The notes under the pieces: model-generated
Database searches by the model: none
Told to the model about the DNA's origin: nothing
Seen by the model: only the letters and a program-made list of their open reading frames with translations
In this document: positions 1-64,000 of the stretch, in pieces
Numbering within the stretch: the first letter of the stretch is position 1
How the letters are laid out: each line of letters starts with the position of its first letter
Source: Candidatus Omnitrophota bacterium
GTDB taxonomy: Bacteria; Omnitrophota; Gorgyraeia; Duberdicusellales; 4484-171
Length of the DNA stretch: 64,000 nucleotides
Direction: 5' to 3'
NCBI GenBank assembly: GCA_024231025.1
Contig: JAAEQW010000327.1
Location: 16,022 to 80,021 of the forward strand
Made by a program: the position numbers and the translations under genes

Positions 1-1
1 C

Positions 2-412
2 GACTTAAACGATAATTCACTAAATCTCATCCAACGTGACGTTGACAACTCTTGTGTAAAATGTCTACCAAGCAGTGAAGAATGCGTTTACTACACAATA
101 AGATTCAAAACACCTACCGGTCGCAATGCAAACGGAGAAATAAATTCCTGGTCCAGTGACATAATTTATACACTCAGCCCAAATCAAATTACCCGACAAG
201 ATGCGATCGCTACTACTGTTTTAGTTGATAACATAACTTTAGTTACCAGAACAGCAGGCAACGGTTATGCGAATGATCCTAATTCTTTTGGCTCAGGTTT
301 TGAGCGTTTGGCATCAAACCGAATTAAAATCTCTTTGGCCGCAGAGCGACAAAGTTTAACTAAAAGAAGCGTGAGATTAAAAATAGGAACGATCGTTTAT
401 TTGAGGAATTAA
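2..412 (+). CDS. Partial CDS: C-terminal 136 aa of a hypothetical protein, 5' end outside the window. It sits immediately upstream of the PilX-like gene and may be pilus-associated.
   Basis: Open frame with no stops from the window edge to a TAA at 410-412. It ends 2 nt before the next start. No recognisable motifs. Confidence 0.3.
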   Translation, partial: DLNDNSLNLIQRDVDNSCVKCLPSSEECVYYTIRFKTPTGRNANGEINSWSSDIIYTLSPNQITRQDAIATTVLVDNITLVTRTAGNGYANDPNSFGSGFERLASNRIKISLAAERQSLTKRSVRLKIGTIVYLRN

Positions 413-414
413 TT

Positions 415-1713
415 ATGAGAAAAGGAATAATCTTAATAGCCGTATTAACGCTGGTGGTCATCATCTTAGGGATGGCTAGCGCATATTTTTCTTATGTTGT
501 AACTGAAAAAAAGGCACTAGACAGAAATCTCGGCCTCATCAAAGCGTTTTATATTGCTGAGGCTGGTCTTGACCGATGCCTTTCAAGATTAAAAAATAAT
601 ATCACAACAAACTTAACAGAAAGTTTTGGCGAAGGCTTCTATTCCATTAGCGCTACAAACATCGGCGGACTAGCATACCGCCTTACCTCAACCGGCACAG
701 CACAAAATAGCTTAGGTGATACCTTAGCAAGTAAAACTTTTAGCATTTATGTGAAGGAAACGCCTTTTAATGTTTTCTCTTACTTTACCAACAATGAATA
801 TTTCACTCAGTGCTCAAGAGGATGGTGTTGGCAAACACCGGTATGGTTTACTACCGGTGATGCCCTGTATGGACCAATCTTTACTAACTCTGAATTCCAT
901 ATCGCTGGAGACCCAGCCTTTCACGGACCAGTAGGTAGCGCTACTGACGAAATAATTTATATGAATGGCGGTCCACCCAATGATAATCCCTATTTTGATC
1001 CGGCATATGATCCTAATCCCAGTTTAGGCCAAGACACCATTGACATGCCTACTTTTGACGATTCAAATTTACAAGATCTAAAAGCTGATGCTGTAAATTT
1101 CACTGGTGATACAAAAATAGATTTTATCAACGATGGAACAATGACCGTAACGAATGCCAATAAGGGTTGGGTTAACCACAACATGGCCCTACCAGCAGAA
1201 AAAAGTGTTTTTGTTGACGGTGGCAATCTTTACGTTTCCGGCACACTTGATGGAGAAATGACTCTTGGGGCGGATACAAACGCCTCCGGGGGCAAAGGCA
1301 ACATTGTTGTCACCGACAATTTACGTTTTAAGGACCGCTATGATGGAGCAGCGCTTCGTGCCGACCCAATGCTTGAGTCTAGTAGCACCAATTACTTAGG
1401 GTTAGTCGCAGGAAAAGATGTTATTGTTGATAAGAATGCTCCCAGCGATTTAGAAATTAACGCGTCAATCATGGCCCTTGGTGACTCGTTTATTGTAGAG
1501 AGATGGTGGGATTCGAATTATAATAAAGGAACATTGCTGGTTCTTGGCGGAATAATCCAAGAAGAACGTGGACCGGTTGGAACATTTCGGGGTGATACAA
1601 AAATAAGTGGCTTTAGCAAAAGTTATCATTACGATGAGCGGCTGTTAACAAAAAATCTTCCTTACTTTCCAACAACTGGTGAATATGAGGTGGTATCATG
1701 GAAAAGAAACTAG
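415..1713 (+). CDS. PilX-like type IV pilus assembly or minor pilin protein (PilX N-terminal domain)
   Basis: N-terminus MRKGIILIAVLTLVVIILGMASAYFSYVV...FYIAEAGLDRCLSRL matches the PilX_N pattern (a transmembrane helix followed by an A-E-A-G-L motif). It lies at the head of the pilMNOPQ cluster. Confidence 0.55.
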   Translation: MRKGIILIAVLTLVVIILGMASAYFSYVVTEKKALDRNLGLIKAFYIAEAGLDRCLSRLKNNITTNLTESFGEGFYSISATNIGGLAYRLTSTGTAQNSLGDTLASKTFSIYVKETPFNVFSYFTNNEYFTQCSRGWCWQTPVWFTTGDALYGPIFTNSEFHIAGDPAFHGPVGSATDEIIYMNGGPPNDNPYFDPAYDPNPSLGQDTIDMPTFDDSNLQDLKADAVNFTGDTKIDFINDGTMTVTNANKGWVNHNMALPAEKSVFVDGGNLYVSGTLDGEMTLGADTNASGGKGNIVVTDNLRFKDRYDGAALRADPMLESSSTNYLGLVAGKDVIVDKNAPSDLEINASIMALGDSFIVERWWDSNYNKGTLLVLGGIIQEERGPVGTFRGDTKISGFSKSYHYDERLLTKNLPYFPTTGEYEVVSWKRN

Positions 1714-2018
1714 ATAGAAAAGTTATTCTGGGTGTAATTATTATTATTCTAATTATTTTTGCCCTAAGCCGCTCTAATCCCCCCAAAAAAACACTTAAAG
1801 TCCCTACCTCTAGGCAAATAAAAGCAACGCCTTCTTTAGATACTGCTCCAATAGCTTTTCCTGAAATTACCGGCAAAACAATAAAAAATCTCGATAAGGC
1901 CACTGAGAAAGAAATAAGAAAAAACGTTCCCAAAAAAAGACAAAATGACGAATTCGAGCTGGCTCCCACCGCGGAAGAATTAATAGAAATGAAAAGAGAA
2001 AAAAGAAAAGTTTACTAG
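1698..2018 (+). CDS. Small membrane protein with one N-terminal transmembrane helix and a lysine-rich C-terminus. It overlaps the end of the PilX-like gene by 16 nt.
   Basis: Six-frame ORF with a hydrophobic segment ILGVIIIILIIFAL. Same strand and operon context. No homology recognised. Confidence 0.3.
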   Translation: MEKKLDRKVILGVIIIILIIFALSRSNPPKKTLKVPTSRQIKATPSLDTAPIAFPEITGKTIKNLDKATEKEIRKNVPKKRQNDEFELAPTAEELIEMKREKRKVY

Positions 2019-2174
2019 GGTGTTTAAAAATCAATTACTATTTCTGAAATTCTTTTAACAGCAGTTATTCTCGCTTAAGAAGTTTAAGCGCCAGCGGATC
2101 AACAACTTATGGCATCACAAGCTGGCAAGAACAACAAAACCCTTATCCATTAACCCCTTAATCAATTTGCCTGA

Positions 2175-2203
2175 TTGACAATAAGTGATATATATACTAA
2201 TAT
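2175..2203 (+). promoter_or_regulatory. Putative sigma-70 promoter for the pilM operon: TTGACA, 17-nt spacer, TAATAT
   Basis: TTGACA at 2175-2180 and TAATAT at 2198-2203 with a 17-nt spacer, immediately upstream of the pilM start at 2211. This would give a very short leader. Confidence 0.3.
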
Positions 2204-2210
2204 ATTTTAG

Positions 2211-3197
2211 ATGGGCAATAAAAATATCATCTCTGGTATCAGTAAATTTCTTGACGACAAAGACACCGAATTTGTTTCTTTGGATTTAGGAACAAAATAC
2301 ATCAAATGCCTTGAAATAAAAGACAAGAAAATTTGTAACGTTTTTGTAGAAGATAGCAGAAAACCAACCGTAAAAAGCGCCATCGAACTTCTTAAAAAAA
2401 GAGGTCTTACGTCAAAAAAAATAAAGCTCACTTTAAAAGGACCCGACACAATCATAAGATATGTAAATTTTCCAAAGCTAGATAAAGCAAAATTGAAAGA
2501 ATCCTTTGGTTTTGAACTTTCAAAACACATTCCCTTTCCCCAGCAAGACGTATATTACGATATTTTCGTCTTAGACGAAAACTATTCTCAAAAAGAATTT
2601 TTGGTTCTTCTAGCCGTTGCAAAAAAAGAGCTAATCGACTCTTTGCTAGAGGAGTTTACGAAAGAAAAAATTTCTATAGCCGACATCAGTCTAAATGCGA
2701 TATCACTTATAAACCTCTATTACCATACTCACCATCCTGATTCCAATGTAGCAATCCTCGACATGGGGTTTTCTTCTACCATTCTTAGCTTGCTCAAAAA
2801 AGATAAGCCTTATTTAAGTAGAGAAATACGCATCGCCGGCAAAGCGCTCATTAAAAAAATTGCAGCCGCTAGCGGGATGGCAAATGAAGAAATCGACAGA
2901 AATTTACTCAACCCCACTCAACAAAAAGAATTACTTGCTGTTGGTGAAGAAGTTATCACCGACTTATGCGATGAAGTAAAGAACTCTTTTGACTACCTTG
3001 AAATGAACACTGGAGAACAAATACAAACCATTTATCTTACCGGAGGCCTAGCGGCAATTAACGGAGTTAAAGACACCATCGATGCAATTTTGGGAATTGA
3101 AACAAAAATATGGCAACCGTGGAATAAACTAAATACTGGCAAAGAATCATATTTCCCAAAAGAAATGCTAAGCGCGGTAGCTGGGCTAAATTTATGA
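2211..3197 (+). CDS. pilM: Type IV pilus assembly protein PilM (actin-like ATPase fold)
   Basis: N-terminal KFVSLDLGTKYIKCL region and the overall 328-aa PilM architecture. It is followed by N-, O-, P-like and secretin genes with 4-nt overlaps. Confidence 0.75.
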   Translation: MGNKNIISGISKFLDDKDTEFVSLDLGTKYIKCLEIKDKKICNVFVEDSRKPTVKSAIELLKKRGLTSKKIKLTLKGPDTIIRYVNFPKLDKAKLKESFGFELSKHIPFPQQDVYYDIFVLDENYSQKEFLVLLAVAKKELIDSLLEEFTKEKISIADISLNAISLINLYYHTHHPDSNVAILDMGFSSTILSLLKKDKPYLSREIRIAGKALIKKIAAASGMANEEIDRNLLNPTQQKELLAVGEEVITDLCDEVKNSFDYLEMNTGEQIQTIYLTGGLAAINGVKDTIDAILGIETKIWQPWNKLNTGKESYFPKEMLSAVAGLNL

Positions 3198-3757
3198 AGA
3201 AAATAAAAATCAATCTTCATCCCGTGCAAGCACAAGAAGAAACAAAACTTGTCAAAACAGCTGGTCAATATATGCCTTTTGCAATTTTAGGATTAGCTGG
3301 ACTGATTGTTGCAAACCTTATCATCTTTGCTTTTGCCAATGTACTGCGGCTATCCTACAGCGGGCGCCACAAACACTGGAAGAGCCTTTCGCCACAAGTT
3401 CAAGAAATAGTTCAGTTAAAAGACGAACTGCAAAAACATATTGTTGAGAAAAAAGATTTCCAAAATCTCCTTAGTGAGCATTTATCATTTTCTCAAATAA
3501 TGGCTGAATTTTTCTCATCAGCACCAAAAAACATTTGGCTCCGAGACATGTCAATAAACGAAGAAACCGTAAAAATAAACGGTTATGTAGTAAAGTGGAA
3601 AGAAGATCGTCTTGTATCGTTAGATAAATTAATCAAGGCACTTAATGAGCAGACGTATTTTATCGAAAAATTCAGAAATGTTGGTTTAAAAAATTACAGA
3701 AAGAGCACGCTAAATGGAGTCGATATAATTGAATTTAGAATGGAGTGCGCAAGATGA
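3194..3757 (+). CDS. pilN: PilN-like pilus assembly protein
   Basis: 187 aa with a single transmembrane helix after about 30 residues (FAILGLAGLIVANLIIFAF). It directly follows pilM with a 4-nt overlap. Confidence 0.55.
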   Translation: MKKIKINLHPVQAQEETKLVKTAGQYMPFAILGLAGLIVANLIIFAFANVLRLSYSGRHKHWKSLSPQVQEIVQLKDELQKHIVEKKDFQNLLSEHLSFSQIMAEFFSSAPKNIWLRDMSINEETVKINGYVVKWKEDRLVSLDKLIKALNEQTYFIEKFRNVGLKNYRKSTLNGVDIIEFRMECAR

Positions 3758-4293
3758 TTTTAAATAAAAAAACTGCCATTTATGCCGGGGTGACTACCGG
3801 ATTTATCGCGATTGCCTTTGTGCTTACTCCCCTTCAATTAAAAAGCATTTTCACTTTGAACACCAAAATAGACGATTTAAAGGAAAACATATCCAAAACC
3901 ACAGCTGACATTAATTCTAAGCAACAATTTATCTCTGATATCAAAAAAATCAAAGAAAGTATCGCTTCTCTTAAGGGAGAAATTATTCCTTCTCAAGATA
4001 TATCTACTCTACAGGCATATTTATCAAAACAAGCAAAAGAAAATAACATTGAAATCGTTGAAACCGGGTCCGGTATGCCAATCGTTGCAAAAATAATAAA
4101 CACGGAACGTTTTCTTTATGTTCCAATCAGCATCGCTACCCAATGCGGATTCCATAGTTTGGGTCGTTTTTTGTCGGAAATAGAAAAAGGGAAATACTCA
4201 TTAAAGATAGATAGCCTAACCATAAGCGGTTCAAAGCCTTACCATAGCGTAAGCATCCGGCTTTTGGCCTTAGTTAAGGAAGAGGTTTTATGA
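3745..4293 (+). CDS. pilO: PilO-like pilus assembly protein
   Basis: 182 aa with an N-terminal transmembrane helix and a coiled-coil region. Its position is between the pilN-like gene and the secretin. Confidence 0.5.
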   Translation: MRKMILNKKTAIYAGVTTGFIAIAFVLTPLQLKSIFTLNTKIDDLKENISKTTADINSKQQFISDIKKIKESIASLKGEIIPSQDISTLQAYLSKQAKENNIEIVETGSGMPIVAKIINTERFLYVPISIATQCGFHSLGRFLSEIEKGKYSLKIDSLTISGSKPYHSVSIRLLALVKEEVL

Positions 4294-4619
4294 TTAAATT
4301 TGCCTTACTCTGCTTTTTCTTGGTAATCTCCTTTGTGGCAGGTGCTTTCGATTACCCTCATACTACCCTTAGCAGTAGAGACCCCTTCTATCCATTGATT
4401 AATGAAAAGGGAGAAATAACAATTCGCGAAGAAAAAGGAATCGGTGATATAATGCTACAAGGAATTATATACCTGCCGGAAGGAAGTAGTGTTATAATTG
4501 ATAATAGAATGTTTGGCGAAGGCGATAGTTTCGAAAAATATAAGATAAAAAAAATAGAGGAACGTGGGATTATTTTGGAAAATGATGGTAAAGAATACTT
4601 TTTAAAATGGGAGGGATAA
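4290..4619 (+). CDS. PilP-like small secreted or lipoprotein
   Basis: 109 aa with an N-terminal signal-like hydrophobic segment. It sits immediately upstream of pilQ with a 4-nt overlap. Confidence 0.35.
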   Translation: MIKFALLCFFLVISFVAGAFDYPHTTLSSRDPFYPLINEKGEITIREEKGIGDIMLQGIIYLPEGSSVIIDNRMFGEGDSFEKYKIKKIEERGIILENDGKEYFLKWEG

Positions 4620-4620
4620 G

Positions 4621-6183
4621 ATGAAGGTTTATAGTTTTCGATTTTCATTTGGCAGTCTTGCTTTGATTTCTTTGTTTTCGATAATTTTTTTATTTTCTTC
4701 ATTATCAGGGTTTACCCAGGAGGAGGGAGTTCTTCCTTCCTTAAAATTTAAAGATGCTGACATTAGTGTAGTTTTACAAGCCATCGCTCAAAAAGCAACC
4801 AAAGACGGCAAACATGTAAACATCATTATTGCCCCTGAGGTAGAAGGCCCTGTTACAGTTGATTTAAAAGATGTCAATTGGCAAACAGCTTTAGACGCAG
4901 TGCTAAAGATTTACGATTACAGTTATGAATGGGTTGGTAAGGATATTGTTATGGTCACAACTCTGGAAAGACTGGCAGAAAAGCGAGAAAAAGAAGCCTT
5001 AGCCGCTCAGCAAGAACCCCTAGAAACATTTACTTACAGACTTATTTATCTTGATGCTCATGATATAGAAACAATGATACGGCCTCAGCTCACTCCGCGT
5101 GGAAAAATTACTGTTTTAGATATCGCCAGTCAAAAAGGATGGCGAGCACGCGGCGGTTTTGACACTCAAAGCGGCGCCGGACAATTTGAAAGAGCCCAGC
5201 GAGAAACAGGCGCAAGACCCAGAACAAAAACACTAATCATTACTGACACCAAATCCAATATTCGGACTCTTCTTGATGCCATTAAGAAAATCGACATCAT
5301 GCCAAAGCAAATATTAATTGAAACTCGCTTCATGGAAGTTAACAAAGATGTTCTTCGAGATATTGGCCTTGATTACGGCACAGGCGCAACAGGCGACGGA
5401 AGTGTGCAAGGGTTTAATAGCTCAGACACAAAAGTTGGTGGAGGCACCATTTCCAGCGATGGAGTTGCCCCTTCTATTTTTAATGCTCGGTCGTCAATCA
5501 ACGGAAGCAGTCCGTACGGTTCAGGATTAGAATTTGTTTTCAGAAAGCTTAATGGCACTGAGTTCCAGATTGCACTACACGCCCTTGAGGAAGATGTACA
5601 CACCAACACTCTTTCTGCTCCGCGAGTTCTAACTTTAGACGGTCAAGAAGCTTACATCATGGTTGGCGAAAAACGCCCGATCATCGAATCAAGTATCAGT
5701 TCAAGCGAAACAACTGTCGCGATAAACAAAAATTTGGGTTACTACCAGAATTTGGGAATCGAACTTAATGTTGTTCCTCAAATTTGTGGAGATAATTTTG
5801 TAAATATGGTAATTTACCCATCAGTAACATCTTCTTCGTCAGATGTAACCGCAAGATCGCAAATTGGCGATAGCTATTCTGACGACGACTACCCAATCAT
5901 TACAGTACGAGAAACTCAAACTCAAGTTTTAATGAAAGACGGAGAAACGATCTCTATCGGTGGTCTCTTAAAAGATGTAAAAAGTGAAAGCGTCTATAAA
6001 GTTCCTTTTTTAAGCAGCATTCCTTTTTTCGGAAAACTTTTTCAGCGCGAAACAAATGATACAGAAAAAATTGATCTAATTATCTTTATTACAGTGAGAA
6101 TTATGGACCCCGCTGCTGAATTAAGGAAATCACTTGAAGAAGAAGCTCAAGCAGCAGAAGAGGCAGAAATAATCATAGAATAA
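4621..6183 (+). CDS. pilQ: Type IV pilus secretin PilQ (secretin family outer-membrane channel)
   Basis: N-terminal secretin_N-like region (DISVVLQAIAQKA...DVNWQTALDAVL). C-terminal secretin domain (ETRFMEV..., VLTLDGQEAYIMVGEKRPI, ITVRETQTQVLMKDGETISIGGL). Confidence 0.8.
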   Translation: MKVYSFRFSFGSLALISLFSIIFLFSSLSGFTQEEGVLPSLKFKDADISVVLQAIAQKATKDGKHVNIIIAPEVEGPVTVDLKDVNWQTALDAVLKIYDYSYEWVGKDIVMVTTLERLAEKREKEALAAQQEPLETFTYRLIYLDAHDIETMIRPQLTPRGKITVLDIASQKGWRARGGFDTQSGAGQFERAQRETGARPRTKTLIITDTKSNIRTLLDAIKKIDIMPKQILIETRFMEVNKDVLRDIGLDYGTGATGDGSVQGFNSSDTKVGGGTISSDGVAPSIFNARSSINGSSPYGSGLEFVFRKLNGTEFQIALHALEEDVHTNTLSAPRVLTLDGQEAYIMVGEKRPIIESSISSSETTVAINKNLGYYQNLGIELNVVPQICGDNFVNMVIYPSVTSSSSDVTARSQIGDSYSDDDYPIITVRETQTQVLMKDGETISIGGLLKDVKSESVYKVPFLSSIPFFGKLFQRETNDTEKIDLIIFITVRIMDPAAELRKSLEEEAQAAEEAEIIIE

Positions 6184-6185
6184 GA

Positions 6186-6983
6186 ATGTACCTTGATTAT
6201 TACGGATTAAAACATTCTCCTTTTAATATTACGTGTAATCCTGACTTTTTTTACGGCAGCGCTTCCCACCAAGAAGCTTTAGCCGCCCTGCTTTATGGGG
6301 TACAAGAAAAAAAGGGAATCATTTTAATTACTGGTGAAGTAGGAACTGGTAAAACTACGCTTTGCCGCACATTACTTAACCGGCTTCCTCCATCGATTAA
6401 AACTTCTTTTATTCTTAATCCTTATTTTAGCCAAACTCAACTGCTGCAAGCAATCGTTGAAGATTTCGGGATAAAACCAAAGCGAAGAACGCGCTTATCT
6501 TTGGTAAACGAATTAAACACTTTTTTGTTAGAAGTAAACAAACAGGGCTCAACCGCGACTTTGATTATTGATGAAGCGCAAAATCTTACTGCTCGCCAAC
6601 TCGAACAAGTTAGACTCCTAACAAATCTTGAAACCGCCAGGGAAAAACTACTACAAGTCATTCTTTCTGGACAGCCAGAGTTAACTGAAAAATTAAAAAA
6701 AACTGATTTACGTCAAATCCGTCAACGTATTTTTGTAAAATGCAACCTTTCTCCTTTAAAAGAAAAAGAAGTGCAAAATTACGTTGAGCATCGCTTAAAT
6801 CAAGCCGGCACTAAAGCGGTCGAAATATCATCCGAAAGCTATGAAACAATTTATGAATTTTCAAAGGGTATCCCCCGTTTAATTAATATGCTTTGTGACA
6901 GGGCTCTGCTTTGCGGATTTGCAAAGGAGAAAAAAACTTTTAATCGCAAGCTGTTTCAAACATGCATTGAGGAGTTAAAATGA
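6186..6983 (+). CDS. ExeA/GspA-like AAA+ ATPase, a secretion and secretin-assembly associated protein
   Basis: Walker A motif GEVGTGKTT, Walker B motif LIIDEAQNL, and an ExeA-like architecture directly after the secretin gene. Confidence 0.65.
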   Translation: MYLDYYGLKHSPFNITCNPDFFYGSASHQEALAALLYGVQEKKGIILITGEVGTGKTTLCRTLLNRLPPSIKTSFILNPYFSQTQLLQAIVEDFGIKPKRRTRLSLVNELNTFLLEVNKQGSTATLIIDEAQNLTARQLEQVRLLTNLETAREKLLQVILSGQPELTEKLKKTDLRQIRQRIFVKCNLSPLKEKEVQNYVEHRLNQAGTKAVEISSESYETIYEFSKGIPRLINMLCDRALLCGFAKEKKTFNRKLFQTCIEELK

Positions 6984-7420
6984 GTATTATTTATGATGCC
7001 TTAAAAAAAGCTGATAAGGATCCTGTTGGCTCAGCCTCTAAGAGTGAAGTAAAAATTGTAAAAACACCTAAAAAAGTTCCTAAAAAAATTGTTTTACCGA
7101 TAATTCTTATAGGGGTGGTCATATTTTTTATTTTCCATCTTAAAAATCAACCCGAAAATCAAGCTTCTCACAAACTTACGTCATCCTCCAGAGGAGTCCA
7201 AAGAAAAAGAAAGCCTATTCCTAAAAAAACTTACTCTAAGGGCAGCTATATTTTAGAAGGAATAATTTATGACGAGATTTCACCGCTTGCGGTTATTAAC
7301 GGTCGCATGTTAAACATTGGTGAGGCATTAAAACAAATGAAAGTTACACAAATAACCCCAACAAAGGTTACCCTTACCAACCTTGATAACAATAAAAAAT
7401 CTATCCTTTCTATCAATTAG
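6980..7420 (+). CDS. Hypothetical membrane protein with a K/P-rich region, a possible GspB-like partner of the ExeA-like ATPase
   Basis: Single transmembrane helix (IVLPIILIGVVIFFIF). 4-nt overlap with the upstream ATPase gene. No catalytic motifs. Confidence 0.35.
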   Translation: MSIIYDALKKADKDPVGSASKSEVKIVKTPKKVPKKIVLPIILIGVVIFFIFHLKNQPENQASHKLTSSSRGVQRKRKPIPKKTYSKGSYILEGIIYDEISPLAVINGRMLNIGEALKQMKVTQITPTKVTLTNLDNNKKSILSIN

Positions 7421-7473
7421 ATTAGGTCACGCGTCTTATCATTATGTATACCGGATAAATACAGGTAGATAAA

Positions 7474-8424
7474 CTACGATGAAAGTTTCTTTATTTTCGC
7501 AATAAAAAAAGCTTCCATATATTCATTGGGCAGGATTCTTCTGCAAAGCTGTACCGATTGATCATATTTCTTTTCTCGCCAACGAAGTCGCCCCGGCTGG
7601 ACATTATCTAAGCCGATCTTCAACGGTAAAACCGTTAATTTATTCCTAAATTTATTTATAAACCAATCAACCATTCCCTCATTCTCCTCAGGCGAAAAAG
7701 TGCAAGTTGAATATATTAACTCTCCGCCTTCTTTTAAAGCAAAAAACGCTGCACCGAGAAGCTTTTTCTGCGTGCGAACCATCTCTTTTACCTTTTTATC
7801 AGACCAGTACTTATACGTTTTTGGATTTTGAATATAAAATCGACCCTCCGTTGTACAGGGGGCATCAACTAAAATCTTGTCAAAATATTCAGGAAATTTT
7901 TTACGCACCAACGCCCCTTCACCAAGATAAACTTTAACTGAATTTCCCGCACCTTGTGTTTTTATATTAGTTAAGAGCTTATAATAACGTATGCGCGCTT
8001 TTTCATAAGCAACCAAATGCACTTTGGGTGCTAAAGATACAATTTGTGTTGTTTTCGCTCCGGGAGCAGCACATAAGTCAAGTACCGTATCGTTATCTAA
8101 AGGATCAAGTAAAATCGGCGAAAGCATGCTTGCGACATTTTGCACATAAACCAATCCGTCATTATAGATATCCGTTTTTTGCAATTGGCTTAAGGGTGTT
8201 TTTAACAAAAAGGCTCCCTTGGGAAAATCCAGCTCCTTAAATCTTATCCTGTTTTTAGAAAGCAGTTGGCGCAAGGTAGTGAGGTCCGTTTTTGTATAAT
8301 TTATCCTAAAAGACTGGATTTTTTTTTCTAAAAACGTACTGGTGATGCTTTCAAAGCGATCAGGATACAATTTACGAAGTTTTTGCAAAAAATTATTCGG
8401 TAATTGATGAATTAGTTCTTTCAT
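7474..8424 (-). CDS. RsmB/RsmF (NOL1/NOP2/Sun) family RNA m5C methyltransferase
   Basis: SAM-binding motif DLCAAPGAKT. Catalytic motifs DAPCTTEG and TCT...E, typical of Sun-family m5C methyltransferases. Confidence 0.75.
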   Translation of the reverse strand: MKELIHQLPNNFLQKLRKLYPDRFESITSTFLEKKIQSFRINYTKTDLTTLRQLLSKNRIRFKELDFPKGAFLLKTPLSQLQKTDIYNDGLVYVQNVASMLSPILLDPLDNDTVLDLCAAPGAKTTQIVSLAPKVHLVAYEKARIRYYKLLTNIKTQGAGNSVKVYLGEGALVRKKFPEYFDKILVDAPCTTEGRFYIQNPKTYKYWSDKKVKEMVRTQKKLLGAAFFALKEGGELIYSTCTFSPEENEGMVDWFINKFRNKLTVLPLKIGLDNVQPGRLRWREKKYDQSVQLCRRILPNEYMEAFFIAKIKKLSS

Positions 8425-8426
8425 TT

Positions 8427-9398
8427 TTAAAAGACCTCTACCCGTCCCCAGAGTTTAAAAGTTTCTGTCATTACCGGATACCACTTACTCATCTTAGCAA
8501 AGTCACCTTTCACTTTGACTTTACCTTGCGTTGACGCTACAAAGGGGTCAATTTTTCTATTAAAAACTTTTTTTAATATTTCTTCTGTCCCAGAAATTAC
8601 AAACTCTGCCTCTTTGCTTTGGTCAACTTTAACAATTTTGCCATTCTGATAGTGAAAACAAACACTATTATCAGAATCTTGGTCTTCTACGGCTAAGGTG
8701 CACGTCAAATCGTATTGTTTACCTAACTGCTGCACTTGCTGATCTTCATTGATAATTTTAACAAGCAATTCAATATGTTTACCGGAAAGGAGCTTTTCCT
8801 TATGCGAAGTTGAATAATCCTCATCTGCATCAAGAGAGATTTTAGCATCTTTACCTCTAACTGTTAGGTTTACTCTTGATTGCTCTTCCAACAATTCAAT
8901 AAGACTAAAACTTTCTTTAAAGTCTTTTCCCATCGCAACAACGCCATGATTTTTCAAAACAATAACATTTCCATCTTCTAAGGCTTGCACAACTGGCCCA
9001 ACATCGGTAACCGTTGGCGTCTTTTGCGGAAGGACCGCTATATCACCCAAATAAAACTTAGCCTCAAAAGAAAAAATATCCAATTTATTAAAATAATGGA
9101 AAAATGCTGTTGAAAACGGCGAGTGAGAATGCAGTACAACCGATATATCTTTAAATTTATTATGTACCGCTAAATGAAGTTGTGTTTCACTGCTGGGAGG
9201 ACGTTTTCCTTCTAAGACATTGCCATTTAAATCCATCAATAGAATATCGTCTTCTTCTAAATGCCCTAGATAACAGTCGTGGCAAGTTATCAAAATATTG
9301 GCACCAACCTTACAAGACACATTGCCACTTCTTGCGGTTATAAGTCCTCTTTCGTTTAACAACTTTGACCAATAAACTATATCTTTTTTCAGGTTCAT
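8427..9398 (-). CDS. Class II aldolase/adducin-family protein (MtnB-like dehydratase/aldolase) fused to a C-terminal SCP2-like domain
   Basis: N-terminal RSGNVS...HSHSP metal-binding motifs of class II aldolases. The C-terminal 100 aa resembles an SCP-2 sterol-transfer fold (KVKVKGDFAKMSKW). Confidence 0.6.
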   Translation of the reverse strand: MNLKKDIVYWSKLLNERGLITARSGNVSCKVGANILITCHDCYLGHLEEDDILLMDLNGNVLEGKRPPSSETQLHLAVHNKFKDISVVLHSHSPFSTAFFHYFNKLDIFSFEAKFYLGDIAVLPQKTPTVTDVGPVVQALEDGNVIVLKNHGVVAMGKDFKESFSLIELLEEQSRVNLTVRGKDAKISLDADEDYSTSHKEKLLSGKHIELLVKIINEDQQVQQLGKQYDLTCTLAVEDQDSDNSVCFHYQNGKIVKVDQSKEAEFVISGTEEILKKVFNRKIDPFVASTQGKVKVKGDFAKMSKWYPVMTETFKLWGRVEVF

Positions 9399-9859
9399 TT
9401 TAATATCTCCTCTTCTATAAATTCATCTTGTGCTTCTACCATATCGTCCTTGCTTGCATTTAGGATAAACCGCTTACCTCCCAGAGTTGACACGTTCGCC
9501 TCTGATTGAAACTGAGCCGCTGCTGCAACCTCAATCTTTACATTATGTAATTTGCTCAAAAGCGCTACCTGCAAACTTCCGGTTAATGCAAATACTCCAT
9601 CTTTAGTTTGATTTTTGCAAAAAATAATTGTTTTATATATCCTGTTTTGTTGAAAAAGTAATCCCAGCGCGTTATCAGTACAATAAACAAACTGGATATT
9701 CTTTTTCTTTAGTAATGGGCAGTTGTGCAACAATCCAACCATGAATGGACGATTTTCAGCAACCACAACGAGCCACCCGCTTTGACGAATTCGCAAAATC
9801 CCCTCTTCAGATATTGGCCCCCAAACTAAAACTGCTTTTTTGATGTCGTTAAGCTTCAT
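9395..9859 (-). CDS. Truncated eIF-2B/MtnA-family paralog (Rossmann-like half only)
   Basis: VVVAENRPFMVG...FALTGSLQVALLSKLHNVKIEV parallels the ETRPYLQG...NKLGTYSLACLAKHFGIAFY segment of the adjacent full-length gene. Confidence 0.4.
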   Translation of the reverse strand: MKLNDIKKAVLVWGPISEEGILRIRQSGWLVVVAENRPFMVGLLHNCPLLKKKNIQFVYCTDNALGLLFQQNRIYKTIIFCKNQTKDGVFALTGSLQVALLSKLHNVKIEVAAAAQFQSEANVSTLGGKRFILNASKDDMVEAQDEFIEEEILK

Positions 9860-10755
9860 ACTGGTAATTTCACGCTTTCCGTTACAAACTCACCATCGGT
9901 AACGTCAAATGATGGGTAAACTGCGTCGATTGAAGAAAAATCTCCGCCTAAAAACATAAATGTTTCTTTTTTGGGGCGCTCCTCAATCACAACATTATTA
10001 ATGTCGATATCCCGTGGATACTGCGTTAGGGGATAAAACGCAATGCCAAAATGTTTTGCTAAACATGCCAAAGAATATGTTCCCAATTTATTTATTATTC
10101 CACCGCTTGCTGCAGCACGATCGGCACCGCTAATAACGCAATTAACCAGCCCCTTTTTCATAACTACTGCTGCCTGGTTATCACAAAGAACCTTAGTTGG
10201 AATTTTATTACGCTGCAACTCCCAAAATGTAAGACGACTGCCCTGTAGATACGGCCTAGTCTCACACACATAAAAAGTTCCCGCCTTGCCTAGTCTTTCT
10301 AATTCTTGATAAAGATATATCAGCTCTCCGTTAACATTACATATTGTTAAAATGTTTGCTGGAGTTGGTAATATTGACGCTAAATAACTTGCCCTTTTGC
10401 GCCGAGCATTATCAAACATCTTCACAAAACCAAAAGCCGCATCGCTAACAGTAAATCCATTTCCAATTTGATACTTGATCATTTCGGCCATCATTGGAAA
10501 ATCAAAAGTAGGGCGCAACGCACTAAACCTCTTACAAATATCATCGACTGTTCCTTCTTTATGAAAAAAAACACAGGAATAAAAAAATAACAAAACTTGC
10601 CCCAAAGCCCTGGTCTTCATCTGCCCCAAAACAAAAAGAGCGTCATCCAAATTTTTTACATCGATATATTCTTCCTTAAAAGGAATCAGCGTTTCATCAA
10701 GCACCAAAAGCGCTTTTCCCTTTATTCTAACTGGAAATAGAAGTGGACTATCCAT
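9856..10755 (-). CDS. mtnA: Methylthioribose-1-phosphate isomerase / eIF-2B family sugar-phosphate isomerase
   Basis: CETRPYLQGSRLTFWEL and GADRAAASGGIINKLGTYSLACLAKHFGIAFY are hallmarks of the MtnA / ribose-1,5-bisphosphate isomerase family. Confidence 0.7.
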   Translation of the reverse strand: MDSPLLFPVRIKGKALLVLDETLIPFKEEYIDVKNLDDALFVLGQMKTRALGQVLLFFYSCVFFHKEGTVDDICKRFSALRPTFDFPMMAEMIKYQIGNGFTVSDAAFGFVKMFDNARRKRASYLASILPTPANILTICNVNGELIYLYQELERLGKAGTFYVCETRPYLQGSRLTFWELQRNKIPTKVLCDNQAAVVMKKGLVNCVISGADRAAASGGIINKLGTYSLACLAKHFGIAFYPLTQYPRDIDINNVVIEERPKKETFMFLGGDFSSIDAVYPSFDVTDGEFVTESVKLPV

Positions 10756-10761
10756 GAAAAA

Positions 10762-10793
10762 GTCGTAAGTTATAAGTCGTAAGTCGTAAGTTA
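10762..10793. repeat. Short tandem repeat (gtcgtaagt x3) immediately upstream of the mtnA-like start
   Basis: Read directly in the sequence: agtcgtaagttataagtcgtaagtcgtaagtt. Confidence 0.8.
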
Positions 10794-10832
10794 TTGACTT
10801 TGACTATTTGAAAAAATAAATATATTTGCATA

Positions 10833-11717
10833 TTAACTAAAAAGATTTAAGAAATTTTTGCTGGTTATCTTTTCTTTTAAATCATCCCCTAACTCATCAA
10901 GCATCGCGATATTGCTGCTGATATCGCCACATACCGGATAATCTGAGCCCCACAACACCTTGTCTTGACCGAATAAATCTATTGCCTGATTAATATTACT
11001 TAATGGTGACCCGGATGTATCTACATATACGCCTTTCAAAATATTAGACGGATCATCACCCAAATCTTTGACCATGCCTCGCGCTCTTAGCATAGTATAC
11101 ACTCTATCAAGACGATCTTTCAAAAAAGGCACAATACCTGCCAAGGAAGAGAAAATAAATTTAGCACCACTGCTTAAGATTCCTTCGGTCATTAAAATCC
11201 CCAGACACATCGAAACGTCAAAGCTGTATTCCAACACCGGCATAAGCAATGGGTCCTTAACTCTTTCAAAGCCAATTGGATTAATCGTTTGCGGATGGAC
11301 AAAAATAACCAAATTATTTTCCTGCGCAGATTGCGCCAATAAAGCTATTTTCTCAGTTAAAAATTTACCACCCTCAGAAGACGCAATGCTCACCGCGCTA
11401 AAGCGCTGCTCTCTAATTTGTTTTATCTGTGCTGGTATGTCGCTATCGAAATCGACAATACCCGCACCAATTATTTTTTTATTTTTGGTAATAATTTTAG
11501 AAATTTCGCTATTATAAAGGTCGCACACTCGTCTGGCTCCTAAGCTGGTTGCGGCATCGGTCGAAGGATAAACTAAAAAAGCTTTATCAACGCTATCAAG
11601 ATAAGACAAAAGCTTATCCTCATCAGACCAAACTCCTTTATAAAATAAAGTGGCTTCGGATATTTTAGGCGGAATGAAATGAATATGACTATCACAAATC
11701 ATAGCTACACCCCTCAT
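10833..11717 (-). CDS. Amidohydrolase-2 (ACMSD/LigW-like TIM-barrel metal-dependent hydrolase or decarboxylase) family protein
   Basis: N-terminal CDSHIHF metal-binding motif and C-terminal WGSDYP motif, typical of the amidohydrolase_2 family. Confidence 0.6.
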   Translation of the reverse strand: MRGVAMICDSHIHFIPPKISEATLFYKGVWSDEDKLLSYLDSVDKAFLVYPSTDAATSLGARRVCDLYNSEISKIITKNKKIIGAGIVDFDSDIPAQIKQIREQRFSAVSIASSEGGKFLTEKIALLAQSAQENNLVIFVHPQTINPIGFERVKDPLLMPVLEYSFDVSMCLGILMTEGILSSGAKFIFSSLAGIVPFLKDRLDRVYTMLRARGMVKDLGDDPSNILKGVYVDTSGSPLSNINQAIDLFGQDKVLWGSDYPVCGDISSNIAMLDELGDDLKEKITSKNFLNLFS

Positions 11718-13581
11718 CCAATTTTAATCTCTCTATTGTTTCAGACAAAACCTCACCTTGGTTAGTCCAACCACGCTTAAGATAATACGCCTCTAGGAGA
11801 TTGTCGTATTTTTGCCTGTCTAATTTCATTTCCTTATCCTCTTTGCGCACTCCTGCGGTTTCCTTTAATGGCTCAAATGTTTTTTGAGGAGGATAGTCGT
11901 CTTTCCTAGTTATGCCTTCGCGCTGCAAATAAAGTCTTTCTATATTAATAAGCCTTTCTCCTATCTCTTTTAGCTCCTCTTGGGAAAACTTCTCTCCGTA
12001 TGCTGTTTCTATTATCCGAGAAAAAATAGAAAAAGTTATCCCCGGAGGCAACGAATGAAAACCCATGAATTTACATAATCCTAGCATATCAAACATCGCT
12101 AAATAATGCTCCCACCATAAAACAACAATCTCTTTATCTTTATAGGATAAGGCATCGGAATCTACATCTTTTCCATAAACTTCTTTCAAGTCTTTGGTCG
12201 GAAATTCAAAAGCTACCCAAATTGGCCTGCTACGTAAATGATCTGAACCACGAGAAGCTACCGAGTTACTTAAAGCAAAGGCCGGCAAGCAACGCAAATC
12301 TGCTGGTTCTGATTGCACTATTTTTTTACTCCAGCAAAGGTATTGCTCTGACGCTTTCGGCATTTGCTTTAACATATTACGCGGACCAATTGCTATAAAA
12401 TCACCTAGACCGCGTCGATACGCAATATCCTGAATTAAGGAATAAACTAACTCTTGAGAAGACCACTTAAGTTCCTTTCCCTGAGTAAATTTATCGTCTA
12501 TCACCTTATCCTGGTAAAGATCAATCAACCAAGCAATAATATTTGCCGCCGAAGAGGCATCTAGCCCTAGCCGATTCACTAAATCATTGAGCACCAAGCA
12601 GTCTTCTATTCTATTCATGCCTAGCACTGGTCCAAAATGAGCTAAAACACCGTATTCCGGCCCCTCGTTTTTTATTCCTTTGTACTCATAAACATAGTGG
12701 CAGGCAATCACGCAATTCTGACAACCTGCTTTTTTGGTATGAAATTTCTTTAATTCTTCAATATTTATATTTTCATTATTAGTAAAAGCCAAGGTTCTAC
12801 CGTTTTTCACTCTCCCCATGCCTATACTTTCATTAACGATTTCAAAAAGATGACTCGAGCCATATTTTTTAAGCCGATCAGTTAAAAATTCTTTCTGCAG
12901 AAATTGGTTTACTTCTCGCAGGCAATTAGCAAACTCCTGGCTTTGTTCTGGCTCTAAATCCTGCTCACTCACGCAAGAAACAATTGCCTTAACGTTTTTC
13001 GATCCCATAACTGCGCCCATACCGCAACGAGCGGCGGCGTTTTTACGGCGGTTTATAATGCAGGCAAAAACAACCTGGCGCTCTCCGGCCGGACCGATAC
13101 AAAGGGTTTCACTCCCAGGATATTTTTCACAAATTTCACTTTGAGTGTCTTGCGTATCTTTACCCCAAAGATGGTCGGCATCTTCTATGCTTACTTTACC
13201 TTTATTAATAACCACCATCTTTGGAGATTTAGCCTTGTTTTTTAGGATAATGTAACCAAATCCTTGCTTTCTAAGGCTTACACCAAATCCTCCGCCAATG
13301 TTGGCATCACCTAAAATTGCCGACTCCGGTGATTTAGCAGTAATTGTCGTACGAGAGAAATTAAGACCCTTGAGCCCGGTAAGTAATCCTGTTCCAACAA
13401 TAAGAACGTTATCCTTACCTAGGGGGTCGGTAGATGCATCGGTGTATTGATAAAGCAAATAGGAATTAACTCCCCTGGCTCCTAGGTATTTTTTAATGAG
13501 CTCCGGCGCCAAGGCTTTAATCTCTATCTTTTCAGTTTCAAGATCAACAATAATTATTACGTTGGTTTCTTTAATCTTCAT
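11692..13581 (-). CDS. Tungsten-type aldehyde:ferredoxin oxidoreductase (AOR family)
   Basis: N-terminal AOR_N pattern (LIVDLETEKIEIKALAPELIKKYLGARGVNSYLL...LIVGTGLLTG). About 630 aa with a conserved cysteine-containing C-terminal domain. Confidence 0.8.
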   Translation of the reverse strand: MKIKETNVIIIVDLETEKIEIKALAPELIKKYLGARGVNSYLLYQYTDASTDPLGKDNVLIVGTGLLTGLKGLNFSRTTITAKSPESAILGDANIGGGFGVSLRKQGFGYIILKNKAKSPKMVVINKGKVSIEDADHLWGKDTQDTQSEICEKYPGSETLCIGPAGERQVVFACIINRRKNAAARCGMGAVMGSKNVKAIVSCVSEQDLEPEQSQEFANCLREVNQFLQKEFLTDRLKKYGSSHLFEIVNESIGMGRVKNGRTLAFTNNENINIEELKKFHTKKAGCQNCVIACHYVYEYKGIKNEGPEYGVLAHFGPVLGMNRIEDCLVLNDLVNRLGLDASSAANIIAWLIDLYQDKVIDDKFTQGKELKWSSQELVYSLIQDIAYRRGLGDFIAIGPRNMLKQMPKASEQYLCWSKKIVQSEPADLRCLPAFALSNSVASRGSDHLRSRPIWVAFEFPTKDLKEVYGKDVDSDALSYKDKEIVVLWWEHYLAMFDMLGLCKFMGFHSLPPGITFSIFSRIIETAYGEKFSQEELKEIGERLINIERLYLQREGITRKDDYPPQKTFEPLKETAGVRKEDKEMKLDRQKYDNLLEAYYLKRGWTNQGEVLSETIERLKLDEGCSYDL

Positions 13582-15298
13582 CTACGTATTTTGTGTAATC
13601 GAGCTCTGCTTCTTTTAAAATGGTTTTCATTAACCCCTTAAAGGCCGCTGGTACTTCCTGAAAAAAAGCTGTTGCCACCTCTTTTTCCGAAACTAGTCCT
13701 TTATTGTTCTCTCTTGCTAGATTTTCGGACTTCGCTTTCACCATTTTTTCAGCTATACGACGATGAAAGAATGGCATCTTAGAAATTGTTAAATCAAACT
13801 TCCCTTGCGCTTGAGCATCCCAAGAAACCTCAACAGTGCTTGGTTTTTGCCGGGTGGCCGCTCGTTCAAATTCGGTTATATTTTCCATAAAATCCTTCAC
13901 GCATAATTTTGCCAACTCGTCATAAGGTCCTTGAAAAAGCCGCCCGGTTCTGTGAGGCACCGAGAAAAATTCTCGCATACACCATGCTCCTAGCCGACCA
14001 ACATCATCTATAGATAGGTGATTGGTGGGTATAACCGGATGCTGAAAGTCCCATTCGCGCAGATCTAAAGTTTCTAAATTAATCCAACCGCGATCGATAT
14101 ATTTTTTCCAAAACGGCGATCCAGGAACAGGCGTAAAAAACTGTAAAGCAAAAATATCCGGATCAGCCTCATTGGCAAAATCAAATCTACGCTTTATTTT
14201 GGCCTCATCGTCATCTTCTAAACCAACCATAAACGTTCCTATGCTCATTATCCCGTGCTTACGTAAAATTTCGATTGTCTTTACAATCTGATGAGTGCTT
14301 ACATTCTTGCCTATTTTCCTTAACTCCTCATCGCTGGCAACCTCTACCCCTAAAAGCCCCATAAACATACCGGCCTCTTTCATTAAAGGGATAAGCTCAA
14401 GCTGATTTACCCAATCGTCCGCACGGCCTAAAATAACCCATTTCATGTCAATCTTTCTATCTATCATTCCTCTGCAAACTTCTTCAACTATTTTTTTGTT
14501 AACGTTAAACGCGTCATCTTGAAAAACTATAGTTTTGACACCATGTTTTTTGTTTAGCACTTCGAGCTCTTCGAGAATTTTTGGCGCAGATTTTGTTCTC
14601 CAAGATATGAAATCTTTCGGTGAACGAGGATCATATTGCGACCATTCATAGCAGAACACACAACCGCCAGGGCACCCACGAGATACCATCAACTCAGCAA
14701 ACGGTTTCCAATGGCTATGCCCAACGTATTTCTCCATCGGAAACAAATCATAAGCCGGTGTGGGCAATACATCAAGATTCTGAATCAAATTTCTATGCGG
14801 TCCGATAACTGCCTTACCAGCTTTATTGGAAGCTAAGCCCGCGACCTCAGAAAAATCGGTTTCTCCTTCTTTTAGTTTGATCAAAAGTTCTTCTAAGGTT
14901 AGTTCGGCCTCGCCAATAATAACAAAATCTATATCGGGATTGCGCTCCAAAGTATCTTCCCAAAGGGCAGAAAACCACAATCCCCCTACAACGATTTTTG
15001 TTTGTGGTAAAACCTTCTTTATTTCCTTTGCGGCATTGCAAAAATACCAAATCGGAGCAAATCCACCAGTAGAATGAAGAATTTCACCTAGAAAAATAAC
15101 ATCAGGGTTAATTTGTTTTATCTGCTCTATCATCTCAGAAAATTCTATTTTATCTGGACGAGCATCTATAGCAAAGGGTTCTGCTACCCTCTTCTCTCTG
15201 ATATACGCGATCAGTTGAGCATGAAACTGATTAGGCGCACAATGATTACCATGAGTAACCCAAGCACCTAAGGGTGGATTAATAAATGCTATTTTCAT
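13571..15298 (-). CDS. B12-binding radical SAM protein with a C-terminal PCP_red-like domain
   Basis: N-terminal cobalamin-binding domain. Radical SAM CxxxCxxC (CPGGCVFC). The C-terminal ~40 aa (FFQEVPAAFKGLMKTILKEAELDYTKYVDED) is paralogous to the ORF at 23453..23713. Confidence 0.8.
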   Translation of the reverse strand: MKIAFINPPLGAWVTHGNHCAPNQFHAQLIAYIREKRVAEPFAIDARPDKIEFSEMIEQIKQINPDVIFLGEILHSTGGFAPIWYFCNAAKEIKKVLPQTKIVVGGLWFSALWEDTLERNPDIDFVIIGEAELTLEELLIKLKEGETDFSEVAGLASNKAGKAVIGPHRNLIQNLDVLPTPAYDLFPMEKYVGHSHWKPFAELMVSRGCPGGCVFCYEWSQYDPRSPKDFISWRTKSAPKILEELEVLNKKHGVKTIVFQDDAFNVNKKIVEEVCRGMIDRKIDMKWVILGRADDWVNQLELIPLMKEAGMFMGLLGVEVASDEELRKIGKNVSTHQIVKTIEILRKHGIMSIGTFMVGLEDDDEAKIKRRFDFANEADPDIFALQFFTPVPGSPFWKKYIDRGWINLETLDLREWDFQHPVIPTNHLSIDDVGRLGAWCMREFFSVPHRTGRLFQGPYDELAKLCVKDFMENITEFERAATRQKPSTVEVSWDAQAQGKFDLTISKMPFFHRRIAEKMVKAKSENLARENNKGLVSEKEVATAFFQEVPAAFKGLMKTILKEAELDYTKYVDED

Positions 15299-15312
15299 AT
15301 AACTGCCTCCTA

Positions 15313-16080
15313 CTACTTAACTGGGTGAGCTTGTTTAAATGGAATTACTGGTTTTGTCCATGGAGTTTGCTGATTTATTACCGCAAGCTCCAACGGATTA
15401 ACGTTACCTGTTTGACTAAGCGCAAACATTACTGTATCTGTTATCGCATCCGGCTCCATTAATAAATTGCTATCTACCGAAACATCCTTAAGCTTTCCGG
15501 TTAATGGCGTGCGAGTTACTCCTGGAAAAATTGAAGTAACTTTTATCCCGAAATCACGCATTTCCCAGAAAAGCCCCTTTGCAAAGGCACGCAAAGCAAC
15601 CTTTAATGACGTATATACTATAAAATTACGCGGCGGTGGATCAACCATTACCGAACCACTGGTTATATTAACAATGTGCCCACTACCTTGCTCTTTCATC
15701 TGATTTACAACAAGACGTGCCAGCATGACATAGCTATAATAGTTTGTATACATTACCTTTTCGATATCCTCTAGCGGTTGTTGCCAAAATGGATGCTGAC
15801 TAGATACACCGGCGCCGTTAATTAATATATCGATTTTGCCAAACTTGTTGATTGTCTCATTAACTACATTTTCCAAATCATCCTTTTTGGTAACATCGCA
15901 CTTTAAACATAAAATCTGCTCTTTGTTAGGCATATTGGCCTTAAGTTCTTCTAAAACTTGTTGTCGGCGTGCGGCCAAAACCAAACTCGCGCCAGCCTCA
16001 CTTAAACGCTTAACCATTGATTGACCAATTCCACCTGATGCGCCAGTTACAATACAAACTTTGCTTTTCAAATCAACCAT
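15313..16080 (-). CDS. Short-chain dehydrogenase/reductase (SDR), a candidate ketoreductase
   Basis: TGASGGIGQS NAD(P)-binding motif. NGAG and a downstream catalytic region. 255 aa. Confidence 0.8.
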   Translation of the reverse strand: MVDLKSKVCIVTGASGGIGQSMVKRLSEAGASLVLAARRQQVLEELKANMPNKEQILCLKCDVTKKDDLENVVNETINKFGKIDILINGAGVSSQHPFWQQPLEDIEKVMYTNYYSYVMLARLVVNQMKEQGSGHIVNITSGSVMVDPPPRNFIVYTSLKVALRAFAKGLFWEMRDFGIKVTSIFPGVTRTPLTGKLKDVSVDSNLLMEPDAITDTVMFALSQTGNVNPLELAVINQQTPWTKPVIPFKQAHPVK

Positions 16081-17213
16081 TATCTCCCTCCTGATATAAT
16101 TTTTTCTTTTTTTCTCAAAATAAAACCTAACGAAACAATTGCTACAGCAGCAATTAAAAAATGAAATTCGAAACCAAAAACAAAAATAATTTTTCCTCCC
16201 AAAAATGCCCCTAACCCGCCGGCAATGAAGCGTAAAGCGCTGTTAAGACTTGCCGCATCGCGTAAAAATTCATCCGGTAAACTAGTCAAATATGTTGATA
16301 AGCCAACATGATTAAATGCCCAGCCCGCACCCCAAAAAACAATAATAAAAAAAACCGCCTTGCCGGGCTCAAACAATCCCAACAAAAATATAAACAACCC
16401 CATAGAAAATAATCCCCATGATGCTATTTTTAGCGGAGATATTCGCCCGGACAACAAGCCGCCAAAACTTTCAGAAAAAATTGCGACCAAACTTGATATA
16501 GTAAAAACTAGGCTAATCAAAAATTGATTAAACAAGTATCCTTTCGCTAAAAATACCCCTAACCATTGCTGCACGCCATGATAAAAAAAACTTGCCATAA
16601 ATATAAATCCGAATAGGTGCAAAATTTCTTTGTTTTTGAGTGTTTGAAAATAGGTAATTTTAAAAGAGCTTGTATAATTATAAGCTTTTAGCCAATAAGC
16701 TGCCAGGCCTACAGTTACAGTTCCAACAAAAAAAGGAATAAAATAAACTGCCCGCCAAAATAAAAATCCACTACAAAATGTGCCAATCAACCCCGACAAA
16801 AAAGATAGTGAAAAAAGAATGCCAACGTATTTTGGCTTCTTCTTCGTTTTTATTTCTTTGCCGACGATGATCAAGCTTATCGGCACAAAGCACGAACCAA
16901 ACACCCCCATCCCAAAGCGGCCCCAAAAGGCTGCCTGTAAAGTCGGCGCGGTGCTTATTGTAAACGCCGACAACGAAAACAGCGACAACGCAACAAGAAG
17001 TAGTCTCTTAACAGAAAACTTTCTGGTAAGTGGCCCCCAAAAAAGAGCGCACAATCCATACGGAATCATATAAGCCCAAATAAGTTTGCCGGTAGCAATC
17101 GCAGATTGGCCAAAATAATCAGCAATCGCCGGAATAAGCGGCGCAGTCGCCGCTACACTAAAAGATAGTGTTAAAAAAAGTAAACATAAAATAGAAAATG
17201 AACGTTTATCCAT
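16080..17213 (-). CDS. MFS transporter
   Basis: About 12 predicted transmembrane segments. 377 aa. A 1-nt boundary with the SDR gene. Confidence 0.65.
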   Translation of the reverse strand: MDKRSFSILCLLFLTLSFSVAATAPLIPAIADYFGQSAIATGKLIWAYMIPYGLCALFWGPLTRKFSVKRLLLVALSLFSLSAFTISTAPTLQAAFWGRFGMGVFGSCFVPISLIIVGKEIKTKKKPKYVGILFSLSFLSGLIGTFCSGFLFWRAVYFIPFFVGTVTVGLAAYWLKAYNYTSSFKITYFQTLKNKEILHLFGFIFMASFFYHGVQQWLGVFLAKGYLFNQFLISLVFTISSLVAIFSESFGGLLSGRISPLKIASWGLFSMGLFIFLLGLFEPGKAVFFIIVFWGAGWAFNHVGLSTYLTSLPDEFLRDAASLNSALRFIAGGLGAFLGGKIIFVFGFEFHFLIAAVAIVSLGFILRKKEKIISGGR

Positions 17214-17642
17214 TTAGTTTTTCTCGATAATCTCCTTAAATCTCAGAAGATTTGATTTTGAATGCTTATTTATAAGATCTTGAACTTGATCATCATTAAA
17301 TTTTGCGCCTTTATCCATTTTGAAATCCTGGATCCAGGTCATCTCGATGCCGCCTTCGACCTCTCTATAGAGCCATACAATCTTCATATATTCAAAAGGA
17401 AACATTGGATCCATTCTTGACGCATAGGCAAATTTATCTTCTTTAAAAAGAAGACGATAGGATTGCCAGCTATTGCCATTTTGATGAGTTAGTTTAAAAA
17501 CAATTTTGTTATCTTTTTTTTCGACTACATCCGATTCAGTATACTCAGTAAAAAATTCTTTCCAGAGACTAATATCATTACTCATATCAAAAACCTTATC
17601 GTACGTTGCATTAATCACAATCGAGTTTGCTGTGTGCGCCAT
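17214..17642 (-). CDS. SRPBCC (Polyketide_cyc2 / Bet v1-like) polyketide cyclase/dehydrase-family protein
   Basis: 142 aa with the N-terminal HTANSIVINATYDKVFDMSNDISLWKEFF pattern typical of the Polyketide_cyc2 family. Confidence 0.55.
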   Translation of the reverse strand: MAHTANSIVINATYDKVFDMSNDISLWKEFFTEYTESDVVEKKDNKIVFKLTHQNGNSWQSYRLLFKEDKFAYASRMDPMFPFEYMKIVWLYREVEGGIEMTWIQDFKMDKGAKFNDDQVQDLINKHSKSNLLRFKEIIEKN

Positions 17643-17762
17643 TTAGACCTCCTTATGTTAGACCAAAGACCATAGACCAAAGACTATAGACCTTTGGAGG
17701 GATTCCTTTATTATTGATACGCCTTTATGTTATTAGAATTTCTCATATTCATCTTTTGTCTT

Positions 17763-18614
17763 CTATCTTCGATCGGAGTTTGTCCCGCCTTTGGCGGGAG
17801 CCTCTGATCCAACCAAAGCTACAACTCTTGCCCAAGCTGCACCGGTTCGTTTTATTTTTACAGGAAAGCACATAATTTTAAATCCATAATCTGGTAGGCT
17901 GCTTAAGTTAGCTAATCTTTCAATGTGAATAAATTCTCGTTTGCGTCCATGAAAATGTGCTGGCCAAAGCGCACATGCATTACCAGTGTCTAGAAATTCC
18001 TTCATCATAAATCGATAGGGCCGATCGATCCCCATTGTATCTACGCCGAATATTTTAATTCCCCGATCCAGTAAATAATCTATTGCTGTGGGATCAACCC
18101 CAGGATAATGCGTGAAATATTTTTGCGTTGTGAATAGCTTGTCGCTACCAGTATAGAATAAAACAATATCATTTGGTTTTAGTTGATAATTAATCTTCTC
18201 CAGTGCTGTTTCAACATCTTTAGCACTTATAAATTCATCAGGTTTTTTGGCACAAAAATCAAGTTTTACTCCGTTTTGATAACATAGCCAAAGCGGAATG
18301 TCTTCTGCCGGTTTGGAATCTCTGCCTTCGCACTTGCTCCCATAATGATAAGAATAGTCAAGATGTGTTCCGCTGTGAACCGAAGAATAAACCATTTCTA
18401 AAGATAAGAACTCTTCTTCGGGCAAATCTTCTTTTTTCACGATTCTCTTGCCTAATAAATATTTTAATTTACCAAAAGGTTGCCGACTCAACATCACCTG
18501 GTTAAGTTTTTCAACTCCTTGGGCATGCGTTGTTCGTTCAATCCGAAGAGGGTGAACTTCATAGGCCTCGTCGTCGATTGGCAAACTTAGATCAACTATC
18601 TGCTGATTATCCAT
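17763..18614 (-). CDS. Cyclase-family protein (PF04199-like; kynurenine formamidase / putative polyketide cyclase fold)
   Basis: HSGTHLDYSYHYG metal-binding motif. The start was re-set to the ATG at 18614 (MDNQQ...) because the longer six-frame ORF overlaps the ACP gene by about 150 nt. Confidence 0.6.
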   Translation of the reverse strand: MDNQQIVDLSLPIDDEAYEVHPLRIERTTHAQGVEKLNQVMLSRQPFGKLKYLLGKRIVKKEDLPEEEFLSLEMVYSSVHSGTHLDYSYHYGSKCEGRDSKPAEDIPLWLCYQNGVKLDFCAKKPDEFISAKDVETALEKINYQLKPNDIVLFYTGSDKLFTTQKYFTHYPGVDPTAIDYLLDRGIKIFGVDTMGIDRPYRFMMKEFLDTGNACALWPAHFHGRKREFIHIERLANLSSLPDYGFKIMCFPVKIKRTGAAWARVVALVGSEAPAKGGTNSDRR

Positions 18615-18843
18615 TCTTTTTCTTTTCAACAATTTCAATAATTTCGTTTGGCGTATTTTTATTAGTGACTTCACCGGGAGACAAGGTGATTCCGATATGC
18701 TTTCCAATCGCAATCGAGAGCTCAACCATCTCGGTTGAATCAACACCCACGCCATCATACAAACTTACGCCTTCTTTAATTTCATCAGAACCTACATCTA
18801 AAGTTTTCGCTATAAGGTCAATTATCTCTTCCTTCATGCTCAT
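18607..18843 (-). CDS. Acyl carrier protein
   Basis: 78 aa with GVDSTEMVEL, a phosphopantetheine-attachment Ser in a DSx motif, and a four-helix ACP length. Confidence 0.8.
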   Translation of the reverse strand: MSMKEEIIDLIAKTLDVGSDEIKEGVSLYDGVGVDSTEMVELSIAIGKHIGITLSPGEVTNKNTPNEIIEIVEKKKNG

Positions 18844-18852
18844 AAAACCTCC

Positions 18853-20100
18853 TTATTTTTCAATTCCTAAAATTATATTTATCCCGCCCCTGCCTCTTGC
18901 CATAATTAAGGCTCTATTGATTTCTTTTTGTTGCGCTTTATTGGGGGTGCAATCAATTTGACAGCGCGGATCCCTTTCATCAAAATTAATTGTTGGCAAG
19001 ACCAGGTTATTCTTCATTGATAAAAGAGTGGCAATTACATCCAATGCGGTTTGCGCGCCTAATAAATTACCGAACATACTTTTTGGCGCACTCATTGCGA
19101 TATTTTTAAGACTCATGCCAAAAAAATTGTTTAACGCTTGTGCCTCTAAAATATCTCCTGTTTCTGTTGCCTCTCCATCTAAACAAATATAGTCAACATC
19201 GTCTTTTGACCAGGCACAATCTTTCAAGCACTCTTTAATCGCATATTCTAAGCTTTCGGTGTTCATTGAAGGCTTCGCGTAATGCTGCCCATCACAGCTA
19301 AAGCCAATGCCTTTTAAAAATCCAGAAATTTCAACACCTCTTTTCCTTGCATCGCTCTCACGTTCCATTGCAACAATGCCTGATCCTTCACCAATAACAA
19401 ATCCATCACGATATAAATCATACGGCCTGTATGCTTTAGACGGGGTCAAATTGTTCTTTGATAAATCACCCTGAGTATTAGCGCTTAAAAGCGCATACGG
19501 CGTGACAGGGGCCTCCATCCCTCCGGCTAAACAATAATCATTATGCCCATCTTGCAAAACCTTTGCCCCATACCACAAGGCTAGTGCGGACGACGCTCTA
19601 TCAGACACAACTGTTTTGCTGTAGCCCTTTAACCCATAATATATGGTTACTTGCCCCTGCGGTGCAGCAGGAAACCATGCGCTTGCCATATATGGCGATA
19701 TTCCTTCTCTGCCTTCCAAATAAAGATCACGCAATTCAGTTTCAGCAAAAAGCCACCCTCCTAAAGCATTGCCCATAAAAACACCGGCACGATTTTTATC
19801 GATGCTATCTAGCTTTATTTCGGCATCACTTATTGCTTGTTGGCAGGCAACCAATGCCATATGTGAAAAAACATCAATTTTTTTCACAAGCCTGCCAGAA
19901 AGATGTGAATAGGCGTCTAACTGATGTACTTGCCCAGCAATCCGCGATGGATACAACGTCGCATCAAAACGCGTCACTTCATCAACAAAGGAACGCCCTG
20001 ATTTTAAATTTGCCCAGAAAGTCTCCTTCTTTAGTCCTGCGGGAGAGACAACCCCCATGCCTGTTATCGCAATTCTCTCCTTCATTATTTTCCCTCCCAA
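18853..20100 (-). CDS. Ketosynthase-like protein lacking the active-site Cys and His residues (chain-length-factor / KS-beta-like)
   Basis: Thiolase-fold KS homology (GMGVVSPAG...). The active-site position reads VVSDRASSA with no Cys, and the two KS His positions are substituted. It overlaps the upstream KS gene by 16 nt. Confidence 0.75.
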   Translation of the reverse strand: MGGKIMKERIAITGMGVVSPAGLKKETFWANLKSGRSFVDEVTRFDATLYPSRIAGQVHQLDAYSHLSGRLVKKIDVFSHMALVACQQAISDAEIKLDSIDKNRAGVFMGNALGGWLFAETELRDLYLEGREGISPYMASAWFPAAPQGQVTIYYGLKGYSKTVVSDRASSALALWYGAKVLQDGHNDYCLAGGMEAPVTPYALLSANTQGDLSKNNLTPSKAYRPYDLYRDGFVIGEGSGIVAMERESDARKRGVEISGFLKGIGFSCDGQHYAKPSMNTESLEYAIKECLKDCAWSKDDVDYICLDGEATETGDILEAQALNNFFGMSLKNIAMSAPKSMFGNLLGAQTALDVIATLLSMKNNLVLPTINFDERDPRCQIDCTPNKAQQKEINRALIMARGRGGINIILGIEK

Positions 20101-21341
20101 TTCTTAAAGATCAAACTGGAGTGTATTCCTGAAAATCCACTACTGGTTTTTAGTATGTATTTTGGTTTTTTCTCAATCGCCTTATTCGGAATATAGTTTA
20201 AATCACACTTAGGATCTGGTTCTTTTTGATTAATTGTCGGAGGCAACACTCCTTTTTTAAAAGCCATTGCGCACAAGACACCCTCAACCGCATTAGCCGC
20301 AGCTAGTGGGTGTCCGACCATTGACTTAATTGAACTTATTGGAATTTCATAAGCATAATCACCAAACACTGCCTTATAAGCGTTAGTCTCAAAAACATCA
20401 TTTTGACGAGTTGAACTTCCGTGCGCGTTGATATAATCTATTTCTTGCTTTTCGACTTTTGCATCAGCAAAAGATGCCTCAATTGCCTTTACCATTGCAT
20501 CACCTTCGGGAGGAAGGTCGGTCATATGATAAGCGTTGCAACTTGTTCCATATCCCATAATTTCAAAATAGATATCTGCTCCTCTTTTTCTCGCATGCTC
20601 CAGCTCTTCCAAAATTAGTATTCCGCACCCCTCAGACACAACAAATCCACTTCGCCGATTATCAAAAGGGCAACTAGCTTCACCAGGGGAATCATTGTTT
20701 TTTGCTAAGGCATTAATAACATCGAACGCACCAAAGGTAATCGGCGTAATTGGCGCCTCACTTGCACCAGCGACAATAACATCTTGGCGACCATCGCGTA
20801 TTAGTTCATAACTAAATCCGATTGAATCACTTCCCGCAGTGCAACCGGTAGAAACTGTTGTGTTAAGTCCTTTTAAATTGTAAATTGCAGCAATCTCGGC
20901 AGAAGGAGTGTTAAACATCGCAGCATCATAAAGATAATGGCGCCCTTTTCTTGGATCGATAGGATTTTTACCCCAATCAGTAACAAGCAAAAATTCTTCT
21001 TCCATGTAGCGTGTCCCGCAAATCGCATTCGCTAAAATTACACCGCTACGAAAAAGATCAATTTTAGATAGATCTAAGTTGCTATCTTCAATGGCTCCTT
21101 TTGCCGCAGCAATAGCAAACTGAACATATCTGTCCATGCGATCAGGGTTTTTTATACCAAAATTTTGTGGATCAAAATTTAAATCTTGCGAAGCAATTTT
21201 GGAATTAAATAAGCTTACATCAAAGTTATTTACCTTTTCCACGCAGGGCTTTCCATCGATAAGATTTTGATAAAAAGTATTTTTATCTTCACCGGCCGCT
21301 GAAATTATACCGATACCTGTTACAACAACACGTCTTTTCAT
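20085..21341 (-). CDS. Beta-ketoacyl synthase (KS-alpha / FabF-like, catalytically intact)
   Basis: Active-site VSTGCTAGSDSIG. His motifs NAHGSST and SMVGHPLAAA. 418 aa. Confidence 0.85.
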   Translation of the reverse strand: MKRRVVVTGIGIISAAGEDKNTFYQNLIDGKPCVEKVNNFDVSLFNSKIASQDLNFDPQNFGIKNPDRMDRYVQFAIAAAKGAIEDSNLDLSKIDLFRSGVILANAICGTRYMEEEFLLVTDWGKNPIDPRKGRHYLYDAAMFNTPSAEIAAIYNLKGLNTTVSTGCTAGSDSIGFSYELIRDGRQDVIVAGASEAPITPITFGAFDVINALAKNNDSPGEASCPFDNRRSGFVVSEGCGILILEELEHARKRGADIYFEIMGYGTSCNAYHMTDLPPEGDAMVKAIEASFADAKVEKQEIDYINAHGSSTRQNDVFETNAYKAVFGDYAYEIPISSIKSMVGHPLAAANAVEGVLCAMAFKKGVLPPTINQKEPDPKCDLNYIPNKAIEKKPKYILKTSSGFSGIHSSLIFKNWEGK

Positions 21342-21946
21342 TCTTGCTCCTTTTGGCTGTCTATTCTTTTTATTTTAAACTTTATAAAGCCTCCATCTGG
21401 ACAGGCAGTTTGTGTTTTACACTTTGGATCCTGCTCAAATGAAAATGTCGCGTCAAAATTCAAAGCAAATAAAACAGGGAATATCGCGCTATAGGCTGCA
21501 CCACAAAATCCGTCTGGGGTTTTTAATCCCGTAAGTTCCCACTTATCCCCCTGCTTATAGTTAAAAAAACATTTGCCGCTTACTTCCTCAACCTCAACCT
21601 CTAATTTTTTAGGATTAGGGGCACTTGGTTTTTCTAATTGTGGCTTGTTGATAACTTGGTCATTGTCGTCTAAAACCTCTATTTTACAGAGCAACTTTCC
21701 TCCATCGGGACAAGCTGTTGTAATTGATTTTGTATTTTTCATAAATTTAAATTCGCCGCCGAAGGTTAAAGCATAAAAACATGGAAAAGCTACTTTTGTA
21801 AGACCGGCACAAAAATGTTTTGGCGGATGAGTAAAATCATCTAAAATAAATTCGCTACCAACCTCATAACCATGGTAACAATAACCCTTTTTCTCAAGCA
21901 CGGTTACCTTTAATTTGGGAAATTTAGTTTTTTGCATATTGTCCAT
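21338..21946 (-). CDS. Uncharacterised protein made of two tandem ~95-aa Cys-containing repeats (FC[AG]...FP...ACPDGG)
   Basis: Internal duplication: CAGLTKVAFPCFYALTFGGEFKF...TACPDGGKLLCKIEV versus CGAAYSAIFPVLFALNFDATFSF...TACPDGGFIKFKIKRI. 4-nt overlap with the KS gene. Confidence 0.45.
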   Translation of the reverse strand: MDNMQKTKFPKLKVTVLEKKGYCYHGYEVGSEFILDDFTHPPKHFCAGLTKVAFPCFYALTFGGEFKFMKNTKSITTACPDGGKLLCKIEVLDDNDQVINKPQLEKPSAPNPKKLEVEVEEVSGKCFFNYKQGDKWELTGLKTPDGFCGAAYSAIFPVLFALNFDATFSFEQDPKCKTQTACPDGGFIKFKIKRIDSQKEQE

Positions 21947-21957
21947 TTTTACCTTCC

Positions 21958-22959
21958 TTATCGTGTTTGGTCATAAATTGCATCAATCAACTCTTCCTTT
22001 GAAAGAAAATCCCCTCCTTGTTCGATCTGATGCACCAGTCTTACTATTTTTGTATTCAATGGCGCCTCTATGTGCTCCTCACCTGCAAGGCGTACGATTT
22101 CACCATTTATATAGTCAATCTCTGATTTTTTACCTCGCTTTATGCTTTGCAGTATTGACCCATAAAGCGGTTCCTCACCCAATGTGCTCATGACTTTAGA
22201 AAACAAGACGGCAGCAGTTTCGATTTGCATGGAAACCAACCCCTCCAACTTTTCCTTAGGGTATGTCGGCAAGCTTTCTAAAATAATTTTACTTTTCCGG
22301 ATAGCAACAAAGGCTTCTCGATTAAGTTCGATCGCTAATTTTGCTATATCCAAATCTGAAAATACTTCCTGCATTGGCTTCCCTAACACAGCCGAAATAC
22401 AATTGTTTAAATTAACAAACAGCTTTAAGTATTTGGCGCCTCTTATATTATTTAAGGTAATCGCGTTAAATGCCCCACCAATACTTTTTGCAACATATTT
22501 TGCTTTTTCCATTGATCCATTAAAAATATTACCGACGATTAAATCACCTTTAAAATTATGAACAATTTTATTCGGCGGATAATACGTGCCGGCAAACATA
22601 ACGATTCCGGTAACAATGTTCTCTTTAGGAAAATATTTATTTAAAATATAGTCGGCCTTTACACCATTCTGCGTTGAAACAATCGTCGCTTCTTTTAAAA
22701 ACTCCACATTTTCCTTAATCAGCGGCTCTAGATCATCTATCTTTGTTGCAAATATTGCGATATCAACTTTTTTTTCCAATTTAACGGCCGCATTAACCTT
22801 TACTTTTTTAGCACCGGCTGCACCATCAATGAGTAATCCTTCTCTATCTAAGGCTTGTTTTTGGTAATCTTTTACAATACCAACAACATCGCAGCTCTCA
22901 GAAAGATACCCTAAAAATAATCCGCCAATGGCGCCACAACCTAAAACTGCTATCTTCAT
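21958..22959 (-). CDS. 2-dehydropantoate 2-reductase (ApbA/PanE) family NAD(P)-dependent oxidoreductase
   Basis: MKIAVLGCGAIGG Rossmann motif and the ApbA-family length and C-terminal domain. Confidence 0.7.
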   Translation of the reverse strand: MKIAVLGCGAIGGLFLGYLSESCDVVGIVKDYQKQALDREGLLIDGAAGAKKVKVNAAVKLEKKVDIAIFATKIDDLEPLIKENVEFLKEATIVSTQNGVKADYILNKYFPKENIVTGIVMFAGTYYPPNKIVHNFKGDLIVGNIFNGSMEKAKYVAKSIGGAFNAITLNNIRGAKYLKLFVNLNNCISAVLGKPMQEVFSDLDIAKLAIELNREAFVAIRKSKIILESLPTYPKEKLEGLVSMQIETAAVLFSKVMSTLGEEPLYGSILQSIKRGKKSEIDYINGEIVRLAGEEHIEAPLNTKIVRLVHQIEQGGDFLSKEELIDAIYDQTR

Positions 22960-23007
22960 TTTGTTAAATTATCCTTATGCCCTACTAAGCCTTTAGGCCT
23001 ACAGGGT

Positions 23008-23460
23008 TTACCTTGCTGAAGCTTGTTTTTTCTCTAGATATTTCTTTAACATTTCCAAAATTAAATCAACATTTTCTATATGTTTCTTTTTTCCAATGAT
23101 ATTCCACATCATCTGATTAAAAAACCCTTTTGGACGACAATCAAAACTATAAACAAGTTGCGTAAACTTGCCCCTGTTTAAATGCATTTCCTCAAACCCA
23201 TCAAAAGCGCCTTTATAAAAAATTCTTTTTAAATAAAACCTGCTCTCATCAATCACTTCATTTTTTGCTTTCCATCTTGGGCCAAAAGGAGTAGTCACAA
23301 TATATGAATAGGTTGCCTCCTCAACAGCAGACTCATCCAAATTACAAATACGCATAATGCTTTCGCTAGGCCACCATTCACTGCTGCCCCAAGAAAGCAT
23401 TTGATTAAAAATATCTTTAGGATTAGCATCGACCATAACGCTTTGTGTGATTCTACTCAT
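23008..23460 (-). CDS. SRPBCC-fold (polyketide cyclase/dehydrase-like) protein
   Basis: N-terminal SVMVDANPKDIFNQMLSWGSSEWWP resembles the Polyketide_cyc2 start. 150 aa. Confidence 0.45.
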   Translation of the reverse strand: MSRITQSVMVDANPKDIFNQMLSWGSSEWWPSESIMRICNLDESAVEEATYSYIVTTPFGPRWKAKNEVIDESRFYLKRIFYKGAFDGFEEMHLNRGKFTQLVYSFDCRPKGFFNQMMWNIIGKKKHIENVDLILEMLKKYLEKKQASAR

Positions 23461-23713
23461 TTATATGCTCCTTATAATCAATTTTTAGATGATCGAGCAG
23501 GCGCACCATCATATCCTTAAAAGCCGGTGGCACCTCTTTAAAAAACGCTTTGATTAAATCAACCTTTTCAACTACTTCTGCGTTACGTGCGCGCGCCAGA
23601 TCTTCTGCCGACCCTTTAACTAAGCTTTGCGCAATGCTACGGTGAAATTGCGGAAGATTGCTGGTTATTTTTTCAAAAAGTTCTTTAGCCTCTTTTTCCC
23701 ACTCTATTGACAT
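23453..23713 (-). CDS. Small PCP_red-like domain protein, a paralog of the C-terminus of the B12-radical SAM protein
   Basis: FFKEVPPAFKDMMVRLLDHLKIDYKEHINE aligns with FFQEVPAAFKGLMKTILKEAELDYTKYVDED of the ORF at 13571..15298. Confidence 0.45.
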   Translation of the reverse strand: MSIEWEKEAKELFEKITSNLPQFHRSIAQSLVKGSAEDLARARNAEVVEKVDLIKAFFKEVPPAFKDMMVRLLDHLKIDYKEHINE

Positions 23714-23715
23714 AC

Positions 23716-24513
23716 TTACTCCTTATTGTTTGCCATTGAAGCCCCACCAATTAAATCAAACGCCCCTTTGATCATTTTTGCTTCTGATTCAAAAAATTTA
23801 TAATCAGTAAATCCAAGCTTTCCGGTAATCAGATTGTCGGAAACAGATAAAATCGCTGCCACTTTTTTCTTATAAAGATTAGCCACCGTAACAAACGGAC
23901 TGGTTACCATGTCTACCGCAATCGACCCTTTATCAATGTAAGAATTAACGATCTCTTTTGTTTCTCGAAAGATTGCATCGGTTGTCCATATTCCACCACG
24001 ATGAGTCGGACTAATATTTTTAAAATGTGCCTCTAGCTTATCGGTTAGCTCTTTATCTATATAAGAGGTAAAATCATCATCAACATAATACTTAGTTGCC
24101 CCATCACCGCGCTGCACTGAATCAGCAATAATGAAATCACCGATTTCGATATCTTCGCGTAAAGCTCCACATGAACCAATACGGATTAAAGTTTCAATTC
24201 CCCCAACACATAAAAGTTCAGTAGCAAGAGCTGAGTCAGGAGCATAAAAACCCCCGTTACCAACAGTCACCTTCTTTCCTTTATAGTTGCCGCTCCAAAA
24301 AGTGTATCCCAAAAAAGTAAAATTTTTCACGGGATTTTCCAATTTTTGAAGGCACATTTTCGCACGATGAGGCTGACCACTAATTATACCCACCTCACCA
24401 AAATCACCCGGGTGAAATTGTAAAGAATCCAATAAATCCTGCGGTTTCATGTGAACATCTTTTTGCATCATTGATTTGCTCCTCTTTAAAAGACCAAAGA
24501 TCGTAATCTCCAA
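23716..24513 (-). CDS. Purine/uridine nucleoside phosphorylase, DeoD-type (PNP/UDP family); could act as an MTA phosphorylase
   Basis: ISGQPHRAKMCLQKL...GNYKGKKVTVGNGGFYAPDSALATELL...IRIGSCGAL parallels the DeoD phosphate-binding and ribose-binding motifs. Confidence 0.7.
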   Translation of the reverse strand: MEITIFGLLKRSKSMMQKDVHMKPQDLLDSLQFHPGDFGEVGIISGQPHRAKMCLQKLENPVKNFTFLGYTFWSGNYKGKKVTVGNGGFYAPDSALATELLCVGGIETLIRIGSCGALREDIEIGDFIIADSVQRGDGATKYYVDDDFTSYIDKELTDKLEAHFKNISPTHRGGIWTTDAIFRETKEIVNSYIDKGSIAVDMVTSPFVTVANLYKKKVAAILSVSDNLITGKLGFTDYKFFESEAKMIKGAFDLIGGASMANNKE

Positions 24514-24522
24514 CTTTTCAAT

Positions 24523-24557
24523 CTATGGTCTATGGTCTATGGTCTATGGTCTATGGT
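24523..24557. repeat. Heptamer tandem repeat (ctatggt x5) overlapping the last four codons and the stop of the acyl-CoA ligase gene
   Basis: Read directly. Related ggtctatggtct copies occur at 17660-17695 (intergenic) and 35703-35745 (inside the giant gene, encoding RDHRPETID). Confidence 0.85.
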
Positions 24558-26040
24558 CTAACTCGCTTTTGTCAATTTTGCCGACTCTGTTTTTTGGTAA
24601 TTGGCTCACAAATTCAAAGTAATGCGGAATCTTAAAGTGCGCCAGGTGTTGCTTTAAAAATTCTTTTAGCTCGACCTCCTCTAAGCTTTCTCCTTTCTTA
24701 ATTACGATAAAAGCTTTAGGAACCTCACCGCGTAATTTATCGAACACACCAATAACCGCCGTTTCTTCAACTTTTGTGTGGCGTTGTATTTTTTCTTCTA
24801 CTTCAAATGAAAAAACAATCTCACCGGCAACTTTGATCATTTCTTTTATCCGACCAATTATATAATAAAGTCCGTCTTGATCACGTCGGGCAATGTCGCC
24901 GGTTTTAAGCCACCCATCTTCGGTTAGTGTCTCTTTTGTTAATACCGAATTTTTATAATAGCCGACCATAACCCCCTCGCCTTTAATTAAAAGCTCCCCT
25001 TGATCGACAAGATTTCCTTCATCGTCAATAAGTTTTGCTTCAGTATTAAAATCAAATTTACCAATACTATTAATTTTTGATATATCTTGAGGCGAAAAAG
25101 CATTCGGGGCCGCTGTTTCAGTCATTCCCCAACCATTAAGTAATTTTGCTTCTGGAGAAAGCTCTTGAAACTTTTTTAATAACACCGGCGAAGAAGGCGC
25201 GCCAAAAACAACCGCATAGCGTAATGATGAAAAATTAAATCGTGCTGCATCTTTTAAAGAAAGAATTGCAATAAACATTGCCGGCACAATACAAAATATA
25301 GAAACCTTATGTTTTTCAATGTTTTTTATGAATTCAAAAGGATTAAAGCGCGTTGTTAAAACAAGTGTTGTCGCGAAATTCAACATAAAAAGAATGTAAT
25401 CTAATCCTCCCAAATGCGAAAAAGGCACTCCCGCACACATAAACACATCTTGATCAGTTACTTCTAGAAAATGATTAACATTTTTAACCGGATTATCAAG
25501 ATGACTATAGTTTAGCATTACTCCTTTTGGCTGGCCGGTAGAGCCAGATGTATAAAAAATAGACGATAAGCTATCTTCTTTAATATCGACATCTGGAGCA
25601 TCGGAACTGGCTTGGCAAACTTGCTGCCAAGAAGTAAACTCCGCAAGTTCTTGATCTGGCTGCCCACAAACTACTATTTCTTTTAAATTCGGACACTTTT
25701 GTTTTATGCTATTTAAATCAATTCCCTTTTTAGGAAAAACGATTAAGATTTTTGCTTCGCTGTGATTAATAATATGGATCATTTCACTCTCGGTGAGCAT
25801 AAAATCTACCGGAACGGCACAAGCTCCTTTGCTAAAAACACCGAGCAGAGAAAAAACTGCTTCAGGAATATTTGGAAGATAAACCGCAATCTTCTCGCCA
25901 ACACTGACTGAAAGATGGTTGGCAACCCTAAAAGATGCCTCTTTCAGCTGTAAATACGTGATGGTCCGATCTTCAAAAAGAATTGCGCTCTTTTTGGGGT
26001 AGTTTTCGGCCTGTTTGACTAATAATTCCTTGATATTCAT
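24544..26040 (-). CDS. AMP-dependent synthetase/ligase (acyl-CoA or acyl-ACP ligase)
   Basis: AMP-binding motif YTSGSTGQPKGV. Downstream GWGMTE and DGWLKTGD motifs. 498 aa. Confidence 0.85.
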   Translation of the reverse strand: MNIKELLVKQAENYPKKSAILFEDRTITYLQLKEASFRVANHLSVSVGEKIAVYLPNIPEAVFSLLGVFSKGACAVPVDFMLTESEMIHIINHSEAKILIVFPKKGIDLNSIKQKCPNLKEIVVCGQPDQELAEFTSWQQVCQASSDAPDVDIKEDSLSSIFYTSGSTGQPKGVMLNYSHLDNPVKNVNHFLEVTDQDVFMCAGVPFSHLGGLDYILFMLNFATTLVLTTRFNPFEFIKNIEKHKVSIFCIVPAMFIAILSLKDAARFNFSSLRYAVVFGAPSSPVLLKKFQELSPEAKLLNGWGMTETAAPNAFSPQDISKINSIGKFDFNTEAKLIDDEGNLVDQGELLIKGEGVMVGYYKNSVLTKETLTEDGWLKTGDIARRDQDGLYYIIGRIKEMIKVAGEIVFSFEVEEKIQRHTKVEETAVIGVFDKLRGEVPKAFIVIKKGESLEEVELKEFLKQHLAHFKIPHYFEFVSQLPKNRVGKIDKSELDHRP

Positions 26041-26187
26041 AGTTAAATTTTAATAGTAAAATTTTACTATTTCTGCCAAAATAGTCAAGCTTTTTATCCA
26101 TCACAAAAGGGGTCAGGTCTTTCTTGTTTCACATTAAAATTACAAATAACAATAAATAGTCTCAAAAACCAAAACGGGTTTTATTTT

Positions 26188-26390
26188 GCAGAAAATAGAG
26201 AGTAAACGCATAATAAGAAGCTTTTACTCTTGTTTTATGCGAGGGAAATAGCGATGTTTATATCAGCGCGTAACGTAGGCCTGAAGCGAAGCCAGGCCAG
26301 GTGATTTTCCGCAGCAGAAAATATAGCGTAAAAGCTTCGACTTCCGGGACTTGCGACTTTTACTCTTGTTCTATGCGAGGGAAATAGTGA
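26188..26390. repeat. Two direct repeats of ~70 bp (core cttttactcttgttYtatgcgagggaaatagYga) in the 5' region upstream of the ligase gene
   Basis: Copy 1 at 26188-26254. Copy 2 at 26314-26390. The 34-bp cores are about 94% identical. Confidence 0.6.
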
Positions 26391-26405
26391 GTAAAGGCGC
26401 ATGGG

Positions 26406-27563
26406 TTAACTATTGTGAGGTGTTTTGCTTAAAAAAGTGAGGCACTCCATGTGGTGGGTATGCGGGAAAAAATCAAAAGGCTCTATAAAATCAGGCTTGT
26501 AACTACTTTTCAAACCTTTTAAATCAGTAAAAAGCGTAGTCGGATTACAAGATGAGTAAATAATTCTTTTAGGATTAAGGCGCAATATCGCCCTGATAAT
26601 CTTTGGGTTAAGGCCGCAACGTGGCGGATTTATAATCAAAAGGTCAACATCTCTATAAAAAGTGCCTTGTGTATTAAGAAAGCGCCGCGCGTCCTCAGCA
26701 AAAAAAGAAATATTCTTTATATTGTTTTTTTTAGCATTGATAAAAGCAGCATCAACAATTTGTTTGTGTATTTCAACTCCCCAAACAAACTTCGCCGCTT
26801 CTGCTAAAAATATTCCGATTGTCCCAACGCCACAAAACAAATCTAATACTCGTTCTTTTCCGGTTAATGACGCATATTCTTTAACTTTTCTGTAAAGTTG
26901 CGTAATTCCAACCGGGTTTACCTGAAAAAAAGAATCAATCCCAATATTAAAGGTAAACCCGTCCAGCGTCTCTTCAATATACTCATCTCCCCAAAGCAAT
27001 TCTTTTTTCTCAAAAACAACCGCATCGGACCATGAATCGTTGGTAATCAGATAAATTGATTTAAGTTTAGCTTTTAAGTTTAATGCTGTCAAAACTTTAA
27101 CAAACTCATCTCTGTGAAAATCAACTTTACTCGTTGCAACAACTCCAACCATAAGTTGCCCGCTAAATTTAGCTTCTCTTACAATTAAGTTACGCAAAAA
27201 TCCTTGGTATGTGTATTTATTATATGCGGTATATTTTTTTTCTTTGCAAAACTTAAGAATCGCACCGAGGATAATTTCGGTATCCGGCGAAAAAATTAAA
27301 CATTCCTCAATATTAAAAACTTTTTTCTTTTTTAGCCGGCTATACATTCCACAAACAAGGTCTTCTTCGTTTGAAAAAGTAAACTCCATTTTGTTGCGGT
27401 AAAAATATTCTTGATAATGGTTGATTGGACGCAATTCAGTATCAATGTTGCCCTCAGAAATAAGATCTTTTATGCGTTGCTCTTTACCTTTAAGCTGTGT
27501 TACATAAGGCATGTCTTGAGTTTTACAGCTTCCACATTCACCAAAGTGTTTACAAGTTTTCAC
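26406..27563 (-). CDS. rlmD: 23S rRNA (uracil-5)-methyltransferase RlmD/RumA family (TRAM + Fe-S + SAM methyltransferase)
   Basis: N-terminal CKHFGECGSCK Fe-S cysteines. SAM motif DLFCGVGT. C-terminal catalytic region. Confidence 0.8.
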   Translation of the reverse strand: MKTCKHFGECGSCKTQDMPYVTQLKGKEQRIKDLISEGNIDTELRPINHYQEYFYRNKMEFTFSNEEDLVCGMYSRLKKKKVFNIEECLIFSPDTEIILGAILKFCKEKKYTAYNKYTYQGFLRNLIVREAKFSGQLMVGVVATSKVDFHRDEFVKVLTALNLKAKLKSIYLITNDSWSDAVVFEKKELLWGDEYIEETLDGFTFNIGIDSFFQVNPVGITQLYRKVKEYASLTGKERVLDLFCGVGTIGIFLAEAAKFVWGVEIHKQIVDAAFINAKKNNIKNISFFAEDARRFLNTQGTFYRDVDLLIINPPRCGLNPKIIRAILRLNPKRIIYSSCNPTTLFTDLKGLKSSYKPDFIEPFDFFPHTHHMECLTFLSKTPHNS

Positions 27564-28496
27564 CTACATCCACCAATATCCTAATTCTTTTAAAATCCTT
27601 GGTTTTTGCTGCCAGTCTTCTAAAACTTTAACCCATAATTTCAGAAACACTTTGTTGCCCAAAATTTCTTCTAAATCCAAACGTGCTTGCTTGCCTGCTT
27701 CTTTTAGCCCCTCACCATTTTTACCAATAATGATTTTTCGTTGTGAAGAACGATTCACATAAATGGTTACAGCAATGTCGGTTATCTTTTGCCCTTGAGT
27801 GGTTTGGCGCTCTGCCATTTCTCCAACCTCAACCGCAATTGAATGAGGCAGCTCGCGCTTCAATTGAAGAAAAAGCTTTTCTCTTACTACATCAGCAATA
27901 CGAAATTTTATTGGAAAATCTGTTTTACTTTCTGGATCATAAAATGGTGGATGAACCGGTAAATTATCAACAATTATATCACGCAATGTATCAATATTTT
28001 TACCGGTTTTAGCTGATAGTGGCATATAAACAATAAGGAAATCTTTGCCTTTTTTTGCCTCAATGTGTGTTTTCCAAAAGTCGATATAGTCATTTAAATA
28101 GCGAGAACCTAAATCCATCTTGTTTAGGGCCATAACTACTTTGGTTTCTTGTCTTAATAGAATATCGATTATTCTCTTTTCTTCATCGCCAACCCTGCGA
28201 GAAACATCAGCAACATATATAATTAAATCACACCCGTCCAAAGACCTAGCCGCAATCGTATTAAGATGCTTTGCTAAGCTATCTTTAAAAGAATGCACTC
28301 CCGGAGTATCTAAAAATACAATTTGTGCGCCCTCAACATTTAAAATTCCTCTTATTTGATGACGTGTGGTTTGAGGAATCGGCGAAACAATGCTGATTTT
28401 GTTACCGACTAAAGCATTAAGAACGGTCGACTTACCAACATTAGGTCGCCCCAAAATAGCTACAAACCCACATTTAAACTCTTCTTTCATAGGCAA
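27564..28496 (-). CDS. era: GTPase Era
   Basis: G1 motif GRPNVGKST, G3 motif DTPG, G4 motif NKMD, and a C-terminal KH domain. Confidence 0.9.
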   Translation of the reverse strand: MPMKEEFKCGFVAILGRPNVGKSTVLNALVGNKISIVSPIPQTTRHQIRGILNVEGAQIVFLDTPGVHSFKDSLAKHLNTIAARSLDGCDLIIYVADVSRRVGDEEKRIIDILLRQETKVVMALNKMDLGSRYLNDYIDFWKTHIEAKKGKDFLIVYMPLSAKTGKNIDTLRDIIVDNLPVHPPFYDPESKTDFPIKFRIADVVREKLFLQLKRELPHSIAVEVGEMAERQTTQGQKITDIAVTIYVNRSSQRKIIIGKNGEGLKEAGKQARLDLEEILGNKVFLKLWVKVLEDWQQKPRILKELGYWWM

Positions 28497-28529
28497 TTAT
28501 TCTACACTAAACTTTATAATTGTAAAACG

Positions 28530-31500
28530 TTAATCACAGAAAGCCAAATCTCTATTTCTTTGGCGTTCAATACTGATAATTTCAAATGTAAACCCGCCGA
28601 AATCGTTAATATCAAATTCGACTGCGTTCGGGATAAAATTATTTATTCCTTCTCCTTGCACATCTATGTTTAATTTATTCGGATTAAAATCGATGCCGCC
28701 GGGGATACCCTTAGAGTGGGCGCCGACTATCCCGGCGGCTTTTGTCGACGCTTTTGAAGACGAGCGGACGTAAATTTCTTTTACCTGCGCCTCATAGGCT
28801 TTTTTGCGCTCAGTCAACTTCTCTTGATCAAAAACTGGCTGATACTCTTCATTGTGAACAACTACTCCGGGCATTGTCCGTAATGAAAATTCTCTTTGCT
28901 TAACTAGCTTAAGACCTAAATCTATATTATCCGGATCATAATTACGAATGATCAATAAGCTTGGCCCGCCTTTAACCGAAAGCTCGTGGTGCTCAAATTC
29001 TCCTCCCTTTGAAGAGAAAAAATCTCCAAGATCTTCATTGTGCTGTAAACTAAGACCTGCTAAATCAACAAATGCCACACCATTAGGTTTTAAAACACGC
29101 TTGATCTCTTCCAACACAAAAACCTTATTCTGAAGATAAGTAGCTACTGCTGGCCCTAAAAATACTACTTCAAATGACCTATCTTTGTAAGGAAGCCCAT
29201 AACTAACATCGGCGGTAATATGGCCTCGCTGCATTTTTTCAACAAACTTGTGCGCTTGCTCTAACGAAAGCTGTCCAACTCCTTTTGTCTCTGCCGCCTG
29301 CTCATCAATAACTGCTTTTAAACTTTCTGCTGAATGAAGATAGTTTTCTTTAGAGATTGCGCTAACGCTATTTAGATGCTTATAACGCGAAAGAAGATCA
29401 TAGACAATTTTTCCTCGGCCAACACCAATACATAAAACATTTTGCGCGCGATTTAAATAGGGCGATATACCAACGGTAATGTCGTTTTGGAAATCTTCAA
29501 TAAAACTATCCAGGCCGCGACCAACATTCTCCTCTCTATAAATTGGTTGCTCAAGTTTTAGAAGCGCCTGGACCCTCTTGATGCCCGGCCGACATCTTTC
29601 AATTAAGGCTTGACCGCGAGAAGTGGATAAATGTTGCTGGGCTGCTTTGTCGTATTCAAAAATAGCTGCACTACCTTCATCGGCATAGGAACCCCTGCGC
29701 ACAATTAATTCAGCAATCCCGTGAGCAATTGTTTGCGCTGATGCGCCGTCATGAACATAAACGATTTTTCTCCTGCGGCCCGTATGTTCCTGATGGCAAA
29801 CTCCTTTTTTATCTTTGTATAAATAACCTCGACCTTCAGTATCAAGAACAATGATCCTAACCTCTCCAATTTCCTCCGTGGAAACAATAATATCCGGTTT
29901 AAGTTTAAGATCATCTTGCGGCAACCAAGAGCTCTTCCCTCCAGCAACTAATTCTCTAAGTTCAATGATTCTTTCCTGATACATCTTACTCTGAACTTCC
30001 GGCCGCTGGGCAATAAGCCTAAAGATCTCTTTATGGAAAGGTGCCTGTTGGGCTATGCCTTGGTCGGAGATGGCGTAGCTTTGTGCCGGCACCAAGATGT
30101 TAGCCTGCTCGATCAAATCGGACCCAGCAGCTGCAAAAGGCATAACTTCTCCAAAATCAGGTATTTTGCGCGCAGCAGGATAGTAAATGATTTTTTCCGT
30201 TGCCACGAGTTCTTTTTTGATTTGAGGGTGTTGGCGCCAGTTGAGCATCCCCTCGATTTCTTCTCGGGAAAAAGTTAAATTGATAAAGCTTTCATCTTCT
30301 TTTAATTCTTCAATACGGTTTTGCCTTTTCGTTACCTCTTGTTTTTGCGGTTGCGCAATTGGAATTGTTAGATCAAAGGTTCGAACTAACAACAGCAAAA
30401 CCAAATCTTCATAGGCCTGGATGAATTTTTTTCGTTCATTTTTATCCTTTATTTTTTCTAAAATTTCTTTTCTGGTTTCCAAATAATTTAAACCGTCTAA
30501 GATTCTCTCGATACTTCCTTTTCTTTGCAACAAAGCATTCACCTGACCGGAAACTAAATTAGCGTGAATTTTTTCCGTTAGCGCCGAAAAGAAACCCGGA
30601 AAAAATGGGCTAGTAATTCCTAATCGTTGTTCAGCAATAAGGTAGATACCAAAATCCGGATCACCGATTTCGTGAGAAACAGAAATATTTTCTTCTTCAT
30701 TTTGATCACGATAAATATTATTTAATTTTTTTATGGCTCGAACTTTAATTTTTCGAACCCCCTCTCGAGTTGAATAAAAATACTCTTTCGCGATTCGAGC
30801 TGAGGGAATTTCGCACTCCTCTTTTGAACCATTAGTGCCAATTTCTTGTAAAACTTGTCTGCTCACACCCTTCCCATAATGCAATTTTAATACCACCCGC
30901 TCCTGAATTGTTAATCTCGCCAAAAGTTTAGATGAATACTGCTGGTTCAATAAAATCTCGTGTATCTCTACCGGAGAAGACACCTTTGGTCTAAACCTCT
31001 CTTTATGGACTACCCCTTTTCTTTCTCCTACTAAAGTCTCAAAAGAAAGAGCGGGAAAAAAACTACGAAACTCTTTTAAGTGCTTAATCTTTTCCTTTAG
31101 GGTAGCGGGAGGGTCCGTGTTAATCTCTTGGGCTATTTCTTCCAAGGTCGGTCGCCGGTAATCGCCACCCTCGCGCAATCGCTGAAGAATCTTTTTCTGC
31201 GCAGCTTCAGTGTCATGACTTAAGCGTCGAAAATGTTCGGGCATTTTCAAGGCATAAAGCGAGCAGTGAAGCAAGAAATTAACCATCTCTTTCTGCATCT
31301 TTATATGGGAGTAGGTCGTAAAAAGAACACCCTTGCGCCAATCAATTTTATCTACTGCGATCGATAAACCTAAATTCGCGGCTGCAATTAACTCCTCTTT
31401 CACGATATGCCTATTTTTACCTTGATCAGCAAAGATTCCCGCTGTTTGAGCTGCCCAGCGTAAATGCCCGCCAACAACGCACTCCTTAATTCTCCCGTAT

Positions 31501-34500
31501 CTAGCCGTGGTCTTTGAGTCAACTTTTTTTCTAATCGCTTCTGCTTCAGACAAAAGTAAAACTTCTTCAGCACGGCTTAACTTAAAATCAGAAAGAAGCG
31601 CTTTTCCTTGCAAATCATATGTCACCTCTGATCGATAGCGACTAAGGATATTCTCTACTTTTTTGTCGCGCTTTTGAAAAAACTCACCACTTACAATAAA
31701 CCGATTATCCCGCTTTCCATCCTCACTGATCTGGCCAAACCCCAAATCCGCCCCTTGCTTGATTTGCCAAAGCGGTTGAAAAACTGCCTCGATTGCTTTT
31801 CTTGGTATTCCTTTGGCACTATTTTTAGCGCAATCCATCATTGAAAATAAACCATTACGAAACAATTCAAGTTCAATCGCAACTTGCGCGGTTAACTCTT
31901 TTTCTTTATCGGCAAGCTTTTCGGCTTTTTCGTGATACGTTTTAATAGCGGCAACGTCTTCTTCTTGGCGAATATACTTGCCCTGGACATCATAGTTTTT
32001 TGCGCGAGCACGGAATTCAGTAATTTCATGAGTAATTTGCGCAGCAGTTACTCCTTCATGAACATAAACACGCCTGCGTTCTCTTCCAAGATGGCCGTGA
32101 TGCTTAGTGTCTTTTTTATCTTTGTATAAATAGCCTTGGCCTTTGGTGTCAAGGATAACAACTTCAACATCGCCAATTTCGGTCGGAATTGTAAAATCAA
32201 TATTGATTGGCAAATCCTGATCCGGTGCAATTCTTTCGTCCCCCTCAACCTTCACCCGTAACTCTTGGATTTTATCTTTCAGCCCTTTGCCTTGCAGTTC
32301 CGGTCGCTGGGCAATAAACTCAAAAATCTCTTTATGGAAAGGTGCCTGTTGGGCGATGCCTTCGGTGGAGATTGCGCCAACTGATTCGATTTTTTGCAAG
32401 TGCAATTGAGGTTGGAAATCAATCGTAGCAAGGGTTTTTGGAAGTTTACCCGGTAACACAATGTTCAGCCTCTGCGCCAAGAACAAGTTAAGCGCTCTGG
32501 CGCGTTCGCGGCGAGCCTCTTTCATTTGTTTTTTTCCATTATAAGAAAAAGAGTCTTTTTTACCATTGAGAAAATCAAATTTCATTGACGCTTCTTGAGC
32601 AGCTTCAAAAACCCTCTCTCGTGATAATAAATCTCTTTCTATCTTATCTTCGATCGCGGCAACTAAAAGAAGAAACGTCGCGCTTTCCATGCAAATATTC
32701 TCCTTGAACGTCTCGATTAAAAATAAATCTATATTTGTGTCAAAACAAAAATTATTCTTGGCAATTGTTTTCATTATTTCTGGTCGATCAAAAGTTAAAA
32801 TCAAATAAGAAAACATATCTTTTTCTTCTTCGGAAAGTGAAATAGCATTAGTTTTTGTTTCCGCACGATATTGCTTCATAAACTGAGGCATTATCATTTT
32901 TATTTCCTCATAATTTATTGCCTGTCTGTCTAGTCCAAAAAGAGACCCGATATCTTCTTGTGTCCATCCTAAAATTCTTAACTTTAAGACTACTCTTCTT
33001 CTGCCTGGCTTTACCCTGGCTAAAACGCGAAACATCTGTCTAGCCCTCTCCCAAAGCATTACATCACCAAAAGGAGACAAATTTCTCGAAGGCACTAAAT
33101 CTTTACGAGTTAGCGCTGTTTCTTCGCTAATTGAAGCGTCTAGCGGAACCGCCGAAGAATACATCTTTTCAACGGCAACAACCTGCTCTGCTGTGACTTT
33201 GCTTTCTTTCGCAACTTGCTCTATTGTTGCTTTTGCACCTAAGCCTTTTCTTGCATTTTTTATGGCATAGATTTTGTCGGTGTGCTTTCTATTAACCGGA
33301 CCGCCTTGTTCATCAAAAGCATTTCTCATTTTTCCATTGGTTGATCGCTTTATAAAACTGGCAAATAGGGCTTCACCGTTTGGGTCAAATTTCTTTTTTC
33401 GCATCACCCGTAATACTTCTAGCTCGCCTACAGCAGCTAGATCATCAATATGAGTTAATTCCAAGTTAATTTTTCGCGCACGCCATATAAGCAATTTTTT
33501 CAGCGAACTAATTACACACGCCTCGATTTCTTTTTTGAGACGATTATCTGCAGTTGAATAATATACAGTAAAAAGAATTTGCTCTTCTTCTCTGTTTAAA
33601 GCTTCTCTAAGATAGGCCTCATTGGGATGATCCGAGGTTTTGCGATCGGCGAGAATTTGTTCGGCTTTCGTGCGCAGGCGCATGTTTCCTTTGCTTTTCT
33701 CATCTGATGCGCCTACTGCACCCCCTGTATGTGCACCTCCAAAATTTTTTGTGCCCGAAGTAGTAGGAAATTTTAAAGTAAATGTAGTCCCTTTGCCAAG
33801 GGCACTTTCGATTTCGATTTTTCCTCCGACATTGTCCATTACCTTTTTAACAAAATAAAGGCCCATCCCTGTGCCGCCAAGGCGCCCGGTAAAACCTTTT
33901 TCAAATAACAAACTATAAATATCTCCGTCGCTTGCCTTTTTGCCTTTGGCTACTATTCTTTGTATTCTTTCTAAAACATCTTTCTCGATTTTATGCACAG
34001 AAACTTCGGACTCGTTATCGGTGGAAATTATTTCTTGGGCTTTCTCTAATATTTTTTCTTTATCAATCCCCACACCAGAGTCGCTTATCCGCACTATCTG
34101 ATGCACTTGCCCAGCTTCGGTTTGGCTCTCAATGGTTACAGCGACTTCTTTAACGTGAGCTGCCTGCTGAGCGTTGATAAACAAATTAAGCATCATAATG
34201 ATAAAGCTATTCGGACTCACCGCAATAATCGATTCTTTGTCGTTATCTTTTTTAAGATTAACCTCTAGTCCAATTCCGGCAACCATCTCAGCTGCCAAGT
34301 CAACTAACGGCGCCAACACTGCATATCCAAGTTGTTTTTGCCTAAGCTCAGAAACAAATTTTCTAAATCGTTTAAGCGAAACAATCGCCTGACGATTTCG
34401 TTTAGTGTTAACAATCTCCCCTCTGGTCAATCCAAGTTCCTTTAAAAATTCTTTCGGCACCCTTTGTTTATATTGTGATGCCCTTTTATGAAGACCAATC

Positions 34501-36434
34501 GCTTCAGACAAAATCTCTTCAATCAAAACAAAAAGCTTTGCGGTTAAATCCCCGCGTTTCTCCAGCGAAGCCGTCTGGGTCAAATTCTGCGTTGCTACCC
34601 ATAATCCGCTAAGCTGCATCCTTTCTTTTACTAGTTGCTTTCCTGCATCATCGTGCTCAAACACTTCGTTGTAATAATCAATTGCCTTAAACACAACCGT
34701 CATCGTGTTTGCAATAAGATGAGTAAAGTCCCGCATTTTTATAAGCTCACTTGAGATATAGCCGCTATTTTCTCTATTCTGTGTTGTTCCTTCTATTTGT
34801 TTAAGAATTTCTCTTTTCACGCGTATGTACCATATTTGCTTTTGAATTTCCTCGGGACGCTCTTTGCTGATCGCTTCTTGTATGTTCCTGAAATTCTCTT
34901 CAAAAAACGGCTGATTGCGCCTAACGATGTCGGCCCTTGATAGATTTCTGATTACACTGCTTTGGCGAGAATAAGCTGAAGTAAAAGTTACAGTTCCAAA
35001 AAAGCTTTCATCGGGTATATTTTCAAGTATAGTTTTTAAGAATACCGACTTGGCAGTTGTTCTGCCAGAAGTCTTTTTCCCCTCGATGTTTAGCGCACCT
35101 AGCTCAGCGGTCATTTTAACTGGTTTTGGCACCTGTTTGTCACCTGAAACAACTTCTACTGTTTCGGCAATTTCACTGGCAAAAAATCCGCCGGAAAAAT
35201 ACTTACGATTAACGTGTTTATTTAGAATTTCGTCAAAATCCCTTCGAATATAGTTGTACACACCTTTTTTGTAGGCCTCTAGGTACTGATTATAAATTTT
35301 TTCTTTTATTTGGGGGTCCGTGCCTTCAATACCTTTGGTTTTGTTTTTACCGATATATATTTTGTCTAATAGGTGTGTGGTTAATTCGTCTTCCGGGGAC
35401 ACGTACCGTTCTCGGCCTTCGGCCTGCGCTTTCGGTACATGTCCCCGTAGGCTGTCAACTGAACGGCGAAGCCGTTGCTTAAACCAGGTTGCAAGAATCA
35501 AGGCATCGTAAATTTGGCGTAGGTAAGCGAACTGTTTACCATTGTTTATTTCCTCTTCGATCATCGGAAGGATAATCTCTTTCGCGATTTGGAATGATAT
35601 ATTGCTAGAGGGCACGGCACGCCGTGCCCCTACGATATTTAAAATAGGGACTGTCCCCTCTTCTGCCAGGGATTGATCTTTGGTCGGCGCCTGTCCCTCC
35701 CCTACGAATTGGTCTATGGTCTCTGGTCTATGGTCTCTGGTCTGATTACGTTGCTGTGCAACGTAATCTTCCTCCATCATCACTTTGAGATGATTATCAC
35801 CCAGAGTTGCCCTATCTCCTTGTTCATACACAATTGCTCTCTCAGGTACAATCCAAATTTTGTTAAAAGTGTTGATCGCAACATTGCTTGTGCCATAAAG
35901 CTGGTACGCTTTGTTGTGCACTTTTTTCCAGAATTGTTTTCCCAATGGGTTATCTGGATAAGTTAAAGAAGCCAGAAGCTGCTTTAGGATGTAGTCTTCC
36001 CCTAGAAGATCTTTACCCATATCAGTTAAACCTAGTCCATGAGCAACAACCGTATCCTTCTCATAAGGCGAAAGGTTAACCCAGAAATCTTCTTCGGGAA
36101 TGGTTAACGCAGATAAAAAGTATTTTATTAACCTTTGGCCCTCTGTTCTCAATTCTTTATCGCTATGGTTTGAATCGCCTTCACTTAATATGAAGTCAAA
36201 TTTGAATGGGTTGTCGGCGTAAAGCTTAATCCCCTTTAAGGATAAAGGGTTATATCTAGCGGTCAAGCCAATCAATTCTGTTGGCGCAGGCATATATGGC
36301 AGTGCTGAGGCATAGCCTGCTGAGTCTTTTGCCAAATAAACCCCAATGGTTGAGGCTATAAAGGCAGCCAGAATAAAGAATGCTACCATCCTAAACGGAG
36401 CACTAGCTCGTTTCTTACATAAATATAGGGTCAT
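28530..36434 (-). CDS. Giant (2634 aa) membrane-anchored multidomain protein. It carries the N-terminal domain shared with two paralogs, two sigma-70-like modules, an HATPase_c domain, an internal 120-aa duplication, and a class I SAM methyltransferase-like domain.
   Basis: N-terminal transmembrane helix. Conserved WVNLSPYEKD domain. FTTYSHIKMQKEMVNFL and FASFIKRSTNGKMRNAF region-2-like segments and HTH region-4-like segments. HATPase G-box GGTGMGLYFVKK (~33750-34150). Methyltransferase motifs VLCIGVGRG and LKPNGVAFV (~28950-29460). Confidence 0.7.
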   Translation of the reverse strand: MTLYLCKKRASAPFRMVAFFILAAFIASTIGVYLAKDSAGYASALPYMPAPTELIGLTARYNPLSLKGIKLYADNPFKFDFILSEGDSNHSDKELRTEGQRLIKYFLSALTIPEEDFWVNLSPYEKDTVVAHGLGLTDMGKDLLGEDYILKQLLASLTYPDNPLGKQFWKKVHNKAYQLYGTSNVAINTFNKIWIVPERAIVYEQGDRATLGDNHLKVMMEEDYVAQQRNQTRDHRPETIDQFVGEGQAPTKDQSLAEEGTVPILNIVGARRAVPSSNISFQIAKEIILPMIEEEINNGKQFAYLRQIYDALILATWFKQRLRRSVDSLRGHVPKAQAEGRERYVSPEDELTTHLLDKIYIGKNKTKGIEGTDPQIKEKIYNQYLEAYKKGVYNYIRRDFDEILNKHVNRKYFSGGFFASEIAETVEVVSGDKQVPKPVKMTAELGALNIEGKKTSGRTTAKSVFLKTILENIPDESFFGTVTFTSAYSRQSSVIRNLSRADIVRRNQPFFEENFRNIQEAISKERPEEIQKQIWYIRVKREILKQIEGTTQNRENSGYISSELIKMRDFTHLIANTMTVVFKAIDYYNEVFEHDDAGKQLVKERMQLSGLWVATQNLTQTASLEKRGDLTAKLFVLIEEILSEAIGLHKRASQYKQRVPKEFLKELGLTRGEIVNTKRNRQAIVSLKRFRKFVSELRQKQLGYAVLAPLVDLAAEMVAGIGLEVNLKKDNDKESIIAVSPNSFIIMMLNLFINAQQAAHVKEVAVTIESQTEAGQVHQIVRISDSGVGIDKEKILEKAQEIISTDNESEVSVHKIEKDVLERIQRIVAKGKKASDGDIYSLLFEKGFTGRLGGTGMGLYFVKKVMDNVGGKIEIESALGKGTTFTLKFPTTSGTKNFGGAHTGGAVGASDEKSKGNMRLRTKAEQILADRKTSDHPNEAYLREALNREEEQILFTVYYSTADNRLKKEIEACVISSLKKLLIWRARKINLELTHIDDLAAVGELEVLRVMRKKKFDPNGEALFASFIKRSTNGKMRNAFDEQGGPVNRKHTDKIYAIKNARKGLGAKATIEQVAKESKVTAEQVVAVEKMYSSAVPLDASISEETALTRKDLVPSRNLSPFGDVMLWERARQMFRVLARVKPGRRRVVLKLRILGWTQEDIGSLFGLDRQAINYEEIKMIMPQFMKQYRAETKTNAISLSEEEKDMFSYLILTFDRPEIMKTIAKNNFCFDTNIDLFLIETFKENICMESATFLLLVAAIEDKIERDLLSRERVFEAAQEASMKFDFLNGKKDSFSYNGKKQMKEARRERARALNLFLAQRLNIVLPGKLPKTLATIDFQPQLHLQKIESVGAISTEGIAQQAPFHKEIFEFIAQRPELQGKGLKDKIQELRVKVEGDERIAPDQDLPINIDFTIPTEIGDVEVVILDTKGQGYLYKDKKDTKHHGHLGRERRRVYVHEGVTAAQITHEITEFRARAKNYDVQGKYIRQEEDVAAIKTYHEKAEKLADKEKELTAQVAIELELFRNGLFSMMDCAKNSAKGIPRKAIEAVFQPLWQIKQGADLGFGQISEDGKRDNRFIVSGEFFQKRDKKVENILSRYRSEVTYDLQGKALLSDFKLSRAEEVLLLSEAEAIRKKVDSKTTARYGRIKECVVGGHLRWAAQTAGIFADQGKNRHIVKEELIAAANLGLSIAVDKIDWRKGVLFTTYSHIKMQKEMVNFLLHCSLYALKMPEHFRRLSHDTEAAQKKILQRLREGGDYRRPTLEEIAQEINTDPPATLKEKIKHLKEFRSFFPALSFETLVGERKGVVHKERFRPKVSSPVEIHEILLNQQYSSKLLARLTIQERVVLKLHYGKGVSRQVLQEIGTNGSKEECEIPSARIAKEYFYSTREGVRKIKVRAIKKLNNIYRDQNEEENISVSHEIGDPDFGIYLIAEQRLGITSPFFPGFFSALTEKIHANLVSGQVNALLQRKGSIERILDGLNYLETRKEILEKIKDKNERKKFIQAYEDLVLLLLVRTFDLTIPIAQPQKQEVTKRQNRIEELKEDESFINLTFSREEIEGMLNWRQHPQIKKELVATEKIIYYPAARKIPDFGEVMPFAAAGSDLIEQANILVPAQSYAISDQGIAQQAPFHKEIFRLIAQRPEVQSKMYQERIIELRELVAGGKSSWLPQDDLKLKPDIIVSTEEIGEVRIIVLDTEGRGYLYKDKKGVCHQEHTGRRRKIVYVHDGASAQTIAHGIAELIVRRGSYADEGSAAIFEYDKAAQQHLSTSRGQALIERCRPGIKRVQALLKLEQPIYREENVGRGLDSFIEDFQNDITVGISPYLNRAQNVLCIGVGRGKIVYDLLSRYKHLNSVSAISKENYLHSAESLKAVIDEQAAETKGVGQLSLEQAHKFVEKMQRGHITADVSYGLPYKDRSFEVVFLGPAVATYLQNKVFVLEEIKRVLKPNGVAFVDLAGLSLQHNEDLGDFFSSKGGEFEHHELSVKGGPSLLIIRNYDPDNIDLGLKLVKQREFSLRTMPGVVVHNEEYQPVFDQEKLTERKKAYEAQVKEIYVRSSSKASTKAAGIVGAHSKGIPGGIDFNPNKLNIDVQGEGINNFIPNAVEFDINDFGGFTFEIISIERQRNRDLAFCD
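29715..30075 (-). repeat. Intragenic duplicated module, copy 2 (GIAQQAPFHKEIF...YLYKDKK...YVHDGA), within the giant gene
   Basis: Protein-level repeat of ~120 aa. The DNA retains a near-identical 50-nt stretch (ctttatggaaaggtgcctgttgggc...) at 30020-30075 and 32328-32385. Confidence 0.7.
32025..32385 (-). repeat. Intragenic duplicated module, copy 1
   Basis: Same ~120-aa module as 29715-30075. Confidence 0.7.
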
Positions 36435-36550
36435 TTTGTCTTACAGCCCGAATAAAGGGCTTTTTTGGCCGGCCACGGTCAGCATGTCATATTAAGGTAT
36501 CACATAAAGATAACATTTTTTTAGACAAAAAACCACCTAATTTCATATTA

Positions 36551-36604
36551 AGGAGACGCTGTCGGCAACCCCTTCCCATGCAAGAACTTATAAAACAAAT
36601 ATTT
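36551..36604 (-). promoter_or_regulatory. Conserved 54-nt leader element upstream of giant gene 1 (aggagacgctgtcg...cttataaaacaaatattt)
   Basis: About 85% identical to 40973-41026, which lies upstream of giant gene 2. It sits 117-170 nt upstream of the start codon. Confidence 0.5.
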
Positions 36605-36685
36605 AATTGGTAAGATACAAAAAGAAAGGCATGAAAACTAATTTACCCATGCACACCGCGTAGGTGTACATGGGTTTTGAGTTAT

Positions 36686-39600
36686 TTAATCTAGTAGCGG
36701 TCTAATTGATTTAATATCACGAATACCGAGAACTTTAATCCCCGCATTATTAAAAAATTCCGGATTAATATTGAAAGTTTTACCCATCCAGTCTTCAGAA
36801 GATCCTGTTACATTTAAAGCATTGTCTAAGCCTTCAATTTTTACACCACCGTGGGCACTGCTAAGACCTGCGGAGCTTCTTCGTGTTGATCCGCCACTAC
36901 CATTATTGAGAAGCCCTGAACCTTGTTTTGTCCCAGAAGGCCCTTGACCTCCACCATTGAAAGGATCACCTGGATCATCATCGCTAGAAAGAACACCGCC
37001 AATTTGATCAGCATCAACCGCAACGAAGCGCGAATCTTTACGCATCGACAGCTCGTGCAGCCGCGCTTCAGCCCTCGCCTGGACCTCGCTGTCCTCCTTG
37101 GCAAAAGCATTTTCTGCAACAATCACTCGCGAAAAATCTGTTCCTAACAGTTCATACAACTCAATTAAAATTGACCCTCGCACGTATGTTCCGTTGGCTT
37201 CCTCTCCAAAGCGCTTTGAGTCCTCCCCAATATCATATCCCAGCACGTGATCATAGCGGCTTTCGGCGTTCATGTCTAGCGCTAAGAATATTCCTTCACA
37301 CCCTAGTGTATCATCCATTGCGTCTTGCAACGCGCTAACAACATCATAAAGTTTAGACCGCTTTGTATTGTCCAGCGCAACTAACGTTTTCTGGGCCGTA
37401 GCAGCCGCAACCTCTAACCCTTTAACTGATGCCTCAACGCTAGAGTAGCCTGCGGCAACCAAAGAAATTTCATTAACTGCCAATCCCGGAAAATCACTCT
37501 GAGCCTGCTGCGGAGAAAGAGCCAAGGTAGTATAGACATTTTGTGCGGCTGGCGAAGCAGAACGCCCTTGCGATAAGTCGCTATTGCCATAGACATATGT
37601 TAAAACCTTTTCCCGCTCCCAAACTGTGGCTTCTATTGTTTGTAGCACCCCCCCTGGTTTAGTAGCTAAATCAATAATTTGATCGGCTCGATTAACTTGA
37701 TCGGCTTGATCGCCTCGATCAGCTTTTTTGTTAGCATAGGTGTACTCACGCAATTCAGGGGCATTACCTGAGGCACGCATATGGAACCGATCGCCATAAC
37801 TGTCCCACATTACGATCCCATCAATAAGATGATCGCCAAAGGCCAAATGAACAATTTCTCCAAAACCCAATCCTGCGTGATAAAAATTTTCCATCTTTTT
37901 GCGTAAATTAATCGCATCAGCAACAAGTTCGTCCTGGTCATCATAAGAAACGGTGGAAGAATCATCTTCTCCCCGTAAGATAACAGTCATTGTTCTGTCG
38001 GCATCATTAAACATAACCTCGGAAACATTGTGACGATGTAAACTATATTCCTCATGAATAAGCTGCCCCGTACGCTTTTCTCCCGGTAAAACTGGTAGTT
38101 CGTGGATCAATCCTGCATTATCTTCGTAATTGTCAAGCTCTCCAACAAAAAATTCTGAAACATTTTTGTTATGTTTTATTGCCTCTAAAAAAATAATCAT
38201 CGGCGTTGGCAGTGCGTCGCGGGTGATTAGTTCATCTAACGGCTGACCATTGGGTAATATTATGTTGGGCCCAATAAAAATCCCGCCGTTAACCTCCTGA
38301 CCAATGACCTTAAGGTTCGGGTTCTTGCGCAACATCCATCGCATTAAATATTTATGGTAGGGTGAACCGACCGAACAGTGTTTCACCACAATACCGTCTT
38401 TTGCTAACTGATCATCAACGTCTTGATTTCCGGTTAGCGATTGGACAACAGCATCCACTTTCAGGGCCCGCGCCACCGGCACGATTGTTACGTCGCCGCG
38501 CCAAAATATGCCATTTTCATCAATCACCATCGAGCGATCACCATCGCCGTCAGCCGAAGTTTCACCCAGCAAAATAACGTCCTCACCGTCAACCCTAATC
38601 ACGGTTTTGCCTTCTACCTCACGAGCACCATAGTCTTTCTTAACCGTGCGCATATCCTTTTTGATGTCAGCCAAATGCTCTTTAGTCATGTTTTCGGTAT
38701 CTAAAGCAATGAAAGAGTTTGATCGGCGACGCCGCTCAATAACTTTCATCCCTAAGGCTCGATAAATATCCACATGCTCTTGAACTGCTACCGTTGAATG
38801 GCCCCAATAAACAACGGCATACCCTTTAAAAGGTTGAGGGTTGTCCGCAGTTGAAAAAGCATCAACAAAGCGCTGAATATAAATTTTCTTAGCCTCATCA
38901 TTAACTTTGATCGCATTAATGTCTACGTTGGCTCCCGGCTTAAATAGGCCCCTAACTCCAAAAATAGAATCCGTCGCCGCCTGCTTGTAAAGAACTTCTC
39001 GTCGGGCTTTAACCGCAGCGATAATACCCTCTTTATCGGAAACGCCATCGTCTTTTTCTTCGGCCTCATTAAGCACCTCACCATCTTTACTATAAAGCTT
39101 TAATCCGTTAAATTTACCTGCCGTGTGACTTCCGGTAATCATGATCCCCGGCAAATTATATTTCTGACAATAGTAGGCCATAATTGGCGTTGATACCTCA
39201 TCTAGAAAATCAACTTCTACCCCTAAATCACGACAAGCAGTGGCTATCGCATTAGCAAACACTGGCGAGCTTCTGCGAAAATCCATAGCTAACACCATCT
39301 TCTGACCGGGAACTATCGCTCCATTATTATCAACCGCTAATTGCGCTTTGCTCACTAGCCAGTCAGAAAAACCACTGGTTATGGCATAAGGCTCAATGTC
39401 CTTCATCACATCTACCAGCCCACGAAAACCACTCGTGCCCATGCCGGTCGGCTTTGGAGTATAGTCCATTTCTTGAAGCAAACAACCGGGAGGATACACT
39501 GCGGGATCAAGCTCCTGATCAGAAAAGCTTTTGCGATCAATCTCAGCGGCTAAAGTAACTCGCTGCACGCGCTGCTCAAAAGGTATTTCTAAGCTTGGAT

Positions 39601-40813
39601 TAGCTATCATTTGTGCTCCCGGAAAAATATATTCTCCTTCAGACCCGTCACTACCGCTAGGTCCATCATTTGGTGGCCCGTCATCTGGATTCGAAATCAT
39701 CGTAGAATCAGCTACTTGCGCATTACCTTCAAAAGAAACAGCCGCAAGATCCTCCGCTATTACAGGAACTGCGTCGCTTATTTCTGGCAAATCCTCTTGA
39801 GTGTATCCACCAGAGAAATAACGCCGTTTGATTCTTCTATTTGTTGCTGGGTCAACCTCTTTTTTGATATAATCATACAGTTTTCCCTCAAACGCCTCAA
39901 CATAAAGATTATAAACCTTTTGTTTAATTTCCTTATCAGAAATCGCGATTCCATCAACTTTTGCCTGATTAATAAAGTGCTTATAAAAAGAATCTTGAAA
40001 CTTCTTTTTAAACCACGTAGCCAATACCATCGAATGGTATATTTGACGCAAAGTTGCAAAGTTTTTTCCTTGGTTTATTTCGTTATTAATTTTCGGTAAA
40101 ATTACCTGGCGCAGAGCATTGGAGGTTATCTCGTCTACTTCATCTGTCCGATCAATGCCTGTAGCATTTTTGCGAGCAAGAAAGTCTTCTTCCAATACCG
40201 CTTTTAGTTGTGCGTCGTTGATTAAAGCAACGTTTTCGTGCTCATAAACTTCAGCTGTATACGGAGTGATCCAAATTTTATTAAATGTGTTTATCGAAAC
40301 TTTTGTTGTTCCAAGGGTGTCGGTTAAGTCTTGATAAATTTTATCCCAATAATTTTTTCCGGCTTGACTATCAGGGCAAGTAATTGACGCCGATAGCTGT
40401 TTTAAAATATAATCCTGAGAAAGCAAGTCACGCCCTAGGTCAGTTGCGCTTAATTCATCTGGAAGAATTCGATTTTGCTCATATGGCGATAAGTTAACCC
40501 AAATATCCTTCTCGGCCATGGTAAGGCCAGCAAGAAAATAATTAATCAAACGCTTTGCGTCTTTTTCACTTATCTTCTCCTTGCTTCCGGTGTCAATAAT
40601 GAATTCAATATGCAAAGGGTTTTCGTAATCCAATCGCAAACCTTTTAGTACCGGAAAGGAGTAATTCTCCGACAACGGCACCATTGTTTGAGGACCAGGC
40701 AAGTCAAGAGTGTTTGCAAAAGTGACGAAAGGCGTTTGAATTAAAAGGGATACGACAAAAAAGAAAAGAGTTACGAAATTCAACTTAACGGATTGAGTGC
40801 GTAAATGCACCAT
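36686..40813 (-). CDS. Giant (1375 aa) secreted paralog with the conserved N-terminal domain, a phosphohexomutase-like domain and a Gly-rich C-terminus
   Basis: Signal peptide. N-terminal domain shared with the 2634- and 1084-aa proteins. GTSGFRG and TGSHTAGKFNGLKLY resemble the PGM/PMM GTSGLR and TASHNP motifs (~38800-39450). Confidence 0.65.
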   Translation of the reverse strand: MVHLRTQSVKLNFVTLFFFVVSLLIQTPFVTFANTLDLPGPQTMVPLSENYSFPVLKGLRLDYENPLHIEFIIDTGSKEKISEKDAKRLINYFLAGLTMAEKDIWVNLSPYEQNRILPDELSATDLGRDLLSQDYILKQLSASITCPDSQAGKNYWDKIYQDLTDTLGTTKVSINTFNKIWITPYTAEVYEHENVALINDAQLKAVLEEDFLARKNATGIDRTDEVDEITSNALRQVILPKINNEINQGKNFATLRQIYHSMVLATWFKKKFQDSFYKHFINQAKVDGIAISDKEIKQKVYNLYVEAFEGKLYDYIKKEVDPATNRRIKRRYFSGGYTQEDLPEISDAVPVIAEDLAAVSFEGNAQVADSTMISNPDDGPPNDGPSGSDGSEGEYIFPGAQMIANPSLEIPFEQRVQRVTLAAEIDRKSFSDQELDPAVYPPGCLLQEMDYTPKPTGMGTSGFRGLVDVMKDIEPYAITSGFSDWLVSKAQLAVDNNGAIVPGQKMVLAMDFRRSSPVFANAIATACRDLGVEVDFLDEVSTPIMAYYCQKYNLPGIMITGSHTAGKFNGLKLYSKDGEVLNEAEEKDDGVSDKEGIIAAVKARREVLYKQAATDSIFGVRGLFKPGANVDINAIKVNDEAKKIYIQRFVDAFSTADNPQPFKGYAVVYWGHSTVAVQEHVDIYRALGMKVIERRRRSNSFIALDTENMTKEHLADIKKDMRTVKKDYGAREVEGKTVIRVDGEDVILLGETSADGDGDRSMVIDENGIFWRGDVTIVPVARALKVDAVVQSLTGNQDVDDQLAKDGIVVKHCSVGSPYHKYLMRWMLRKNPNLKVIGQEVNGGIFIGPNIILPNGQPLDELITRDALPTPMIIFLEAIKHNKNVSEFFVGELDNYEDNAGLIHELPVLPGEKRTGQLIHEEYSLHRHNVSEVMFNDADRTMTVILRGEDDSSTVSYDDQDELVADAINLRKKMENFYHAGLGFGEIVHLAFGDHLIDGIVMWDSYGDRFHMRASGNAPELREYTYANKKADRGDQADQVNRADQIIDLATKPGGVLQTIEATVWEREKVLTYVYGNSDLSQGRSASPAAQNVYTTLALSPQQAQSDFPGLAVNEISLVAAGYSSVEASVKGLEVAAATAQKTLVALDNTKRSKLYDVVSALQDAMDDTLGCEGIFLALDMNAESRYDHVLGYDIGEDSKRFGEEANGTYVRGSILIELYELLGTDFSRVIVAENAFAKEDSEVQARAEARLHELSMRKDSRFVAVDADQIGGVLSSDDDPGDPFNGGGQGPSGTKQGSGLLNNGSGGSTRRSSAGLSSAHGGVKIEGLDNALNVTGSSEDWMGKTFNINPEFFNNAGIKVLGIRDIKSIRPLLD

Positions 40814-40972
40814 GGCGTTACCTCCAGCTTAAAAGTTTTACTTTTCCTACTGAATCACAACTGTGTTGGTAACGCCTCCCCCTACACCCGCAAAGTCGCA
40901 TTCTAACCTAAGACCTGTAGTAAGTAAATGTAACATTTTTTGTAAGCGTTGTCAAGAAACCGCTTACAAAAT

Positions 40973-41026
40973 AGGAGACGCTGTCGATAACTCCTTCGCA
41001 TGCAGTGGCTTATAAAACAAATATTT
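40973..41026 (-). promoter_or_regulatory. Conserved leader element, second copy, upstream of giant gene 2
   Basis: See 36551-36604. Confidence 0.5.
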
Positions 41027-41110
41027 CAATTAATGAAGCGCTGATCGTTGGATTGTGAGAATGATGGAAAACAAGGGGAATTGATTGGTAACTCATTGCA
41101 AGACAATTAG

Positions 41111-41485
41111 TTATGGACAACGTCTTGAAAGTTTTTTAAAGAATTCTCGGCACTCAGGTAAGTTGCGTAAATTTTCTAAGTCACTGTCTTTAAAGAGGTA
41201 ATCAAAATCATCGTAGCCTAAAACAATTGCCTCTTTTAATTCTTCTAGGGCAGTTTGCAAATCACCGGTTAAAGACAGGCTACAAGCTAAATTATAGTGA
41301 ACATGAGGATCTTGAGGTTTCAGTTCTGCTAATCTCTTATCAACAGCGAGGCCTTCTTTGTAAAAACCCCCTCTGGTGTAAGCATCACCTAAAGAGGCTA
41401 GGGCATGCACAAAGTTTGGTCTTTTTTGAATAAGATTTTCGTAAAATTTAATTTCAAAATCTTTACGCCTAATTCTCTTTTTCAC
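41111..41485 (-). CDS. TPR-repeat protein
   Basis: 124 aa with TPR-like helical repeats (ALASLGDAYTRGGFYKEGLAV...). Confidence 0.55.
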   Translation of the reverse strand: MKKRIRRKDFEIKFYENLIQKRPNFVHALASLGDAYTRGGFYKEGLAVDKRLAELKPQDPHVHYNLACSLSLTGDLQTALEELKEAIVLGYDDFDYLFKDSDLENLRNLPECREFFKKLSRRCP

Positions 41486-41533
41486 CTTGTTAAGCCTTTC
41501 CTCATCCAGCCGAAACTCTAGGGTTAGCTGGGT

Positions 41534-43906
41534 TCATTGTGTTTTTTGCAAAATTACTTTTTCTCCGAGTCGATAAAATACTTCTTCCAAATTCTTTTTA
41601 AACTCTGGGTAATCTTCCTTTGCAACAAAACGATTTTTTAAAGAGAATTCCTGTTTTGTTGAAAATGTTTTTTCGTTTTGGGTGTATTGCGTTTTAAAAT
41701 CAAACCACTGGGTAGTTAAAACATAATCTTTTGGAAAATACTTTATTTTCAAATTGTTCGGTAAATTAATCTCAACCGAAGATGTTTTCTTAAACAGCCC
41801 TACAAATTCTACTGGATATCTGCGGCTATCCTTTCCAACGTAAGAAACATCAATGCCGACATCACTCAAAAATGGAATTACACGCAAATCTTTAGCTGGC
41901 TTTAGAAACCTCCGCGCTTGGAAGGTGTATACGATTGTTGGATCTTTCATAAAATCAAAAGGGTCGATTATTTGGTGATCCAAGAATTTGGTTAAAGGTG
42001 AAATTGCCTTCATCTTGTCTTGAAGGGTGTCTTTTATAATCTGCGGGTGAGTATACTTTAGAAAATACCGCTGAAAACTTGCAAAACTTCCCTTGGCTAT
42101 AACTTGGCGCTTAACAGTCGCGGTTTCATTTTTATCAATGTCCAAAGTCATCTTATAAATTGTTTCATTGGCAATAGTTAGTGGAGTTTCGATTAGTTGA
42201 TAATCGTCTTCAAGGAAAACTAAAGTTAACCGCTGCTGATCTGAAAAAGGTAAATCGTAATAAGATGACGTTGTAGACGTCGGATCTAAAAAGGTTAATT
42301 TACCTTCGCAACGTATTGCAGCGATTGCATGATTAAAATTTATTGAAGGGAAATCTTCGCTTATCTGATACACCCCTCGAGTAGGAATTAAAACCGGATA
42401 GGCTGACAAGTTTGCCTCTTGAGCCATAGCAACCAGAAGAATGGCTTGATCCTTACAGTCTCCATATCGATTAAGAAAGATATCAACCGCTTTGTGCGGC
42501 TCATGCCCGCTTTCACCATATTCAACACCAACATAGCGAATATTTTTGGCACAAAACTCATGAATTTTTCTTGCTTTTTCTAAATCGTTTTTGCAATCTT
42601 TTGTTAACTCCTTAACAAAAGTTTTTATTTCATCATTTAGAGCGAGCTTGTCCTCATAAAGAGCCGTCCACCAAGTAAAGATTTCACCCCAAGACTCAAA
42701 GCTTGAGATAATTATCGCCGGATTTATTTTAGAAATCGGCGGCATTTTATCTTCAGGAATAATCGGATCGACCTCTTTGATATCCCAAGTGTATATTATT
42801 TCCGCTTTTGTTTTTTTAATCTTTGGCGTGAGGCTAAATCCTTTAGAATATTGTTGATTTAAATATTTAAAACTAGCTTTTTTCTTTTTAGGAACAAACA
42901 ATTTAAATTTTTGCCGAGCGATTGGATAAGCATCCCTTAGGCGATAAATATACGTGAAGTCGTCTTCGTTCACCATTTTAGATGAGTATATTTTTGCTTT
43001 ATACTCAACGATCGCACCAACATCAACCGAAGGCATTGAGATTATAAAAGCTTTTGCGTTGCTATAGAGAGGAAAGTTTAAGTATTTACTTACGTCGCGA
43101 ATGTTTTCTTTACCGGCATATACAACTTTTCCCTCGGGAGTAATTGTTCTGGCATATTCCAGCTCTACTCTTTCGTAAGTAGAGTCGTAGCCGATTTGAA
43201 CCTCGCCAATTTCTTTGCCCTTTTCTTTAAGAACTTTTTGAATGACGTGTACCACAGATAGCGTTGAGTTATCGCTTTTTATTTTGGTTGATTCGTCAAC
43301 AAAAAGGGTCACTGCTTCCTCTTCCTTAATTGTTGAAAGAAACTTTTTTTGCTGCTTAAGAAGCTTTTTTATTTCTTTGGGAACTTTATCCTCTATCTTT
43401 AAACCTATTTCTTCTATCCTCTCTTGGGCAATTTCCTTAAACGGTCCTTTTAGTTTAGCGTAGAGCTTTACCGCTTTAGGAAAAAGGTTTTTCTCCTCGG
43501 CCGTTTTAGCATACAGATAAATGTATTCGTTATCTTTAACCGGACCGAGCTTTTCAAAAACTTCTATCGCTTGGGTGTATTCTTTTAAATTCACATAGGT
43601 TTTAGCAAGAAGAATTCTTGCTTTTTTGTCTTGGCAAAGTTCTAAAATTTCTTTAGCTTTTTTGTAATCATTAAACTTATAATAAAATTTTGCAGCTTCA
43701 AGCTTTGTTGATTCTTTAGGCCGGCTTTTAAGTTTTTTCTCATAAAGAGATGCTGTTTTTTTATAAAGGGAAAGTGCCTTGTCCGCGGGGGATCCGCATC
43801 CGAACAAAGACCATAAACAACAAGCCATAAGTATTAGATAATAAGGTGCCCTTTTTTGTTTTTCTTTTTTTACTGAGTTCATAGTTTTTTTCCTCGCATT
43901 ATGCAA
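41534..43906 (-). CDS. Transglutaminase-like domain protein with N-terminal TPR repeats (DUF3857/transglutaminase-type)
   Basis: Lipoprotein-like N-terminus. TPR region. Transglutaminase core YGDCKDQAILLVAMAQ with downstream His and Asp. Confidence 0.65.
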   Translation of the reverse strand: MHNARKKTMNSVKKEKQKRAPYYLILMACCLWSLFGCGSPADKALSLYKKTASLYEKKLKSRPKESTKLEAAKFYYKFNDYKKAKEILELCQDKKARILLAKTYVNLKEYTQAIEVFEKLGPVKDNEYIYLYAKTAEEKNLFPKAVKLYAKLKGPFKEIAQERIEEIGLKIEDKVPKEIKKLLKQQKKFLSTIKEEEAVTLFVDESTKIKSDNSTLSVVHVIQKVLKEKGKEIGEVQIGYDSTYERVELEYARTITPEGKVVYAGKENIRDVSKYLNFPLYSNAKAFIISMPSVDVGAIVEYKAKIYSSKMVNEDDFTYIYRLRDAYPIARQKFKLFVPKKKKASFKYLNQQYSKGFSLTPKIKKTKAEIIYTWDIKEVDPIIPEDKMPPISKINPAIIISSFESWGEIFTWWTALYEDKLALNDEIKTFVKELTKDCKNDLEKARKIHEFCAKNIRYVGVEYGESGHEPHKAVDIFLNRYGDCKDQAILLVAMAQEANLSAYPVLIPTRGVYQISEDFPSINFNHAIAAIRCEGKLTFLDPTSTTSSYYDLPFSDQQRLTLVFLEDDYQLIETPLTIANETIYKMTLDIDKNETATVKRQVIAKGSFASFQRYFLKYTHPQIIKDTLQDKMKAISPLTKFLDHQIIDPFDFMKDPTIVYTFQARRFLKPAKDLRVIPFLSDVGIDVSYVGKDSRRYPVEFVGLFKKTSSVEINLPNNLKIKYFPKDYVLTTQWFDFKTQYTQNEKTFSTKQEFSLKNRFVAKEDYPEFKKNLEEVFYRLGEKVILQKTQ

Positions 43907-44189
43907 TGATTTTTAAAACTTCTTTTATTGCCTGGCCCTTATAAATTCCTAGTTTTTTTGCCTCAGGAGAAACAGCAAAAGCTTTTGCCTTAACTGCCTG
44001 CTCGATAGTGGAAATGCCGGTAATTTTTACTGCTACTTCCTTAAACTTAGTTGCGGTCTTCATGTTAAGATAACCACACATAATGTAGCCCCCGCTTGCC
44101 TTCAAAACAATTAAACTTTTATCGCAAAGTTTTATGCAAAAGGCATAAACAGTTTTCTTTCCAACTTTAATTTTTTTGGTAACAATCAT
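43899..44189 (-). CDS. Small DUF1805/YunC-like protein
   Basis: 96 aa. Tentative family resemblance only. Confidence 0.35.
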   Translation of the reverse strand: MIVTKKIKVGKKTVYAFCIKLCDKSLIVLKASGGYIMCGYLNMKTATKFKEVAVKITGISTIEQAVKAKAFAVSPEAKKLGIYKGQAIKEVLKIIA

Positions 44190-45337
44190 TGCAGCTTGCT
44201 TAAAACTCTTTCAATTCTGATGATTGCTTCTTTTAAGTTTTCCTGCGTATTAGCGTAAGAAATTCTGATATTATAATCATATTGCTTACCAAAGGCTGTA
44301 CCTGGAACGACGGCAACTTTTTCTTCGAAAAGCAATTTTTTAGCAAAATCTAAAGCTTTTATTTTAAACTTTTTCAGCGAAGGAAAACAATAAAAAGCAC
44401 CTTGAGGCATTACCGTATCTAACCCCAAATTGTTTAGCTCTCTTACAATAAAATCACGTCTGCGCTTATATTCGACGCGCATTTGGGCCACTTCTTTCTG
44501 AGCCCTCAAAGCTTCTGAGGAGGCAATTTGTGAAACAATTGGCGCACATAGCGCTGAATAAGCATGAATTTTTGTTATTGCTGATATTATTTTGCTGTTT
44601 CCGCAAGCATATCCCGAGCGAAATCCGGTCATTGCATAGCCTTTTGAAAATCCATTCAGCAGAATCGTTCTTTCTTTTGCTTTTTTATCCAAACAAGAAA
44701 AAGGAATATGCTCGCCTTCGTAGTTTAATTCATCGTAAACTTCATCACTAATAACTACGATTTCTTCGCGTGATAAAATTTTCCAAATTTCCTTTAGCTC
44801 CCCGCGACAATAGCTCACCCCTGTAGGATTACACGGGTAATTTAGAATAATTGCTTTTGGCCGTTTTTTAACAAGCTCACTTAAAACTTTGGGATTAATT
44901 TTAAAATTTTCTTCCTGCGTGGTAGTTAAAAAAAGTACTTTATTGCCATTAGCCTCCGGCAACGCCGGATATGCAACATAGTGCGGGCTAACCACAATTA
45001 TCTTATCTTTCGGATCTGAAATTGCTCTAATCGCCAAATCAAATGCTTCGCTAACTCCAGAGGTTATAACAATTTCTTTTTTGGGATCATAGCGTAACGC
45101 GTATTTTTTTTTGTAATGGTTGGCAATATCTTGGCGCAAAACAAAAAGCCCCTGATTAGACGTATACGAAGTTAGACCTTCTTCTAAGGCAGTTATCGCT
45201 TTTTCTCGCACTCTCCAAGGACTAATAAAATCCGGCTCTCCAACGCCTAAAGAAACAACATCCGGCATTCCTAAAACCAAATCAAAAAACTCCCTAATTC
45301 CCGAAGGGGCCAGTTTCTCTATGTGCTTAGCAATCAT
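44186..45337 (-). CDS. Class I/II PLP-dependent aminotransferase (aspartate or aromatic aminotransferase-like)
   Basis: PLP-lysine region FSKGYAMTGFRSGY. Aminotransferase fold and length. An Lrp/AsnC regulator is adjacent. Confidence 0.8.
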   Translation of the reverse strand: MIAKHIEKLAPSGIREFFDLVLGMPDVVSLGVGEPDFISPWRVREKAITALEEGLTSYTSNQGLFVLRQDIANHYKKKYALRYDPKKEIVITSGVSEAFDLAIRAISDPKDKIIVVSPHYVAYPALPEANGNKVLFLTTTQEENFKINPKVLSELVKKRPKAIILNYPCNPTGVSYCRGELKEIWKILSREEIVVISDEVYDELNYEGEHIPFSCLDKKAKERTILLNGFSKGYAMTGFRSGYACGNSKIISAITKIHAYSALCAPIVSQIASSEALRAQKEVAQMRVEYKRRRDFIVRELNNLGLDTVMPQGAFYCFPSLKKFKIKALDFAKKLLFEEKVAVVPGTAFGKQYDYNIRISYANTQENLKEAIIRIERVLSKLQ

Positions 45338-45338
45338 A

Positions 45339-45821
45339 TTAATAAGTTATTGCGAGCCTTTTGTTTTTATCTCTTTTTATTAAAACCACACCGTCTTCTT
45401 TATATTTCTTAAGCATAAAATGTGTTGTTGTTCCTTTAACGCTGCTTAAAGGAGCTAGCTTTTCCGAAACAAAATTCGCAACCGTATTGATATCCTTTCC
45501 CTCCACAATTAAAAGAAGATCATATGTTCCCGACAAAAGATAGCAGCTTCTTACTTCGGGAAACTTATAAACCCTTTCCGCTACGGCATCAAAGCCAACA
45601 TCTTTTTGAGGCATAACTTGAACTTCAATTATTGCAAAAACTCCTTTTTCACCAACAATTTTATTTTTATCGATTACGGCTTTATATTTTACAATTACTC
45701 CCTTTTTTTCATATCCTTTAATTGCTTTCTCGATATCTTTTTTCGGTTTTCCAGTTAAGCGAGCCAAATCTTCTAAAGAAATTCTTGCGTTCTGTTCCAA
45801 AAGTTCTAATATGTCCTCCAT
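45339..45821 (-). CDS. Lrp/AsnC-family transcriptional regulator
   Basis: N-terminal HTH (ILELLEQNARISLEDLARLTG) and a C-terminal RAM/ACT-like domain. Confidence 0.8.
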   Translation of the reverse strand: MEDILELLEQNARISLEDLARLTGKPKKDIEKAIKGYEKKGVIVKYKAVIDKNKIVGEKGVFAIIEVQVMPQKDVGFDAVAERVYKFPEVRSCYLLSGTYDLLLIVEGKDINTVANFVSEKLAPLSSVKGTTTHFMLKKYKEDGVVLIKRDKNKRLAITY

Positions 45822-45948
45822 GTTTCCTCCTGATATAGTTTTCAGACATCGCCCAAATTAAGGTTGTGCCTGATTTTGTAAATTATCTTTGATTGCCTTG
45901 TTCACTTATTTTAAAGAAACATTCTCTCTTTGTAAAGAATCTTTATTT

Positions 45949-46533
45949 CTAAGATTTCTTACTGCTACCATAGCGAGATAGGATTTCTTCTAAAGATTTT
46001 TCTTTTGATATCTCAAGCAGCTTTGCAAACACCTTAGCTGTAACCAAGGCATCTTCTAAGGCACGATGAAAATTTTGTGGACATTCTATATTGAAAAATT
46101 TCACAACTGTTTCTAAATTATACTTTTGCGATTTAATAAGACACCGAGCCATGGTTAGGACATCAATTACCGGCCCACTCCAGGGAGCATACATCATCCT
46201 GCCCAATTCACTATTAATGAAGCCCGCATCAAAAGGTGCGTTGTAGGCACAAATCACACCTCCTTCAAGAAACTCAAGCAAATTTTCCGCGATGTCTTTA
46301 AAAAATGGCGCGTCTTTGACATCTTCGTTGGAAATTTTGTGAATCTTATAAACATGATAAGGAATTTCCTGCCCTGGATTAACCAAGCACTGAAACTTGT
46401 CCACCACCTCATGGTTTCTCACCTTTACTGCACCAATTTCACAAATGGCTTCTCCGGCAGCGGCGCTTAACCCGGTTGTTTCCACATCAAGAAAAACTAA
46501 ATCATATTCATTTATGTTTTTTGTTAAGTTCAT
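45949..46533 (-). CDS. DnaQ-like 3'-5' exonuclease (DEDDh family)
   Basis: Exo I motif FLDVETTGL, plus downstream Exo II and Exo III motifs (H...D). Confidence 0.75.
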   Translation of the reverse strand: MNLTKNINEYDLVFLDVETTGLSAAAGEAICEIGAVKVRNHEVVDKFQCLVNPGQEIPYHVYKIHKISNEDVKDAPFFKDIAENLLEFLEGGVICAYNAPFDAGFINSELGRMMYAPWSGPVIDVLTMARCLIKSQKYNLETVVKFFNIECPQNFHRALEDALVTAKVFAKLLEISKEKSLEEILSRYGSSKKS

Positions 46534-46566
46534 CGGTATTTCTCCTGGACTTGTCTACTTGCCAAT

Positions 46567-47106
46567 ATGCTTATCTCATATATTCAGGTTATTATAGGCA
46601 ATTTACGGACCCGCCACAAGAAAAAGTTTAATTGTTATAAGACAAATGGAATTATCAATTATTGGGATGATGTCCCAAACCAATATAATAATATCGAAAG
46701 GGGTCAATATATTATCACGCCTAACCATGTTCATGGAATTATAAATATCGTAGGGGTCGACCTATGTGTCGACCCGGATAAAAATAAAATATCAAATGAC
46801 GATCATAAAATAAATCATAACGGGCGGACACAGGGGTCCGCCCCTACAATATTATCATTGTCTAATATAATCCAACGTTTAAAAACATTAACCACAAAAA
46901 AATATATTGATGGTATCAAAAATAATAATTGGTCACCATTTGCCAAACGTCTCTGGCAACGTGATTATCATGACCATATTATTCGCAACAAAACATCATT
47001 AAACAAAATACGTGAATATATAACCAATAATCCCATAAATTGGCAATTTGATGTTGAAAATCCTGACAGAGTTGGTAAGATGGAATCAGATACAATTACC
47101 GCATAA
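46567..47106 (+). CDS. REP-associated tyrosine transposase-like (IS200/COG1943-type HuH Y1 transposase), carrying an in-frame GTAG-palindrome pair
   Basis: HuH motif NHVHGII. Catalytic-Tyr region LWQRDYHDHIIRNKTSLNKIREYITNNP. Confidence 0.55.
   Translation: MLISYIQVIIGNLRTRHKKKFNCYKTNGIINYWDDVPNQYNNIERGQYIITPNHVHGIINIVGVDLCVDPDKNKISNDDHKINHNGRTQGSAPTILSLSNIIQRLKTLTTKKYIDGIKNNNWSPFAKRLWQRDYHDHIIRNKTSLNKIREYITNNPINWQFDVENPDRVGKMESDTITA
46750..46847. repeat. Pair of inverted REP-like hairpins (GTAG + GC-rich palindrome ... palindrome + CTAC) embedded in-frame in RAYT-like gene 1
   Basis: gtaggggtcgacctatgtgtcgaccc at 46750-46775 and gggcggacacaggggtccgcccctac at 46822-46847. The 5' GTAG is the E. 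coli REP hallmark recognised by RAYT proteins. Confidence 0.7.
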
Positions 47107-47160
47107 CAACGCAATCCAGCGGACGCTGCTTCGCATCGCCACTGATCTCGGATGTTATGT
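47101..47160. repeat. Structured intergenic palindromic repeat (REP-like), copy 1 (cataacaa...tgttatg)
   Basis: Outer inverted repeat cataaca/tgttatg around a GC-rich core. One of six related copies between genes of the 46.5-50.5 kb island. Confidence 0.65.
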
Positions 47161-47168
47161 AAAAAATT

Positions 47169-47561
47169 ATGAAAAATAAAATTCTAATCACTACATTGTT
47201 TCTCTTATTTTCAATTTCTTCATCGGCATTTTCCGAACAGATTAATCCTGAAAAATTCATAATTGATCTAATTAAAGCCGCTCAGGATAATAATTTAAAA
47301 GAAATTGAGGCTTATGCTGATCTTAAAATGATAGCATCGCATCCTCGTCATTCAATGGAACCAAAAGAATTTATTGAATTTCTTAAAGGTATTGATTTAG
47401 AAAGAATCGAATTTCAAAAATTAGTTAACCGTGGAATAGAAAAAGGAAGAATCCTGGTGAGAATTTTAAAACCTATTAGTTGCGATTTTGAATTAGAAGT
47501 ACAGCCGGATTCAACAACAGAAATAGGAACAAAAATACGGGTTGTTGACGTTCATCCGTGA
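47169..47561 (+). CDS. Hypothetical secreted protein (signal peptide)
   Basis: N-terminal hydrophobic signal ILITTLFLLFSISSSAF. Flanked by REP-like repeats. Confidence 0.4.
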   Translation: MKNKILITTLFLLFSISSSAFSEQINPEKFIIDLIKAAQDNNLKEIEAYADLKMIASHPRHSMEPKEFIEFLKGIDLERIEFQKLVNRGIEKGRILVRILKPISCDFELEVQPDSTTEIGTKIRVVDVHP

Positions 47562-47569
47562 ACAAAAAA

Positions 47570-47643
47570 CATAACAAGGCACTGCAGCTGACCCTACTAC
47601 GCCCCTTCGGGGCTTCGAAGGACAGCTGAGTTTGAATGTTATG
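47570..47643. repeat. REP-like structured repeat, copy 2, with a UUCG-tetraloop hairpin (gccccttcggggc)
   Basis: cataacaaggcactgcagctgacc...ggacagctgagtttgaatgttatg. Confidence 0.7.
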
Positions 47644-48364
47644 TGAAAAAAATAAAATGATTAACGAACTATTTAAATCTTCTTTAACAGGGCCACTATC
47701 TTACAAAATTTTCTCCTTTGTATTGATCGCTGCGATCTTTATTTGGATCTTTTGGGGAAATAAAATTGCCCAAAAACAAGAGGCGAGAAAAAATCAAAAA
47801 GCCGAACAAGCTGAGCAGATTAAACAACGCCCTTGGGTTGATGTGGACTTTGAAATAATGACCCCCCTTTCTTATGACAACAAAGAATGGGATGCTGGAA
47901 CACGCTGGCATGTGACTATAAAATATCGTTTAGAAAATGTCGGGAAAACACCTGCAAACAAAGCTTCTTTTATGGCAAAAATGATTCCATTGACTTCTAG
48001 CGTAAACGTTACTCAGGAATTTGATGCCCTTTACAAGTATCAACAACAACTAGCTAAGCATAATATGGGTTTCGGACAAACTCTTTTTCCAGAAAAAAAG
48101 CGCATTGTTAAATTTGTCTTGAATGGGAATCCAAGAATTTTTGACGAAATTAAAAAAAATCCAAGTGGCTATGCTGGGCATTTTCTTGTTATTGTTTGTG
48201 CAACCTATAATTCAACTTATAATAACGAGTTATTCCACACAGCAAAAGCGTTTCAACTATTCAAGCGTTCTGGAAATAAATTCATAGATCCAAATGGGGA
48301 AACCATTCCTGTAAAGGATCTCGCAATTGTACCGCATCCTATACAAGGGAGCCGTGCAGAATAA
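47636..48364 (+). CDS. Hypothetical membrane protein
   Basis: One N-terminal transmembrane helix (IFSFVLIAAIFIWIFW). No recognised domains. Confidence 0.4.
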   Translation: MLCEKNKMINELFKSSLTGPLSYKIFSFVLIAAIFIWIFWGNKIAQKQEARKNQKAEQAEQIKQRPWVDVDFEIMTPLSYDNKEWDAGTRWHVTIKYRLENVGKTPANKASFMAKMIPLTSSVNVTQEFDALYKYQQQLAKHNMGFGQTLFPEKKRIVKFVLNGNPRIFDEIKKNPSGYAGHFLVIVCATYNSTYNNELFHTAKAFQLFKRSGNKFIDPNGETIPVKDLAIVPHPIQGSRAE

Positions 48365-48391
48365 GGTAAATCTAATTGAATATTAAAAACA

Positions 48392-48455
48392 CATAACAAA
48401 TCACTGCACCTGACCAAAAAGCTGCGCTTTTCGGCAGGTGAGTTCTGATGTTATG
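48392..48455. repeat. REP-like structured repeat, copy 3
   Basis: cataacaaatcactgcacctgacc...ggcaggtgagttctgatgttatg. Confidence 0.65.
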
Positions 48456-48484
48456 ATATACAAAAACAAGGACAAGGAGAACAA

Positions 48485-49327
48485 GTGAAAAAAACAAATT
48501 TAACAGCCGTCGCCTTTCTTTTGCTTTTTGCTGTGGCATTATTTTCTTTCGCTGAAACAAAAACAGAAGAACAATTATCTTTAAGCAAAGCACAATCTTT
48601 TTTAACGCAACAGGCTTTTGATAAAGCAATTGAACAATTTCAAAAAGTCTTATCATTAAATCCACAAAACGATCAAGCTCTTTTTAGCATGGCCTTTTTA
48701 TCCTTTCAGCTGCACCAAGACTATGATAAATCTCTTTATTATGCGAGCAAGGTTTCTGATAATTTTAAAAACAAATATCTTGCAAACATTATTGCAGGCC
48801 ATTGCTTAGCAGCAAAAGGCAAAACCGATGAAGCTATATCAAACTTTGAAATAGCCTTAAAAACGGATCCTGACGATGAGGACTCCTTGATGCTTTTAGG
48901 AACTTTATATTTTAGCGAGAAAGGAAACCCTGCAAAAGCAAAACATTACTTTGAGAGACTTCTACAAGTTTCGCCAAACCATGAAGATGCTCTTTTAGGT
49001 TTAGGCTTGGCTGCACAATCCGACAATCAAACAATAAAATATATGGAAAAACTAATAGAAATAAACCCAAATCATCCTGACGCATACGCAACATTAGCAA
49101 CCTCATATGGAAATAAGGGGGACTTTGACACAGCAATCACAAACTATAAAAAAGCTATAAAACTATCTCCTAACGATCCCTATAACTATCAAGGCTTAGG
49201 GCTATGCTACAAGGATAAAGGAAACTCTGAAAAGGCTCTAGAATTTCTTAAGAAAGCAGCAGAAATAAATACTGATAGCAACGTTGCAAAAGAAATTGAA
49301 GCAGAAATTGAGAAGTTAAAAAAATAA
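48485..49327 (+). CDS. TPR-repeat protein with a signal peptide
   Basis: Multiple TPR repeats (AxxxLGxxYxxxGxxxxA pattern) after an N-terminal signal sequence. Confidence 0.7.
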   Translation: MKKTNLTAVAFLLLFAVALFSFAETKTEEQLSLSKAQSFLTQQAFDKAIEQFQKVLSLNPQNDQALFSMAFLSFQLHQDYDKSLYYASKVSDNFKNKYLANIIAGHCLAAKGKTDEAISNFEIALKTDPDDEDSLMLLGTLYFSEKGNPAKAKHYFERLLQVSPNHEDALLGLGLAAQSDNQTIKYMEKLIEINPNHPDAYATLATSYGNKGDFDTAITNYKKAIKLSPNDPYNYQGLGLCYKDKGNSEKALEFLKKAAEINTDSNVAKEIEAEIEKLKK

Positions 49328-49330
49328 AAT

Positions 49331-49392
49331 CATAACAAGGCACTTCAGCTGACCAAAACCTGCGGTTTCGGCAGCTGAGTTTGAATGTTATA
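49331..49392. repeat. REP-like structured repeat, copy 4
   Basis: cataacaaggcacttcagctgacc...ggcagctgagtttgaatgttata. Confidence 0.65.
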
Positions 49393-49399
49393 ACAGATA

Positions 49400-49795
49400 A
49401 TGAAAACAAAATATAAATTCACTTTTTGGGGTATAATCTTCATTTTGTTTGGAACCTTTGGCTTTTTGGCAAACACTCTTTGTTGTTATTTCTATTTCTT
49501 CGAGAAACAACTACCTACCGGCAAAATGGGATCTTTTTTAAGCTTTATGTGTGCACCATCCACTCATCTGTCTTTATCTTCTGCTTGGCCAAGTCCTTGG
49601 AGTATGTGCACATTAATGGTTGCTACTACTTTAATATTTTCCTTATTTATTTGGATAGGATTATTTTCATTAAAAAAAGATGGCTCACATTTAAAGGCAG
49701 ATATGAATCCTGAATTAAAGCAAGCTCTTGAAAATAATGATTTTGAAAAAGCGGCTTTATTGCGTGACCAAGCAAAAAGAAAACAAGACATCTAA
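49400..49795 (+). CDS. Hypothetical membrane protein
   Basis: Two or three hydrophobic segments. The 3' end overlaps the next ORF, so the boundaries are uncertain. Confidence 0.3.
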   Translation: MKTKYKFTFWGIIFILFGTFGFLANTLCCYFYFFEKQLPTGKMGSFLSFMCAPSTHLSLSSAWPSPWSMCTLMVATTLIFSLFIWIGLFSLKKDGSHLKADMNPELKQALENNDFEKAALLRDQAKRKQDI

Positions 49796-50342
49796 CAAAT
49801 CACTACAGCTGACTAAAACCTGCAGTTTTGTGCAAGTGATTAAGGAAAATATATTTGGTGAAATAAAAAATAATGGGATATCCGTAGGGGCCGACGGCTG
49901 TCGGCCCTCTATAGATGTAAAATTAAATGAATTTGGTTTAATTGTTAATGACGAATTAAAAAATTCTGAAATTATTCGAAACGAAATAAAATTGAACGAT
50001 CATGTAATTATGCCAAATCATATACATGGAATTGTTATAATTCAAAATAATATCATAAAGGGCCGACAGCCATCGGCCCCTACGGATAAAATTAATCAAA
50101 AACAATCATTATCATTATTTGTCGCCGGTTTTAAATCCTCGGTAACAAAACGCATCAACACCTTACGTAATACACCAGGGAATCCTGTTTGGCAAAGATC
50201 GTTTTATGACCATATTATCCGCAACAAAACATCATTAAACAAAATACGTGAATATATAACCAATAATCCCATAAATTGGCAATTTGATGTTGAAAATCCT
50301 GACAGAATTGGTAAGATGAAATCAGATACAATTACCGTATAA
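49728..50342 (+). CDS. REP-associated tyrosine transposase-like, second copy, with an embedded GTAG-palindrome pair flanking the HuH-coding segment
   Basis: HuH motif NHIHGIV. Catalytic-Tyr region WQRSFYDHIIRNKTSLNKIREYITNNPINWQF. The C-terminal 45 aa is nearly identical to the first copy. The true start is probably downstream of 49728. Confidence 0.55.
   Translation: MKIMILKKRLYCVTKQKENKTSNKSLQLTKTCSFVQVIKENIFGEIKNNGISVGADGCRPSIDVKLNEFGLIVNDELKNSEIIRNEIKLNDHVIMPNHIHGIVIIQNNIIKGRQPSAPTDKINQKQSLSLFVAGFKSSVTKRINTLRNTPGNPVWQRSFYDHIIRNKTSLNKIREYITNNPINWQFDVENPDRIGKMKSDTITV
49792..49850. repeat. REP-like structured repeat, copy 5 (partial), lying inside the 5' part of the second RAYT ORF call
   Basis: ctaacaaatcactacagctgactaaaacctgcag... 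Confidence 0.5.
49876..50083. repeat. 24-bp terminal inverted GTAG-palindromes flanking a 160-bp AT-rich segment that encodes the HuH motif of RAYT-like gene 2
   Basis: gtaggggccgacggctgtcggccc at 49876-49899 and gggccgacagccatcggcccctac at 50060-50083. The two are reverse complements with one mismatch. Confidence 0.7.
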
Positions 50343-50465
50343 CAACGCACTGCCACGTGAGCCCTTCGGGCAACGTGGCCTACGTCCCGCAAAAACGGGA
50401 CTGCGGCAGCCGAAGTCGCGTTTGACAACAAAGTTGTCATCACGCGATGAGTTTGAGTGTCATAC
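50338..50465. repeat. REP-like structured repeat, copy 6 (long, multi-hairpin; a UUCG tetraloop gcccttcgggc inside the stem ccacgtg/cacgtgg)
   Basis: tataacaacgcactgccacgtgagcccttcgggcaacgtgg...gtcccgcaaaaacgggac...gcgtttgacaacaaagttgtcatcacgc. Confidence 0.65.
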
Positions 50466-50558
50466 CCAATAAAAACAAATTTGATAAATGTCAGATTTAA
50501 CAACCAGAGGTCGGGAGATTAAAGAGTCAGGTTGGCAAGTTGTAACCCTTTTGTTATC

Positions 50559-50969
50559 TTATTGGACTATCTTAACAACCACTTTTCTTTGCCGAGACCT
50601 TGTATCAAAATCAATTAAAACAACCTGCTGCCACCTGCCAAGATCGAGCTTACCGCAAGTGACCGAAACAAAAAAGCTTGTTTTTAAAAAAGAGCTCCTT
50701 AAGTGAGAATGCCCGTTATCATCCGACCATGTCGCGTTATGTGCATAATCTTTTTTATAAGGAAAAAGGTTTTCAAAGGTTTTGGTCATATCTTCAACTA
50801 AGCCGGGCTCAAATTCCATTGTCGTAAGCGCCGCGGTAGACCCAATAATCGAAAGAAACAGAATGCCTTCTAAAATCTCTGCCTTTTCAACCATGTCTTC
50901 TAAGTGCGGGGTGATATCAATTATTTCGGCGTTACCTTTTGTGTCAATTTCTATATATTTAGTTTTCAT
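50559..50969 (-). CDS. YjbQ/UPF0047-family protein (secondary thiamine-phosphate synthase-like)
   Basis: Family pattern DNGHSHLRSSFL...LGRWQQVVLIDFD. Confidence 0.7.
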   Translation of the reverse strand: MKTKYIEIDTKGNAEIIDITPHLEDMVEKAEILEGILFLSIIGSTAALTTMEFEPGLVEDMTKTFENLFPYKKDYAHNATWSDDNGHSHLRSSFLKTSFFVSVTCGKLDLGRWQQVVLIDFDTRSRQRKVVVKIVQ

Positions 50970-51286
50970 CCTACAGTGCTTCCGGGTTCAACTTTTGTGT
51001 CCGTCGTGAGTACAGTTAGTTTTTCTCCCCCCTTGGCCGCCAGAAGCATGCCGCAGGACTCTACTCCTCTTACTGTTTTTGGTTCTAAATTTCCCAAAAC
51101 AACAACTAATTTATTTTCTAGGTCTTCTGGGGCATAAAATTGTTTTATTCCTGCCACCAGTTGAACCTGCTTTTCTCCGATGTCAACTTTCAAAACATAT
51201 AATCTATCTGCGTCGGGATGATCACTCACCTCCAGCACTTTGCCAACCCTTAACTCCAATTTAGAAAAATCCTGATAGGTGATCAT
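50966..51286 (-). CDS. tRNA-binding domain protein (CsaA/EMAP-II-like OB fold)
   Basis: F..LELRVGKVLEV..HPDADRLYVLKVDIG ... ESCGMLLA is the typical tRNA_bind domain. Confidence 0.7.
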   Translation of the reverse strand: MITYQDFSKLELRVGKVLEVSDHPDADRLYVLKVDIGEKQVQLVAGIKQFYAPEDLENKLVVVLGNLEPKTVRGVESCGMLLAAKGGEKLTVLTTDTKVEPGSTVG

Positions 51287-53961
51287 TCCTCCTCCTTTTG
51301 CTTCATAATTCCTTTTATTGTTTGACTTAATACAGAAAGCTCATAAGGTTTCGCGGCTGCTCCCTTAAATCCGTATTCCTGAAAATCAACCATAACCGGA
51401 TCCGTAGAGTATCCGCTTGAAGCAATTGCTCTAACTTTTGGATCTATTTTTAACAGCTCTCCAATTATTTCTTTGCCTCCCCTTCCTCCCGGAATTGTTA
51501 AATCAAGAATTACCACATCGAAAGGCGTTCCGGTATCAATCGCTTCTTTATAAAGCTTTATGGTGTCTTCGCCATTAGCGGCAAAACTCGCCTTATACCC
51601 CAGATTATGAAAAACAATCTTTAGCGCCTTAACTAAAGATGCTTCATCGTCCATAACCAAAAGGCTTCCTTCCCCCTTGGTAACTTTACTTTTCTCGTTT
51701 TTTTTAGTTTCTTGTTGTAAAGACACCGGAAGATAAATAGAAAACGTTGTCCCCTGCCCTTGTTTCGCCTTTACGTTAATGTGCCCACCGTGTTTTTCTA
51801 TAACAGAAAAAACAACTGCCAAGCCCAATCCACTTCCTTTTTGTTTAGTAGTAAAGTAAGGGTCAAAAATTCTTTTCATGTGTTCTTCGGGAACGCCCAT
51901 TCCGTGGTCACTAATTGTTATCTCGATGTATTTACCCGCCTCAAGCAGCTGACTATTGTTTTTACTTAAAGTAATATTTTTAGCGCTAATTTTTATAGTT
52001 CCTCCATCAGGCATGGCTTGTTGGCCGTTAAGCACAAGATTTTGAACAACTTGACTCATTTGCCCAAGGTCAATCTCAACCGAAGAAAGATTTTCATCGA
52101 TATCAAAATCTCCCCTAACATTACTGCCTCTTAAAGTAAATTCGCCTACATCCTTAAGCATCTCTTTAATCGCCGCTGTTTTTTTAATCGGCACGCCTCC
52201 TTTAGAAAAGGTAAGCAACTGTTGCGTTAGGTTTTTAGCTTGCACCGAGGCCGCTTCTGCTTCAATGAGTCTTTCTAAGATTTTTTCTTGCCCCTCTCCA
52301 TACATTTTTGCAAGGTCTAAATTTGTTAAAACAACTGTAAGAATATTATTAAAGTCATGCGCAATCCCTCCGGCAAGAACTCCTAAAGATTCTATTCTTT
52401 CCGTTTTCTGTCGCGTTTCTTCTTCTTTTTTACGTTCGGTAACATCACGGCCTATTCCTAAAACAGCCGTATCTCCTTTCATCTTAACCGGGAATGTTCT
52501 TATCTCTACCGTTACACGGCTACCGTCTTTTCTTTTTACGATAATTTCTTCCGGCCCTCCAGCGTTTCCTGCCGCGTTTTGAGACAAAAGTTTTTCTGCT
52601 TTTTCACTCTCTTCTTCGAGGGTAAACTTTGCTATCAAATCTTTACCAACCAACTCTCCCTTATCGTATCCGGTTAACTGCTCAACGGCCCTATTACCAT
52701 CGATAAAAACCCCCCTTAGATCACTTATATAATACGCGTCGGGCGCGTATTCAAACAAAATTTTTAGCCGCTCTTGCGAGGCTCTAAGCTCTTTCTCAAC
52801 CTCTTCTCTTTCAACAATTTGCCGCATTAATTGCTTATTAGCAAAACTTAGTTCATAGGTTCTTTCTTCTACGCGTTTTTCTAATTGTTGTTTTGCTTTC
52901 TGTATCGCTTCTTCTGCTTTTTTGCGCTGGGCAATGTCACGAACAATGCAAATTGTTCCGGCAGTATCATTTTTTTCTTCGCGTAAAATTGACGTTAGGA
53001 AATCTACGCAAATAAGCTTTCCCTCTTTTGTCTTAATCGGAAAATCGCTGTTTTTGATTTGCTCTCCCTTCATTATTTTTTCTAAAAAATTCTCTTCGTT
53101 ATCTTGCTCGGGAAAAAGCAATCCAATAGTGTTACCTTTAAGCTCCTCCTCTTTAAACCCCAACAGGTTCTCGGCGGCGGGATTTATCGTTGTGATTTTT
53201 GCTTTATCATCTAGCAGAATTAAAGCTTCGTTCATCGCGGAAATGATGTTGTTAGCAACTGAGGCTGGGGTCACCACCAAAAATTTATATTTTGTAATCG
53301 CATAAGCTATTCCCATTGCCCAAATTAAAGCAACGATATGCGCCAAATCCGGAACGCCTAGGAATCCTAGTTTTGGTAAAACAATGTTTACCGATGTTCC
53401 TAACGGAACCCCGATTACTGAGGAAATAAAAATTATTCTTGCCTGTTTTCTTCTTGCAGGATTTGTCGTGTTACGAGAAACCTCAAAAATAAAGTACACC
53501 CCCACCACAATACAGATTCCATAATACGTAAAAAATAACCCGGTCCAAAACAGCGGTTTCCAGACTAGTCCCCACCCATAAGCAGTTGGTAAGTAGTCGA
53601 TTATGGCCTGCTTGCTCCATTGCTGAAAAATTAACAGTGCGGGTATAATGAAAAGGGTTATCAACAAGCCTTTGTTTTCGGCTATTCTTTGCTTTTTAGC
53701 AAACAGTAGCGCAAAATACAAAAAGAAAGCACTAAAACCAAACGACCCCACACAAGCAATTCTTTCAAAAAAGTGAACCATTTCATATGAAACAGCTGAA
53801 CTTTGAATAAAAATTTTCCCAAAGCTCCAGGCAACAAAACAAAAGGATAGCACGGCGCAAACCCGATTAATCTTTTGCTTGGGGTTTTTTACAAAAACGT
53901 ATACTCCTAGAAAGAGATACACTAAAAAGCTGAAAAAATTTAAAAATGGAAGAAAAGTCAT
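51283..53961 (-). CDS. Hybrid sensor histidine kinase (7TM sensor, two PAS domains, HisKA, HATPase_c, C-terminal receiver)
   Basis: N-terminal 7 transmembrane helices. PAS regions. H-box IAHDFNN. G-boxes DHGMGV and GSGLGL. C-terminal receiver LVMDDE...DLTIPGG. Confidence 0.85.
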   Translation of the reverse strand: MTFLPFLNFFSFLVYLFLGVYVFVKNPKQKINRVCAVLSFCFVAWSFGKIFIQSSAVSYEMVHFFERIACVGSFGFSAFFLYFALLFAKKQRIAENKGLLITLFIIPALLIFQQWSKQAIIDYLPTAYGWGLVWKPLFWTGLFFTYYGICIVVGVYFIFEVSRNTTNPARRKQARIIFISSVIGVPLGTSVNIVLPKLGFLGVPDLAHIVALIWAMGIAYAITKYKFLVVTPASVANNIISAMNEALILLDDKAKITTINPAAENLLGFKEEELKGNTIGLLFPEQDNEENFLEKIMKGEQIKNSDFPIKTKEGKLICVDFLTSILREEKNDTAGTICIVRDIAQRKKAEEAIQKAKQQLEKRVEERTYELSFANKQLMRQIVEREEVEKELRASQERLKILFEYAPDAYYISDLRGVFIDGNRAVEQLTGYDKGELVGKDLIAKFTLEEESEKAEKLLSQNAAGNAGGPEEIIVKRKDGSRVTVEIRTFPVKMKGDTAVLGIGRDVTERKKEEETRQKTERIESLGVLAGGIAHDFNNILTVVLTNLDLAKMYGEGQEKILERLIEAEAASVQAKNLTQQLLTFSKGGVPIKKTAAIKEMLKDVGEFTLRGSNVRGDFDIDENLSSVEIDLGQMSQVVQNLVLNGQQAMPDGGTIKISAKNITLSKNNSQLLEAGKYIEITISDHGMGVPEEHMKRIFDPYFTTKQKGSGLGLAVVFSVIEKHGGHINVKAKQGQGTTFSIYLPVSLQQETKKNEKSKVTKGEGSLLVMDDEASLVKALKIVFHNLGYKASFAANGEDTIKLYKEAIDTGTPFDVVILDLTIPGGRGGKEIIGELLKIDPKVRAIASSGYSTDPVMVDFQEYGFKGAAAKPYELSVLSQTIKGIMKQKEEE

Positions 53962-54049
53962 CGTTTTTTTAATTTGTACGTGGCTTCTATAAGTAAAATA
54001 ATACTACTCGGGTGGTGGTAAGTCAAGACGTTGTCGCTTAATGACTTAC

Positions 54050-57000
54050 TTAATTATCAACGTTATCAGTAAAATACGAGGCATTGGCAGGAAAAACTCG
54101 ATAGACAATTGGACTAGCCCTAATAAGAGGAGACATCTCATAATCTTTATTCTTAACTAAATCATTAAACCTTGTTGCCTCTCCTTGAGTTTGCAAATCC
54201 CACATAGCAGAATCAAAATCAATTCCACCAGTAGAGGTTTTTGAATCGGTCAAAGGCAAGCCTTCTTGTTTTATGCCTTTGTTTTCAGCAAAAGCATTGA
54301 AAATATAAGCCTCCTTGCCAGAATACACTATAAGTTGCTTCGTTGTTGGTCTGAAAACTAAGCTCCATGGATGTTTTCCGGAATTAACTTCTACGAATTT
54401 TAATGTTTTGATTCCGAATTTCCTTGCTAAGTATTCTTCTGACTCATGTGCAAACCTCATCGCTCCTCGCATGTTATTGCTTAAATATATAGCCTCTTTC
54501 TCTCCATCACCCAAGTATTCAATATATTTTCTAAATGGCCTTTTCCCCCATAGCCTAGGTGCCTCACGTTTAAAATGGAATAAAGCGTAGTTGTCCGTGC
54601 ACTTATCCCGTATTAAAACCGCATGACACCCAGAAAAGCCATGGCTTCTCATAGGAATCAATCCTTCACTAAGCATCCCTTCATTTTCCTGAACCCATAT
54701 TGTCTCAAATTTATTTTCCAATATATCCAAACCTTCTTTACCGGATAAAACATCAGCAACAAACACCCTTTCTCCACCTTCTTCAGTCAAAAAGTCTGTC
54801 TGTTTATCGGGCTTTATTATCTCAAAACTACGAAACTCAATAATAGCCCGAGGAACATCTTCTAAGCTTAATCCCATCAAGGAAAAAGAGTTATTCCCCA
54901 TCCAAGAATCAAGAAAATCGTTTATATCTTCTCCCTCAGGATATACTTTATAGTACTCATCAGAAACAGCTTTTTTAACAATCGCAATGGCTTTATCTTT
55001 CACCTCTCCCTGCAATTCTGGATTCGTGGCTGTGATACTTAATATTCTAAAAGCACTTTGAGAAGAAAACTCTTCCCCACGCTTAAACACCTCTCCTATC
55101 GCCTCAACAATTTTGGGTGTTACGGCTTGAGGATTTTCCAAAGAAATATCCTTTAATACCGTATCTAAAACATAACTAGACGTACTTTCGACGTCGGAAT
55201 GCAGAGCTTCGATAAAAATATCATAAACTATTTCTTCATACCCCGGTCTTCGGATGAAATATTTTAATTTGTTACACGCTCCCTGAATAACCTTTTCATT
55301 TCTGTGGTATAACAACTCTTTAAGAAAATAAAGAGCTTTATCGAGATCAAAATGAGCTAAGACTTCTATATCGCCAAAAATACTTCTATCTAATTGCTCG
55401 AGGTTTTGATGTTCTATTAAATAATATAGCCTCTTCCGAACATTTGAAAGAATCTTCCTATGATCATCTGAAAGAATCTTCTCTTTTTCACGAATTACAG
55501 CTCGCCCAACCTCCCATAGCCATGCCCTAAATCCTGGCACTCTCTGGGAAACATCACGCTCAAAACTTGCTGCAATTCCAGCATCTTCTTGGGTCGATCG
55601 AAATTCCATCCTTCTAATCTCAGCAATGCTCCCAGCATGTTCACCCCCTCTATCTTCAGCCACCTTAATGGACGATTCAAAAGCACTCATTCCTTGACCA
55701 TAATTTTGGCCCTCAAACTCTCCTCCTTTATGCCAGCGAAGTTCTTCTTTTTCACGTTCTTTTTGCTGTTTGATCTCACCCTGAAAACCAACTATCACGC
55801 CTTGCCCGCCATCAGTTCCAGGCAATAATAAATGTATTACTTTAACGCCCTGGCCGTCTGCTCCCTTCATTACTTCTTGAACAACTTCTTCTCCTAAAGT
55901 AGTGACTTTAAGTCTGTCGGAAAGGATATAAATAATATTTCCATCGCTATCAATATCTTCGGTTATCAAATGTCCTTTGCCATTGTCTCGTCTTTTAAGA
56001 TACTTAATTACCGCCATCATAATGTCATCTTCTTTAGCCTCTTTTGGCAGACTCATAAATTCTGGTTCTTTACTTAGAGCAATGCGGTCTAAAACACCAT
56101 AAAGATGATCTAACTTCTTGGCTACGTCAATATATACCTGAGCAACAAACGCCTCACCATGGGTTTCATGTTTTATATCATTTTCTAAAACGGCTGACGA
56201 CACATTTTGCTCTTGAATAGCATCTGGATTATGGTGGGTATATCCACCAGAAAAGTATTTTCTACTAATCGCCTTATGCTGATACAAGTCATATTCTTTC
56301 TTTATGTAATTATAAACACCAGCCCTATACGCTTTAACATATTGCTGGTAAATTTCATTCTTTAGCTCTTTATCTTCAACGTCCACACCACTAACTTCAC
56401 CTTTATCAGCATAAGACTTACCCAACAAACCTTCCTTTAAATTACGTTTAAACCATGTTGCCAAAACCATAGAATAAAAAGCCTGTCGTAGTTTTGCAAA
56501 GTGCTCACCTTGATTAACCTCCCTCTCAATTTCGGGCAAAATTATTTCTTTCATAATTGAGGAAGAAACATCATTTATTTCCTTACTATTCTGAATATCC
56601 GACTTAACAGTTTTTGCCTCAAGGTTATACAAATTCTTTTTAAAAGCTAAATAATCACTTTCCAACATGACTTTTAAATGTCCCTCTACAACAAAAGCAG
56701 TATCACCATTCACATGGATTAAAACTTTCTCAGGCATAATCCATACTTTGCTAAACGTATTGATGGGCATATCAACTGCACCGTATAATTCATTTACTTT
56801 GGCATAAACTCTATCCCAGAACTTTTTACCTAATTCACTTTCAGGATAAGTTAAGGAAGACATTAATTGCTTAAGAATGTAGTCTTGTGCTAGTAGTTCT
56901 ACTCCCATTTCAGTCATGCCAAGCTTTTCAGGAATAACTCTATCTTTTTCGTAAGGCGAAAGGTTAACCCATAAATCTTCCTCTGGAATTGCTAAAGAAG

Positions 57001-57304
57001 CTAAAAAATACCTCACAAGCTTAGATGTTTCGACTTTTAAATTATTTTCATCAATATCAGCATCGCCAGTATCTACGATAAAATCAAATTTTAAAGGGTT
57101 ATCAGGATAAACTTTCATTCCTTTCAAAACTGGGTAAGAATGAGGTTTAGAGCTTAAAAGCAATTGTATCGGTTGAGGCAAATCACAAACTGCTGGTTCA
57201 AAAAACTTAGAACGCAACAACCCTGATAGAATAGCAGCCCCCAGGATAGCCACTGCTACAATTGCTGCGATTAACTTAAATGAAATTGTTCCTTCTCTAA
57301 ACAT
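54050..57304 (-). CDS. Giant-family paralog 3 (1084 aa) with a conserved N-terminal domain. The rest is uncharacterised.
   Basis: Transmembrane/signal N-terminus. N-terminal domain about 45% identical to the other two (WVNLSPYEKDRVIP). C-terminal GGIDFDS tail motif shared with the 2634-aa protein. Confidence 0.65.
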   Translation of the reverse strand: MFREGTISFKLIAAIVAVAILGAAILSGLLRSKFFEPAVCDLPQPIQLLLSSKPHSYPVLKGMKVYPDNPLKFDFIVDTGDADIDENNLKVETSKLVRYFLASLAIPEEDLWVNLSPYEKDRVIPEKLGMTEMGVELLAQDYILKQLMSSLTYPESELGKKFWDRVYAKVNELYGAVDMPINTFSKVWIMPEKVLIHVNGDTAFVVEGHLKVMLESDYLAFKKNLYNLEAKTVKSDIQNSKEINDVSSSIMKEIILPEIEREVNQGEHFAKLRQAFYSMVLATWFKRNLKEGLLGKSYADKGEVSGVDVEDKELKNEIYQQYVKAYRAGVYNYIKKEYDLYQHKAISRKYFSGGYTHHNPDAIQEQNVSSAVLENDIKHETHGEAFVAQVYIDVAKKLDHLYGVLDRIALSKEPEFMSLPKEAKEDDIMMAVIKYLKRRDNGKGHLITEDIDSDGNIIYILSDRLKVTTLGEEVVQEVMKGADGQGVKVIHLLLPGTDGGQGVIVGFQGEIKQQKEREKEELRWHKGGEFEGQNYGQGMSAFESSIKVAEDRGGEHAGSIAEIRRMEFRSTQEDAGIAASFERDVSQRVPGFRAWLWEVGRAVIREKEKILSDDHRKILSNVRKRLYYLIEHQNLEQLDRSIFGDIEVLAHFDLDKALYFLKELLYHRNEKVIQGACNKLKYFIRRPGYEEIVYDIFIEALHSDVESTSSYVLDTVLKDISLENPQAVTPKIVEAIGEVFKRGEEFSSQSAFRILSITATNPELQGEVKDKAIAIVKKAVSDEYYKVYPEGEDINDFLDSWMGNNSFSLMGLSLEDVPRAIIEFRSFEIIKPDKQTDFLTEEGGERVFVADVLSGKEGLDILENKFETIWVQENEGMLSEGLIPMRSHGFSGCHAVLIRDKCTDNYALFHFKREAPRLWGKRPFRKYIEYLGDGEKEAIYLSNNMRGAMRFAHESEEYLARKFGIKTLKFVEVNSGKHPWSLVFRPTTKQLIVYSGKEAYIFNAFAENKGIKQEGLPLTDSKTSTGGIDFDSAMWDLQTQGEATRFNDLVKNKDYEMSPLIRASPIVYRVFPANASYFTDNVDN

Positions 57305-57550
57305 TAAACAAACCTTCTCCTATCGATATATATATCATTAAAGTGTAACATATTAAATATACAAAAACGAGGGTGATTTCGAAGAAAATGCCTGATTTTG
57401 TTGGGTTTTTTGTAAGCGGTTTCGAGGCACTACAATCGTTTGCCTGCGGCAATACTCGGGGAAGCCTTAGTGGAAAATGCTCTAAATAATTAGGGCTTGC
57501 AAACTCTTTTGCCTGTCGGCAAAAACGAGTTCTCCTCGCGCAACCCCCTA

Positions 57551-57590
57551 AAAACAAAAAACCGCCCGAAAGGGCGGATTTTTTATTTTT
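57551..57590. terminator. Bidirectional rho-independent terminator (ccgccc-gaaa-gggcgg flanked by A- and T-tracts) ending the minus-strand tRNA transcript
   Basis: Perfect 6-bp GC stem with a GAAA loop, T-run 57579-57590 and A-run 57551-57561. It lies directly 3' of tRNA-Asp on the minus strand. Confidence 0.7.
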
Positions 57591-57668
57591 GGCGGGGCCG
57601 ACGAGATTCGAACTCGCGATCACTTGATCGACAGTCAAGGGACTTAAACCAGGCTAATCGACGGCCCC
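57590..57668 (-). tRNA. tRNA-Asp (GTC), CCA encoded
   Basis: Manual fold: acceptor GGGGCCG/CGGCCCC, anticodon stem CTTGA/TCAAG with loop CTGTCGA, T-arm GCGAG-TTCGAAT-CTCGT, discriminator G. Confidence 0.7.
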
Positions 57669-57768
57669 ATATTGTGTTATCTTTTACTGAAATAGATTTT
57701 ATAGTATTTGCGCTTCTTGTCAACCTTTTTAGGCAACTTTCGTTTTCCTCTTCCTTGCTTACAACAAC

Positions 57769-57845
<77 letters not shown>

Positions 57846-57859
57846 TTATTGATTTAAAA

Positions 57860-57945
57860 TGGGCGGGGAGGGAATTGAACCCTCACGTCCGGTAAAGGAC
57901 ATGGGATTTTAAGTCCCAGGCGTCTGCCAATTCCGCCACCCGCCC
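57860..57945 (-). tRNA. tRNA-Leu (TAA), type II long variable arm, no encoded CCA
   Basis: Acceptor GGGCGGG/CCCGCCC, anticodon loop CTTAAAA, variable arm TGTCCTTTACCGGACGT, T-arm GAGGG-TTCAATT-CCCTC, discriminator A. Confidence 0.8.
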
Positions 57946-58000
57946 TCGTTTTCCAATTTGTTTTTTGAATGAACACTTAATTGCTCAAAGGCAAAATTTA

Positions 58001-58072
58001 AGGCGTGGGCCGGACTCGAACCGGCGCATAGCGATTTTGCAGACCGCTGCCTTACCACTTGGCTACCACGCC
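58001..58072 (-). tRNA. tRNA-Cys (GCA), discriminator U
   Basis: Acceptor GGCGTGG/CCACGCC, anticodon stem GCGGT/ATCGC with loop CTGCAAA, T-arm CCGGTTCGAGTCCGG. Confidence 0.75.
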
Positions 58073-58097
58073 GAAGTCGGCATTAAATACAAAGAGT

Positions 58098-58301
58098 TTA
58101 TTTTTTTCTTTTTACTCTAATCCTGCCTGCGGCAACTTCACGCAAAGAATTATTTAAGGCCTTCTCCCCCGGCTTATCAATTAGGGGCCTTTCTCCATCC
58201 GCTAAAGTCTGGGCTCGTTTAGCAACTAATATCGTAAGCTTGTAAATCGATCCGTTGCCAGCTGGCAAAAGCTCTTCCACTGGTATATGCATTCGCTTCA
58301 T
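58098..58301 (-). CDS. rpoZ: DNA-directed RNA polymerase subunit omega
   Basis: 67 aa with SIYKLTILVAKRAQTL, the RpoZ signature. Downstream of gmk as in the common gmk-rpoZ operon. Confidence 0.8.
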   Translation of the reverse strand: MKRMHIPVEELLPAGNGSIYKLTILVAKRAQTLADGERPLIDKPGEKALNNSLREVAAGRIRVKRKK

Positions 58302-58328
58302 TTTTTCTCCTGGTTTATTTTTGTACTA

Positions 58329-58928
58329 TTAGAAGCTGCTCTCTTTCGCAAGTATATCTTCCAATTCTTTAAGGGTTACGTCAAGATTTTTGTTTATTAC
58401 TAAATAATCATATTTTCTGCAAAATTGCAACTCTTTTTTTGCTAGCTCTATTCTTTTTTTCATAGCCTTTTTTTCATCGGCTCGTTTGCTCATCCGAACA
58501 TATAGGTCCTTTTTTGTTGGTGCAGAAATAAAAATTGTTACCACTTTTGCTTGTTTAAAATTTTTCTTTAAGTTCACTCCCCCTTTAACATCGATGCATA
58601 AGATTAAATCTTTTTTTTCTTTATTGGCTTTCGAATAAAGTGCCAGGGGGGTTCCGTAATAGTTATCAAGAACTTTTTCGCTCTCTAAAAACTTACCTTG
58701 TTTTTTTTGCTCTAGGAATTTTTCCCTGCTTATAAAAAAGTAGTCTTTGGCCTCTTTTTCTTTCGGTCTTTTTTGCCGCGTTGTAGCTGAAGTTCCCTTG
58801 ATAAAGTTTTCTTTTATAGCTTTTCTTCGAAACAAACGCGCCACAAGAGTGGTTTTACCAACTCCTCCTGGTCCAGAAATAACAAAAATTCTTGTTTTCT
58901 TTTTTCCCATTTTTGGCGGGTTATTCAA
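58329..58928 (-). CDS. gmk: Guanylate kinase
   Basis: P-loop GPGGVGKTT. Guanylate-kinase region SATTRQKRPKEKEAKDYFFIS. Confidence 0.8.
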   Translation of the reverse strand: MNNPPKMGKKKTRIFVISGPGGVGKTTLVARLFRRKAIKENFIKGTSATTRQKRPKEKEAKDYFFISREKFLEQKKQGKFLESEKVLDNYYGTPLALYSKANKEKKDLILCIDVKGGVNLKKNFKQAKVVTIFISAPTKKDLYVRMSKRADEKKAMKKRIELAKKELQFCRKYDYLVINKNLDVTLKELEDILAKESSF

Positions 58929-59703
58929 TATTTTGCGCTTGTTCTCTTATTCTTCCCAAATAGCTTTTCGATTCTACAATTGTTGCTGCCAGGCTCTTCT
59001 TTTTTGTTTTGCTAGATGCTGCGTTAAGCTCCCGCAAGAGTTCTTGCGTTAAGAAGTCGATGGACTTCCCGCTTGAAACGGTTTTTTCTGAACTAATGCT
59101 TTGTTGCATCTTATCAAGATAAAAAGAGATAAGAGAAATTTCTTCATCAATATCTTCTTTGGTGTTTCCATCACATGCCGCTTTTGGTTTGTGTTTTCTC
59201 ATCTTTTCGGTATTTGCCTTTAGTTTTCGCAGGTTTTTGTTCATCTCTCGCTTAATCGCTTCGCCTTCTTTTTTCTTAAACTCCAAGAGCTGCTTTATTG
59301 CTTCTTTTGCGGCAAGAAAAATTAGACTTCCTCCGTCATGCTTTTTTTCTTGGACCCAAACCACTTGTGGTAACGCTAAAAAGTCTTTTATTCTGATGTC
59401 TGGCTTTAGTTTGTGTTTTCGTGCTAGTTTTTTTGCTTGAGAAACATATTGCGAAAGAGCTTTTTCGTTAATTCTAATCTTTCCTTCCGGTGGGTATTTT
59501 GAAAAAACATAAACTTCGATTTTTCCCCGTTTAATTTTTCGATTTATTTCTTTTTTTATCTTTTCCTCCAACTCCATATTTTCCGGAGGAAAATTGTGCA
59601 AAGAAACATTTAGGTATTTGAAATTAGTGGAACGCAAAGCAATCTGAACGCTTTGCTCCTTTTCTGTTTTATGCACACAAGCATATGCTGTCATTGATTT
59701 CAT
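58921..59703 (-). CDS. yicC: YicC-family stress-induced protein
   Basis: N-terminal MKSMTAYA (YicC_N pattern), 260 aa, and the conserved yicC-gmk-rpoZ gene order. Confidence 0.7.
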   Translation of the reverse strand: MKSMTAYACVHKTEKEQSVQIALRSTNFKYLNVSLHNFPPENMELEEKIKKEINRKIKRGKIEVYVFSKYPPEGKIRINEKALSQYVSQAKKLARKHKLKPDIRIKDFLALPQVVWVQEKKHDGGSLIFLAAKEAIKQLLEFKKKEGEAIKREMNKNLRKLKANTEKMRKHKPKAACDGNTKEDIDEEISLISFYLDKMQQSISSEKTVSSGKSIDFLTQELLRELNAASSKTKKKSLAATIVESKSYLGRIREQAQNIE

Positions 59704-59722
59704 CTGTGTTGCTCCTTTTGAA

Positions 59723-60169
59723 TTACACTATTTCATCGGGCCTAAACCAAAGTTCGATTTCTCGTTCGGCTTCTTCGCTGCTGCTTGAGGCATGAATTAC
59801 GTTCTCATATAATCCGTTCGTTAAAATTCTTCCGTACGCTCCCCGAACGCTAACCGGGTCTGCTTCTTCAGGGTTTGTTGTGCCCGCAATTTGACGCACT
59901 TTTTCAATTGCGTTTTCTCCGGCGTAAACCAAAGCCAACACTCTGTTTTCTCCGTATGGTTCTCCGGTTATGTATTTTAAAAGTTCCGAAAAAAAAGGCT
60001 TTTCTTGTAAATGATGATAGTGTTTACGTGCCAGCTCTTCGGCTACTTTCACCACTTTAGCGCCAACTATTCTTAGTTTGGTTTCCGAAAGCCTAGTCAA
60101 AATATTCCCAGTAAGAGATTTTTTCAATCCATCAGGCTTAATAATAACTAGGGTTGCTTCGTCTTTCAT
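59723..60169 (-). CDS. ndk: Nucleoside diphosphate kinase
   Basis: TLVIIKPDG...NAIHAS-like active region (NVIHASSS). 148 aa. Confidence 0.85.
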   Translation of the reverse strand: MKDEATLVIIKPDGLKKSLTGNILTRLSETKLRIVGAKVVKVAEELARKHYHHLQEKPFFSELLKYITGEPYGENRVLALVYAGENAIEKVRQIAGTTNPEEADPVSVRGAYGRILTNGLYENVIHASSSSEEAEREIELWFRPDEIV

Positions 60170-60987
60170 GTTATCCTCCTGGTAATTCTCTCTAAGTCGT
60201 TTAAACTATAGTATTCGATGATCATTTTCCCCTTGTTTGTTCTTTTGTTTGTAATTGTTACTTTTGTTCCTAGGGCTTGCTGAAGCTTTTCTTCAAGCTC
60301 GCGAACAAAAGGATCGTCTTTTTTCTTTTTTGGCTTAGTGCGTTTTTCTATCTCTCGTACCGAAAGACCACCCTTGAGTATATCATGAAATAAAGAAATT
60401 TGTTTAGTTTCTCCTGAGACTGACAAAATCGTTCTTGCCTGACTACGATTGATTATTCCTTTGCGCAGTGCTTTTCTTATTTCCAAAGGAAGCTTTAACA
60501 ACCTGAGCGTATTTGCAATTGTGGTTTTGTCTTTTCCTACAACCTTCGCAACATCTTCCAAAGAAAAAGCAAATTCGTCCATTAACCGCTTAAGAGCCTG
60601 TGCCTCATCAATCGCGTTTAGATCTGTTCTTTGTAAATTTTCAACAATTGCCAAAATAAAAGTGTCCTTATCGTCAAGCTCCTTAACGATCGCCGGAATA
60701 TCTTTAAGTTCAAGTAGCTTCGCTGCCTGATATCGTCGCCCTCCGGCAACAAGTTCATATTCATCTTCCCCTGTTTTACGAACCAGCACGGGCTGGATAA
60801 TTCCTTTCTCCCTTATGGAACGTGTTAATTCGCTTAACTCCACCGGGTTCATCTCTTGGCGGGGCTGGTACTTTCCGATCCTTATCTTGTTTAGCGATAA
60901 GTGAACAAACTCTCTAGCTGCGATCTCTTCTTTTGGTTTTTTTGGTATTAAGGCCGCTAAACCCTTTCCCAGTGCTCTTTTTTGCAT
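60166..60987 (-). CDS. parB: Chromosome partitioning protein ParB/Spo0J
   Basis: N-terminal KRALGKGLAAL. ParB-box GIIQPVLVRK...YELVAGGRRYQAAK. HTH domain. Confidence 0.9.
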   Translation of the reverse strand: MQKRALGKGLAALIPKKPKEEIAAREFVHLSLNKIRIGKYQPRQEMNPVELSELTRSIREKGIIQPVLVRKTGEDEYELVAGGRRYQAAKLLELKDIPAIVKELDDKDTFILAIVENLQRTDLNAIDEAQALKRLMDEFAFSLEDVAKVVGKDKTTIANTLRLLKLPLEIRKALRKGIINRSQARTILSVSGETKQISLFHDILKGGLSVREIEKRTKPKKKKDDPFVRELEEKLQQALGTKVTITNKRTNKGKMIIEYYSLNDLERITRRIT

Positions 60988-61036
60988 TCTTGGTTCCCTC
61001 CTCTAGGATAGACATAACTCCTTCGGACACAGTGTG

Positions 61037-61915
61037 TTATGCACTAATTCTTTTCTCATCGAAAGCAACGCTTTCTTTCGATTGTTCGGATTTTTTGTCT
61101 ATTTCAATTTTTTCTTTTAAAATTTCTTCAGCTAGATTGAGATATGCCTTCGCCCCAACACACCCAGGGTCGTAAAAATGTATCGGTTGCCCAAAACTGG
61201 GCGCTTCAGCAAGTTTTATATTGCGTGGAATAATCGTATTAAACGTTCTTTCTTTAAAAAAATTGCGCACCTCCTCTATCACCTGCAGGGTCAACCTGGT
61301 TCTGAAATCGCCCATGGTAAGCAAAACTCCTTCGATACCTAGCGCCGGATTTAATCTCTCCTTTACTAAGTCCATGGTGTGCAACAACTTAGAAACCCCC
61401 TCCAACGCATAATATTCGCATTGTATTGGTATGATTAGCTTATCTGCCGCAACAAGAACATTCACGGTAAGCAACCCTAGTGATGGCGGCGCATCAATCA
61501 CGATGTAAGAGAAGTCGTCTTTAATTTTGGACAGTTCTTCCTTTAGTTGGAGTTCTCGGTTTTCCAGATTTACCAACTCTATTTCTCCGCCAGTTAAGGA
61601 AATGTGTGCGGGAATAATATAGTGGTTAGGCCATTGCGTCGGATAAATACTTTCTTCCAAGGAGGCGTTCCCCATAATTACTTCATATATGGAGTTTTTT
61701 CCTTCACTATCAAATCCTGACCCAGACGTTGCGTTCCCCTGCGGATCCATATCGACCAACAAGGTTTTTTTGCCAGCGAGCCCAAGATAGGAGCTGACAT
61801 TAGTTGCGGTAGTGGTTTTTCCTGTTCCGCCTTTTTGGTTACATACTCCAAAAATTTGTCCCATATCCCCTCTTTTGTTAAATTGTGGGATTGTTGCATT
61901 TTGCAACAGTACCAA
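61037..61915 (-). CDS. parA: Chromosome partitioning ATPase ParA/Soj (the true start is probably the ATG near 61864)
   Basis: Deviant Walker A motif NQKGGTGKTTTATN. ParA-family length. Confidence 0.9.
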   Translation of the reverse strand: MVLLQNATIPQFNKRGDMGQIFGVCNQKGGTGKTTTATNVSSYLGLAGKKTLLVDMDPQGNATSGSGFDSEGKNSIYEVIMGNASLEESIYPTQWPNHYIIPAHISLTGGEIELVNLENRELQLKEELSKIKDDFSYIVIDAPPSLGLLTVNVLVAADKLIIPIQCEYYALEGVSKLLHTMDLVKERLNPALGIEGVLLTMGDFRTRLTLQVIEEVRNFFKERTFNTIIPRNIKLAEAPSFGQPIHFYDPGCVGAKAYLNLAEEILKEKIEIDKKSEQSKESVAFDEKRISA

Positions 61916-61929
61916 TACTTATTCGCTGC

Positions 61930-61945
61930 GTTTTCACGTGAAAAC
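61930..61945. promoter_or_regulatory. parS site 1 (gttttcacgtgaaaac)
   Basis: Matches the canonical parS TGTTTCACGTGAAACA at 14 of 16 positions, with the central 12 identical. Perfect palindrome. Confidence 0.8.
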
Positions 61946-61963
61946 GCTTCTTGCTCTTGCCAG

Positions 61964-61979
61964 GTTTTCACGTGAAAAC
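61964..61979. promoter_or_regulatory. parS site 2 (gttttcacgtgaaaac)
   Basis: Identical 16-mer to site 1. Confidence 0.8.
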
Positions 61980-62220
61980 CTGCTCTTATTGTAATACCAA
62001 ACTAGGGCGTTTGTCAAGACTAAGTTTTATACCGGACAAGTTTAGCCCTCTCTCGCTGCCAACTTCTTTAAGACTGCTAGAACCTCTGAGGGTGCTGTTG
62101 TAGAATACAACCACACCACTGTTTGTTGCTGTGTAGATTGTGCAAAAATTTTCCTTTTTTGGTTTGGTGGTGTTTGCGATTTGCGTATTGTTTGCGGGAC
62201 TTTTTTTGCACGCTGGGTGC

Positions 62221-62236
62221 GTTTTCACGTGAAAAC
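62221..62236. promoter_or_regulatory. parS site 3 (gttttcacgtgaaaac)
   Basis: Identical 16-mer to site 1. Confidence 0.8.
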
Positions 62237-62243
62237 GCTCTTC

Positions 62244-63800
62244 TTAGGTGGTTCTTTTTTTCGCTGCTTTCCACTGAGTATGAAAAGTAAAAAGACTATT
62301 TGTGAACCAATATAGCAAAAGTGCAGCCGGTAGATTATACAGAAACAAGATCATCATTACCGGAAAGATAGTCGCCATGATTTTCTGCTGCTGTGCTTGC
62401 TCAGAGTCCACCGCCGGGCTGGTAAACTTCATCTGCATATACATCAAAATAGCGGTCAGAATTGGTAAAATGTTTATCCACGGCCCTAGATTAAACGGCA
62501 AAGAAAAAGGAAGATGGAACAGCCTGTCCGGTAACGACAAGTCTTTGATCCATAAAAACTTGGCTCCTTTGAATTCAAGCGCTCTGGGAACAACATTCCA
62601 AAAAGCCCATATTATTGGGATTTGAAAAAACATCGGTAAACAGCTGCTAGAACAGCCTTTCATTGGATTAAAATTGTGTTTTTTATAAAAAGTAAGGGTT
62701 TCTTGGTGGAGCTTTTGCGGATTATCCTTGTACTTATTCTTAAGTTTTTTTATCTCTTCGTTGTGCGCCTCCTGAAATTCGCGCATTTCCATCATCCCTT
62801 TGGTGCTTTTACTCGTCAAGGGGTAGAGGAGAAGATAAAGCCCGCTACTGAAAAGAATAACACACAGCCCCCAGTTCCGCACAGCGAGGTGGAGGAGGTG
62901 GAGAATTTTAACCATAACAACACCGATGCCGTGGAAAAATCCATAGTGTATAACTCCTTGCAGCCCAAGTGGTTTTAAAAGTTCCTTTTTTTGAGGCCCT
63001 AAGTAAAGGGTTATTTCTGCTCCCGGATTGTTCGCATATAGTGCAATTGTTTTGCCTTTCTCGCCTTTTACCCACCTTATATCATAATCGCCTTCGATCA
63101 GCGCAGCACAAAAATACCGCCCACGACTCCCAGCAAACTTTACGTTTTCAAAGGAGATTTCATTCGACACCAAAGGCGCTTCCTGCCCTTGTAGCGACCC
63201 TGTTGCTCTGCTTACGAGAGATTTTTTGGGAACGATTTTTTTAAAGGCCTTTCGCTGGACACCTTCTTCGGTCGAATAGAAAAACTCTTGATATCTTTGG
63301 TCTAACATGTTGGTAGACAGCGCGTTAGAGAAAAGTACCACCTGCTTTTCATTTGACGAAAATTCTATTTTTAATTGATTCCCCTCAAAAGTGTATGTTT
63401 TTTTGACCCCATCGGCCGAAACAAACATCAGTTTGTTGTTTTGGACTTCGGCTGCAAACTCAATACCCTTATGCGAGGGGACCACGCCAATATTCTCAAA
63501 TCCAAGGTCCTGCTCAAAGGCATTAGAACGAACAGAGAAAATATATCCGCCTGTGGGGGAGTAGGTTATGACGTAATTGTCCATTTCTACCTGCGGAAGG
63601 TCTTCTTTTTTGGCTTCGGAGATTTCTTCAATTCCCACCGCTGAAGCTTGTTGGCTTAGAGCTTGCGGTCGAGGTTGACCCTGAAAGTCATTTTGCTGTT
63701 TTTCCGAAGCTGGCTGAGGAGTAAACCGGCCTACAAGGTGAGAATACCCTATGAACAAAAGGATCGTTAGGATAAATGCGTAAAAAAATCTTTTTTCCAT
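62244..63800 (-). CDS. yidC: Membrane protein insertase YidC
   Basis: N-terminal transmembrane helix, a periplasmic domain, and the C-terminal 5-TM core with NWGL.I.L......PL..KS...M..M...QP....L......D...........LYKKH..NP..GCLP.L.Q.PI-type motifs. Confidence 0.85.
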   Translation of the reverse strand: MEKRFFYAFILTILLFIGYSHLVGRFTPQPASEKQQNDFQGQPRPQALSQQASAVGIEEISEAKKEDLPQVEMDNYVITYSPTGGYIFSVRSNAFEQDLGFENIGVVPSHKGIEFAAEVQNNKLMFVSADGVKKTYTFEGNQLKIEFSSNEKQVVLFSNALSTNMLDQRYQEFFYSTEEGVQRKAFKKIVPKKSLVSRATGSLQGQEAPLVSNEISFENVKFAGSRGRYFCAALIEGDYDIRWVKGEKGKTIALYANNPGAEITLYLGPQKKELLKPLGLQGVIHYGFFHGIGVVMVKILHLLHLAVRNWGLCVILFSSGLYLLLYPLTSKSTKGMMEMREFQEAHNEEIKKLKNKYKDNPQKLHQETLTFYKKHNFNPMKGCSSSCLPMFFQIPIIWAFWNVVPRALEFKGAKFLWIKDLSLPDRLFHLPFSLPFNLGPWINILPILTAILMYMQMKFTSPAVDSEQAQQQKIMATIFPVMMILFLYNLPAALLLYWFTNSLFTFHTQWKAAKKRTT

Positions 63801-64000
63801 TAGATTAAAGGGTCATACCCGCCGCGGGCCCAAGGGTTGCACCGAAGGATTCTGTAAAAAGTGAGTCTACCTGCCTTTAAAAAAGAGTATTGAGAAAAGG
63901 CTTCCTTAGCATATTGAGAGCAAGTAGGGAGATACTTACACCTAGCCGGTAAAAATAACGTCGAAATTTTTTGGTAAAAAGCAATCAGAAAAAGCGCAAG
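63800..64000 (-). CDS. yidD: Membrane protein insertion efficiency factor YidD (partial, 5' end outside the window). Its stop overlaps the yidC start (TAATG).
   Basis: Manual minus-strand translation ends ...LTFYRILRCNPWARGGYDPLI*, matching the YidD C-terminal signature R.LRCHPW..GG.DPVP. Confidence 0.7.
   Translation of the reverse strand, partial: LALFLIAFYQKISTLFLPARCKYLPTCSQYAKEAFSQYSFLKAGRLTFYRILRCNPWARGGYDPLI

Follow-up and report, generated by a model that had tools for sequence, protein, structure and literature searches.

A ketosynthase and a chain-length factor-like partner, very probably of an aromatic type II polyketide synthase, in a conserved operon of Candidatus Omnitrophota

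Two adjacent genes of the ketosynthase (KS) fold, here called KS1 and KS2, lie in the same orientation on the minus strand of a contig window from Candidatus Omnitrophota (the window is the whole stretch of DNA that was analysed, 64,000 nucleotides). Both open reading frames had been picked out in an earlier note on this DNA, and both are indeed present, each with the N- and C-terminal Pfam ketoacyl-synt domains. Their products are 33% identical. To describe conservation, we kept 80 related loci, of which 33 had full flanks, and we counted residues over 79 KS2 orthologues (species genomes). The features of the operon are given below from its first gene onward, with occurrence among the full-flank loci in parentheses.

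24544..26040, minus strand: acyl-AMP/CoA ligase, first gene of the operon, Pfam AMP-binding (23/33)
23716..24513, minus strand: PNP_UDP_1 nucleoside phosphorylase/nucleosidase (29/33)
23453..23713, minus strand: DUF2621/PCP_red-like protein, 86 aa (31/33)
23008..23460, minus strand: 150-aa protein without a family match
21958..22959, minus strand: ketopantoate-reductase-like (KPR-like, ApbA) NAD(P)H oxidoreductase, Pfam ApbA and ApbA_C (32/33)
21338..21946, minus strand: tandem TIGR04076 protein, 202 aa, two copies of NCBIfam TIGR04076 (28/33)
20085..21341, minus strand: KS1, KSalpha, catalytic ketosynthase by homology, 418 aa; active-site codons C167 at 20841-20843, H272 at 20526-20528, H307 at 20421-20423 (33/33)
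20083..20100, minus strand: KS1/KS2 junction with the Shine-Dalgarno sequence GGGAGGGA, KS1 stop TAA at 20087-20085 and KS2 ATG at 20085-20083
18853..20085, minus strand: KS2, probable chain-length factor (CLF, KSbeta), 410 aa from the ATG at 20085; key codons R163 at 19597-19599 (Cys/Gln position), H268 at 19282-19284 (His1), D303 at 19177-19179 (His2) (33/33)
18607..18843, minus strand: acyl carrier protein (ACP), 78 aa, GVDS37TEMVEL, Pfam PP-binding, E = 5.6e-9 (32/33)
17763..18614, minus strand: PF04199 "cyclase", 283 aa from the ATG at 18614, Pfam E = 1e-26 (33/33)
17214..17642, minus strand: mono-domain SRPBCC aromatase/cyclase (ARO/CYC) of the TcmN/WhiE-ORFVI type, 142 aa (33/33)
16080..17213, minus strand: MFS transporter, presumed exporter, Pfam MFS_1, weak matches to drug-efflux MFS models (31/33)
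15313..16080, minus strand: SDR, candidate polyketide ketoreductase, Pfam adh_short and KR (31/33)
13571..15298, minus strand: B12-binding radical SAM enzyme by Pfam, BchE/HpnJ-like (31/33)
8427..13581, minus strand: operon tail, beginning with an aldehyde:ferredoxin oxidoreductase (AFOR) at 11692-13581
10833..11717, minus strand: Amidohydro_2 protein (29/33)
9856..10755 and 9395..9859, minus strand: MtnA-like IF-2B protein, split in two open reading frames (27/33)
8427..9398, minus strand: class II aldolase plus SCP2 (23/33)

The order and strand of KS1, KS2, the PF04199 cyclase, and the ARO/CYC gene were unchanged in all 33 full-flank loci. The genes around the pair are packed closely: the stop of the TIGR04076 gene overlaps the KS1 start (ATGA), and the ACP gene starts 9 nt past the KS2 stop. 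KS1 and KS2 had been described as overlapping by 16 nt, a figure that depends on the first in-frame TTG (20100) being the KS2 start. As judged from the reading frame and its ribosome-binding site, the most likely start is instead the ATG at 20085, which reduces the overlap to 1 nt. This ATG stands 7 nt after GGGAGGGA (GGAGG) and shares one base with the KS1 stop (TAATG), and it yields a protein of 410 aa, a length shared by the identical protein that NCBI modeled from a MAG and by almost every orthologue (410-411 aa). An exact search for the KS2 sequence in a contig index gave no hit. The tight coupling of the two genes holds with the 1-nt overlap as well. In related loci, distances from KS1 stop to KS2 start were mostly between -13 and +19 nt; these were automated, noisy measurements in which about one-quarter of loci gave the wrong paralogue by tblastn or a contig end, and only the mode was used. 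In type II polyketide synthases (PKSs), the KS gene usually lies 5' and the CLF gene 3', with overlapping stop and start (PMC9006962), and the same KSalpha-then-CLF adjacency was found here (20085-21341, then 18853-20085). Because the pair was found again in all 80 related loci, the pairing is not due to chance.

KS1 has the residues of a catalytic ketosynthase. Its Cys and both His motifs had been read as intact, and the alignment agrees (STGC167TAGS, CNAYH272MTD, and INAH307GSST), placing K339 alongside the C167/H272/H307 triad. Motifs of the KSalpha type (STGCT, CNAYHMT, and INAHGSSTRQND) are present, as is the KSalpha-specific insertion. The best PDB matches were the actinorhodin (act) KSalpha (1TQY_A) and AntD (6SMO_B), at 363 bits each; FabF structures scored 336 bits or less and Iga11 scored 224 bits. 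KS1 is 51% identical to PcyE, and in a neighbor-joining tree (405 columns, 100 bootstraps) it formed a clade with AntD and act KSalpha at 92% bootstrap. The C-H-H-K-H pattern of KS1 was kept in 76 of the 80 related loci. The remaining four showed the KS2 pattern, which we attribute to cross-hits to KS2 on contigs ending before KS1.

At the corresponding Cys position, the earlier note had read SDRASSA in KS2. We recovered VVSD-R163-ASSA, with R163 in the Cys column of FabF, act KSalpha, and KS1. We checked for a shifted register and found none, as R163 stood in the Cys column in phmmer and in three independent MAFFT alignments. The accompanying statement that KS2 has no catalytic His was half right: His2 is replaced by Asp303 (ICLDGEAT), but His1 is retained, with CDGQH268YAK aligning with GDAYH of FabF. 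K335 is present, and N340 stands where the GH histidine would be. The position at which actinomycete CLFs carry Gln is occupied by Arg163, and the Gln-based "chain initiation" signature is therefore absent. Among the 79 orthologues, this residue was Lys in 38 and Arg in 41, and never Gln. Asp162 followed by Lys/Arg163, the Asp at His2, and K335 were invariant in the 79 species genomes. His1 was retained in 46/79 orthologues and changed to Asp or Asn in 33/79, namely, all 29 members of a lower-identity lineage and four closer ones. Given that His1 is kept in 46 of 79, KS2 could still have some residual chemistry.

Could both proteins simply be FabF paralogues of fatty acid synthesis, KS2 having degenerated or become regulatory and the cyclase-like genes nearby being unrelated? 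NCBI names both "beta-ketoacyl-ACP synthase family protein," and their very high conservation resembles that of primary metabolism. The top sequence and fold matches of KS2 are FabFs: it scored 266 bits against FabF and 208 bits against act CLF in phmmer, and its AlphaFold2 single-chain model (pLDDT 93) had a TM score of 0.96 to FabF and 0.93 to act CLF, although Foldseek does not separate FabF from CLF at such values (both TM ≥ 0.93). FabF (TIGR03150) is also the best NCBIfam model for each protein. Yet KS1 (442 bits) and KS2 (350 bits) both fall below the equivalog cutoff of 493.75, KS2 with the Cys and His2 missing. Moreover, KS2, other Cys-less single-domain proteins, and act CLF formed a clade apart from FabF and KSalpha with 97% bootstrap, in a tree that was neighbor joining only and in which inactive paralogues that evolve fast can be drawn together. 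Motifs specific to CLFs (an acidic residue preceding the ex-Cys position, AWF, His2 changed to Asp, and ARGxGG replacing the GFGG gate) are common to KS2, act CLF, and PcyF and are lacking in catalytic KSs. With KSalpha-specific features on KS1, CLF-specific features on KS2, polyketide cyclases as fixed neighbors, and no FabH, FabG, FabZ, FabI, and FabD set adjacent to KS1 and KS2, we consider it very improbable that the two are FabF paralogues of fatty acid synthesis.

Among the closest characterized systems is one whose CLF also carries Arg. In the pyxidicycline (pcy) PKS of Pyxidicoccus fallax, the genes follow the order KSalpha, CLF, ACP, with KS and CLF genes overlapping, as in the Omnitrophota operon. 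Its CLF, PcyF, is 37% identical to KS2 and likewise has an acidic residue followed by Arg (Glu-Arg) at the ex-Cys position, a retained His1, His2 changed to Asp, and the WFPAAPQGQ motif; PcyF has GH where KS2 has GN. Experiments have linked the pcy cluster to aromatic polyketides of the anthraquinone type (PMC5982219), so a working aromatic PKS does use an Arg-type CLF. One locus in our comparison (L008) has the gene order published for pcyA-L (PMC5982219). The two systems differ around this core. Found in the pcy cluster alone are a di-domain ARO/CYC (PcyC), a C9 ketoreductase beside the KS, a PPTase, a thioester hydrolase, and a fusion of AMP ligase and cyclase that serves to incorporate serine; the Omnitrophota operon has a mono-domain TcmN-type ARO/CYC, neither PPTase nor hydrolase, and a different accessory set (TIGR04076, KPR-like reductase, B12-radical-SAM enzyme, Amidohydro_2, and AFOR).

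Comparison with the actinorhodin KS/CLF (1TQY) led to the same assignment, KS1 joining the act KSalpha clade and KS2 the act CLF clade. In the act cluster, too, the KS, CLF, and ACP genes are adjacent. Like KS2, act CLF has Asp at His2, the retained Lys, AWF, and an ARGxxG motif that replaces the GFGG gate. It differs in carrying Gln161 where KS2 has Arg163 and in having lost the His1 segment that includes H268 in KS2, which has diverged less from FabF than act CLF has. The tunnel-lining residues F109/T112/F116/F133 of act CLF correspond to W111/A114/L118/S135 in KS2. We dropped a chain-length prediction from these gatekeeper residues, because identity to act CLF (30%) is too low for it to be reliable. 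The CoA-ligase gene antG is part of the Photorhabdus anthraquinone cluster, a non-actinobacterial type II PKS whose AntD scores level with act KSalpha at the top of the solved matches to KS1. Its CLF, AntE, lacks the Gln and has Asp there (PMC6638757), where KS2 has Arg; AntE was too divergent to appear among the top 60 solved matches of KS2 or PcyF. Comparisons of KS2 with AntE, Iga12, and ApeC rely on published descriptions, as these proteins rank below FabFs in PDB searches. In other environmental CLF-like proteins, the ex-Cys residue is Gly, Ala, or Ser; a 50%-representative HMMER search was dominated by multi-KS type I megasynthases and gave about 30 usable single-domain proteins. Taken with the Asp of AntE and the Arg of PcyF, these residues mean that Gln at this position is not universal among CLFs.

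The genes downstream of KS2 point to aromatic chemistry. The 142-aa SRPBCC protein matched the TcmN ARO/CYC (2REZ/2RER) over its full length (E = 3e-27), as well as other "polyketide cyclase" PDB chains, and Pfam assigned it to Polyketide_cyc and Polyketide_cyc2. The PF04199 protein is 38% identical over its full length to PcyB, the second-ring cyclase of the pcy cluster (E = 3e-64). A dedicated ACP and an aromatase/cyclase, as expected of a type II PKS, were each found in 32-33 of the 33 full-flank loci. The ARO/CYC resembles the mono-domain TcmN/WhiE-ORFVI enzymes of tetracenomycin and spore-pigment PKSs, which suggests cyclization of a largely unreduced chain. Unlike those systems, the operon has a highly conserved SDR, a possible ketoreductase (75% median identity in close relatives and only 27% identity to PcyD), and proteins of the TcmI, TcmJ, and TcmH types were not found in it. 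From the KS1 matches, the clade and motifs of KS2, and the ACP and cyclase neighbors, we conclude that KS1 and KS2 are very probably the KSalpha and KSbeta (CLF) subunits of a minimal aromatic type II PKS, as the earlier note had proposed.

That note had also likened the pair to aryl-polyene systems, in which ApeO and ApeC, a heterodimeric KS and its Cys-less partner, are likewise encoded by neighboring genes. This part of the analogy fails, as KS2 is a full 410-aa double-thiolase protein and ApeC, which has a single thiolase fold, is about half that size (PMC8358021). A highly reducing or aryl-polyene type II PKS (ApeO/ApeC- or Iga11/Iga12-like) making a polyene or lipid would find a use for the SDR and the AMP ligase, and antiSMASH-type screens have called "ladderane"-like lipid clusters in Omnitrophota MAGs (PMC9902471). 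But the aryl-polyene set of two ACPs, an ApeR-type KS, a ketoreductase and dehydratase pair, and lipid export is not what the operon holds: between 7.4 and 28.5 kb, Pfam domains revealed one ACP and no second ACP, dehydratase, enoyl reductase, or second homodimeric KS. In addition, the ladderane-type radical SAM model scored far under its cutoff, KS1 scores much lower against Iga11 than against act KSalpha and AntD, and the TcmN-type and PcyB-like cyclases are invariant neighbors. We therefore give a reducing or polyene-forming PKS very little credence.

Other operon genes are less familiar. TIGR04076, the KPR-like reductase, PNP, IF-2B, and the aldolase are without precedent in characterized type II PKS clusters. 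The TIGR04076 family occurs almost only in Omnitrophota, and a confident structure model of the protein matched no solved fold. The best NCBIfam match of the B12-radical-SAM enzyme, a candidate O2-independent tailoring enzyme, was BchE (204 bits, under the cutoff). The acyl-AMP/CoA ligase might activate the starter unit or act in the manner of AntG. AFOR lay within 10 kb in only 2 of the 80 related loci; in locus L005, the KPR-like reductase is fused to AFOR. PPTase and malonyl-CoA:ACP transacylase genes are absent from the operon. We dropped a menaquinone/futalosine link suggested by PNP_UDP_1, which was matched weakly by DeoD/MTAN models and by no Mqn model. The best promoter-like match (10/12, at 26088-26061) lies upstream of the AMP ligase; counts of promoter- and terminator-like matches were not above shuffled expectation, and an Rfam search near the operon returned four tRNAs and no riboswitch or other regulatory RNA.

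In the mechanism that we propose for this aromatic PKS, the coupled genes would supply KS1 and KS2, which are predicted to form a heterodimer. By homology, KS1 (Cys167/His272/His307) would carry out iterative decarboxylative Claisen condensations with malonyl units from the adjacent ACP. KS2, with Arg163 instead of a nucleophile and Asp303 instead of the second His, cannot itself condense. By analogy with the act, Ant, and Iga structures, it may line the opposite side of the acyl tunnel, close off its end, and contribute to the ACP docking surface. The tunnel equivalents W111, L118, and S135 were invariant in the 79 species, and A114 was Ala in 73 and Gly in 6; this near-invariance in the phylum implies one fixed chain length. 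The poly-beta-ketone could then be folded and aromatized by the TcmN-type ARO/CYC and the PcyB-like cyclase, possibly reduced by the SDR, tailored without O2 by the B12-radical-SAM enzyme, Amidohydro_2, and the KPR-like reductase, and exported through the MFS pump. With Arg or Lys and never Gln in KS2, a Gln-type malonyl-ACP decarboxylase ("chain initiation factor") role is improbable. Priming may be left to KS1 or use a starter acid activated by the AMP ligase.

The same invariant residues could be read in another way. KS2 might have chemistry of its own, either malonyl-ACP decarboxylation for priming or a "cyclization factor" role like that of AmcG, employing Asp162, Arg/Lys163, K335, and sometimes H268. 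The invariance of the Asp-Lys/Arg pair and of K335 would suit such a role, and KS2 is as conserved as catalytic KS1 (about 72% identity among close relatives) and more so than the adjacent Era GTPase. Noncanonical partners with new roles do exist, AmcF-AmcG being one example, but AmcG lacks KS motifs and secondary-structure elements (PMC10698177), and KS2 has the KS fold in full. Decarboxylation of the KS type requires a His-His pair, which is not conserved here: His2 is replaced by Asp in all orthologues and His1 is lost in 33/79. Furthermore, a cationic side chain, unlike Gln, is no mimic of an acyl-thioester (PMC9006962), and Arg-type PcyF functions in an ordinary anthraquinone-type pathway (PMC5982219). 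We consider independent chemistry of KS2 improbable and retain its assignment as a CLF.

An aromatic type II KS/CLF is an already known kind of enzyme, here in an operon that is nearly unchanged across at least ~100 Omnitrophota species. Synteny of the roughly 15-gene operon extends across Omnitrophota genomes of 1.3-1.8 Mb, and its core proteins are more conserved than those of neighboring housekeeping genes, such as Era GTPase. A tentative extension, which we regard as rather unlikely, is that an operon of ~15-18 genes has been vertically inherited in the same order in at least ~100 ultra-small, mostly anaerobic species and makes a lineage-wide quasi-primary metabolite, such as a redox-active quinone or a host-interaction factor. 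On that reading, the product would be built without O2 by the BchE-like B12-radical-SAM enzyme, AFOR, and the KPR-like reductase. As there is no Gln in the CLF, priming might also use a non-acetate starter derived from SAM by-products, passing through PNP, the MtnA-like isomerase, the class II aldolase, AFOR or an aldehyde dehydrogenase, and the AMP ligase to the ACP.

Research on type II aromatic PKSs has dealt almost entirely with actinomycetes. To our knowledge, only a handful of nonactinobacterial type II PKSs have known products (Ant, Pcy, clostrubin, and dendrubin), and we know of no cultured member of the candidate phylum Omnitrophota and no natural product from it. A 2023 catalogue listed Candidatus Omnitrophica among the phyla with KS-CLF pairs (PMC10132072); polyketides were not mentioned in the Omnitrophota genomics literature that we examined. 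The locus described here very probably represents a complete minimal PKS with cyclases in this phylum. Arg/Lys-type CLFs are widespread in environmental sequences, and the operon offers a compact test case for the role of the ex-active-site residue. If an essential role underlies the strong conservation and synteny in genomes of this small size, the product would be a rare instance of an aromatic polyketide that serves as a lineage-wide core metabolite and is synthesized under anoxic conditions.

The KSalpha-type ketosynthase (KS1) and its Cys-less CLF/KSbeta-type partner (KS2) are encoded side by side on the reverse strand, with the following neighbors.

20085-21341 (-): KS1, 418 aa, with N- and C-terminal ketoacyl-synthase Pfam domains
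18853-20100 (-): KS2 in its longest reading, 415 aa, with the same two domains
21338-21946 (-), upstream of KS1: tandem TIGR04076 gene, 202 aa
Upstream of the TIGR04076 gene: KPR-like (ketopantoate-reductase-like) enzyme, 150-aa protein, and DUF2621 protein
23716-24513 (-), upstream side of KS1: PNP_UDP_1 protein
Upstream side of KS1: AMP ligase
Nine bases after KS2 (-): ACP, 78 aa, motif GVDSTEMVEL
17763-18614 (-), downstream: PF04199 cyclase; the conserved protein begins at the ATG at 18614 (MDNQQIV)
Downstream of the cyclase (-): SRPBCC protein, 142 aa
Downstream (-), same strand as the KS pair: MFS transporter, then SDR, then B12-radical-SAM (rSAM) enzyme
11692-13581 (-): aldehyde:ferredoxin oxidoreductase (AFOR), between the rSAM and Amidohydro_2 genes
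Downstream, after AFOR (-), same strand as the KS pair: Amidohydro_2 protein
9856-10755 and 9395-9859 (-): MtnA-like IF-2B protein in two ORFs, 299 and 154 aa
8427-9398 (-): class II aldolase, the last of the downstream genes named

KS1 and KS2 share 33% identity. The catalytic set is complete in KS1 (STGC167TAGS, CNAYH272MTD, INAH307GSST, K339, and GH344). We aligned KS2 with Listeria and Thermus FabF using phmmer, and with KS1, actinorhodin (act) KSalpha, the Photorhabdus anthraquinone ketosynthase AntD, and act CLF using MAFFT. Arg163 of KS2 (VVSD-R-ASSA) was opposite the catalytic Cys in every alignment; therefore, the earlier note had placed SDRASSA at the Cys position in the right, unshifted register. 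Its statement that KS2 has no His at either catalytic position was too broad, since the first His is kept (CDGQH268YAK) and only the second is replaced, by Asp303 (ICLDGEAT). The GH histidine is Asn340. Likewise, the proposed 16-nt overlap of the two genes holds only with a TTG start. The junction (...TGGGAGGGAAAATAATGAAGGAG...) contains a GGAGG box, the KS1 stop TAA, and an ATG that shares a single base with that stop. Read from this ATG, KS2 (18853-20085) has 410 aa, as do the 100%-identical NCBI model and nearly all orthologues. Because the stop of the TIGR04076 gene also overlaps the start of KS1 (ATGA, 21338-21341), we consider the three genes to be coupled.

Could the two proteins simply be a FabF paralogue pair of lipid synthesis? 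The best solved relatives of KS1 were act KSalpha (1TQY_A) and AntD (6SMO_B), at 363 bits each and above every FabF, and KS1 carries the KSalpha-specific insertion and motifs. For KS2, the FabF score (266 bits) exceeded the act CLF score (208 bits). However, act CLF itself (query sequence identical to 1TQY_B) reached at most 200 bits against any FabF, making KS2 a less diverged CLF. In a distance-based neighbor-joining tree (52 sequences, 405 columns, 100 bootstraps), one clade with 97% support united act CLF with KS2, the KS2 orthologues, and other single-domain proteins lacking the Cys, while KS1, partner ketosynthases, AntD, and act KSalpha formed another with 92% support. FabFs fell outside both. 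KS-KS fusion proteins have degenerate C-terminal halves, and these also fell outside the CLF clade, which argues against pure long-branch attraction. Furthermore, KS2, act CLF, and PcyF, the CLF of the Pyxidicoccus fallax pyxidicycline (pcy) locus, have motifs in common that set them apart from catalytic ketosynthases: an acidic residue before the position matching the catalytic Cys (ex-Cys), AWF where FabF reads MMIPDM, Asp in place of the second His, and (A/G)RGxxG instead of the GFGG gate. The paralogue-pair reading is thus contradicted by FabF scores below threshold, by the KSalpha and CLF signatures, and by the neighboring genes. AlphaFold2 (AF2) predicts a complete KS fold for KS2 (pLDDT 93; TM 0.96 to FabF and 0.93 to act CLF). 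This predicted fold excludes the half-size architecture of ApeC, from the aryl-polyene KS pair (PMC8358021).

Actinomycete CLFs carry Gln at the ex-Cys position. We read the residues at -1, Cys, first His, second His, Lys, and GH in 79 species-representative Omnitrophota genomes and found DKHDKN in 34, DRDDKN in 28, DRHDKN in 12, DKDDKN in 4, and DRNDKN in 1. Asp followed by Lys or Arg at -1/ex-Cys was therefore invariant. The first His was missing throughout a second lineage (29/29) and in four genomes of the closer lineage, so this residue of KS2 is probably not functional. KS2 could have its own chemistry, but a dispensable first His and an absent second one make this a disfavored reading. 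Arg-type CLF-like proteins are common outside Omnitrophota. One of them is PcyF (P0284; JABBJJ010000119.1, 10001-11242), which has Glu-Arg where actinomycete CLFs carry Glu-Gln. Its locus runs thioester hydrolase, PF04199 cyclase, di-domain aromatase/cyclase (ARO/CYC), KR, KSalpha, CLF, ACP, and PPTase, alongside a divergent AMP-ligase/cyclase, a muconolactone-isomerase-like gene, and a cyclase. This is the order of the published pcyA-L cluster as given in the excerpted text of PMC5982219, which contains no comment on the Glu-Arg of PcyF. An Arg-type CLF therefore already works in a proven aromatic PKS. Together with the Asp at the ex-Cys site of AntE, the Photorhabdus anthraquinone CLF (PMC6638757), this makes Gln a feature of the actinomycete subclade and not of CLFs in general.

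The SRPBCC protein aligned from end to end with TcmN ARO/CYC structures (E 3e-27), which, at the level of sequence, points directly to aromatic polyketide chemistry. Four features contradict an aryl-polyene or highly reducing system: the CLF is full-size, there is a single ACP, dehydratases are absent, and aromatic cyclases are fixed neighbors. The mechanical ORF of the PF04199 cyclase (17763-18758, -) has a 48-codon 5' extension running into the ACP gene. The TIGR04076 protein consists of two repeats, each with a conserved Cys, His, and CPDGG motif, and this tandem form is nearly confined to Omnitrophota; its AF2 model (pLDDT 92) had no match among solved structures in Foldseek (best E, 0.19). 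The two-ORF IF-2B arrangement was also called in two related loci (L005 and L006), which indicates that the split is conserved and not due to a sequencing frameshift; a third locus (L007) has a single 313-aa gene. AFOR was within 10 kb in only 2 of 80 related loci, and in L005 (5232-8729) it is fused N-terminally to the KPR-like reductase (1,165 aa).

Elsewhere in the window, three long ORFs lie on the reverse strand: 28530-36434 (2,634 aa), matching only HATPase_c, sigma-70 r3/r4-like, and methyltransferase families; 36686-40813 (1,375 aa), with PGM_PMM_I as its sole match; and 54050-57304 (1,084 aa), without Pfam matches. Proteins of such giant size have been reported as typical of Omnitrophota. 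The window also contains a tRNA Asp/Val/Leu/Cys cluster (57590-58072, -), a PilM/secretin gene set resembling a type IV pilus or T2SS (2211-6183, +), and a weak IS200-like Y1 transposase remnant (46567-47106, +).

A Candidatus Omnitrophica MAG is the annotated source of a protein identical to KS2. Scanning one genome per GTDB species, we found 101 relatives; the best 80 of these came almost entirely from Omnitrophota MAGs and formed two identity tiers (67-78% and 54-59%). Relatives thus occur in at least 101 species, although prevalence within the phylum is uncertain because MAGs are incomplete. Several TPA MAGs labeled Planctomycetia or Planctomycetales also carry the operon. JAIWAR010000044.1, a contig of 12.8 kb assigned to a "Methanosarcinales archaeon" bin, encodes a KS2 orthologue at 71% identity and is most likely mis-binned Omnitrophota DNA. 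Gene order and strand were alike in all 33 loci with full 10-kb flanks.

Gene presence in the 33 full-flank loci
KS1, KS2, cyclase, ARO/CYC: 33
ACP, KPR-like reductase: 32
DUF2621, MFS, SDR, rSAM: 31
PNP, Amidohydro_2: 29
TIGR04076: 28
IF-2B: 27
AMP ligase, aldolase: 23

The same operon was present in the gene calls of three complete chromosomes (1.27, 1.52, and 1.82 Mb). We compared proteins of the window with those of the 15 loci that include the flanking Era and TrmA-like genes; median identities were 75% for SDR, 74% for KS1 and ARO/CYC, 72% for KS2, 70% for PNP, and 68% for the cyclase, with 60% for Era and 58% for TrmA-like. Residues F109/T112/F116/F133, which line the tunnel of act CLF, correspond to W111/A114/L118/S135 in KS2. 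The latter are essentially invariant among orthologues, a pattern that implies a single predicted chain length across the phylum.

From the observed gene order, catalytic residues, homologies, and conservation, we infer a mechanism in which the roles of KS and CLF follow structures and enzymology of the act, Ant, and Iga systems (PMC9006962). KS1 and KS2 would form a heterodimer in which KS1 iteratively condenses malonyl-ACP units and KS2 closes the tunnel and helps ACP docking. ARO/CYC and the PF04199 cyclase would then fold the chain, the SDR would perhaps reduce one carbonyl, and the MFS pump would export the product. KS2, which has neither Gln nor a conserved His pair, probably does not act as a malonyl decarboxylase; priming would then fall to KS1 or to an acid that the AMP ligase activates. 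The BchE-like B12-rSAM enzyme, Amidohydro_2 protein, and KPR-like reductase are, as guesses, candidates for anaerobic tailoring. The Amidohydro_2 family includes aromatic-acid decarboxylases. Genes for the PNP_UDP_1 phosphorylase/nucleosidase, IF-2B, and aldolase, plus one for an aldehyde dehydrogenase or AFOR, lie on the flanks of the PKS, and their order is conserved, also in L005, L006, and L007. We take PNP, the MtnA-like isomerase, and the class II aldolase to resemble a 5'-deoxyadenosine/MTA "DHAP shunt", although none of the three reached a curated NCBIfam cut-off. This set adjoins the rSAM gene and may only salvage the by-product of that enzyme.

A 2023 catalogue lists Candidatus Omnitrophica as one of 14 phyla with KS-CLF pairs (PMC10132072). 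Our literature search found no paper treating Omnitrophota and ketosynthases together, and two large Omnitrophota genomics studies make no mention of polyketides. KS1/KS2 is a new, uncharacterized KSalpha/CLF pair of an enzyme kind that is already known. The unusual features of its operon are phylum-scale synteny, conservation even though the genomes are very small, and the set of accessory genes.

Follow-up and report, generated by a model that had tools for sequence, protein, structure and literature searches.

We found that three long genes in a 64-kb stretch of DNA from an Omnitrophota bacterium (hereafter the window) are ancient paralogues within a very large family of modular proteins restricted to Omnitrophota. 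Family members are built from a Sec signal peptide, an invariant N-terminal domain of approximately 340 aa (the N-domain), cargo that is exchanged freely, and, at the C-terminus, a module of approximately 65 aa (the tail). We observed directly the architecture and its recurrence, the pairing of the two ends, the relationship of tail type to N-domain, the unrelated middles and the cytoplasm-type character of the cargo. The family appears to be undescribed, although multi-enzyme long Omnitrophota proteins are already known; neither the N-domain nor the tail was mentioned in the Omnitrophota papers and preprints searched by term, nor in library searches.

Domain composition of the three window genes

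Genes A (2634 aa; 28530..36434), B (1375 aa; 36686..40813) and C (1084 aa; 54050..57304), like all features given below, lie on the minus strand. Together they occupy 15.3 kb (24%) of the window, and their reading frames are unbroken over 3.2–7.9 kb in its ORF list. As an earlier note on this DNA had stated, all three long ORFs begin with a hydrophobic signal or transmembrane (TM) segment. Gene A is an exact match to NCBI MCP4653411.1, annotated as a methyltransferase domain-containing protein, and gene C corresponds to the hypothetical protein MCP4653428.1 (GY858_08625); the NCBI entries for the window proteins are assigned to Candidatus Omnitrophica. Gene B was recognised as a family member from its ORF, BLASTP and an N-domain profile HMM. 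By BLASTP and the HMM, the N-domain is confined within the window to these three ORFs.

The N-domain spans 300–370 aa and was located at aa 45–416 of A (35187..36302), aa 34–336 of B (39806..40714) and aa 41–354 of C (56243..57184), with HMM E-values of 1.5e-155, 8.5e-143 and 2.3e-168, respectively, among 868 ORFs (79 loci plus the window). The profile, marked by WVNLSPYE (at aa 118 in A) and RKYFSGG (the end of the domain in A), matches at the N-terminus of all three proteins, and the A copy contains lineage-specific insertions. Pairwise BLASTP gave 33–40% identity over 337–450 aligned residues (E 7e-71 to 4e-87), and in MAFFT columns A and B were 45% and 41% identical to C; the earlier note had given 40–50% for a shared domain of about 350 aa. 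The further claim that this domain lies outside recognised families also held, with no Pfam or NCBIfam match in A, B, C, two small full-length members or the unassigned segments, and no fold relative in the PDB. An AF2 model of the C N-domain (pLDDT 74, pTM 0.70) predicts a mixed alpha/beta fold.

Downstream of its N-domain, gene A encodes a GHKL (histidine-kinase-type) ATPase domain at aa 746–892 (33759..34199; Pfam HATPase_c, 8.7e-17) that matches PDB histidine-kinase and CheA catalytic domains. This is followed by a weak first sigma-70-like module (regions 3/4) at aa 975–1174 (32913..33512; NCBIfam TIGR02937, 4.8e-11), which scores 42.6 bits against a cut-off of 42.9 and has sub-cut-off Pfam matches to Sigma70_r3 and r4_2. 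A second sigma-70-like module (regions 2–4) at aa 1603–1911 (30702..31628) is matched by NCBIfam RpoD_Cterm (1.1e-20), SigBFG (4e-15) and SigA/RpoD in the PDB (1.6e-8). It is bracketed by two copies of a 145-aa domain with no Pfam match, at aa 1354–1496 (31947..32375) and aa 2121–2265 (29640..30074), which are 50% identical (E 3e-36). A class I SAM methyltransferase core completes the middle at aa 2392–2457 (29064..29261; Pfam Methyltransf_11, 1.2e-5; PDB 8k76).

Gene B carries a phosphohexomutase of the PGM/PMM/GlmM type at aa 458–853 (38255..39442; Pfam PGM_PMM_I, 8.4e-17; NCBIfam Arch_GlmM, 2.9e-33; PDB 4hjh, 2.8e-32). The enzyme is apparently active; its catalytic Ser-His pair (TGSH) and its metal loop (DGDGDR) are both preserved. 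The 665-aa middle of gene C (aa 355–1019; 54248..56242) matched no Pfam or NCBIfam family and a homologue search returned C alone; a few relatives have similar sequence at the corresponding position, limited to aa 380–550. Thus the differing enzymatic or regulatory middles described in the earlier note were found in A and B but not in C, whose middle has no family match.

Recurrence of the family and pairing of its ends

The proposed HMM search with the N-domain was run and matched 8,388 protein clusters at 50% identity (8,010 at E≤1e-10), and the domain began at residue 1–64 in every one of them. The cluster proteins are 420–5312 aa long, the majority at least 600 aa, and nearly every cluster carries an Omnitrophota label. 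At least 587 family loci were present in GTDB species genomes, and all 79 that were fetched came from Omnitrophota metagenome-assembled genomes (MAGs) or MAGs with placeholder names, with several family genes per genome, often in tandem. These data uphold the suggestion of a lineage-specific family, but do not implicate the CPR, with which the earlier note had associated such genes.

The window derives from a short-read MAG and the exact sequence of B is absent from the protein collection, both of which could be expected if the long ORFs were assembly chimeras or read-through of separate genes. The unbroken frames, the family-specific start and end modules at both ends of A and C, and the return of one architecture, with signal peptide and N-domain at the start and the tail directly ahead of the stop codon, in over 70 complete ORFs of independently assembled MAGs, some on contigs of at least 1 Mb, make such an artefact scarcely credible.

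The tail follows the pattern GGID[LF]N...GFxPVIINITPV, with family motifs GGID[LF][NDT] and GFxPVI[IL]xIxP, and finishes in acidic or polar stretches; GGID[LF] closes 71 of 75 complete ORFs. In gene A the tail reads GGIDFNPNKLNIDVQGEG...GGFTFEIISIE (28533..28706), and aa 2577–2624 matched the family tail HMM at E 5.5e-6 among the 868 ORFs (1.7e-10 when scored alone). The tail of gene C, GGIDFDSAMWDLQTQGEA...SPIVYRVFPAN (54053..54247), matched at E 1.4e-5 over aa 1020–1074 (9e-10 alone). Gene B retains a degenerate tail-like C-terminus, GGVKIEGLDNALNVTG...AGIKVLGIRDIKSIRPLL (36689..36862), recognised by position and pattern only, with a non-significant E of 0.27. The common tail previously attributed to all three proteins is therefore confirmed in A and C and not in B, and the motif [FI]NINP.FF.N given for it is not the conserved one, which is GFxPVI[IL]xIxP. 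No Pfam or NCBIfam model matched the tails of A, B and C or canonical family tails, and a database-wide tail search returned only 16 short fragments.

The two modules occur together in 77 ORFs, and each ORF with a single module was interrupted by a frameshift, a run of Ns or the end of the locus. The nearest N-domain neighbour shared the tail type in 82 of 82 cases, compared with 74% expected by chance, and N-domain identity averaged 62% between pairs of the same tail type and 55% between pairs of different types. Shared descent alone could produce this correspondence. In an AF2 model of a full-length 681-aa member the first tail motif (GGIDMNP..IDIQ) reached pLDDT 78–93, the preceding 250 residues fell below 50, and the second tail motif was poorly modelled. 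The WVN motif formed a strand that was more confident than in the N-domain-only model, the two models differing in sequence and alignment.

A tail beta-strand that gains confidence only when the whole protein is modelled, obligatorily paired ends, a tail type that tracks N-domain similarity, many paralogues per genome and a single LysM cargo would all suit a structural surface or periplasmic assembly. In such a coat or fibre, the N-domain and tail of different molecules would bind head-to-tail, in donor-strand-like fashion, and the middle domains would be displayed or stored with no delivery to another cell. However, nothing favours contact in trans over contact in cis, none of the 68 members scanned contained repeat, Ig-like or adhesin-type domains, and ATP-dependent enzymes on display would lack substrates; we consider this explanation quite improbable.

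Cargo, membrane topology and a possible export route

For pairs with 50–70% N-domain identity, the middles are detectably similar in only ~1% and unrelated in ~99%, as anticipated by the description of the proteins as cassette-bearing. Outside A, B and C the cargo includes phosphoglycerate kinase (PGK), enolase, PEPCK, PPDK, radical SAM proteins, helicases and ankyrin repeats, in addition to the one LysM domain detected. A dedicated secretion or sorting system encoded alongside the family had been put forward for checking; we found no secretion or partner gene of this kind in the 64-kb window, and none conserved beside family genes when the 868 ORFs of the 79 loci and the window were clustered. 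The clustering gave only two-component genes, other family members and housekeeping genes, among them trpC, trpF, guaA, glmS, ABC-F, GT2, TPR and GGDEF. An Rfam scan matched only four tRNAs.

Conserved ends, hypervariable content, numerous paralogues and tandem arrays would also suit a polymorphic toxin or competition system, in which variable toxic modules follow a conserved trafficking domain and are neutralised by adjacent immunity genes. Here, however, it is the middle that varies and the C-terminus that is conserved, and metabolic enzymes and regulators make up the cargo rather than nucleases, deaminases or pore-formers, with no toxin family among its Pfam matches. The genes downstream of A, B and C encode Era, protein A and a hybrid histidine kinase, respectively, not small immunity proteins, and a toxin system is accordingly very unlikely.

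Approximately 93 family N-termini exhibited a basic n-region (mean charge +2.9), a median h-region of 18 residues and, 5–10 residues ahead of an invariant LPxPG, a Pro...[YFHL]A↓Q site that is conserved. In the window, A, B and C each have one strongly hydrophobic N-terminal segment and no TM-like segment beyond it. The predicted signal peptide of A (aa 1–44; 36303..36434) has a basic n-region and a 20-aa h-region and ends at ASA↓LPYMPAP, and that of B (aa 1–33; 40715..40813) ends at TFA↓NTLDLPGP. The hydrophobic signal or anchor of C (aa 1–40; 57185..57304) comprises a 20-aa h-region with no clear AxA site, followed by DLPQP, and resembles an anchor rather than a cleavable peptide. A lipoprotein signal for C (AVC↓D) falls outside the lipobox consensus, and twin-arginine export was set aside because the n-regions, inspected by eye, lack the S/T-R-R-x-F-L-K pattern. 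In A, two other hydrophobic windows (aa 705–753) flank the ATPase domain. Taken together, the classical Sec-type signal peptides suggest by inference a surface or secreted location for the family. These signals sit oddly with cytoplasm-type cargo.

On this basis we propose, with middling confidence, a family of Sec-exported carriers whose two ends jointly sort cargo to the cell surface or into host or prey cells; we infer the export, the docking and the destination. The signal peptide would take the whole polypeptide across the inner membrane via Sec, and the first tail motif (GGIDLN plus a beta-strand) would dock on the N-domain near the invariant WVNLSPYE, a contact read from pLDDT and secondary structure only. 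Together the two ends would then act as a single composite unit for sorting or anchoring, assembled either in cis or, head-to-tail, in trans, and this unit would take the cargo onward to the cell surface or into an attached host or prey cell. Of the window proteins, A would carry a GHKL ATPase together with two sigma-like modules and a methyltransferase, B a phosphohexomutase and C an orphan domain, and the family would amount to the repertoire of effectors or carriers of a bacterium living as an epibiont or predator. Sec translocates chains unfolded, which counts against the export of such cargo, as do its requirement for ATP, nucleotides, sugar phosphates, RNA polymerase or Fe-S/B12 cofactors, which are unexpected in the periplasm, and the finding of no conserved secretion or partner gene beside family genes. 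Omnitrophota have been described as ultra-small and host-dependent (PMC10066038), and dead prey cells accumulate the RNA of a cultured predatory member (PMC13153191). Most of the long proteins of Omnitrophota that share this Pfam vocabulary have predicted signal peptides or TM segments, according to a 2026 preprint (10.64898/2026.06.07.730766).

The exclusively cytoplasm-type, cofactor-dependent cargo could instead be borne by membrane-tethered cytoplasmic scaffolds, whose conserved ends would serve assembly or regulation rather than export. The same preprint favours such a reading for TM-only long proteins (10.64898/2026.06.07.730766), and both the 20-residue h-region of C without an AxA site and the second hydrophobic segment after the N-domain in some members are consistent with it. 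In contrast, the charges fit the positive-inside rule for an N-in/C-out orientation (+2.9 before the h-region, ~0 after), a signal-peptidase-like small-x-A↓Q site is kept across the family, and in 55 of 75 members no further TM-like segment is present; a single N-in helix would leave the bulk of the protein outside. Scaffolds of this type therefore seem unlikely. About a quarter of members nevertheless have additional hydrophobic segments, often directly downstream of the N-domain, a point against export in that some of these may be membrane proteins whose cargo is cytoplasmic.

Carrying the export proposal further, the signal peptide, N-domain and tail might mark the substrates of an unrecognised, Omnitrophota-specific sorting or delivery route that moves cytoplasm-type enzymes and regulators, folded in the target, into host or prey. 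Glycolytic enzymes that yield ATP would be among this cargo, as would sigma factors, helicases and radical SAM enzymes, and the ends would act as a clasp, possibly removed at Gly-Gly boundaries (..YFSGG / cargo / GGIDLN..). We advance this version only tentatively and regard it as rather unlikely.

Comparison with known systems and significance

The closest described proteins are the long and giant multi-enzyme proteins of Omnitrophota, namely the giants of the Archaeovorin type (West-Roberts et al. 2023, bioRxiv 10.1101/2023.11.21.568195) and those in a long-protein catalogue (bioRxiv 10.64898/2026.06.07.730766). These proteins share with the family their phylum, a cargo of PF08241 methyltransferase, HATPase_c, PGM/PMM, response regulator, radical SAM, starch synthase, HEAT, NUDIX and PPDK_N domains, mostly predicted signal peptides and/or TM helices, and a suspected role towards host or prey. 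They are, however, roughly at least 10 kaa long, with many TM helices and C39/S8 peptidase or dockerin domains, whereas the family spans 0.6–5 kaa, mostly has a single N-terminal hydrophobic segment and is defined by two conserved end modules. A term search of the text of either preprint (10.1101/2023.11.21.568195, 10.64898/2026.06.07.730766) gave no mention of these modules. Pfam and NCBIfam searches found no C39, S8 or dockerin domain in A, B or C, which are 1.1–2.6 kaa long.

MARTX toxins of Vibrio lack a Sec peptide; they rely on a type I secretion signal at the C-terminus and have a cysteine protease domain and arms of glycine-rich repeats, which in RTX substrates are nonapeptides. They resemble the family in the conserved N- and C-terminal regions around a variable cassette, and their effectors are cytoplasm-acting and delivered into another cell. 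In contrast to MARTX and RTX type I substrates, family proteins have a Sec-type signal peptide, and no MARTX/RTX feature, HemolysinCabind or RTX match was found in A, B, C or the family members scanned. Type IX cargo of Bacteroidota carries a Sec signal peptide and a C-terminal domain of 70–100 aa, so that, as in the family, an N-terminal Sec peptide and a short conserved C-terminal domain label unrelated proteins as one sorting class. The family differs in its phylum, its extra large N-domain and its cytoplasm-type cargo, as opposed to hydrolases and adhesins; no T9SS CTD model (Por_Secre_tail, TIGR04183) matched A, B, C or canonical family tails at E≤1, and no T9SS machinery gene (PorK/L/M/N, SprA) lies within the 64-kb window.

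TpsA proteins have a conserved N-terminal TPS domain after the signal peptide, and LapA pairs a C-terminal signal with an N-terminal retention module that plugs and anchors at the outer membrane. Both share a conserved N-terminal module with the family, but its predicted N-domain is mixed alpha/beta and not the beta-helix of TpsA; no TPS (haemagglutination activity) or RTX Pfam model matched, and no TpsB or T1SS gene was found nearby. No Pfam match to the 12-stranded beta-barrel of type Va autotransporters was found in A, B, C or 68 relatives, the tail being only ~65 aa long. Sortase, exosortase and rhombosortase signals (LPXTG, PEP-CTERM, GlyGly-CTERM), in which a short motif precedes a TM helix and a basic cluster at the very C-terminus, had no NCBIfam match, and A, B and C have no C-terminal TM-like segment. 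A functional precedent for the cargo of B exists in Chlamydia, a member of the PVC superphylum, whose glycogen-metabolism enzymes and phosphoglucomutase have been reported as secreted type III substrates, an export of carbohydrate-phosphate enzymes to act beyond the cytoplasm of the bacterium itself. Unlike family members, these enzymes have a single domain and are otherwise ordinary; they bear type III signals and lack both a Sec peptide and conserved modules at their ends.

Omnitrophota bacteria are abundant, uncultivated and ultra-small, and are thought to live on other cells or to prey on them; the ~8,400 clusters defined by two unannotated modules, for which no fold relative is known, provide a searchable handle on a large part of the dark proteome of the phylum. 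Should the proteins prove to be cytoplasmic, Sec signal peptides of classical appearance could not be taken at face value in Omnitrophota, which would affect all topology-based readings of the giant proteins of the phylum. If the ends are a sorting device, a simple profile search would reveal the effector repertoire of the phylum in any genome, and the device would raise the question of how and why sigma factors, glycolytic enzymes and Fe-S enzymes are exported.

Three long genes in an ordinary chromosomal setting

Genes A (2634 aa, 28530-36434), B (1375 aa, 36686-40813) and C (1084 aa, 54050-57304) lie where the earlier note had placed them and were all found to be uninterrupted ORFs on the minus strand; they account for 24% (15.3 kb) of the 64-kb window. 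The products of A and C are exact matches to the NCBI proteins MCP4653411.1 and MCP4653428.1 (GY858_08625), respectively, both from a Candidatus Omnitrophica MAG in which they are encoded on a contig of 90 kb. The idea that the genes are an assembly artefact retains scarcely any probability. The surroundings are ordinary chromosome: on the downstream side, A is succeeded by genes for Era and a tRNA methyltransferase and C by one for a hybrid histidine kinase, and the region upstream of C (57590-63800, minus strand) holds a cluster of four tRNA genes (Asp, Val, Leu, Cys) and then those for guanylate kinase, YicC, ParB and YidC, a set that suggests an origin-proximal region. Cumulative GC skew falls steadily along the whole window.

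Further downstream of A is a fatty-acid/polyketide-like cluster (11692-21341, minus strand) that encodes two ketosynthases, a cyclase, an SRPBCC polyketide-cyclase-like protein, an SDR, an MFS transporter, a B12-binding radical SAM enzyme and an aldehyde:ferredoxin oxidoreductase. Between B and C (41534-43906, minus strand) lies the gene for a protein of 790 aa that combines TPR and DUF3857 with a transglutaminase-like cysteine-protease core. It was considered as a candidate processing enzyme for the family, but the recurrent neighbour clusters of 79 related loci include no transglutaminase-like neighbour. We also noted a plus-strand island at 46567-50480 with a GC content of about 0.35, in which two paralogous IS200/Y1-transposase-like ORFs (RAYT-like, PNH[VI]HGI; 46567-47106 and 49728-50342, plus strand), 50% identical overall and 91% identical over their final 169 nt, flank small plus-strand ORFs. 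Imperfect palindromes of 75-95 nt separate the island ORFs (~47569-47645, 48392-48455 and 49332-49391, plus half-sites), each with an outer stem CATAAC...GTTATG and an inner stem CAGCTGAC. Their single-stranded DNA folds have z scores of -4.6, -4.0 and -2.7. The palindromes look like either attC-like sites, in a cassette array that lacks an integrase, or REP/BIME elements associated with the two RAYT-like ORFs.

Conserved ends of the family

BLASTP comparison of all the window's ORFs with one another revealed an N-terminal region common to A, B and C only (33-40% identity over 337-450 residues, E 7e-71 to 4e-87), bearing out the shared domain proposed in the earlier note; over aligned columns, identity to C is 45% for A and 41% for B. 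This N-domain of ~340 aa ends at a conserved RKYFSGG (aa 416 in A, 336 in B and 354 in C). It has no match in Pfam or NCBIfam, in agreement with the remark that it resembled no recognised family, and a precomputed Pfam domain was absent from 118 of the 120 N-domain matches listed. A word-indexed search with the N-domain of C recovered more than 1,100 proteins, and those with names are nearly all labelled Candidatus Omnitrophota. The HMM search that the note had called for, run exhaustively against 1.84 billion cluster representatives, returned 8,388 matches at E<=1e-3, 8,010 at 1e-10 and 6,811 at 1e-30, counts with a sharp edge and no distant relatives. The domain always starts within residues 1-64, in proteins of 420-5312 aa, nearly all of which are at least 600 aa among the matches listed. 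With one genome taken per species, GTDB contains at least 587 N-domain loci, several per genome and frequently in tandem arrays; the 79 loci that were fetched come from Omnitrophota MAGs or MAGs with placeholder names, consistent with the lineage-specific family that had been suggested. Many database members among the word-indexed matches listed are 320-570-aa fragments, marked partial, at contig ends, and a few are binned as Pacearchaeota, Heimdallarchaeota or Sciscionella on contigs of 1.6-2.1 kb; short-read assemblies were probably broken by the conserved N-domain and the fragments mis-binned.

Each of the three proteins begins with a single strongly hydrophobic segment, and further hydrophobic windows are absent from B and C and number two in A (aa 705-753), where they border the ATPase domain. 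Approximately 93 family N-termini share a classical tripartite signal layout: a basic n-region (mean net charge +2.9), an h-region with a median of 18 residues, and a cleavage-like site made up of a proline followed by small-x-Ala|Gln (YAQ, HAQ, FAQ, AQA), 5-10 residues before an invariant LPxPG. Neither a twin-arginine pattern nor a lipobox was found in these N-termini. A (ASA|L) and B (TFA|N) agree with this layout; C has a 20-residue h-region with no obvious cleavage site, and judging from its sequence may be signal-anchored. Further TM-like segments are absent from 55 of 75 members, and the remaining ~20 carry one to four, often directly after the N-domain; since about a quarter of members are of this kind, the family may mix fully exported and membrane-spanning topologies. 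The relatives with extra segments include L018, L041, L019, L077, L072 and P0113, in which the segment (aa ~395-420) resembles a second signal peptide (..LLFAATVSLLSSGTPAIAQE..).

At the other end, a ~65-aa module terminates 71 of the 75 complete ORFs from the fetched loci, with the consensus GGIDLNPxxLxLQ(IKRDGxGxPLP)...IxGFxPVIINITPVxNLPxLLG followed by 10-40 polar residues. According to N-domain and tail HMMs built in this analysis both modules are present in 77 ORFs, and ORFs with a single module are all cut, whether by the end of the locus, by a run of N or by a frameshift. When A, B and C are compared with one another their tails show little likeness (A vs C, E 4e-4), and it took the wider family to establish that the tails are real. 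The tail HMM finds the module in A (aa 2577-2624) and in C (aa 1020-1074) and gives no significant match to the C-terminus of B, which is a degenerate tail look-alike, so the related tail once ascribed to all three proteins is supported for A and C only. One of the motifs used to define it, GG[IV]DF[ND], was right, because the family HMM and consensus match A and C; the other, FNINP.FF.N, was coincidence.

The two ends are always paired and behave as a unit, but the middle does not. Among 174 full-length members, detectable similarity between middles was found in ~1% of pairs with N-domains 50-70% identical, in line with the divergent middles noted in A, B and C, and in 39% of pairs with N-domains 80-90% identical, in a set that consists mostly of 50%-identity representatives and therefore under-samples close orthologues. 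The middle of C as query matched C alone, and its nearest N-domain relatives (57-61% identical) have unrelated middles save for a 150-aa stretch directly after the N-domain. In C this stretch (aa 380-550; 55655-56167, minus strand) is 30-33% identical to the matching position in L009:9875-16462 (aa 375-539), P0197 and P0225, a possible sign that one subfamily has a third, optional conserved module. Tail type follows N-domain similarity, being equal to that of the nearest N-domain neighbour in 82 of 82 cases (chance expectation 74%), with mean N-domain identity of 62% within a tail type vs 55% between types; shared descent could explain this without functional coupling.

An AF2 model of the full-length relative P0262 (681 aa, 60 sequences) predicts the middle poorly and places its first tail motif (aa 621-650, GGIDMNP..IDIQ) in a beta-strand with pLDDT of 78, 93 and 69 per 10-residue block. 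The invariant WVN also forms a strand, in 10-residue blocks scoring 69 and 77, vs 56-59 in the N-domain-only model, a comparison between models built from different sequences and alignments. The second tail motif (GFxPVIINITPV) scored below 50. We read the model as putative docking of the first tail motif on the N-domain close to WVNLSPYE; that such ends join head to tail between molecules, in a surface or periplasmic assembly, seems improbable.

Cytoplasm-type cargo in the middles

The architecture of the family is confined to the phylum: interchangeable cargo of cytoplasmic type is enclosed by a Sec-type signal and a strongly constrained N-domain on one side and by a short C-terminal module on the other. 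Gene A (minus strand) encodes a GHKL ATPase domain (aa 746-892), a weak sigma-70-like module (aa 975-1174), a second that is clearly RpoD/SigA/SigB-F-G-like (aa 1603-1911), and a class I methyltransferase core. We take the ATPase beside SigB/F/G-like modules to recall anti-sigma kinase/sigma pairs. After each sigma-like module stands one copy of a duplicated 145-aa domain (29640-30074 and 31947-32375, minus strand; 50% identity, E 3e-36) with the pattern GIAQQAPFHKEIF...VLDTxGxGYLYKDKK...VYVHxG and no match in Pfam. B carries a phosphohexomutase (Pfam PGM_PMM_I, 8e-17; archaeal-type GlmM model, 3e-33; PDB 4hjh, 3e-32) that keeps the Ser-His of the phosphoserine loop and the DGDGDR metal loop. 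The enzymatic or regulatory middles noted earlier were thus recovered in A and B, and the middle of C is an orphan with no match in Pfam or NCBIfam.

Pfam searches (E<=1e-5) of 68 other full-length members found complete PGK (twice, E about 1e-105), enolase (twice), GTP-PEPCK, PPDK-type PEP-utilising domains, PGM, UDP-glucose pyrophosphorylase, starch/glycogen synthase, GT2, phosphoribosyltransferase, CofD, NUDIX, radical SAM with a B12-binding domain, SNF2/DEAD helicase, response regulators (four), HATPase_c, PP2C, methyltransferases, HEAT and ankyrin repeats, and one LysM. Glycoside hydrolases, proteases, Ig-like, FN3, CBM and adhesin repeats were not seen by Pfam in these 68 members. Two sources report this vocabulary for the phylum's much longer multi-enzyme proteins (10.1101/2023.11.21.568195; 10.64898/2026.06.07.730766). 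Such cargo would suit membrane-tethered cytoplasmic scaffolds, a possibility to which we give low weight, as neither the charge distribution nor the conserved cleavage-like site agrees with it. A polymorphic toxin system is very unlikely: the variable part is at the wrong end, the cargo is unlike toxins, the neighbours are not immunity-like, and no toxin/immunity layout was found.

Proposed export and relation to known systems

For the mechanism of the family we infer, at about even odds, that the proteins are exported by Sec, that their two ends interlock into a device for sorting or anchoring, and that the cargo ends at the cell surface or within an attached host or prey cell, which would be the sole nearby compartment with ATP, sugar phosphates, RNA polymerase and Fe-S assembly. 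Such export and delivery would fit the reported secretion of glycogen enzymes and a phosphoglucomutase by chlamydiae. It would also fit the ultra-small, host-dependent lifestyle inferred for Omnitrophota (PMC10066038) and a cultured predatory member whose RNA appears in dead prey cells (PMC13153191). The Gly-Gly at both boundaries (..YFSGG / cargo / GGIDLN..) could, from its position in the sequence, mark processing sites, and a source of ATP beyond the cytoplasm might be provided by the ATP-yielding cargo (PGK, PPDK, and PEPCK with enolase).

The architecture resembles MARTX toxins in having conserved ends around a variable cassette (of effectors in MARTX), T9SS cargo in its Sec-type signal and short C-terminal domain, and TpsA and LapA proteins in its conserved N-terminal module, which in those proteins serves secretion or retention. 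However, it fails the testable defining features of these systems: CTD, TPS, RTX and autotransporter models gave no match to A, B, C and the family tails or 68 relatives, and no sorting-signal TM helix with a basic tail was found in A, B or C. Its nearest biological relatives are the long multi-enzyme Omnitrophota proteins, from which it differs in size, in its mostly single hydrophobic segment and in its two end modules. Multi-enzyme exported or membrane proteins of Omnitrophota are already known; term searches of the papers on the long proteins, and searches of the broader literature, did not find the N-domain or tail, and the family of ~8,400 clusters with conserved ends and two unannotated modules appears to be undescribed. 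As far as it could be tested, the interpretation in the earlier note was supported. Sec signals ahead of sigma factors, radical SAM enzymes and glycolytic enzymes such as PGK and enolase would be unexpected to specialists in secretion or PVC bacteria, and the N-domain and tail profiles open the question of export to direct test.

What the first reader, a model, noticed from the sequence alone, without database searches (positions are those of the whole stretch)
28530..36434. 2634-aa protein combining sigma-70-like modules, an anti-sigma-type HATPase domain and a SAM methyltransferase-like domain behind a membrane anchor
Within one polypeptide I can read two sets of sigma-70 region-2-like (FTTYSHIKMQKEMVNFL; FASFIKRSTNGKMRNAF) and region-4-like HTH segments (VVLKLHYGKGVSRQVLQEIG...VRKIKVRAIKKL). 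There is also a GHKL/HATPase_c domain with the GGTGMGLYFVKK G-box, the fold used by RsbW/SpoIIAB anti-sigma kinases. A class I methyltransferase-like domain is present too (VLCIGVGRG, FEVVFLGPA, LKPNGVAFV). A membrane-tethered fusion of sigma and anti-sigma domains would be an unusual regulatory architecture. It may function as a processed polyprotein.
Basis: partly seen in the sequence, partly recalled or inferred. Interest (0 to 1): 0.7.

Follow-up and report, generated by a model that had tools for sequence, protein, structure and literature searches.

The report
Exported mosaic protein carrying sigma-factor modules
A 2,634-residue protein of an uncultured Omnitrophota bacterium does combine a kinase-type ATPase, two degenerate sigma-factor copies and a methyltransferase. 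It is one member of a very large, undescribed family of secretion-signal-bearing 'capped' mosaic proteins of that phylum, and it does not look like a sigma/anti-sigma switch.

Summary
The ORF (28530..36434, minus strand, 2634 aa) is real and identical to NCBI MCP4653411.1 from a Candidatus Omnitrophota MAG. The domain calls hold:
- **HATPase_c:** 62 bits, with N/G1/F/G2 boxes intact.
- **Methyltransf_11:** 26-32 bits, above the cut-off.
- **Two sigma-70-like modules:** module 2 is a complete r1.2-r4 sigma (RpoD_Cterm 8e-15, PDB SigA 2e-10, confident model whose top 50 fold matches are all sigma factors). Module 1 is weaker (3e-8).

All sigma hits fall below curated family cut-offs, and conserved core-binding and melting residues are lost.

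The interpretation changes in three ways:
- The ATPase is histidine-kinase/CheA-like, not RsbW/SpoIIAB-like.
- The "anchor" looks like a cleavable Sec signal (A-S-A|L).
- The protein belongs to an Omnitrophota-specific family of more than 1,500 proteins, three of them in this window. Members share the signal, a ~400-aa N-terminal cap with no known fold, and a ~55-aa C-terminal cap, around highly variable cytoplasmic-type cargo.

The sigma cargo and a duplicated rare domain (repA) are unique to this member.

Best reading: an exported modular payload carrier. This part is inferred, not shown.

The parts
28530..36434 (-). Complete ORF, 2634 aa (stop codon included). It is identical to NCBI MCP4653411.1, 'methyltransferase domain-containing protein', from a Candidatus Omnitrophota MAG.
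36303..36434 (-). aa 1-44: Sec-type signal. The n-region carries 4 K/R, the hydrophobic core is aa 16-35, and the predicted signal-peptidase-I site is A-S-A|L after aa 44.
   Evidence: 114 of 120 relatives have this layout. The (-3,-1) motif occurs in 91% of them against 36% in internal background windows.
35115..36302 (-). aa 45-440: N-terminal cap ('N-cap'). Invariant motifs include WVNLSPYE, DYxLKQ, NTFNKIWI, LRQIY and RKYFSGG. No Pfam or NCBIfam family matches, and no solved structural relative was found.
34200..35099 (-). aa 446-745: region with no family hit upstream of the ATPase. Its last ~115 aa align with the region upstream of the HATPase in P0121. A DHp/H-box could not be established.
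33759..34199 (-). aa 746-892: GHKL ATPase of histidine-kinase/CheA type. N box NLFINAQQ, G1 DSGVGID, F FEKGFTG and G2 GGTGMGL are all intact. There is a ~45-aa CheA-like insert between G1 and F/G2.
32868..33512 (-). aa 975-1189: sigma-70-like module 1 (r2-r3-r4), strongly diverged. It keeps 14 of 47 positions that are conserved in canonical sigma factors.
   Evidence: PDB SigA 5e-4; TIGR02937 3e-8, 33 bits against a cut-off of 42.9
31911..32375 (-). aa 1354-1508: repA copy 1, a rare domain of unknown function with invariant motifs GYLYKD, H..H.GR.R..VYVH and I.H.I.E.
30693..31583 (-). aa 1618-1914: sigma-70-like module 2, a complete r1.2/2.1-r2-r3-r4 sigma with a ~20-aa insert in r4. It keeps 29 of 47 conserved positions. 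It has lost Q/E/G of the 'DLIQEGN' motif (r2.2), the conserved W of r2.3 and the R of r2.4.
   Evidence: PDB SigA 2e-10; RpoD_Cterm 8e-15
29604..30074 (-). aa 2121-2277: repA copy 2, 50% identical to copy 1.
29025..29477 (-). aa 2320-2470: class I SAM-methyltransferase-like domain (Methyltransf_11). Motif I is VLCIGVGRG, followed by ADVSYGLPYKDRSFEVVF and LKPNGVAFV. The substrate is unknown.
28533..28703 (-). aa 2578-2634: C-terminal cap ('C-cap'), GGIDFNP...GFTFEIISIE plus a short tail. It ends at the C-terminus.
   Evidence: 107 of 120 relatives; HMM hit in 109 of 120, always terminal; E 1.6e-15
36645..36675 (-). 13-bp-stem terminator-like hairpin directly after the upstream paralogue's stop codon. 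The giant gene therefore probably has its own promoter in the 251-bp spacer.
36686..40813 (-). Upstream paralogue, 1375 aa: signal + N-cap (33% identical to the giant's) + phosphoglucomutase cargo. No C-cap was detected by the HMM.
54050..57304 (-). Third paralogue, 1084 aa: N-cap (E 1e-166), cargo without any Pfam hit, weak C-cap (E 1.5e-6).

Best explanation
Shown: the gene encodes a singleton member of an Omnitrophota-specific family of large mosaic proteins.
- Every member has a Sec-type signal with a conserved signal-peptidase site and a ~400-aa N-terminal cap of unknown fold.
- Nearly every member has a ~55-aa cap at the very C-terminus.
- Between the caps lies a freely varying set of 'cargo' domains that are normally cytoplasmic.
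- In this member the cargo is: a histidine-kinase/CheA-type ATPase; a strongly diverged sigma-70 module; a rare domain (repA); a complete but degenerate sigma-70 module; a second repA; and a class I SAM methyltransferase. Flexible or unassigned linkers separate them.

Inferred:
- The polypeptide is threaded through Sec, so it works outside the producer's cytoplasm.
- The conserved caps serve trafficking, sorting or translocation, and the middle is payload. The layout resembles polymorphic or MARTX-type effector carriers.
- The payload needs ATP, SAM and an RNA polymerase or DNA partner. It would therefore act only where those exist, most plausibly in or on a host or prey cell of these host-dependent nanobacteria.
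- There, the sigma modules would bind RNA polymerase core or promoter DNA as decoys or redirectors rather than serve as the producer's own initiation factors.

The kinase and methyltransferase substrates and the role of repA are unknown.
For: Family membership and anatomy:
- The N-cap is shared at 36-60% identity by all 119 other listed relatives (1458-4553 aa). They match only 14-19% of the query. 1532 proteins scored E<=1e-5.
- The N-cap HMM hits 120/120, once per protein in 118 (2 split hits), starting at residue ~1 (median). The C-cap HMM hits 109/120, once each in 108, ending at the C-terminus (median distance 0).
- At least 571 loci exist in species-representative genomes. Nearly all are titled Omnitrophota/Omnitrophica or 'uncultured Planctomycetales'; one is labelled only 'bacterium'. 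Several genomes have multiple copies.
- Three copies lie in this window.

Export signal:
- Median net charge before the h-region is +3, and 114/120 have a strongly hydrophobic core of ~20 aa.
- The [AGSVTC]-x-A motif occurs in 107/117 against 36% background, with +1 mostly Q. In this protein it reads A-S-A|L.
- There are no further TM segments.

Cargo elsewhere in the family is cytoplasmic-type: PGM, PGI, PGK, GAPDH/TIM, ABC1 kinase, Ser/Thr kinase, PP2C, REC, GNAT, DEAD/SNF2 helicases, HAD, HPr, XRE HTH. One member carries a T9SS sorting-domain hit.

Cargo looks functional rather than decayed: ATP-binding boxes are intact, methyltransferase motifs are present, and the neighbour's PGM keeps its 'GSH' serine loop.

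Sigma modules are true homologues but atypical.

Biological plausibility:
- Omnitrophota are ultra-small and host-dependent or predatory, and they carry many large surface or secreted mosaic ORFs (PMC10066038; 10.1101/2023.11.21.568195).
- MTase+HATPase 'Module 1' cargo, and 94% signal peptide or TM content, were reported for proteins >=10 kaa (10.64898/2026.06.07.730766).
- RNA from an Omnitrophota predator has been observed inside dead prey cells (PMC13153191).
Against: - No dedicated signal-peptide or topology predictor was available. Cleavage and orientation rest on the positive-inside and (-3,-1) rules, and the 20-residue h-region is long for a cleaved signal.
- Nothing shows passage across the outer membrane or into another cell.
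- The caps have no recognisable relation to any known secretion or translocation module.
- The cargo is housekeeping-like rather than toxin-like. That would be natural for membrane-associated cytoplasmic enzymes.
- The 2026 preprint reads similar cargo in TM-only giants as cytoplasmic.
- No protease for payload release was found.
- Both sigma modules have lost residues that are >=85% conserved in canonical sigmas, so they may bind nothing.
- No orthologue exists to test for purifying selection.
Confidence: 0.5

Rival explanations
1. First reader's model. This is a membrane-tethered regulatory switch in the producer's own cytoplasm. Sigma domains are held at the membrane together with an anti-sigma-type kinase, and active sigma is released on a signal.
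For: Sigma, GHKL and hydrophobic N-terminal elements coexist in one chain. Regulatory cargo such as REC, HATPase and XRE HTH recurs in the family. The 2026 preprint reads MTase/HATPase cargo of TM-only giants as cytoplasm-facing.
Against: - Four K/R residues precede the hydrophobic segment, and a conserved A-x-A site follows it. Both predict N-in/C-out export and cleavage.
- The ATPase is HK/CheA-like, not RsbW/SpoIIAB-like, and there is no STAS or anti-sigma domain.
- The same caps carry metabolic enzymes in hundreds of paralogues, so the frame is not regulatory by design.
- The sigma modules have lost conserved r2.2, r2.3 and r2.4 residues.
- No protease or release site was found.
Confidence: 0.15
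2. Processed polyprotein. The chain is a delivery or expression vehicle that is cut at the linkers into separate proteins (kinase, two sigma-like proteins, repA domains, methyltransferase). This could happen in the producer or after export.
For: - Modules are separated by Gly/Ser-rich or unassigned linkers, for example aa 893-940 and ~2540-2577.
- Each sigma module is a complete sigma-sized unit.
- West-Roberts et al. proposed C39/S8-mediated cleavage of Omnitrophota giants.
- This reading is compatible with the best explanation, as a MARTX-like release step.
Against: No peptidase domain or autoprocessing motif was detected in this protein. repA has conserved His and Glu residues but no match to any peptidase. 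No conserved junction motif was identified.
Confidence: 0.15
3. Structural or surface-coat mosaic whose captured domains are largely non-catalytic. Rampant domain accretion in Omnitrophota produces long exported proteins, and former enzymes or sigma factors serve only as bulk, spacers or binding surfaces, or are decaying.
For: - Module 1 keeps only 14 of 47 conserved sigma positions, and both modules have lost core-binding and melting residues.
- Sigma Pfam hits are all sub-threshold.
- The cargo combination is a singleton with no orthologue.
- Published work proposes coat or adhesion roles for giant ORFs (PMC10066038).
Against: - The ATP-binding boxes and methyltransferase motifs are intact.
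- A 7.9-kb frame is kept open.
- repA is kept at 50% identity in two copies and at 39-42% in an unrelated protein, which argues for constraint.
Confidence: 0.15
4. Artefact. Neighbouring genes (kinase, sigma factors, methyltransferase) have been fused by a metagenome misassembly or sequencing frameshift.
For: The sequence comes from a single MAG contig, and the protein cluster has one member seen on one contig.
Against: - The frame is uninterrupted for 2634 codons.
- The family-specific N-cap sits at the start and the C-cap at the very end, exactly as in more than 100 relatives of 1.4-4.5 kaa from independent assemblies.
- The modules lack their own start contexts.
- Composition is uniform across the gene.
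Confidence: 0.03

Closest known systems
Omnitrophota giant 'multi-enzyme / regulatory' mosaic proteins (West-Roberts et al. 2023 bioRxiv 10.1101/2023.11.21.568195; Nielsen & Lui 2026 bioRxiv 10.64898/2026.06.07.730766, 'Module 1': PF08241 methyltransferase + PF02518 HATPase + GNAT + HAD)
   Same: Same phylum. Mosaic of normally cytoplasmic domains in one long chain. Methyltransf_11 and HATPase_c occur together. An N-terminal signal is the rule. Function is unresolved.
   Different: Those catalogues start at >=10 kaa and mostly have many TM helices. This protein is 2.6 kaa with none. Neither paper contains the word 'sigma', and I found no description of the conserved N-cap/C-cap frame in the sections and term searches I read.
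MARTX toxins and polymorphic effector carriers (resemblance from my own knowledge, not tested by homology)
   Same: Conserved terminal regions frame a variable set of independently folding effector modules that act in another cell's cytoplasm.
   Different: MARTX toxins use a C-terminal T1SS signal, glycine-rich repeats and a cysteine protease domain for release. None of these was detected here. The caps have no sequence or fold relative. The cargo is enzyme- and regulator-like, not toxin-like.
Sigma-70 family factors of groups 1-3 (RpoD/SigA, SigB/F/G, FliA)
   Same: Module 2 aligns over r1.2/2.1 to r4.2 with SigA/RpoD and is modelled with the same three-domain fold. Module 1 aligns over r2-r4.
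   Different: The modules are embedded in a signal-bearing 2634-aa chain. Scores are far below family cut-offs (55 against 354 bits). Q/E of r2.2, the W of r2.3 and the R of r2.4 are lost. There is a ~20-aa insert in r4 of module 2.
RsbW / SpoIIAB anti-sigma serine kinases
   Same: GHKL (Bergerat) ATP-binding fold.
   Different: The HATPase_c_2 profile scores only 14 bits against 62 for HATPase_c. The best solved relatives are ZraS, CheA, SrrB and KinB, and no RsbW/SpoIIAB appears at E<=0.01. There is a CheA-like lid insert and no STAS partner.
MzaA, the sigma-70-like protein of the MZA anti-phage system
   Same: A sigma-70-type domain inside a larger non-canonical protein. Weak hits in PADLOC (24.7 bits) and NCBIfam (NF041931, 2.4e-6).
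   Different: The hit covers only the generic sigma region. No other Mza components or context are present. The score is far below the 800-bit cut-off.

Membership tests
Sigma-70 family (as a homologous fold) | Regions 2, 3 and 4 present in order and detectable by sequence profiles | tested here: met
   Module 2: RpoD_Cterm 8e-15 covering profile positions 18-231 of 238, and PDB SigA 2e-10. Module 1: TIGR02937 3e-8 covering 7-151 of 165. The five reciprocal hits checked are canonical sigmas.
Sigma-70 family (as a homologous fold) | Three-domain sigma fold | tested here: met
   Module 2 model has pLDDT 85-97. The top 50 Foldseek PDB hits are all sigma factors, with ~290 aligned columns and probability 1.00. 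Caveat: the input alignment contained sigma factors. Module 1 was not modelled.
Functional sigma factor (named family member, e.g. RpoD/SigB/FliA/ECF) | Score at or above the curated family cut-off | tested here: not met
   All NCBIfam hits fall far below their cut-offs (55 against 354; 36.8 against 234). TIGR02937 reaches 42.6 against 42.9 only for the whole protein. All Pfam r2/r3/r4 hits are below the gathering score.
Functional sigma factor (named family member, e.g. RpoD/SigB/FliA/ECF) | Conserved core-binding (r2.2) and promoter-melting/recognition (r2.3-2.4) residues | tested here: not met
   Of 47 positions that are >=85% conserved in 38 canonical sigmas, module 2 keeps 29 and module 1 keeps 14. 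Both have lost Q/E of DLIQEGN, the W of r2.3 and the R of r2.4. The functional meaning of these residues comes from my own knowledge of sigma-70 genetics.
Functional sigma factor (named family member, e.g. RpoD/SigB/FliA/ECF) | Binds RNA polymerase core and directs initiation | not testable with these tools
   Needs biochemistry or complex modelling.
RsbW/SpoIIAB-type anti-sigma kinase | HATPase_c_2-type GHKL domain closest to RsbW/SpoIIAB | tested here: not met
   HATPase_c_2 scores 14.3 bits (cut-off 27.4) against HATPase_c at 62 bits. The best NCBIfam and PDB matches are sensor kinases and CheA.
RsbW/SpoIIAB-type anti-sigma kinase | Partner-switching context (STAS anti-anti-sigma, cognate sigma operon) | tested here: not met
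   No STAS domain occurs in the protein or in the neighbouring genes I scanned.
Two-component histidine kinase | Catalytic ATP-binding domain with N, G1, F and G2 boxes | tested here: met
   NLFINAQQ, DSGVGID, FEKGFTG and GGTGMGL are present. PDB ZraS 9e-9 and CheA 1e-7.
Two-component histidine kinase | DHp/HisKA or Hpt domain with a phospho-accepting histidine | tested here: inconclusive
   No HisKA or Hpt profile hit in aa 446-745 at E<=1. There are only unvalidated candidates: 'FTHLIANT' at aa 572, and a histidine (GLHKRAS) by my reading of the alignment with P0121, position not computed.
Class I SAM-dependent methyltransferase | Profile hit above cut-off and a GxGxG SAM-binding motif | tested here: met
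   Methyltransf_11 scores 26.3-31.9 bits against 21.2. However, the profile is matched only over positions 38-94 of 95. Motif I is VLCIGVGRG, with Cys in place of the usual acidic residue. PDB 8k76 9e-5.
Omnitrophota N-/C-capped mosaic protein family (defined here) | Sec-type signal followed directly by the ~400-aa N-cap | tested here: met
   Local N-cap HMM E 2e-168, starting at residue 2. 36-60% identity to 119 relatives.
Omnitrophota N-/C-capped mosaic protein family (defined here) | GGIDxNP...GFxFxII C-cap ending at the C-terminus | tested here: met
   C-cap HMM E 1.6e-15 at aa 2578-2630 of 2634.
MARTX-like effector carrier | Glycine-rich A/B/C repeats, T1SS signal, CPD autoprocessing protease | tested here: not met
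   No such Pfam or NCBIfam hits. The resemblance is architectural only.
MARTX-like effector carrier | Translocation of central modules into a target cell | not testable with these tools
   Requires experiments.

The most novel reading that the evidence does not exclude
Omnitrophota nanobacteria use a phylum-specific, so far undescribed export and delivery frame (signal + N-cap ... C-cap) to move whole cytoplasmic-type enzymes and regulators into host or prey cells. This member would deliver two sigma-factor mimics plus a kinase and a methyltransferase that capture or reprogram the target bacterium's RNA polymerase. That would make it an 'injected sigma factor'.
Probability: 0.1. Interest if true: 0.9.

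Novelty: new variant of a known kind. Interest (0 to 1): 0.6.

Why it matters
Sigma factors are known as cytoplasmic subunits of the cell's own RNA polymerase. Two sigma-like modules sitting behind a secretion signal, in a phylum of host-dependent ultra-small bacteria, is unexpected. It would be a new way of interfering with another cell's transcription if the protein is delivered.

More broadly, the finding exposes a very large dark family. More than 1,500 proteins and at least 571 loci in species-representative genomes share a conserved signal, a 400-residue N-terminal domain with no known fold, and a terminal C-cap.

This frame gives the unresolved question 'what are the long mosaic proteins of Omnitrophota for?' concrete handles:
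- Two conserved modules whose partners can be sought.
- A predicted cleavage site that existing metaproteomes can check.
- A simple genome-wide test of whether capped cargo duplicates stand-alone cytoplasmic enzymes or replaces them.

If instead the proteins are cytoplasm-facing, they represent an unusual way of tethering central metabolism and regulation to the membrane in minimal cells.

Tried and rejected
1. **Word-indexed homologue search with aa 940-2280.** It returned nothing, not even the identical database entry, although the query is an exact substring. I treated this as a retrieval failure, not as evidence of orphan status. I replaced it with the exhaustive HMMER search.
2. **Exhaustive search caveat.** It did not return the protein itself, so the protein is evidently represented by another cluster member, probably via the N-cap. 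Other sigma-bearing capped proteins could be hidden in the same way. 'Unique' therefore means unique among representatives and among the 119 closest relatives.
3. **Orthologue search for the central region.** Species-representative genomes gave none. Metagenome contigs gave one weak sigma-only hit, L001, at 25% identity.
4. **repA.** No Pfam, NCBIfam or PADLOC hit, and only chance-level PDB-profile matches (GFP permutant at 0.009). The AlphaFold model is low-confidence there. A zinc-peptidase reading of the His-rich motif was considered and dropped, because the Glu is not conserved between copies.
5. **Tandem duplication of a whole [sigma-linker-repA] unit.** Only repA is detectably duplicated (z about 50). 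The two sigma modules and the linkers are no more alike than chance.
6. **LytS-like H-box 'FTHLIANT' at aa 572.** It lies ~180 aa upstream of the N box and has no profile support, so I left it as inconclusive.
7. **Tat export.** The n-regions are K/R-rich, but most lack an RR-x-F-L-K motif (my reading).
8. **Defence-system reading.** The only hit is a generic sigma-domain match to MzaA.
9. **AFDB Foldseek search of the N-cap.** The library was unavailable.
10. **Taxonomic origin of the sigma modules.** The closest sigmas are 30-34% identical and mostly unnamed, so this was uninformative.


Full report
**1. Observation**

The window has one uninterrupted ORF at 28530..36434 on the minus strand, with an ATG start and 2634 aa. 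It is identical to NCBI MCP4653411.1, 'methyltransferase domain-containing protein', from a Candidatus Omnitrophica/Omnitrophota MAG. Its 90%-identity cluster has one member, seen on one 90-kb contig.

The surrounding genes are ordinary chromosomal genes on the same strand: Era GTPase, a TrmA-like methyltransferase, an acyl-CoA ligase, YidC and fatty-acid synthases. Base composition is uniform across the gene. A 13-bp-stem terminator-like hairpin at 36675..36645 separates the gene from the one upstream.

**2. Domain anatomy**

| aa | Element | Key evidence |
|---|---|---|
| 1-44 | Positively charged n-region (4 K/R), 20-residue hydrophobic core, A-S-A\|L | |
| 45-440 | Conserved domain with no Pfam or NCBIfam hit ('N-cap') | |
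| 446-745 | No family hit | |
| 746-892 | HATPase_c, 62 bits against a cut-off of 26.4, with N, G1, F and G2 boxes intact | |
| 893-940 | Gly-rich linker | |
| 975-1189 | Sigma-like module 1 | |
| 1354-1508 | Unknown domain 'repA', copy 1 | |
| 1618-1914 | Sigma-like module 2 | |
| 2121-2277 | repA copy 2, 50% identical to copy 1 (E 6e-36) | |
| ~2320-2470 | Methyltransf_11, 26-32 bits against 21.2 | |
| 2578-2634 | Conserved C-terminal element ('C-cap') | |

**3. Are the sigma segments really sigma?**

By the strict letter it is nearly met. Each Pfam r2/r3/r4 hit is a few bits under its gathering score, and TIGR02937 reaches 42.6 against 42.9.

Homology is nevertheless secure:
- Scanned separately, module 2 matches RpoD_Cterm at 8e-15 over profile positions 18-231 of 238. 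Module 1 matches TIGR02937 at 3e-8 over positions 7-151 of 165.
- phmmer against PDB gives SigA at 2e-10 for module 2 and 5e-4 for module 1.
- An exhaustive HMMER scan of 1.84 billion representatives with aa 940-2139 gave 870 hits at E<=1e-3. Almost all of the 150 listed are sigma-sized. The five I scanned or looked up are canonical r2+r3+r4 sigmas, named 'primary sigma factor' or 'sigma-70 family' where a name exists.
- An AlphaFold model of aa 1620-2280 is confident over the sigma part (pLDDT 85-97). Its top 50 Foldseek matches in the PDB are all sigma factors, with ~290 aligned columns. One caveat applies: the input alignment contained sigma factors.

The modules are also clearly not ordinary sigma factors. 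Of 47 positions that are >=85% conserved in 38 canonical sigmas, module 2 keeps 29 and module 1 only 14. Both have lost the Q/E of the r2.2 'DLIQEGN' motif, the conserved Trp of r2.3 and the Arg of r2.4. From my own knowledge of sigma-70 genetics, these residues matter for core binding and promoter melting. Module 2 also has a ~20-aa insert in r4. The two modules are not recent duplicates of each other.

**4. The ATPase and the methyltransferase**

The ATPase's best solved relatives are sensor kinases and CheA: ZraS 9e-9, CheA 1e-7, SrrB and KinB. The segment between the G1 and G2 boxes resembles the CheA lid insert. The RsbW/SpoIIAB-type profile HATPase_c_2 scores 14 bits, and no SpoIIAB or RsbW structure appears at E<=0.01. 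No STAS domain was found anywhere nearby. No HisKA or Hpt domain was detected either, so 'histidine kinase' is also unproven. The accurate label is 'HK/CheA-type GHKL ATPase'.

The methyltransferase domain has a GxGxG motif I (VLCIGVGRG) and the typical Methyltransf_11 C-terminal half. Its best PDB match is an uncharacterised SAM methyltransferase (8k76, 9e-5). The substrate cannot be inferred.

**5. The context that changes the interpretation**

A database search with the whole protein returned 1532 proteins at E<=1e-5. The 119 best, other than the protein itself, are 1458-4553 aa and match only 14-19% of the query, namely the N-terminal ~400 residues at 36-60% identity. All named ones are from Omnitrophota.

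Their remaining sequence is very diverse and made of normally cytoplasmic domains:
- Metabolic enzymes: phosphoglucomutase, glucose-6-phosphate isomerase, phosphoglycerate kinase, GAPDH/TIM, FBPase, glycogen synthase.
- Kinases and phosphatases: ABC1 and Ser/Thr kinases, PP2C.
- Regulatory and other domains: receiver domains, HATPase, GNAT, methyltransferases, XRE-type HTH, DEAD and SNF2 helicases, HAD, HPr.

Local HMMs show the caps are strictly terminal. The N-cap hits 120/120, once per protein in 118 (2 split hits), starting at residue ~1 (median). A C-terminal element (GGIDxNP...GFxFxII or GFxPVIxxIxP...LG) hits 109/120, once each in 108, ending at the C-terminus (median distance 0).

Nearly all are in Omnitrophota-type MAGs; one is labelled only 'bacterium'. 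Some genomes have several.

The window itself holds three paralogues. They are the finding, its upstream neighbour (36686..40813, 1375 aa, N-cap + phosphoglucomutase) and 54050..57304 (1084 aa, N-cap + unassigned cargo + weak C-cap).

None of the 119 relatives contains a sigma-like or repA module, and there is no stand-alone sigma in the window.

**6. The caps**

**7. The N-terminal signal**

Across the family, the median net charge before the hydrophobic core is +3, and 114/120 have a strongly hydrophobic ~20-residue core. A signal-peptidase-I-type [AGSVTC]-x-A motif follows in 107/117 (91%), against 36% of internal control windows. Gln is the commonest +1 residue. The conserved 'LPxPG' start of the N-cap follows within a few residues.

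By the positive-inside and (-3,-1) rules (established knowledge), this is a Sec signal that puts the rest of the chain outside the cytoplasmic membrane and is probably cleaved. No dedicated predictor was available, so this remains an inference.

**8. repA**

The exhaustive search found exactly one relative, P0121 (E 1.4e-17). Its full-length form, P0272 (2038 aa), has its own Sec-like signal, then repA, HATPase_c and a Fic domain. It has no N- or C-cap and lies next to AbiEii, Fic and nucleotidyltransferase genes. The invariant residues are GYLYKD, H..H.GR.R..VYVH and I.H.I.E. No function can be assigned.

**9. Mechanism**

Shown:
- Membership of the capped family.
- The identities of the cargo modules.
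- Intact ATP-binding and SAM-motif residues.
- Degenerate but genuine sigma modules.
- A conserved Sec-type leader.

Inferred: the chain is exported, the caps are the constant trafficking or sorting part, and the middle is payload. The payload needs ATP, SAM and an RNA polymerase or DNA partner, which the periplasm or medium cannot supply. The most coherent reading is therefore action in or on another cell.

This reading fits what is published about the phylum:
- Omnitrophota are ultra-small cells with host-dependent or predatory traits and many long surface or secreted mosaic ORFs of unknown role (PMC10066038; 10.1101/2023.11.21.568195).
- In proteins >=10 kaa, a methyltransferase+HATPase+GNAT+HAD co-occurrence module was reported, and 94% have a signal peptide or TM helices (10.64898/2026.06.07.730766).
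- RNA of the predator Ca. Velamenicoccus has been seen inside dead prey cells (PMC13153191).

In that frame, the sigma modules would act as RNA-polymerase- or DNA-binding decoys or redirectors. I give the overall explanation 0.5. The family and anatomy layer is about 0.9. The 'works outside the producer's cytoplasm' layer is about 0.5. The 'delivered sigma mimic' layer is about 0.1.

Rivals:
- Cytoplasm-facing tethered regulatory switch: 0.15.
- Processed polyprotein, which is compatible with the main reading: 0.15.
- Largely non-catalytic coat or scaffold: 0.15.
- Assembly artefact: 0.03.

**10. Comparison with the known, and novelty**

The kind is known but unexplained: long Omnitrophota mosaic proteins that mix methyltransferase and HATPase domains. 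The deposited protein is auto-annotated only as a methyltransferase-domain protein.

As far as the searchable literature shows, two things are new:
- The N-cap/C-cap frame shared by the 1.4-4.5-kaa size class.
- Sigma-70 modules as cargo. The word 'sigma' does not occur in either giant-protein preprint.

I therefore rate it a new variant of a known kind. It is not a member of any named sigma family, since cut-offs and conserved residues are not met. It is not an RsbW/SpoIIAB anti-sigma kinase. It is not demonstrably a two-component histidine kinase. The resemblance to MARTX or polymorphic effector carriers is architectural only.

**11. Limits**

- The central region has no orthologue, so selection on the modules cannot be measured.
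- The clustered library may hide similar proteins under N-cap representatives.
- One search tool failed to retrieve the self-match.
- Topology rests on rules, not predictors.
- Nothing here demonstrates secretion, processing, enzymatic activity or RNA polymerase binding.

Noticed in passing
window 36686-40813 (-) and 54050-57304 (-): Two further paralogues of the capped family lie in the same 64-kb window. One (1375 aa) carries a phosphoglucomutase with its serine loop 'TGSHTAGK' apparently intact. The other (1084 aa) has cargo with no Pfam hit at all.
   Followed up: partly
window 2211-6983 (+): A type IV pilus / type II secretion-like cluster: PilM, an unassigned ORF in the PilN position, PilO, a secretin with an STN domain, and an AAA_22 ATPase. 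It lies about 22 kb from the giant gene. Published work notes secretion and pilus loci near Omnitrophota giant genes.
   Followed up: partly
P0121 / P0272; locus L081 4459-10575: The only relative of the repA domain is a 2038-aa signal-bearing mosaic protein (repA + HATPase_c + Fic) without the Omnitrophota caps. It is flanked by AbiEii, Fic and nucleotidyltransferase (toxin-antitoxin-like) genes. The organism is unknown.
   Followed up: partly
N-termini of family members, e.g. window 36390-36434: The signal n-region is conserved in sequence, not just in charge. In the closest subfamily it reads (K/R)(K/R)(K/R)A(S/G)xxF(K/R) immediately before the hydrophobic core. More distant members keep an F(K/R) at the same place. 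This may point to recognition by a dedicated factor.
   Followed up: no
C-termini of family members: Beyond the C-cap strands, many members end in a short acidic or polar tail with a recurring (E/Q/D)-L-S-x-x-(R/K) or -LSYLP/-LAA type ending. A conserved extreme C-terminal tag would fit a sorting or recognition signal.
   Followed up: no
window 36645-36675 (-): A strong 13-bp-stem hairpin followed by a T-rich tract sits directly after the upstream paralogue's stop codon. It implies separate transcription units for the two adjacent capped genes.
   Followed up: partly
window 51283-53961 (-): A conventional hybrid sensor kinase (7TM HisKA_7TM + 2 PAS + HATPase_c + receiver) lies immediately downstream of the third capped paralogue.
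   Followed up: no
window 41534-43906 (-): A 790-aa TPR + DUF3857 + transglutaminase-core + DUF3858 protein lies just upstream of the two adjacent capped genes.
   Followed up: no
tool behaviour: The word-indexed protein search did not return the identical database protein when queried with an internal 1341-aa substring. The 50%-clustered library did not contain the protein as its own representative. Internal regions of long mosaic proteins may be systematically under-retrieved.
   Followed up: partly
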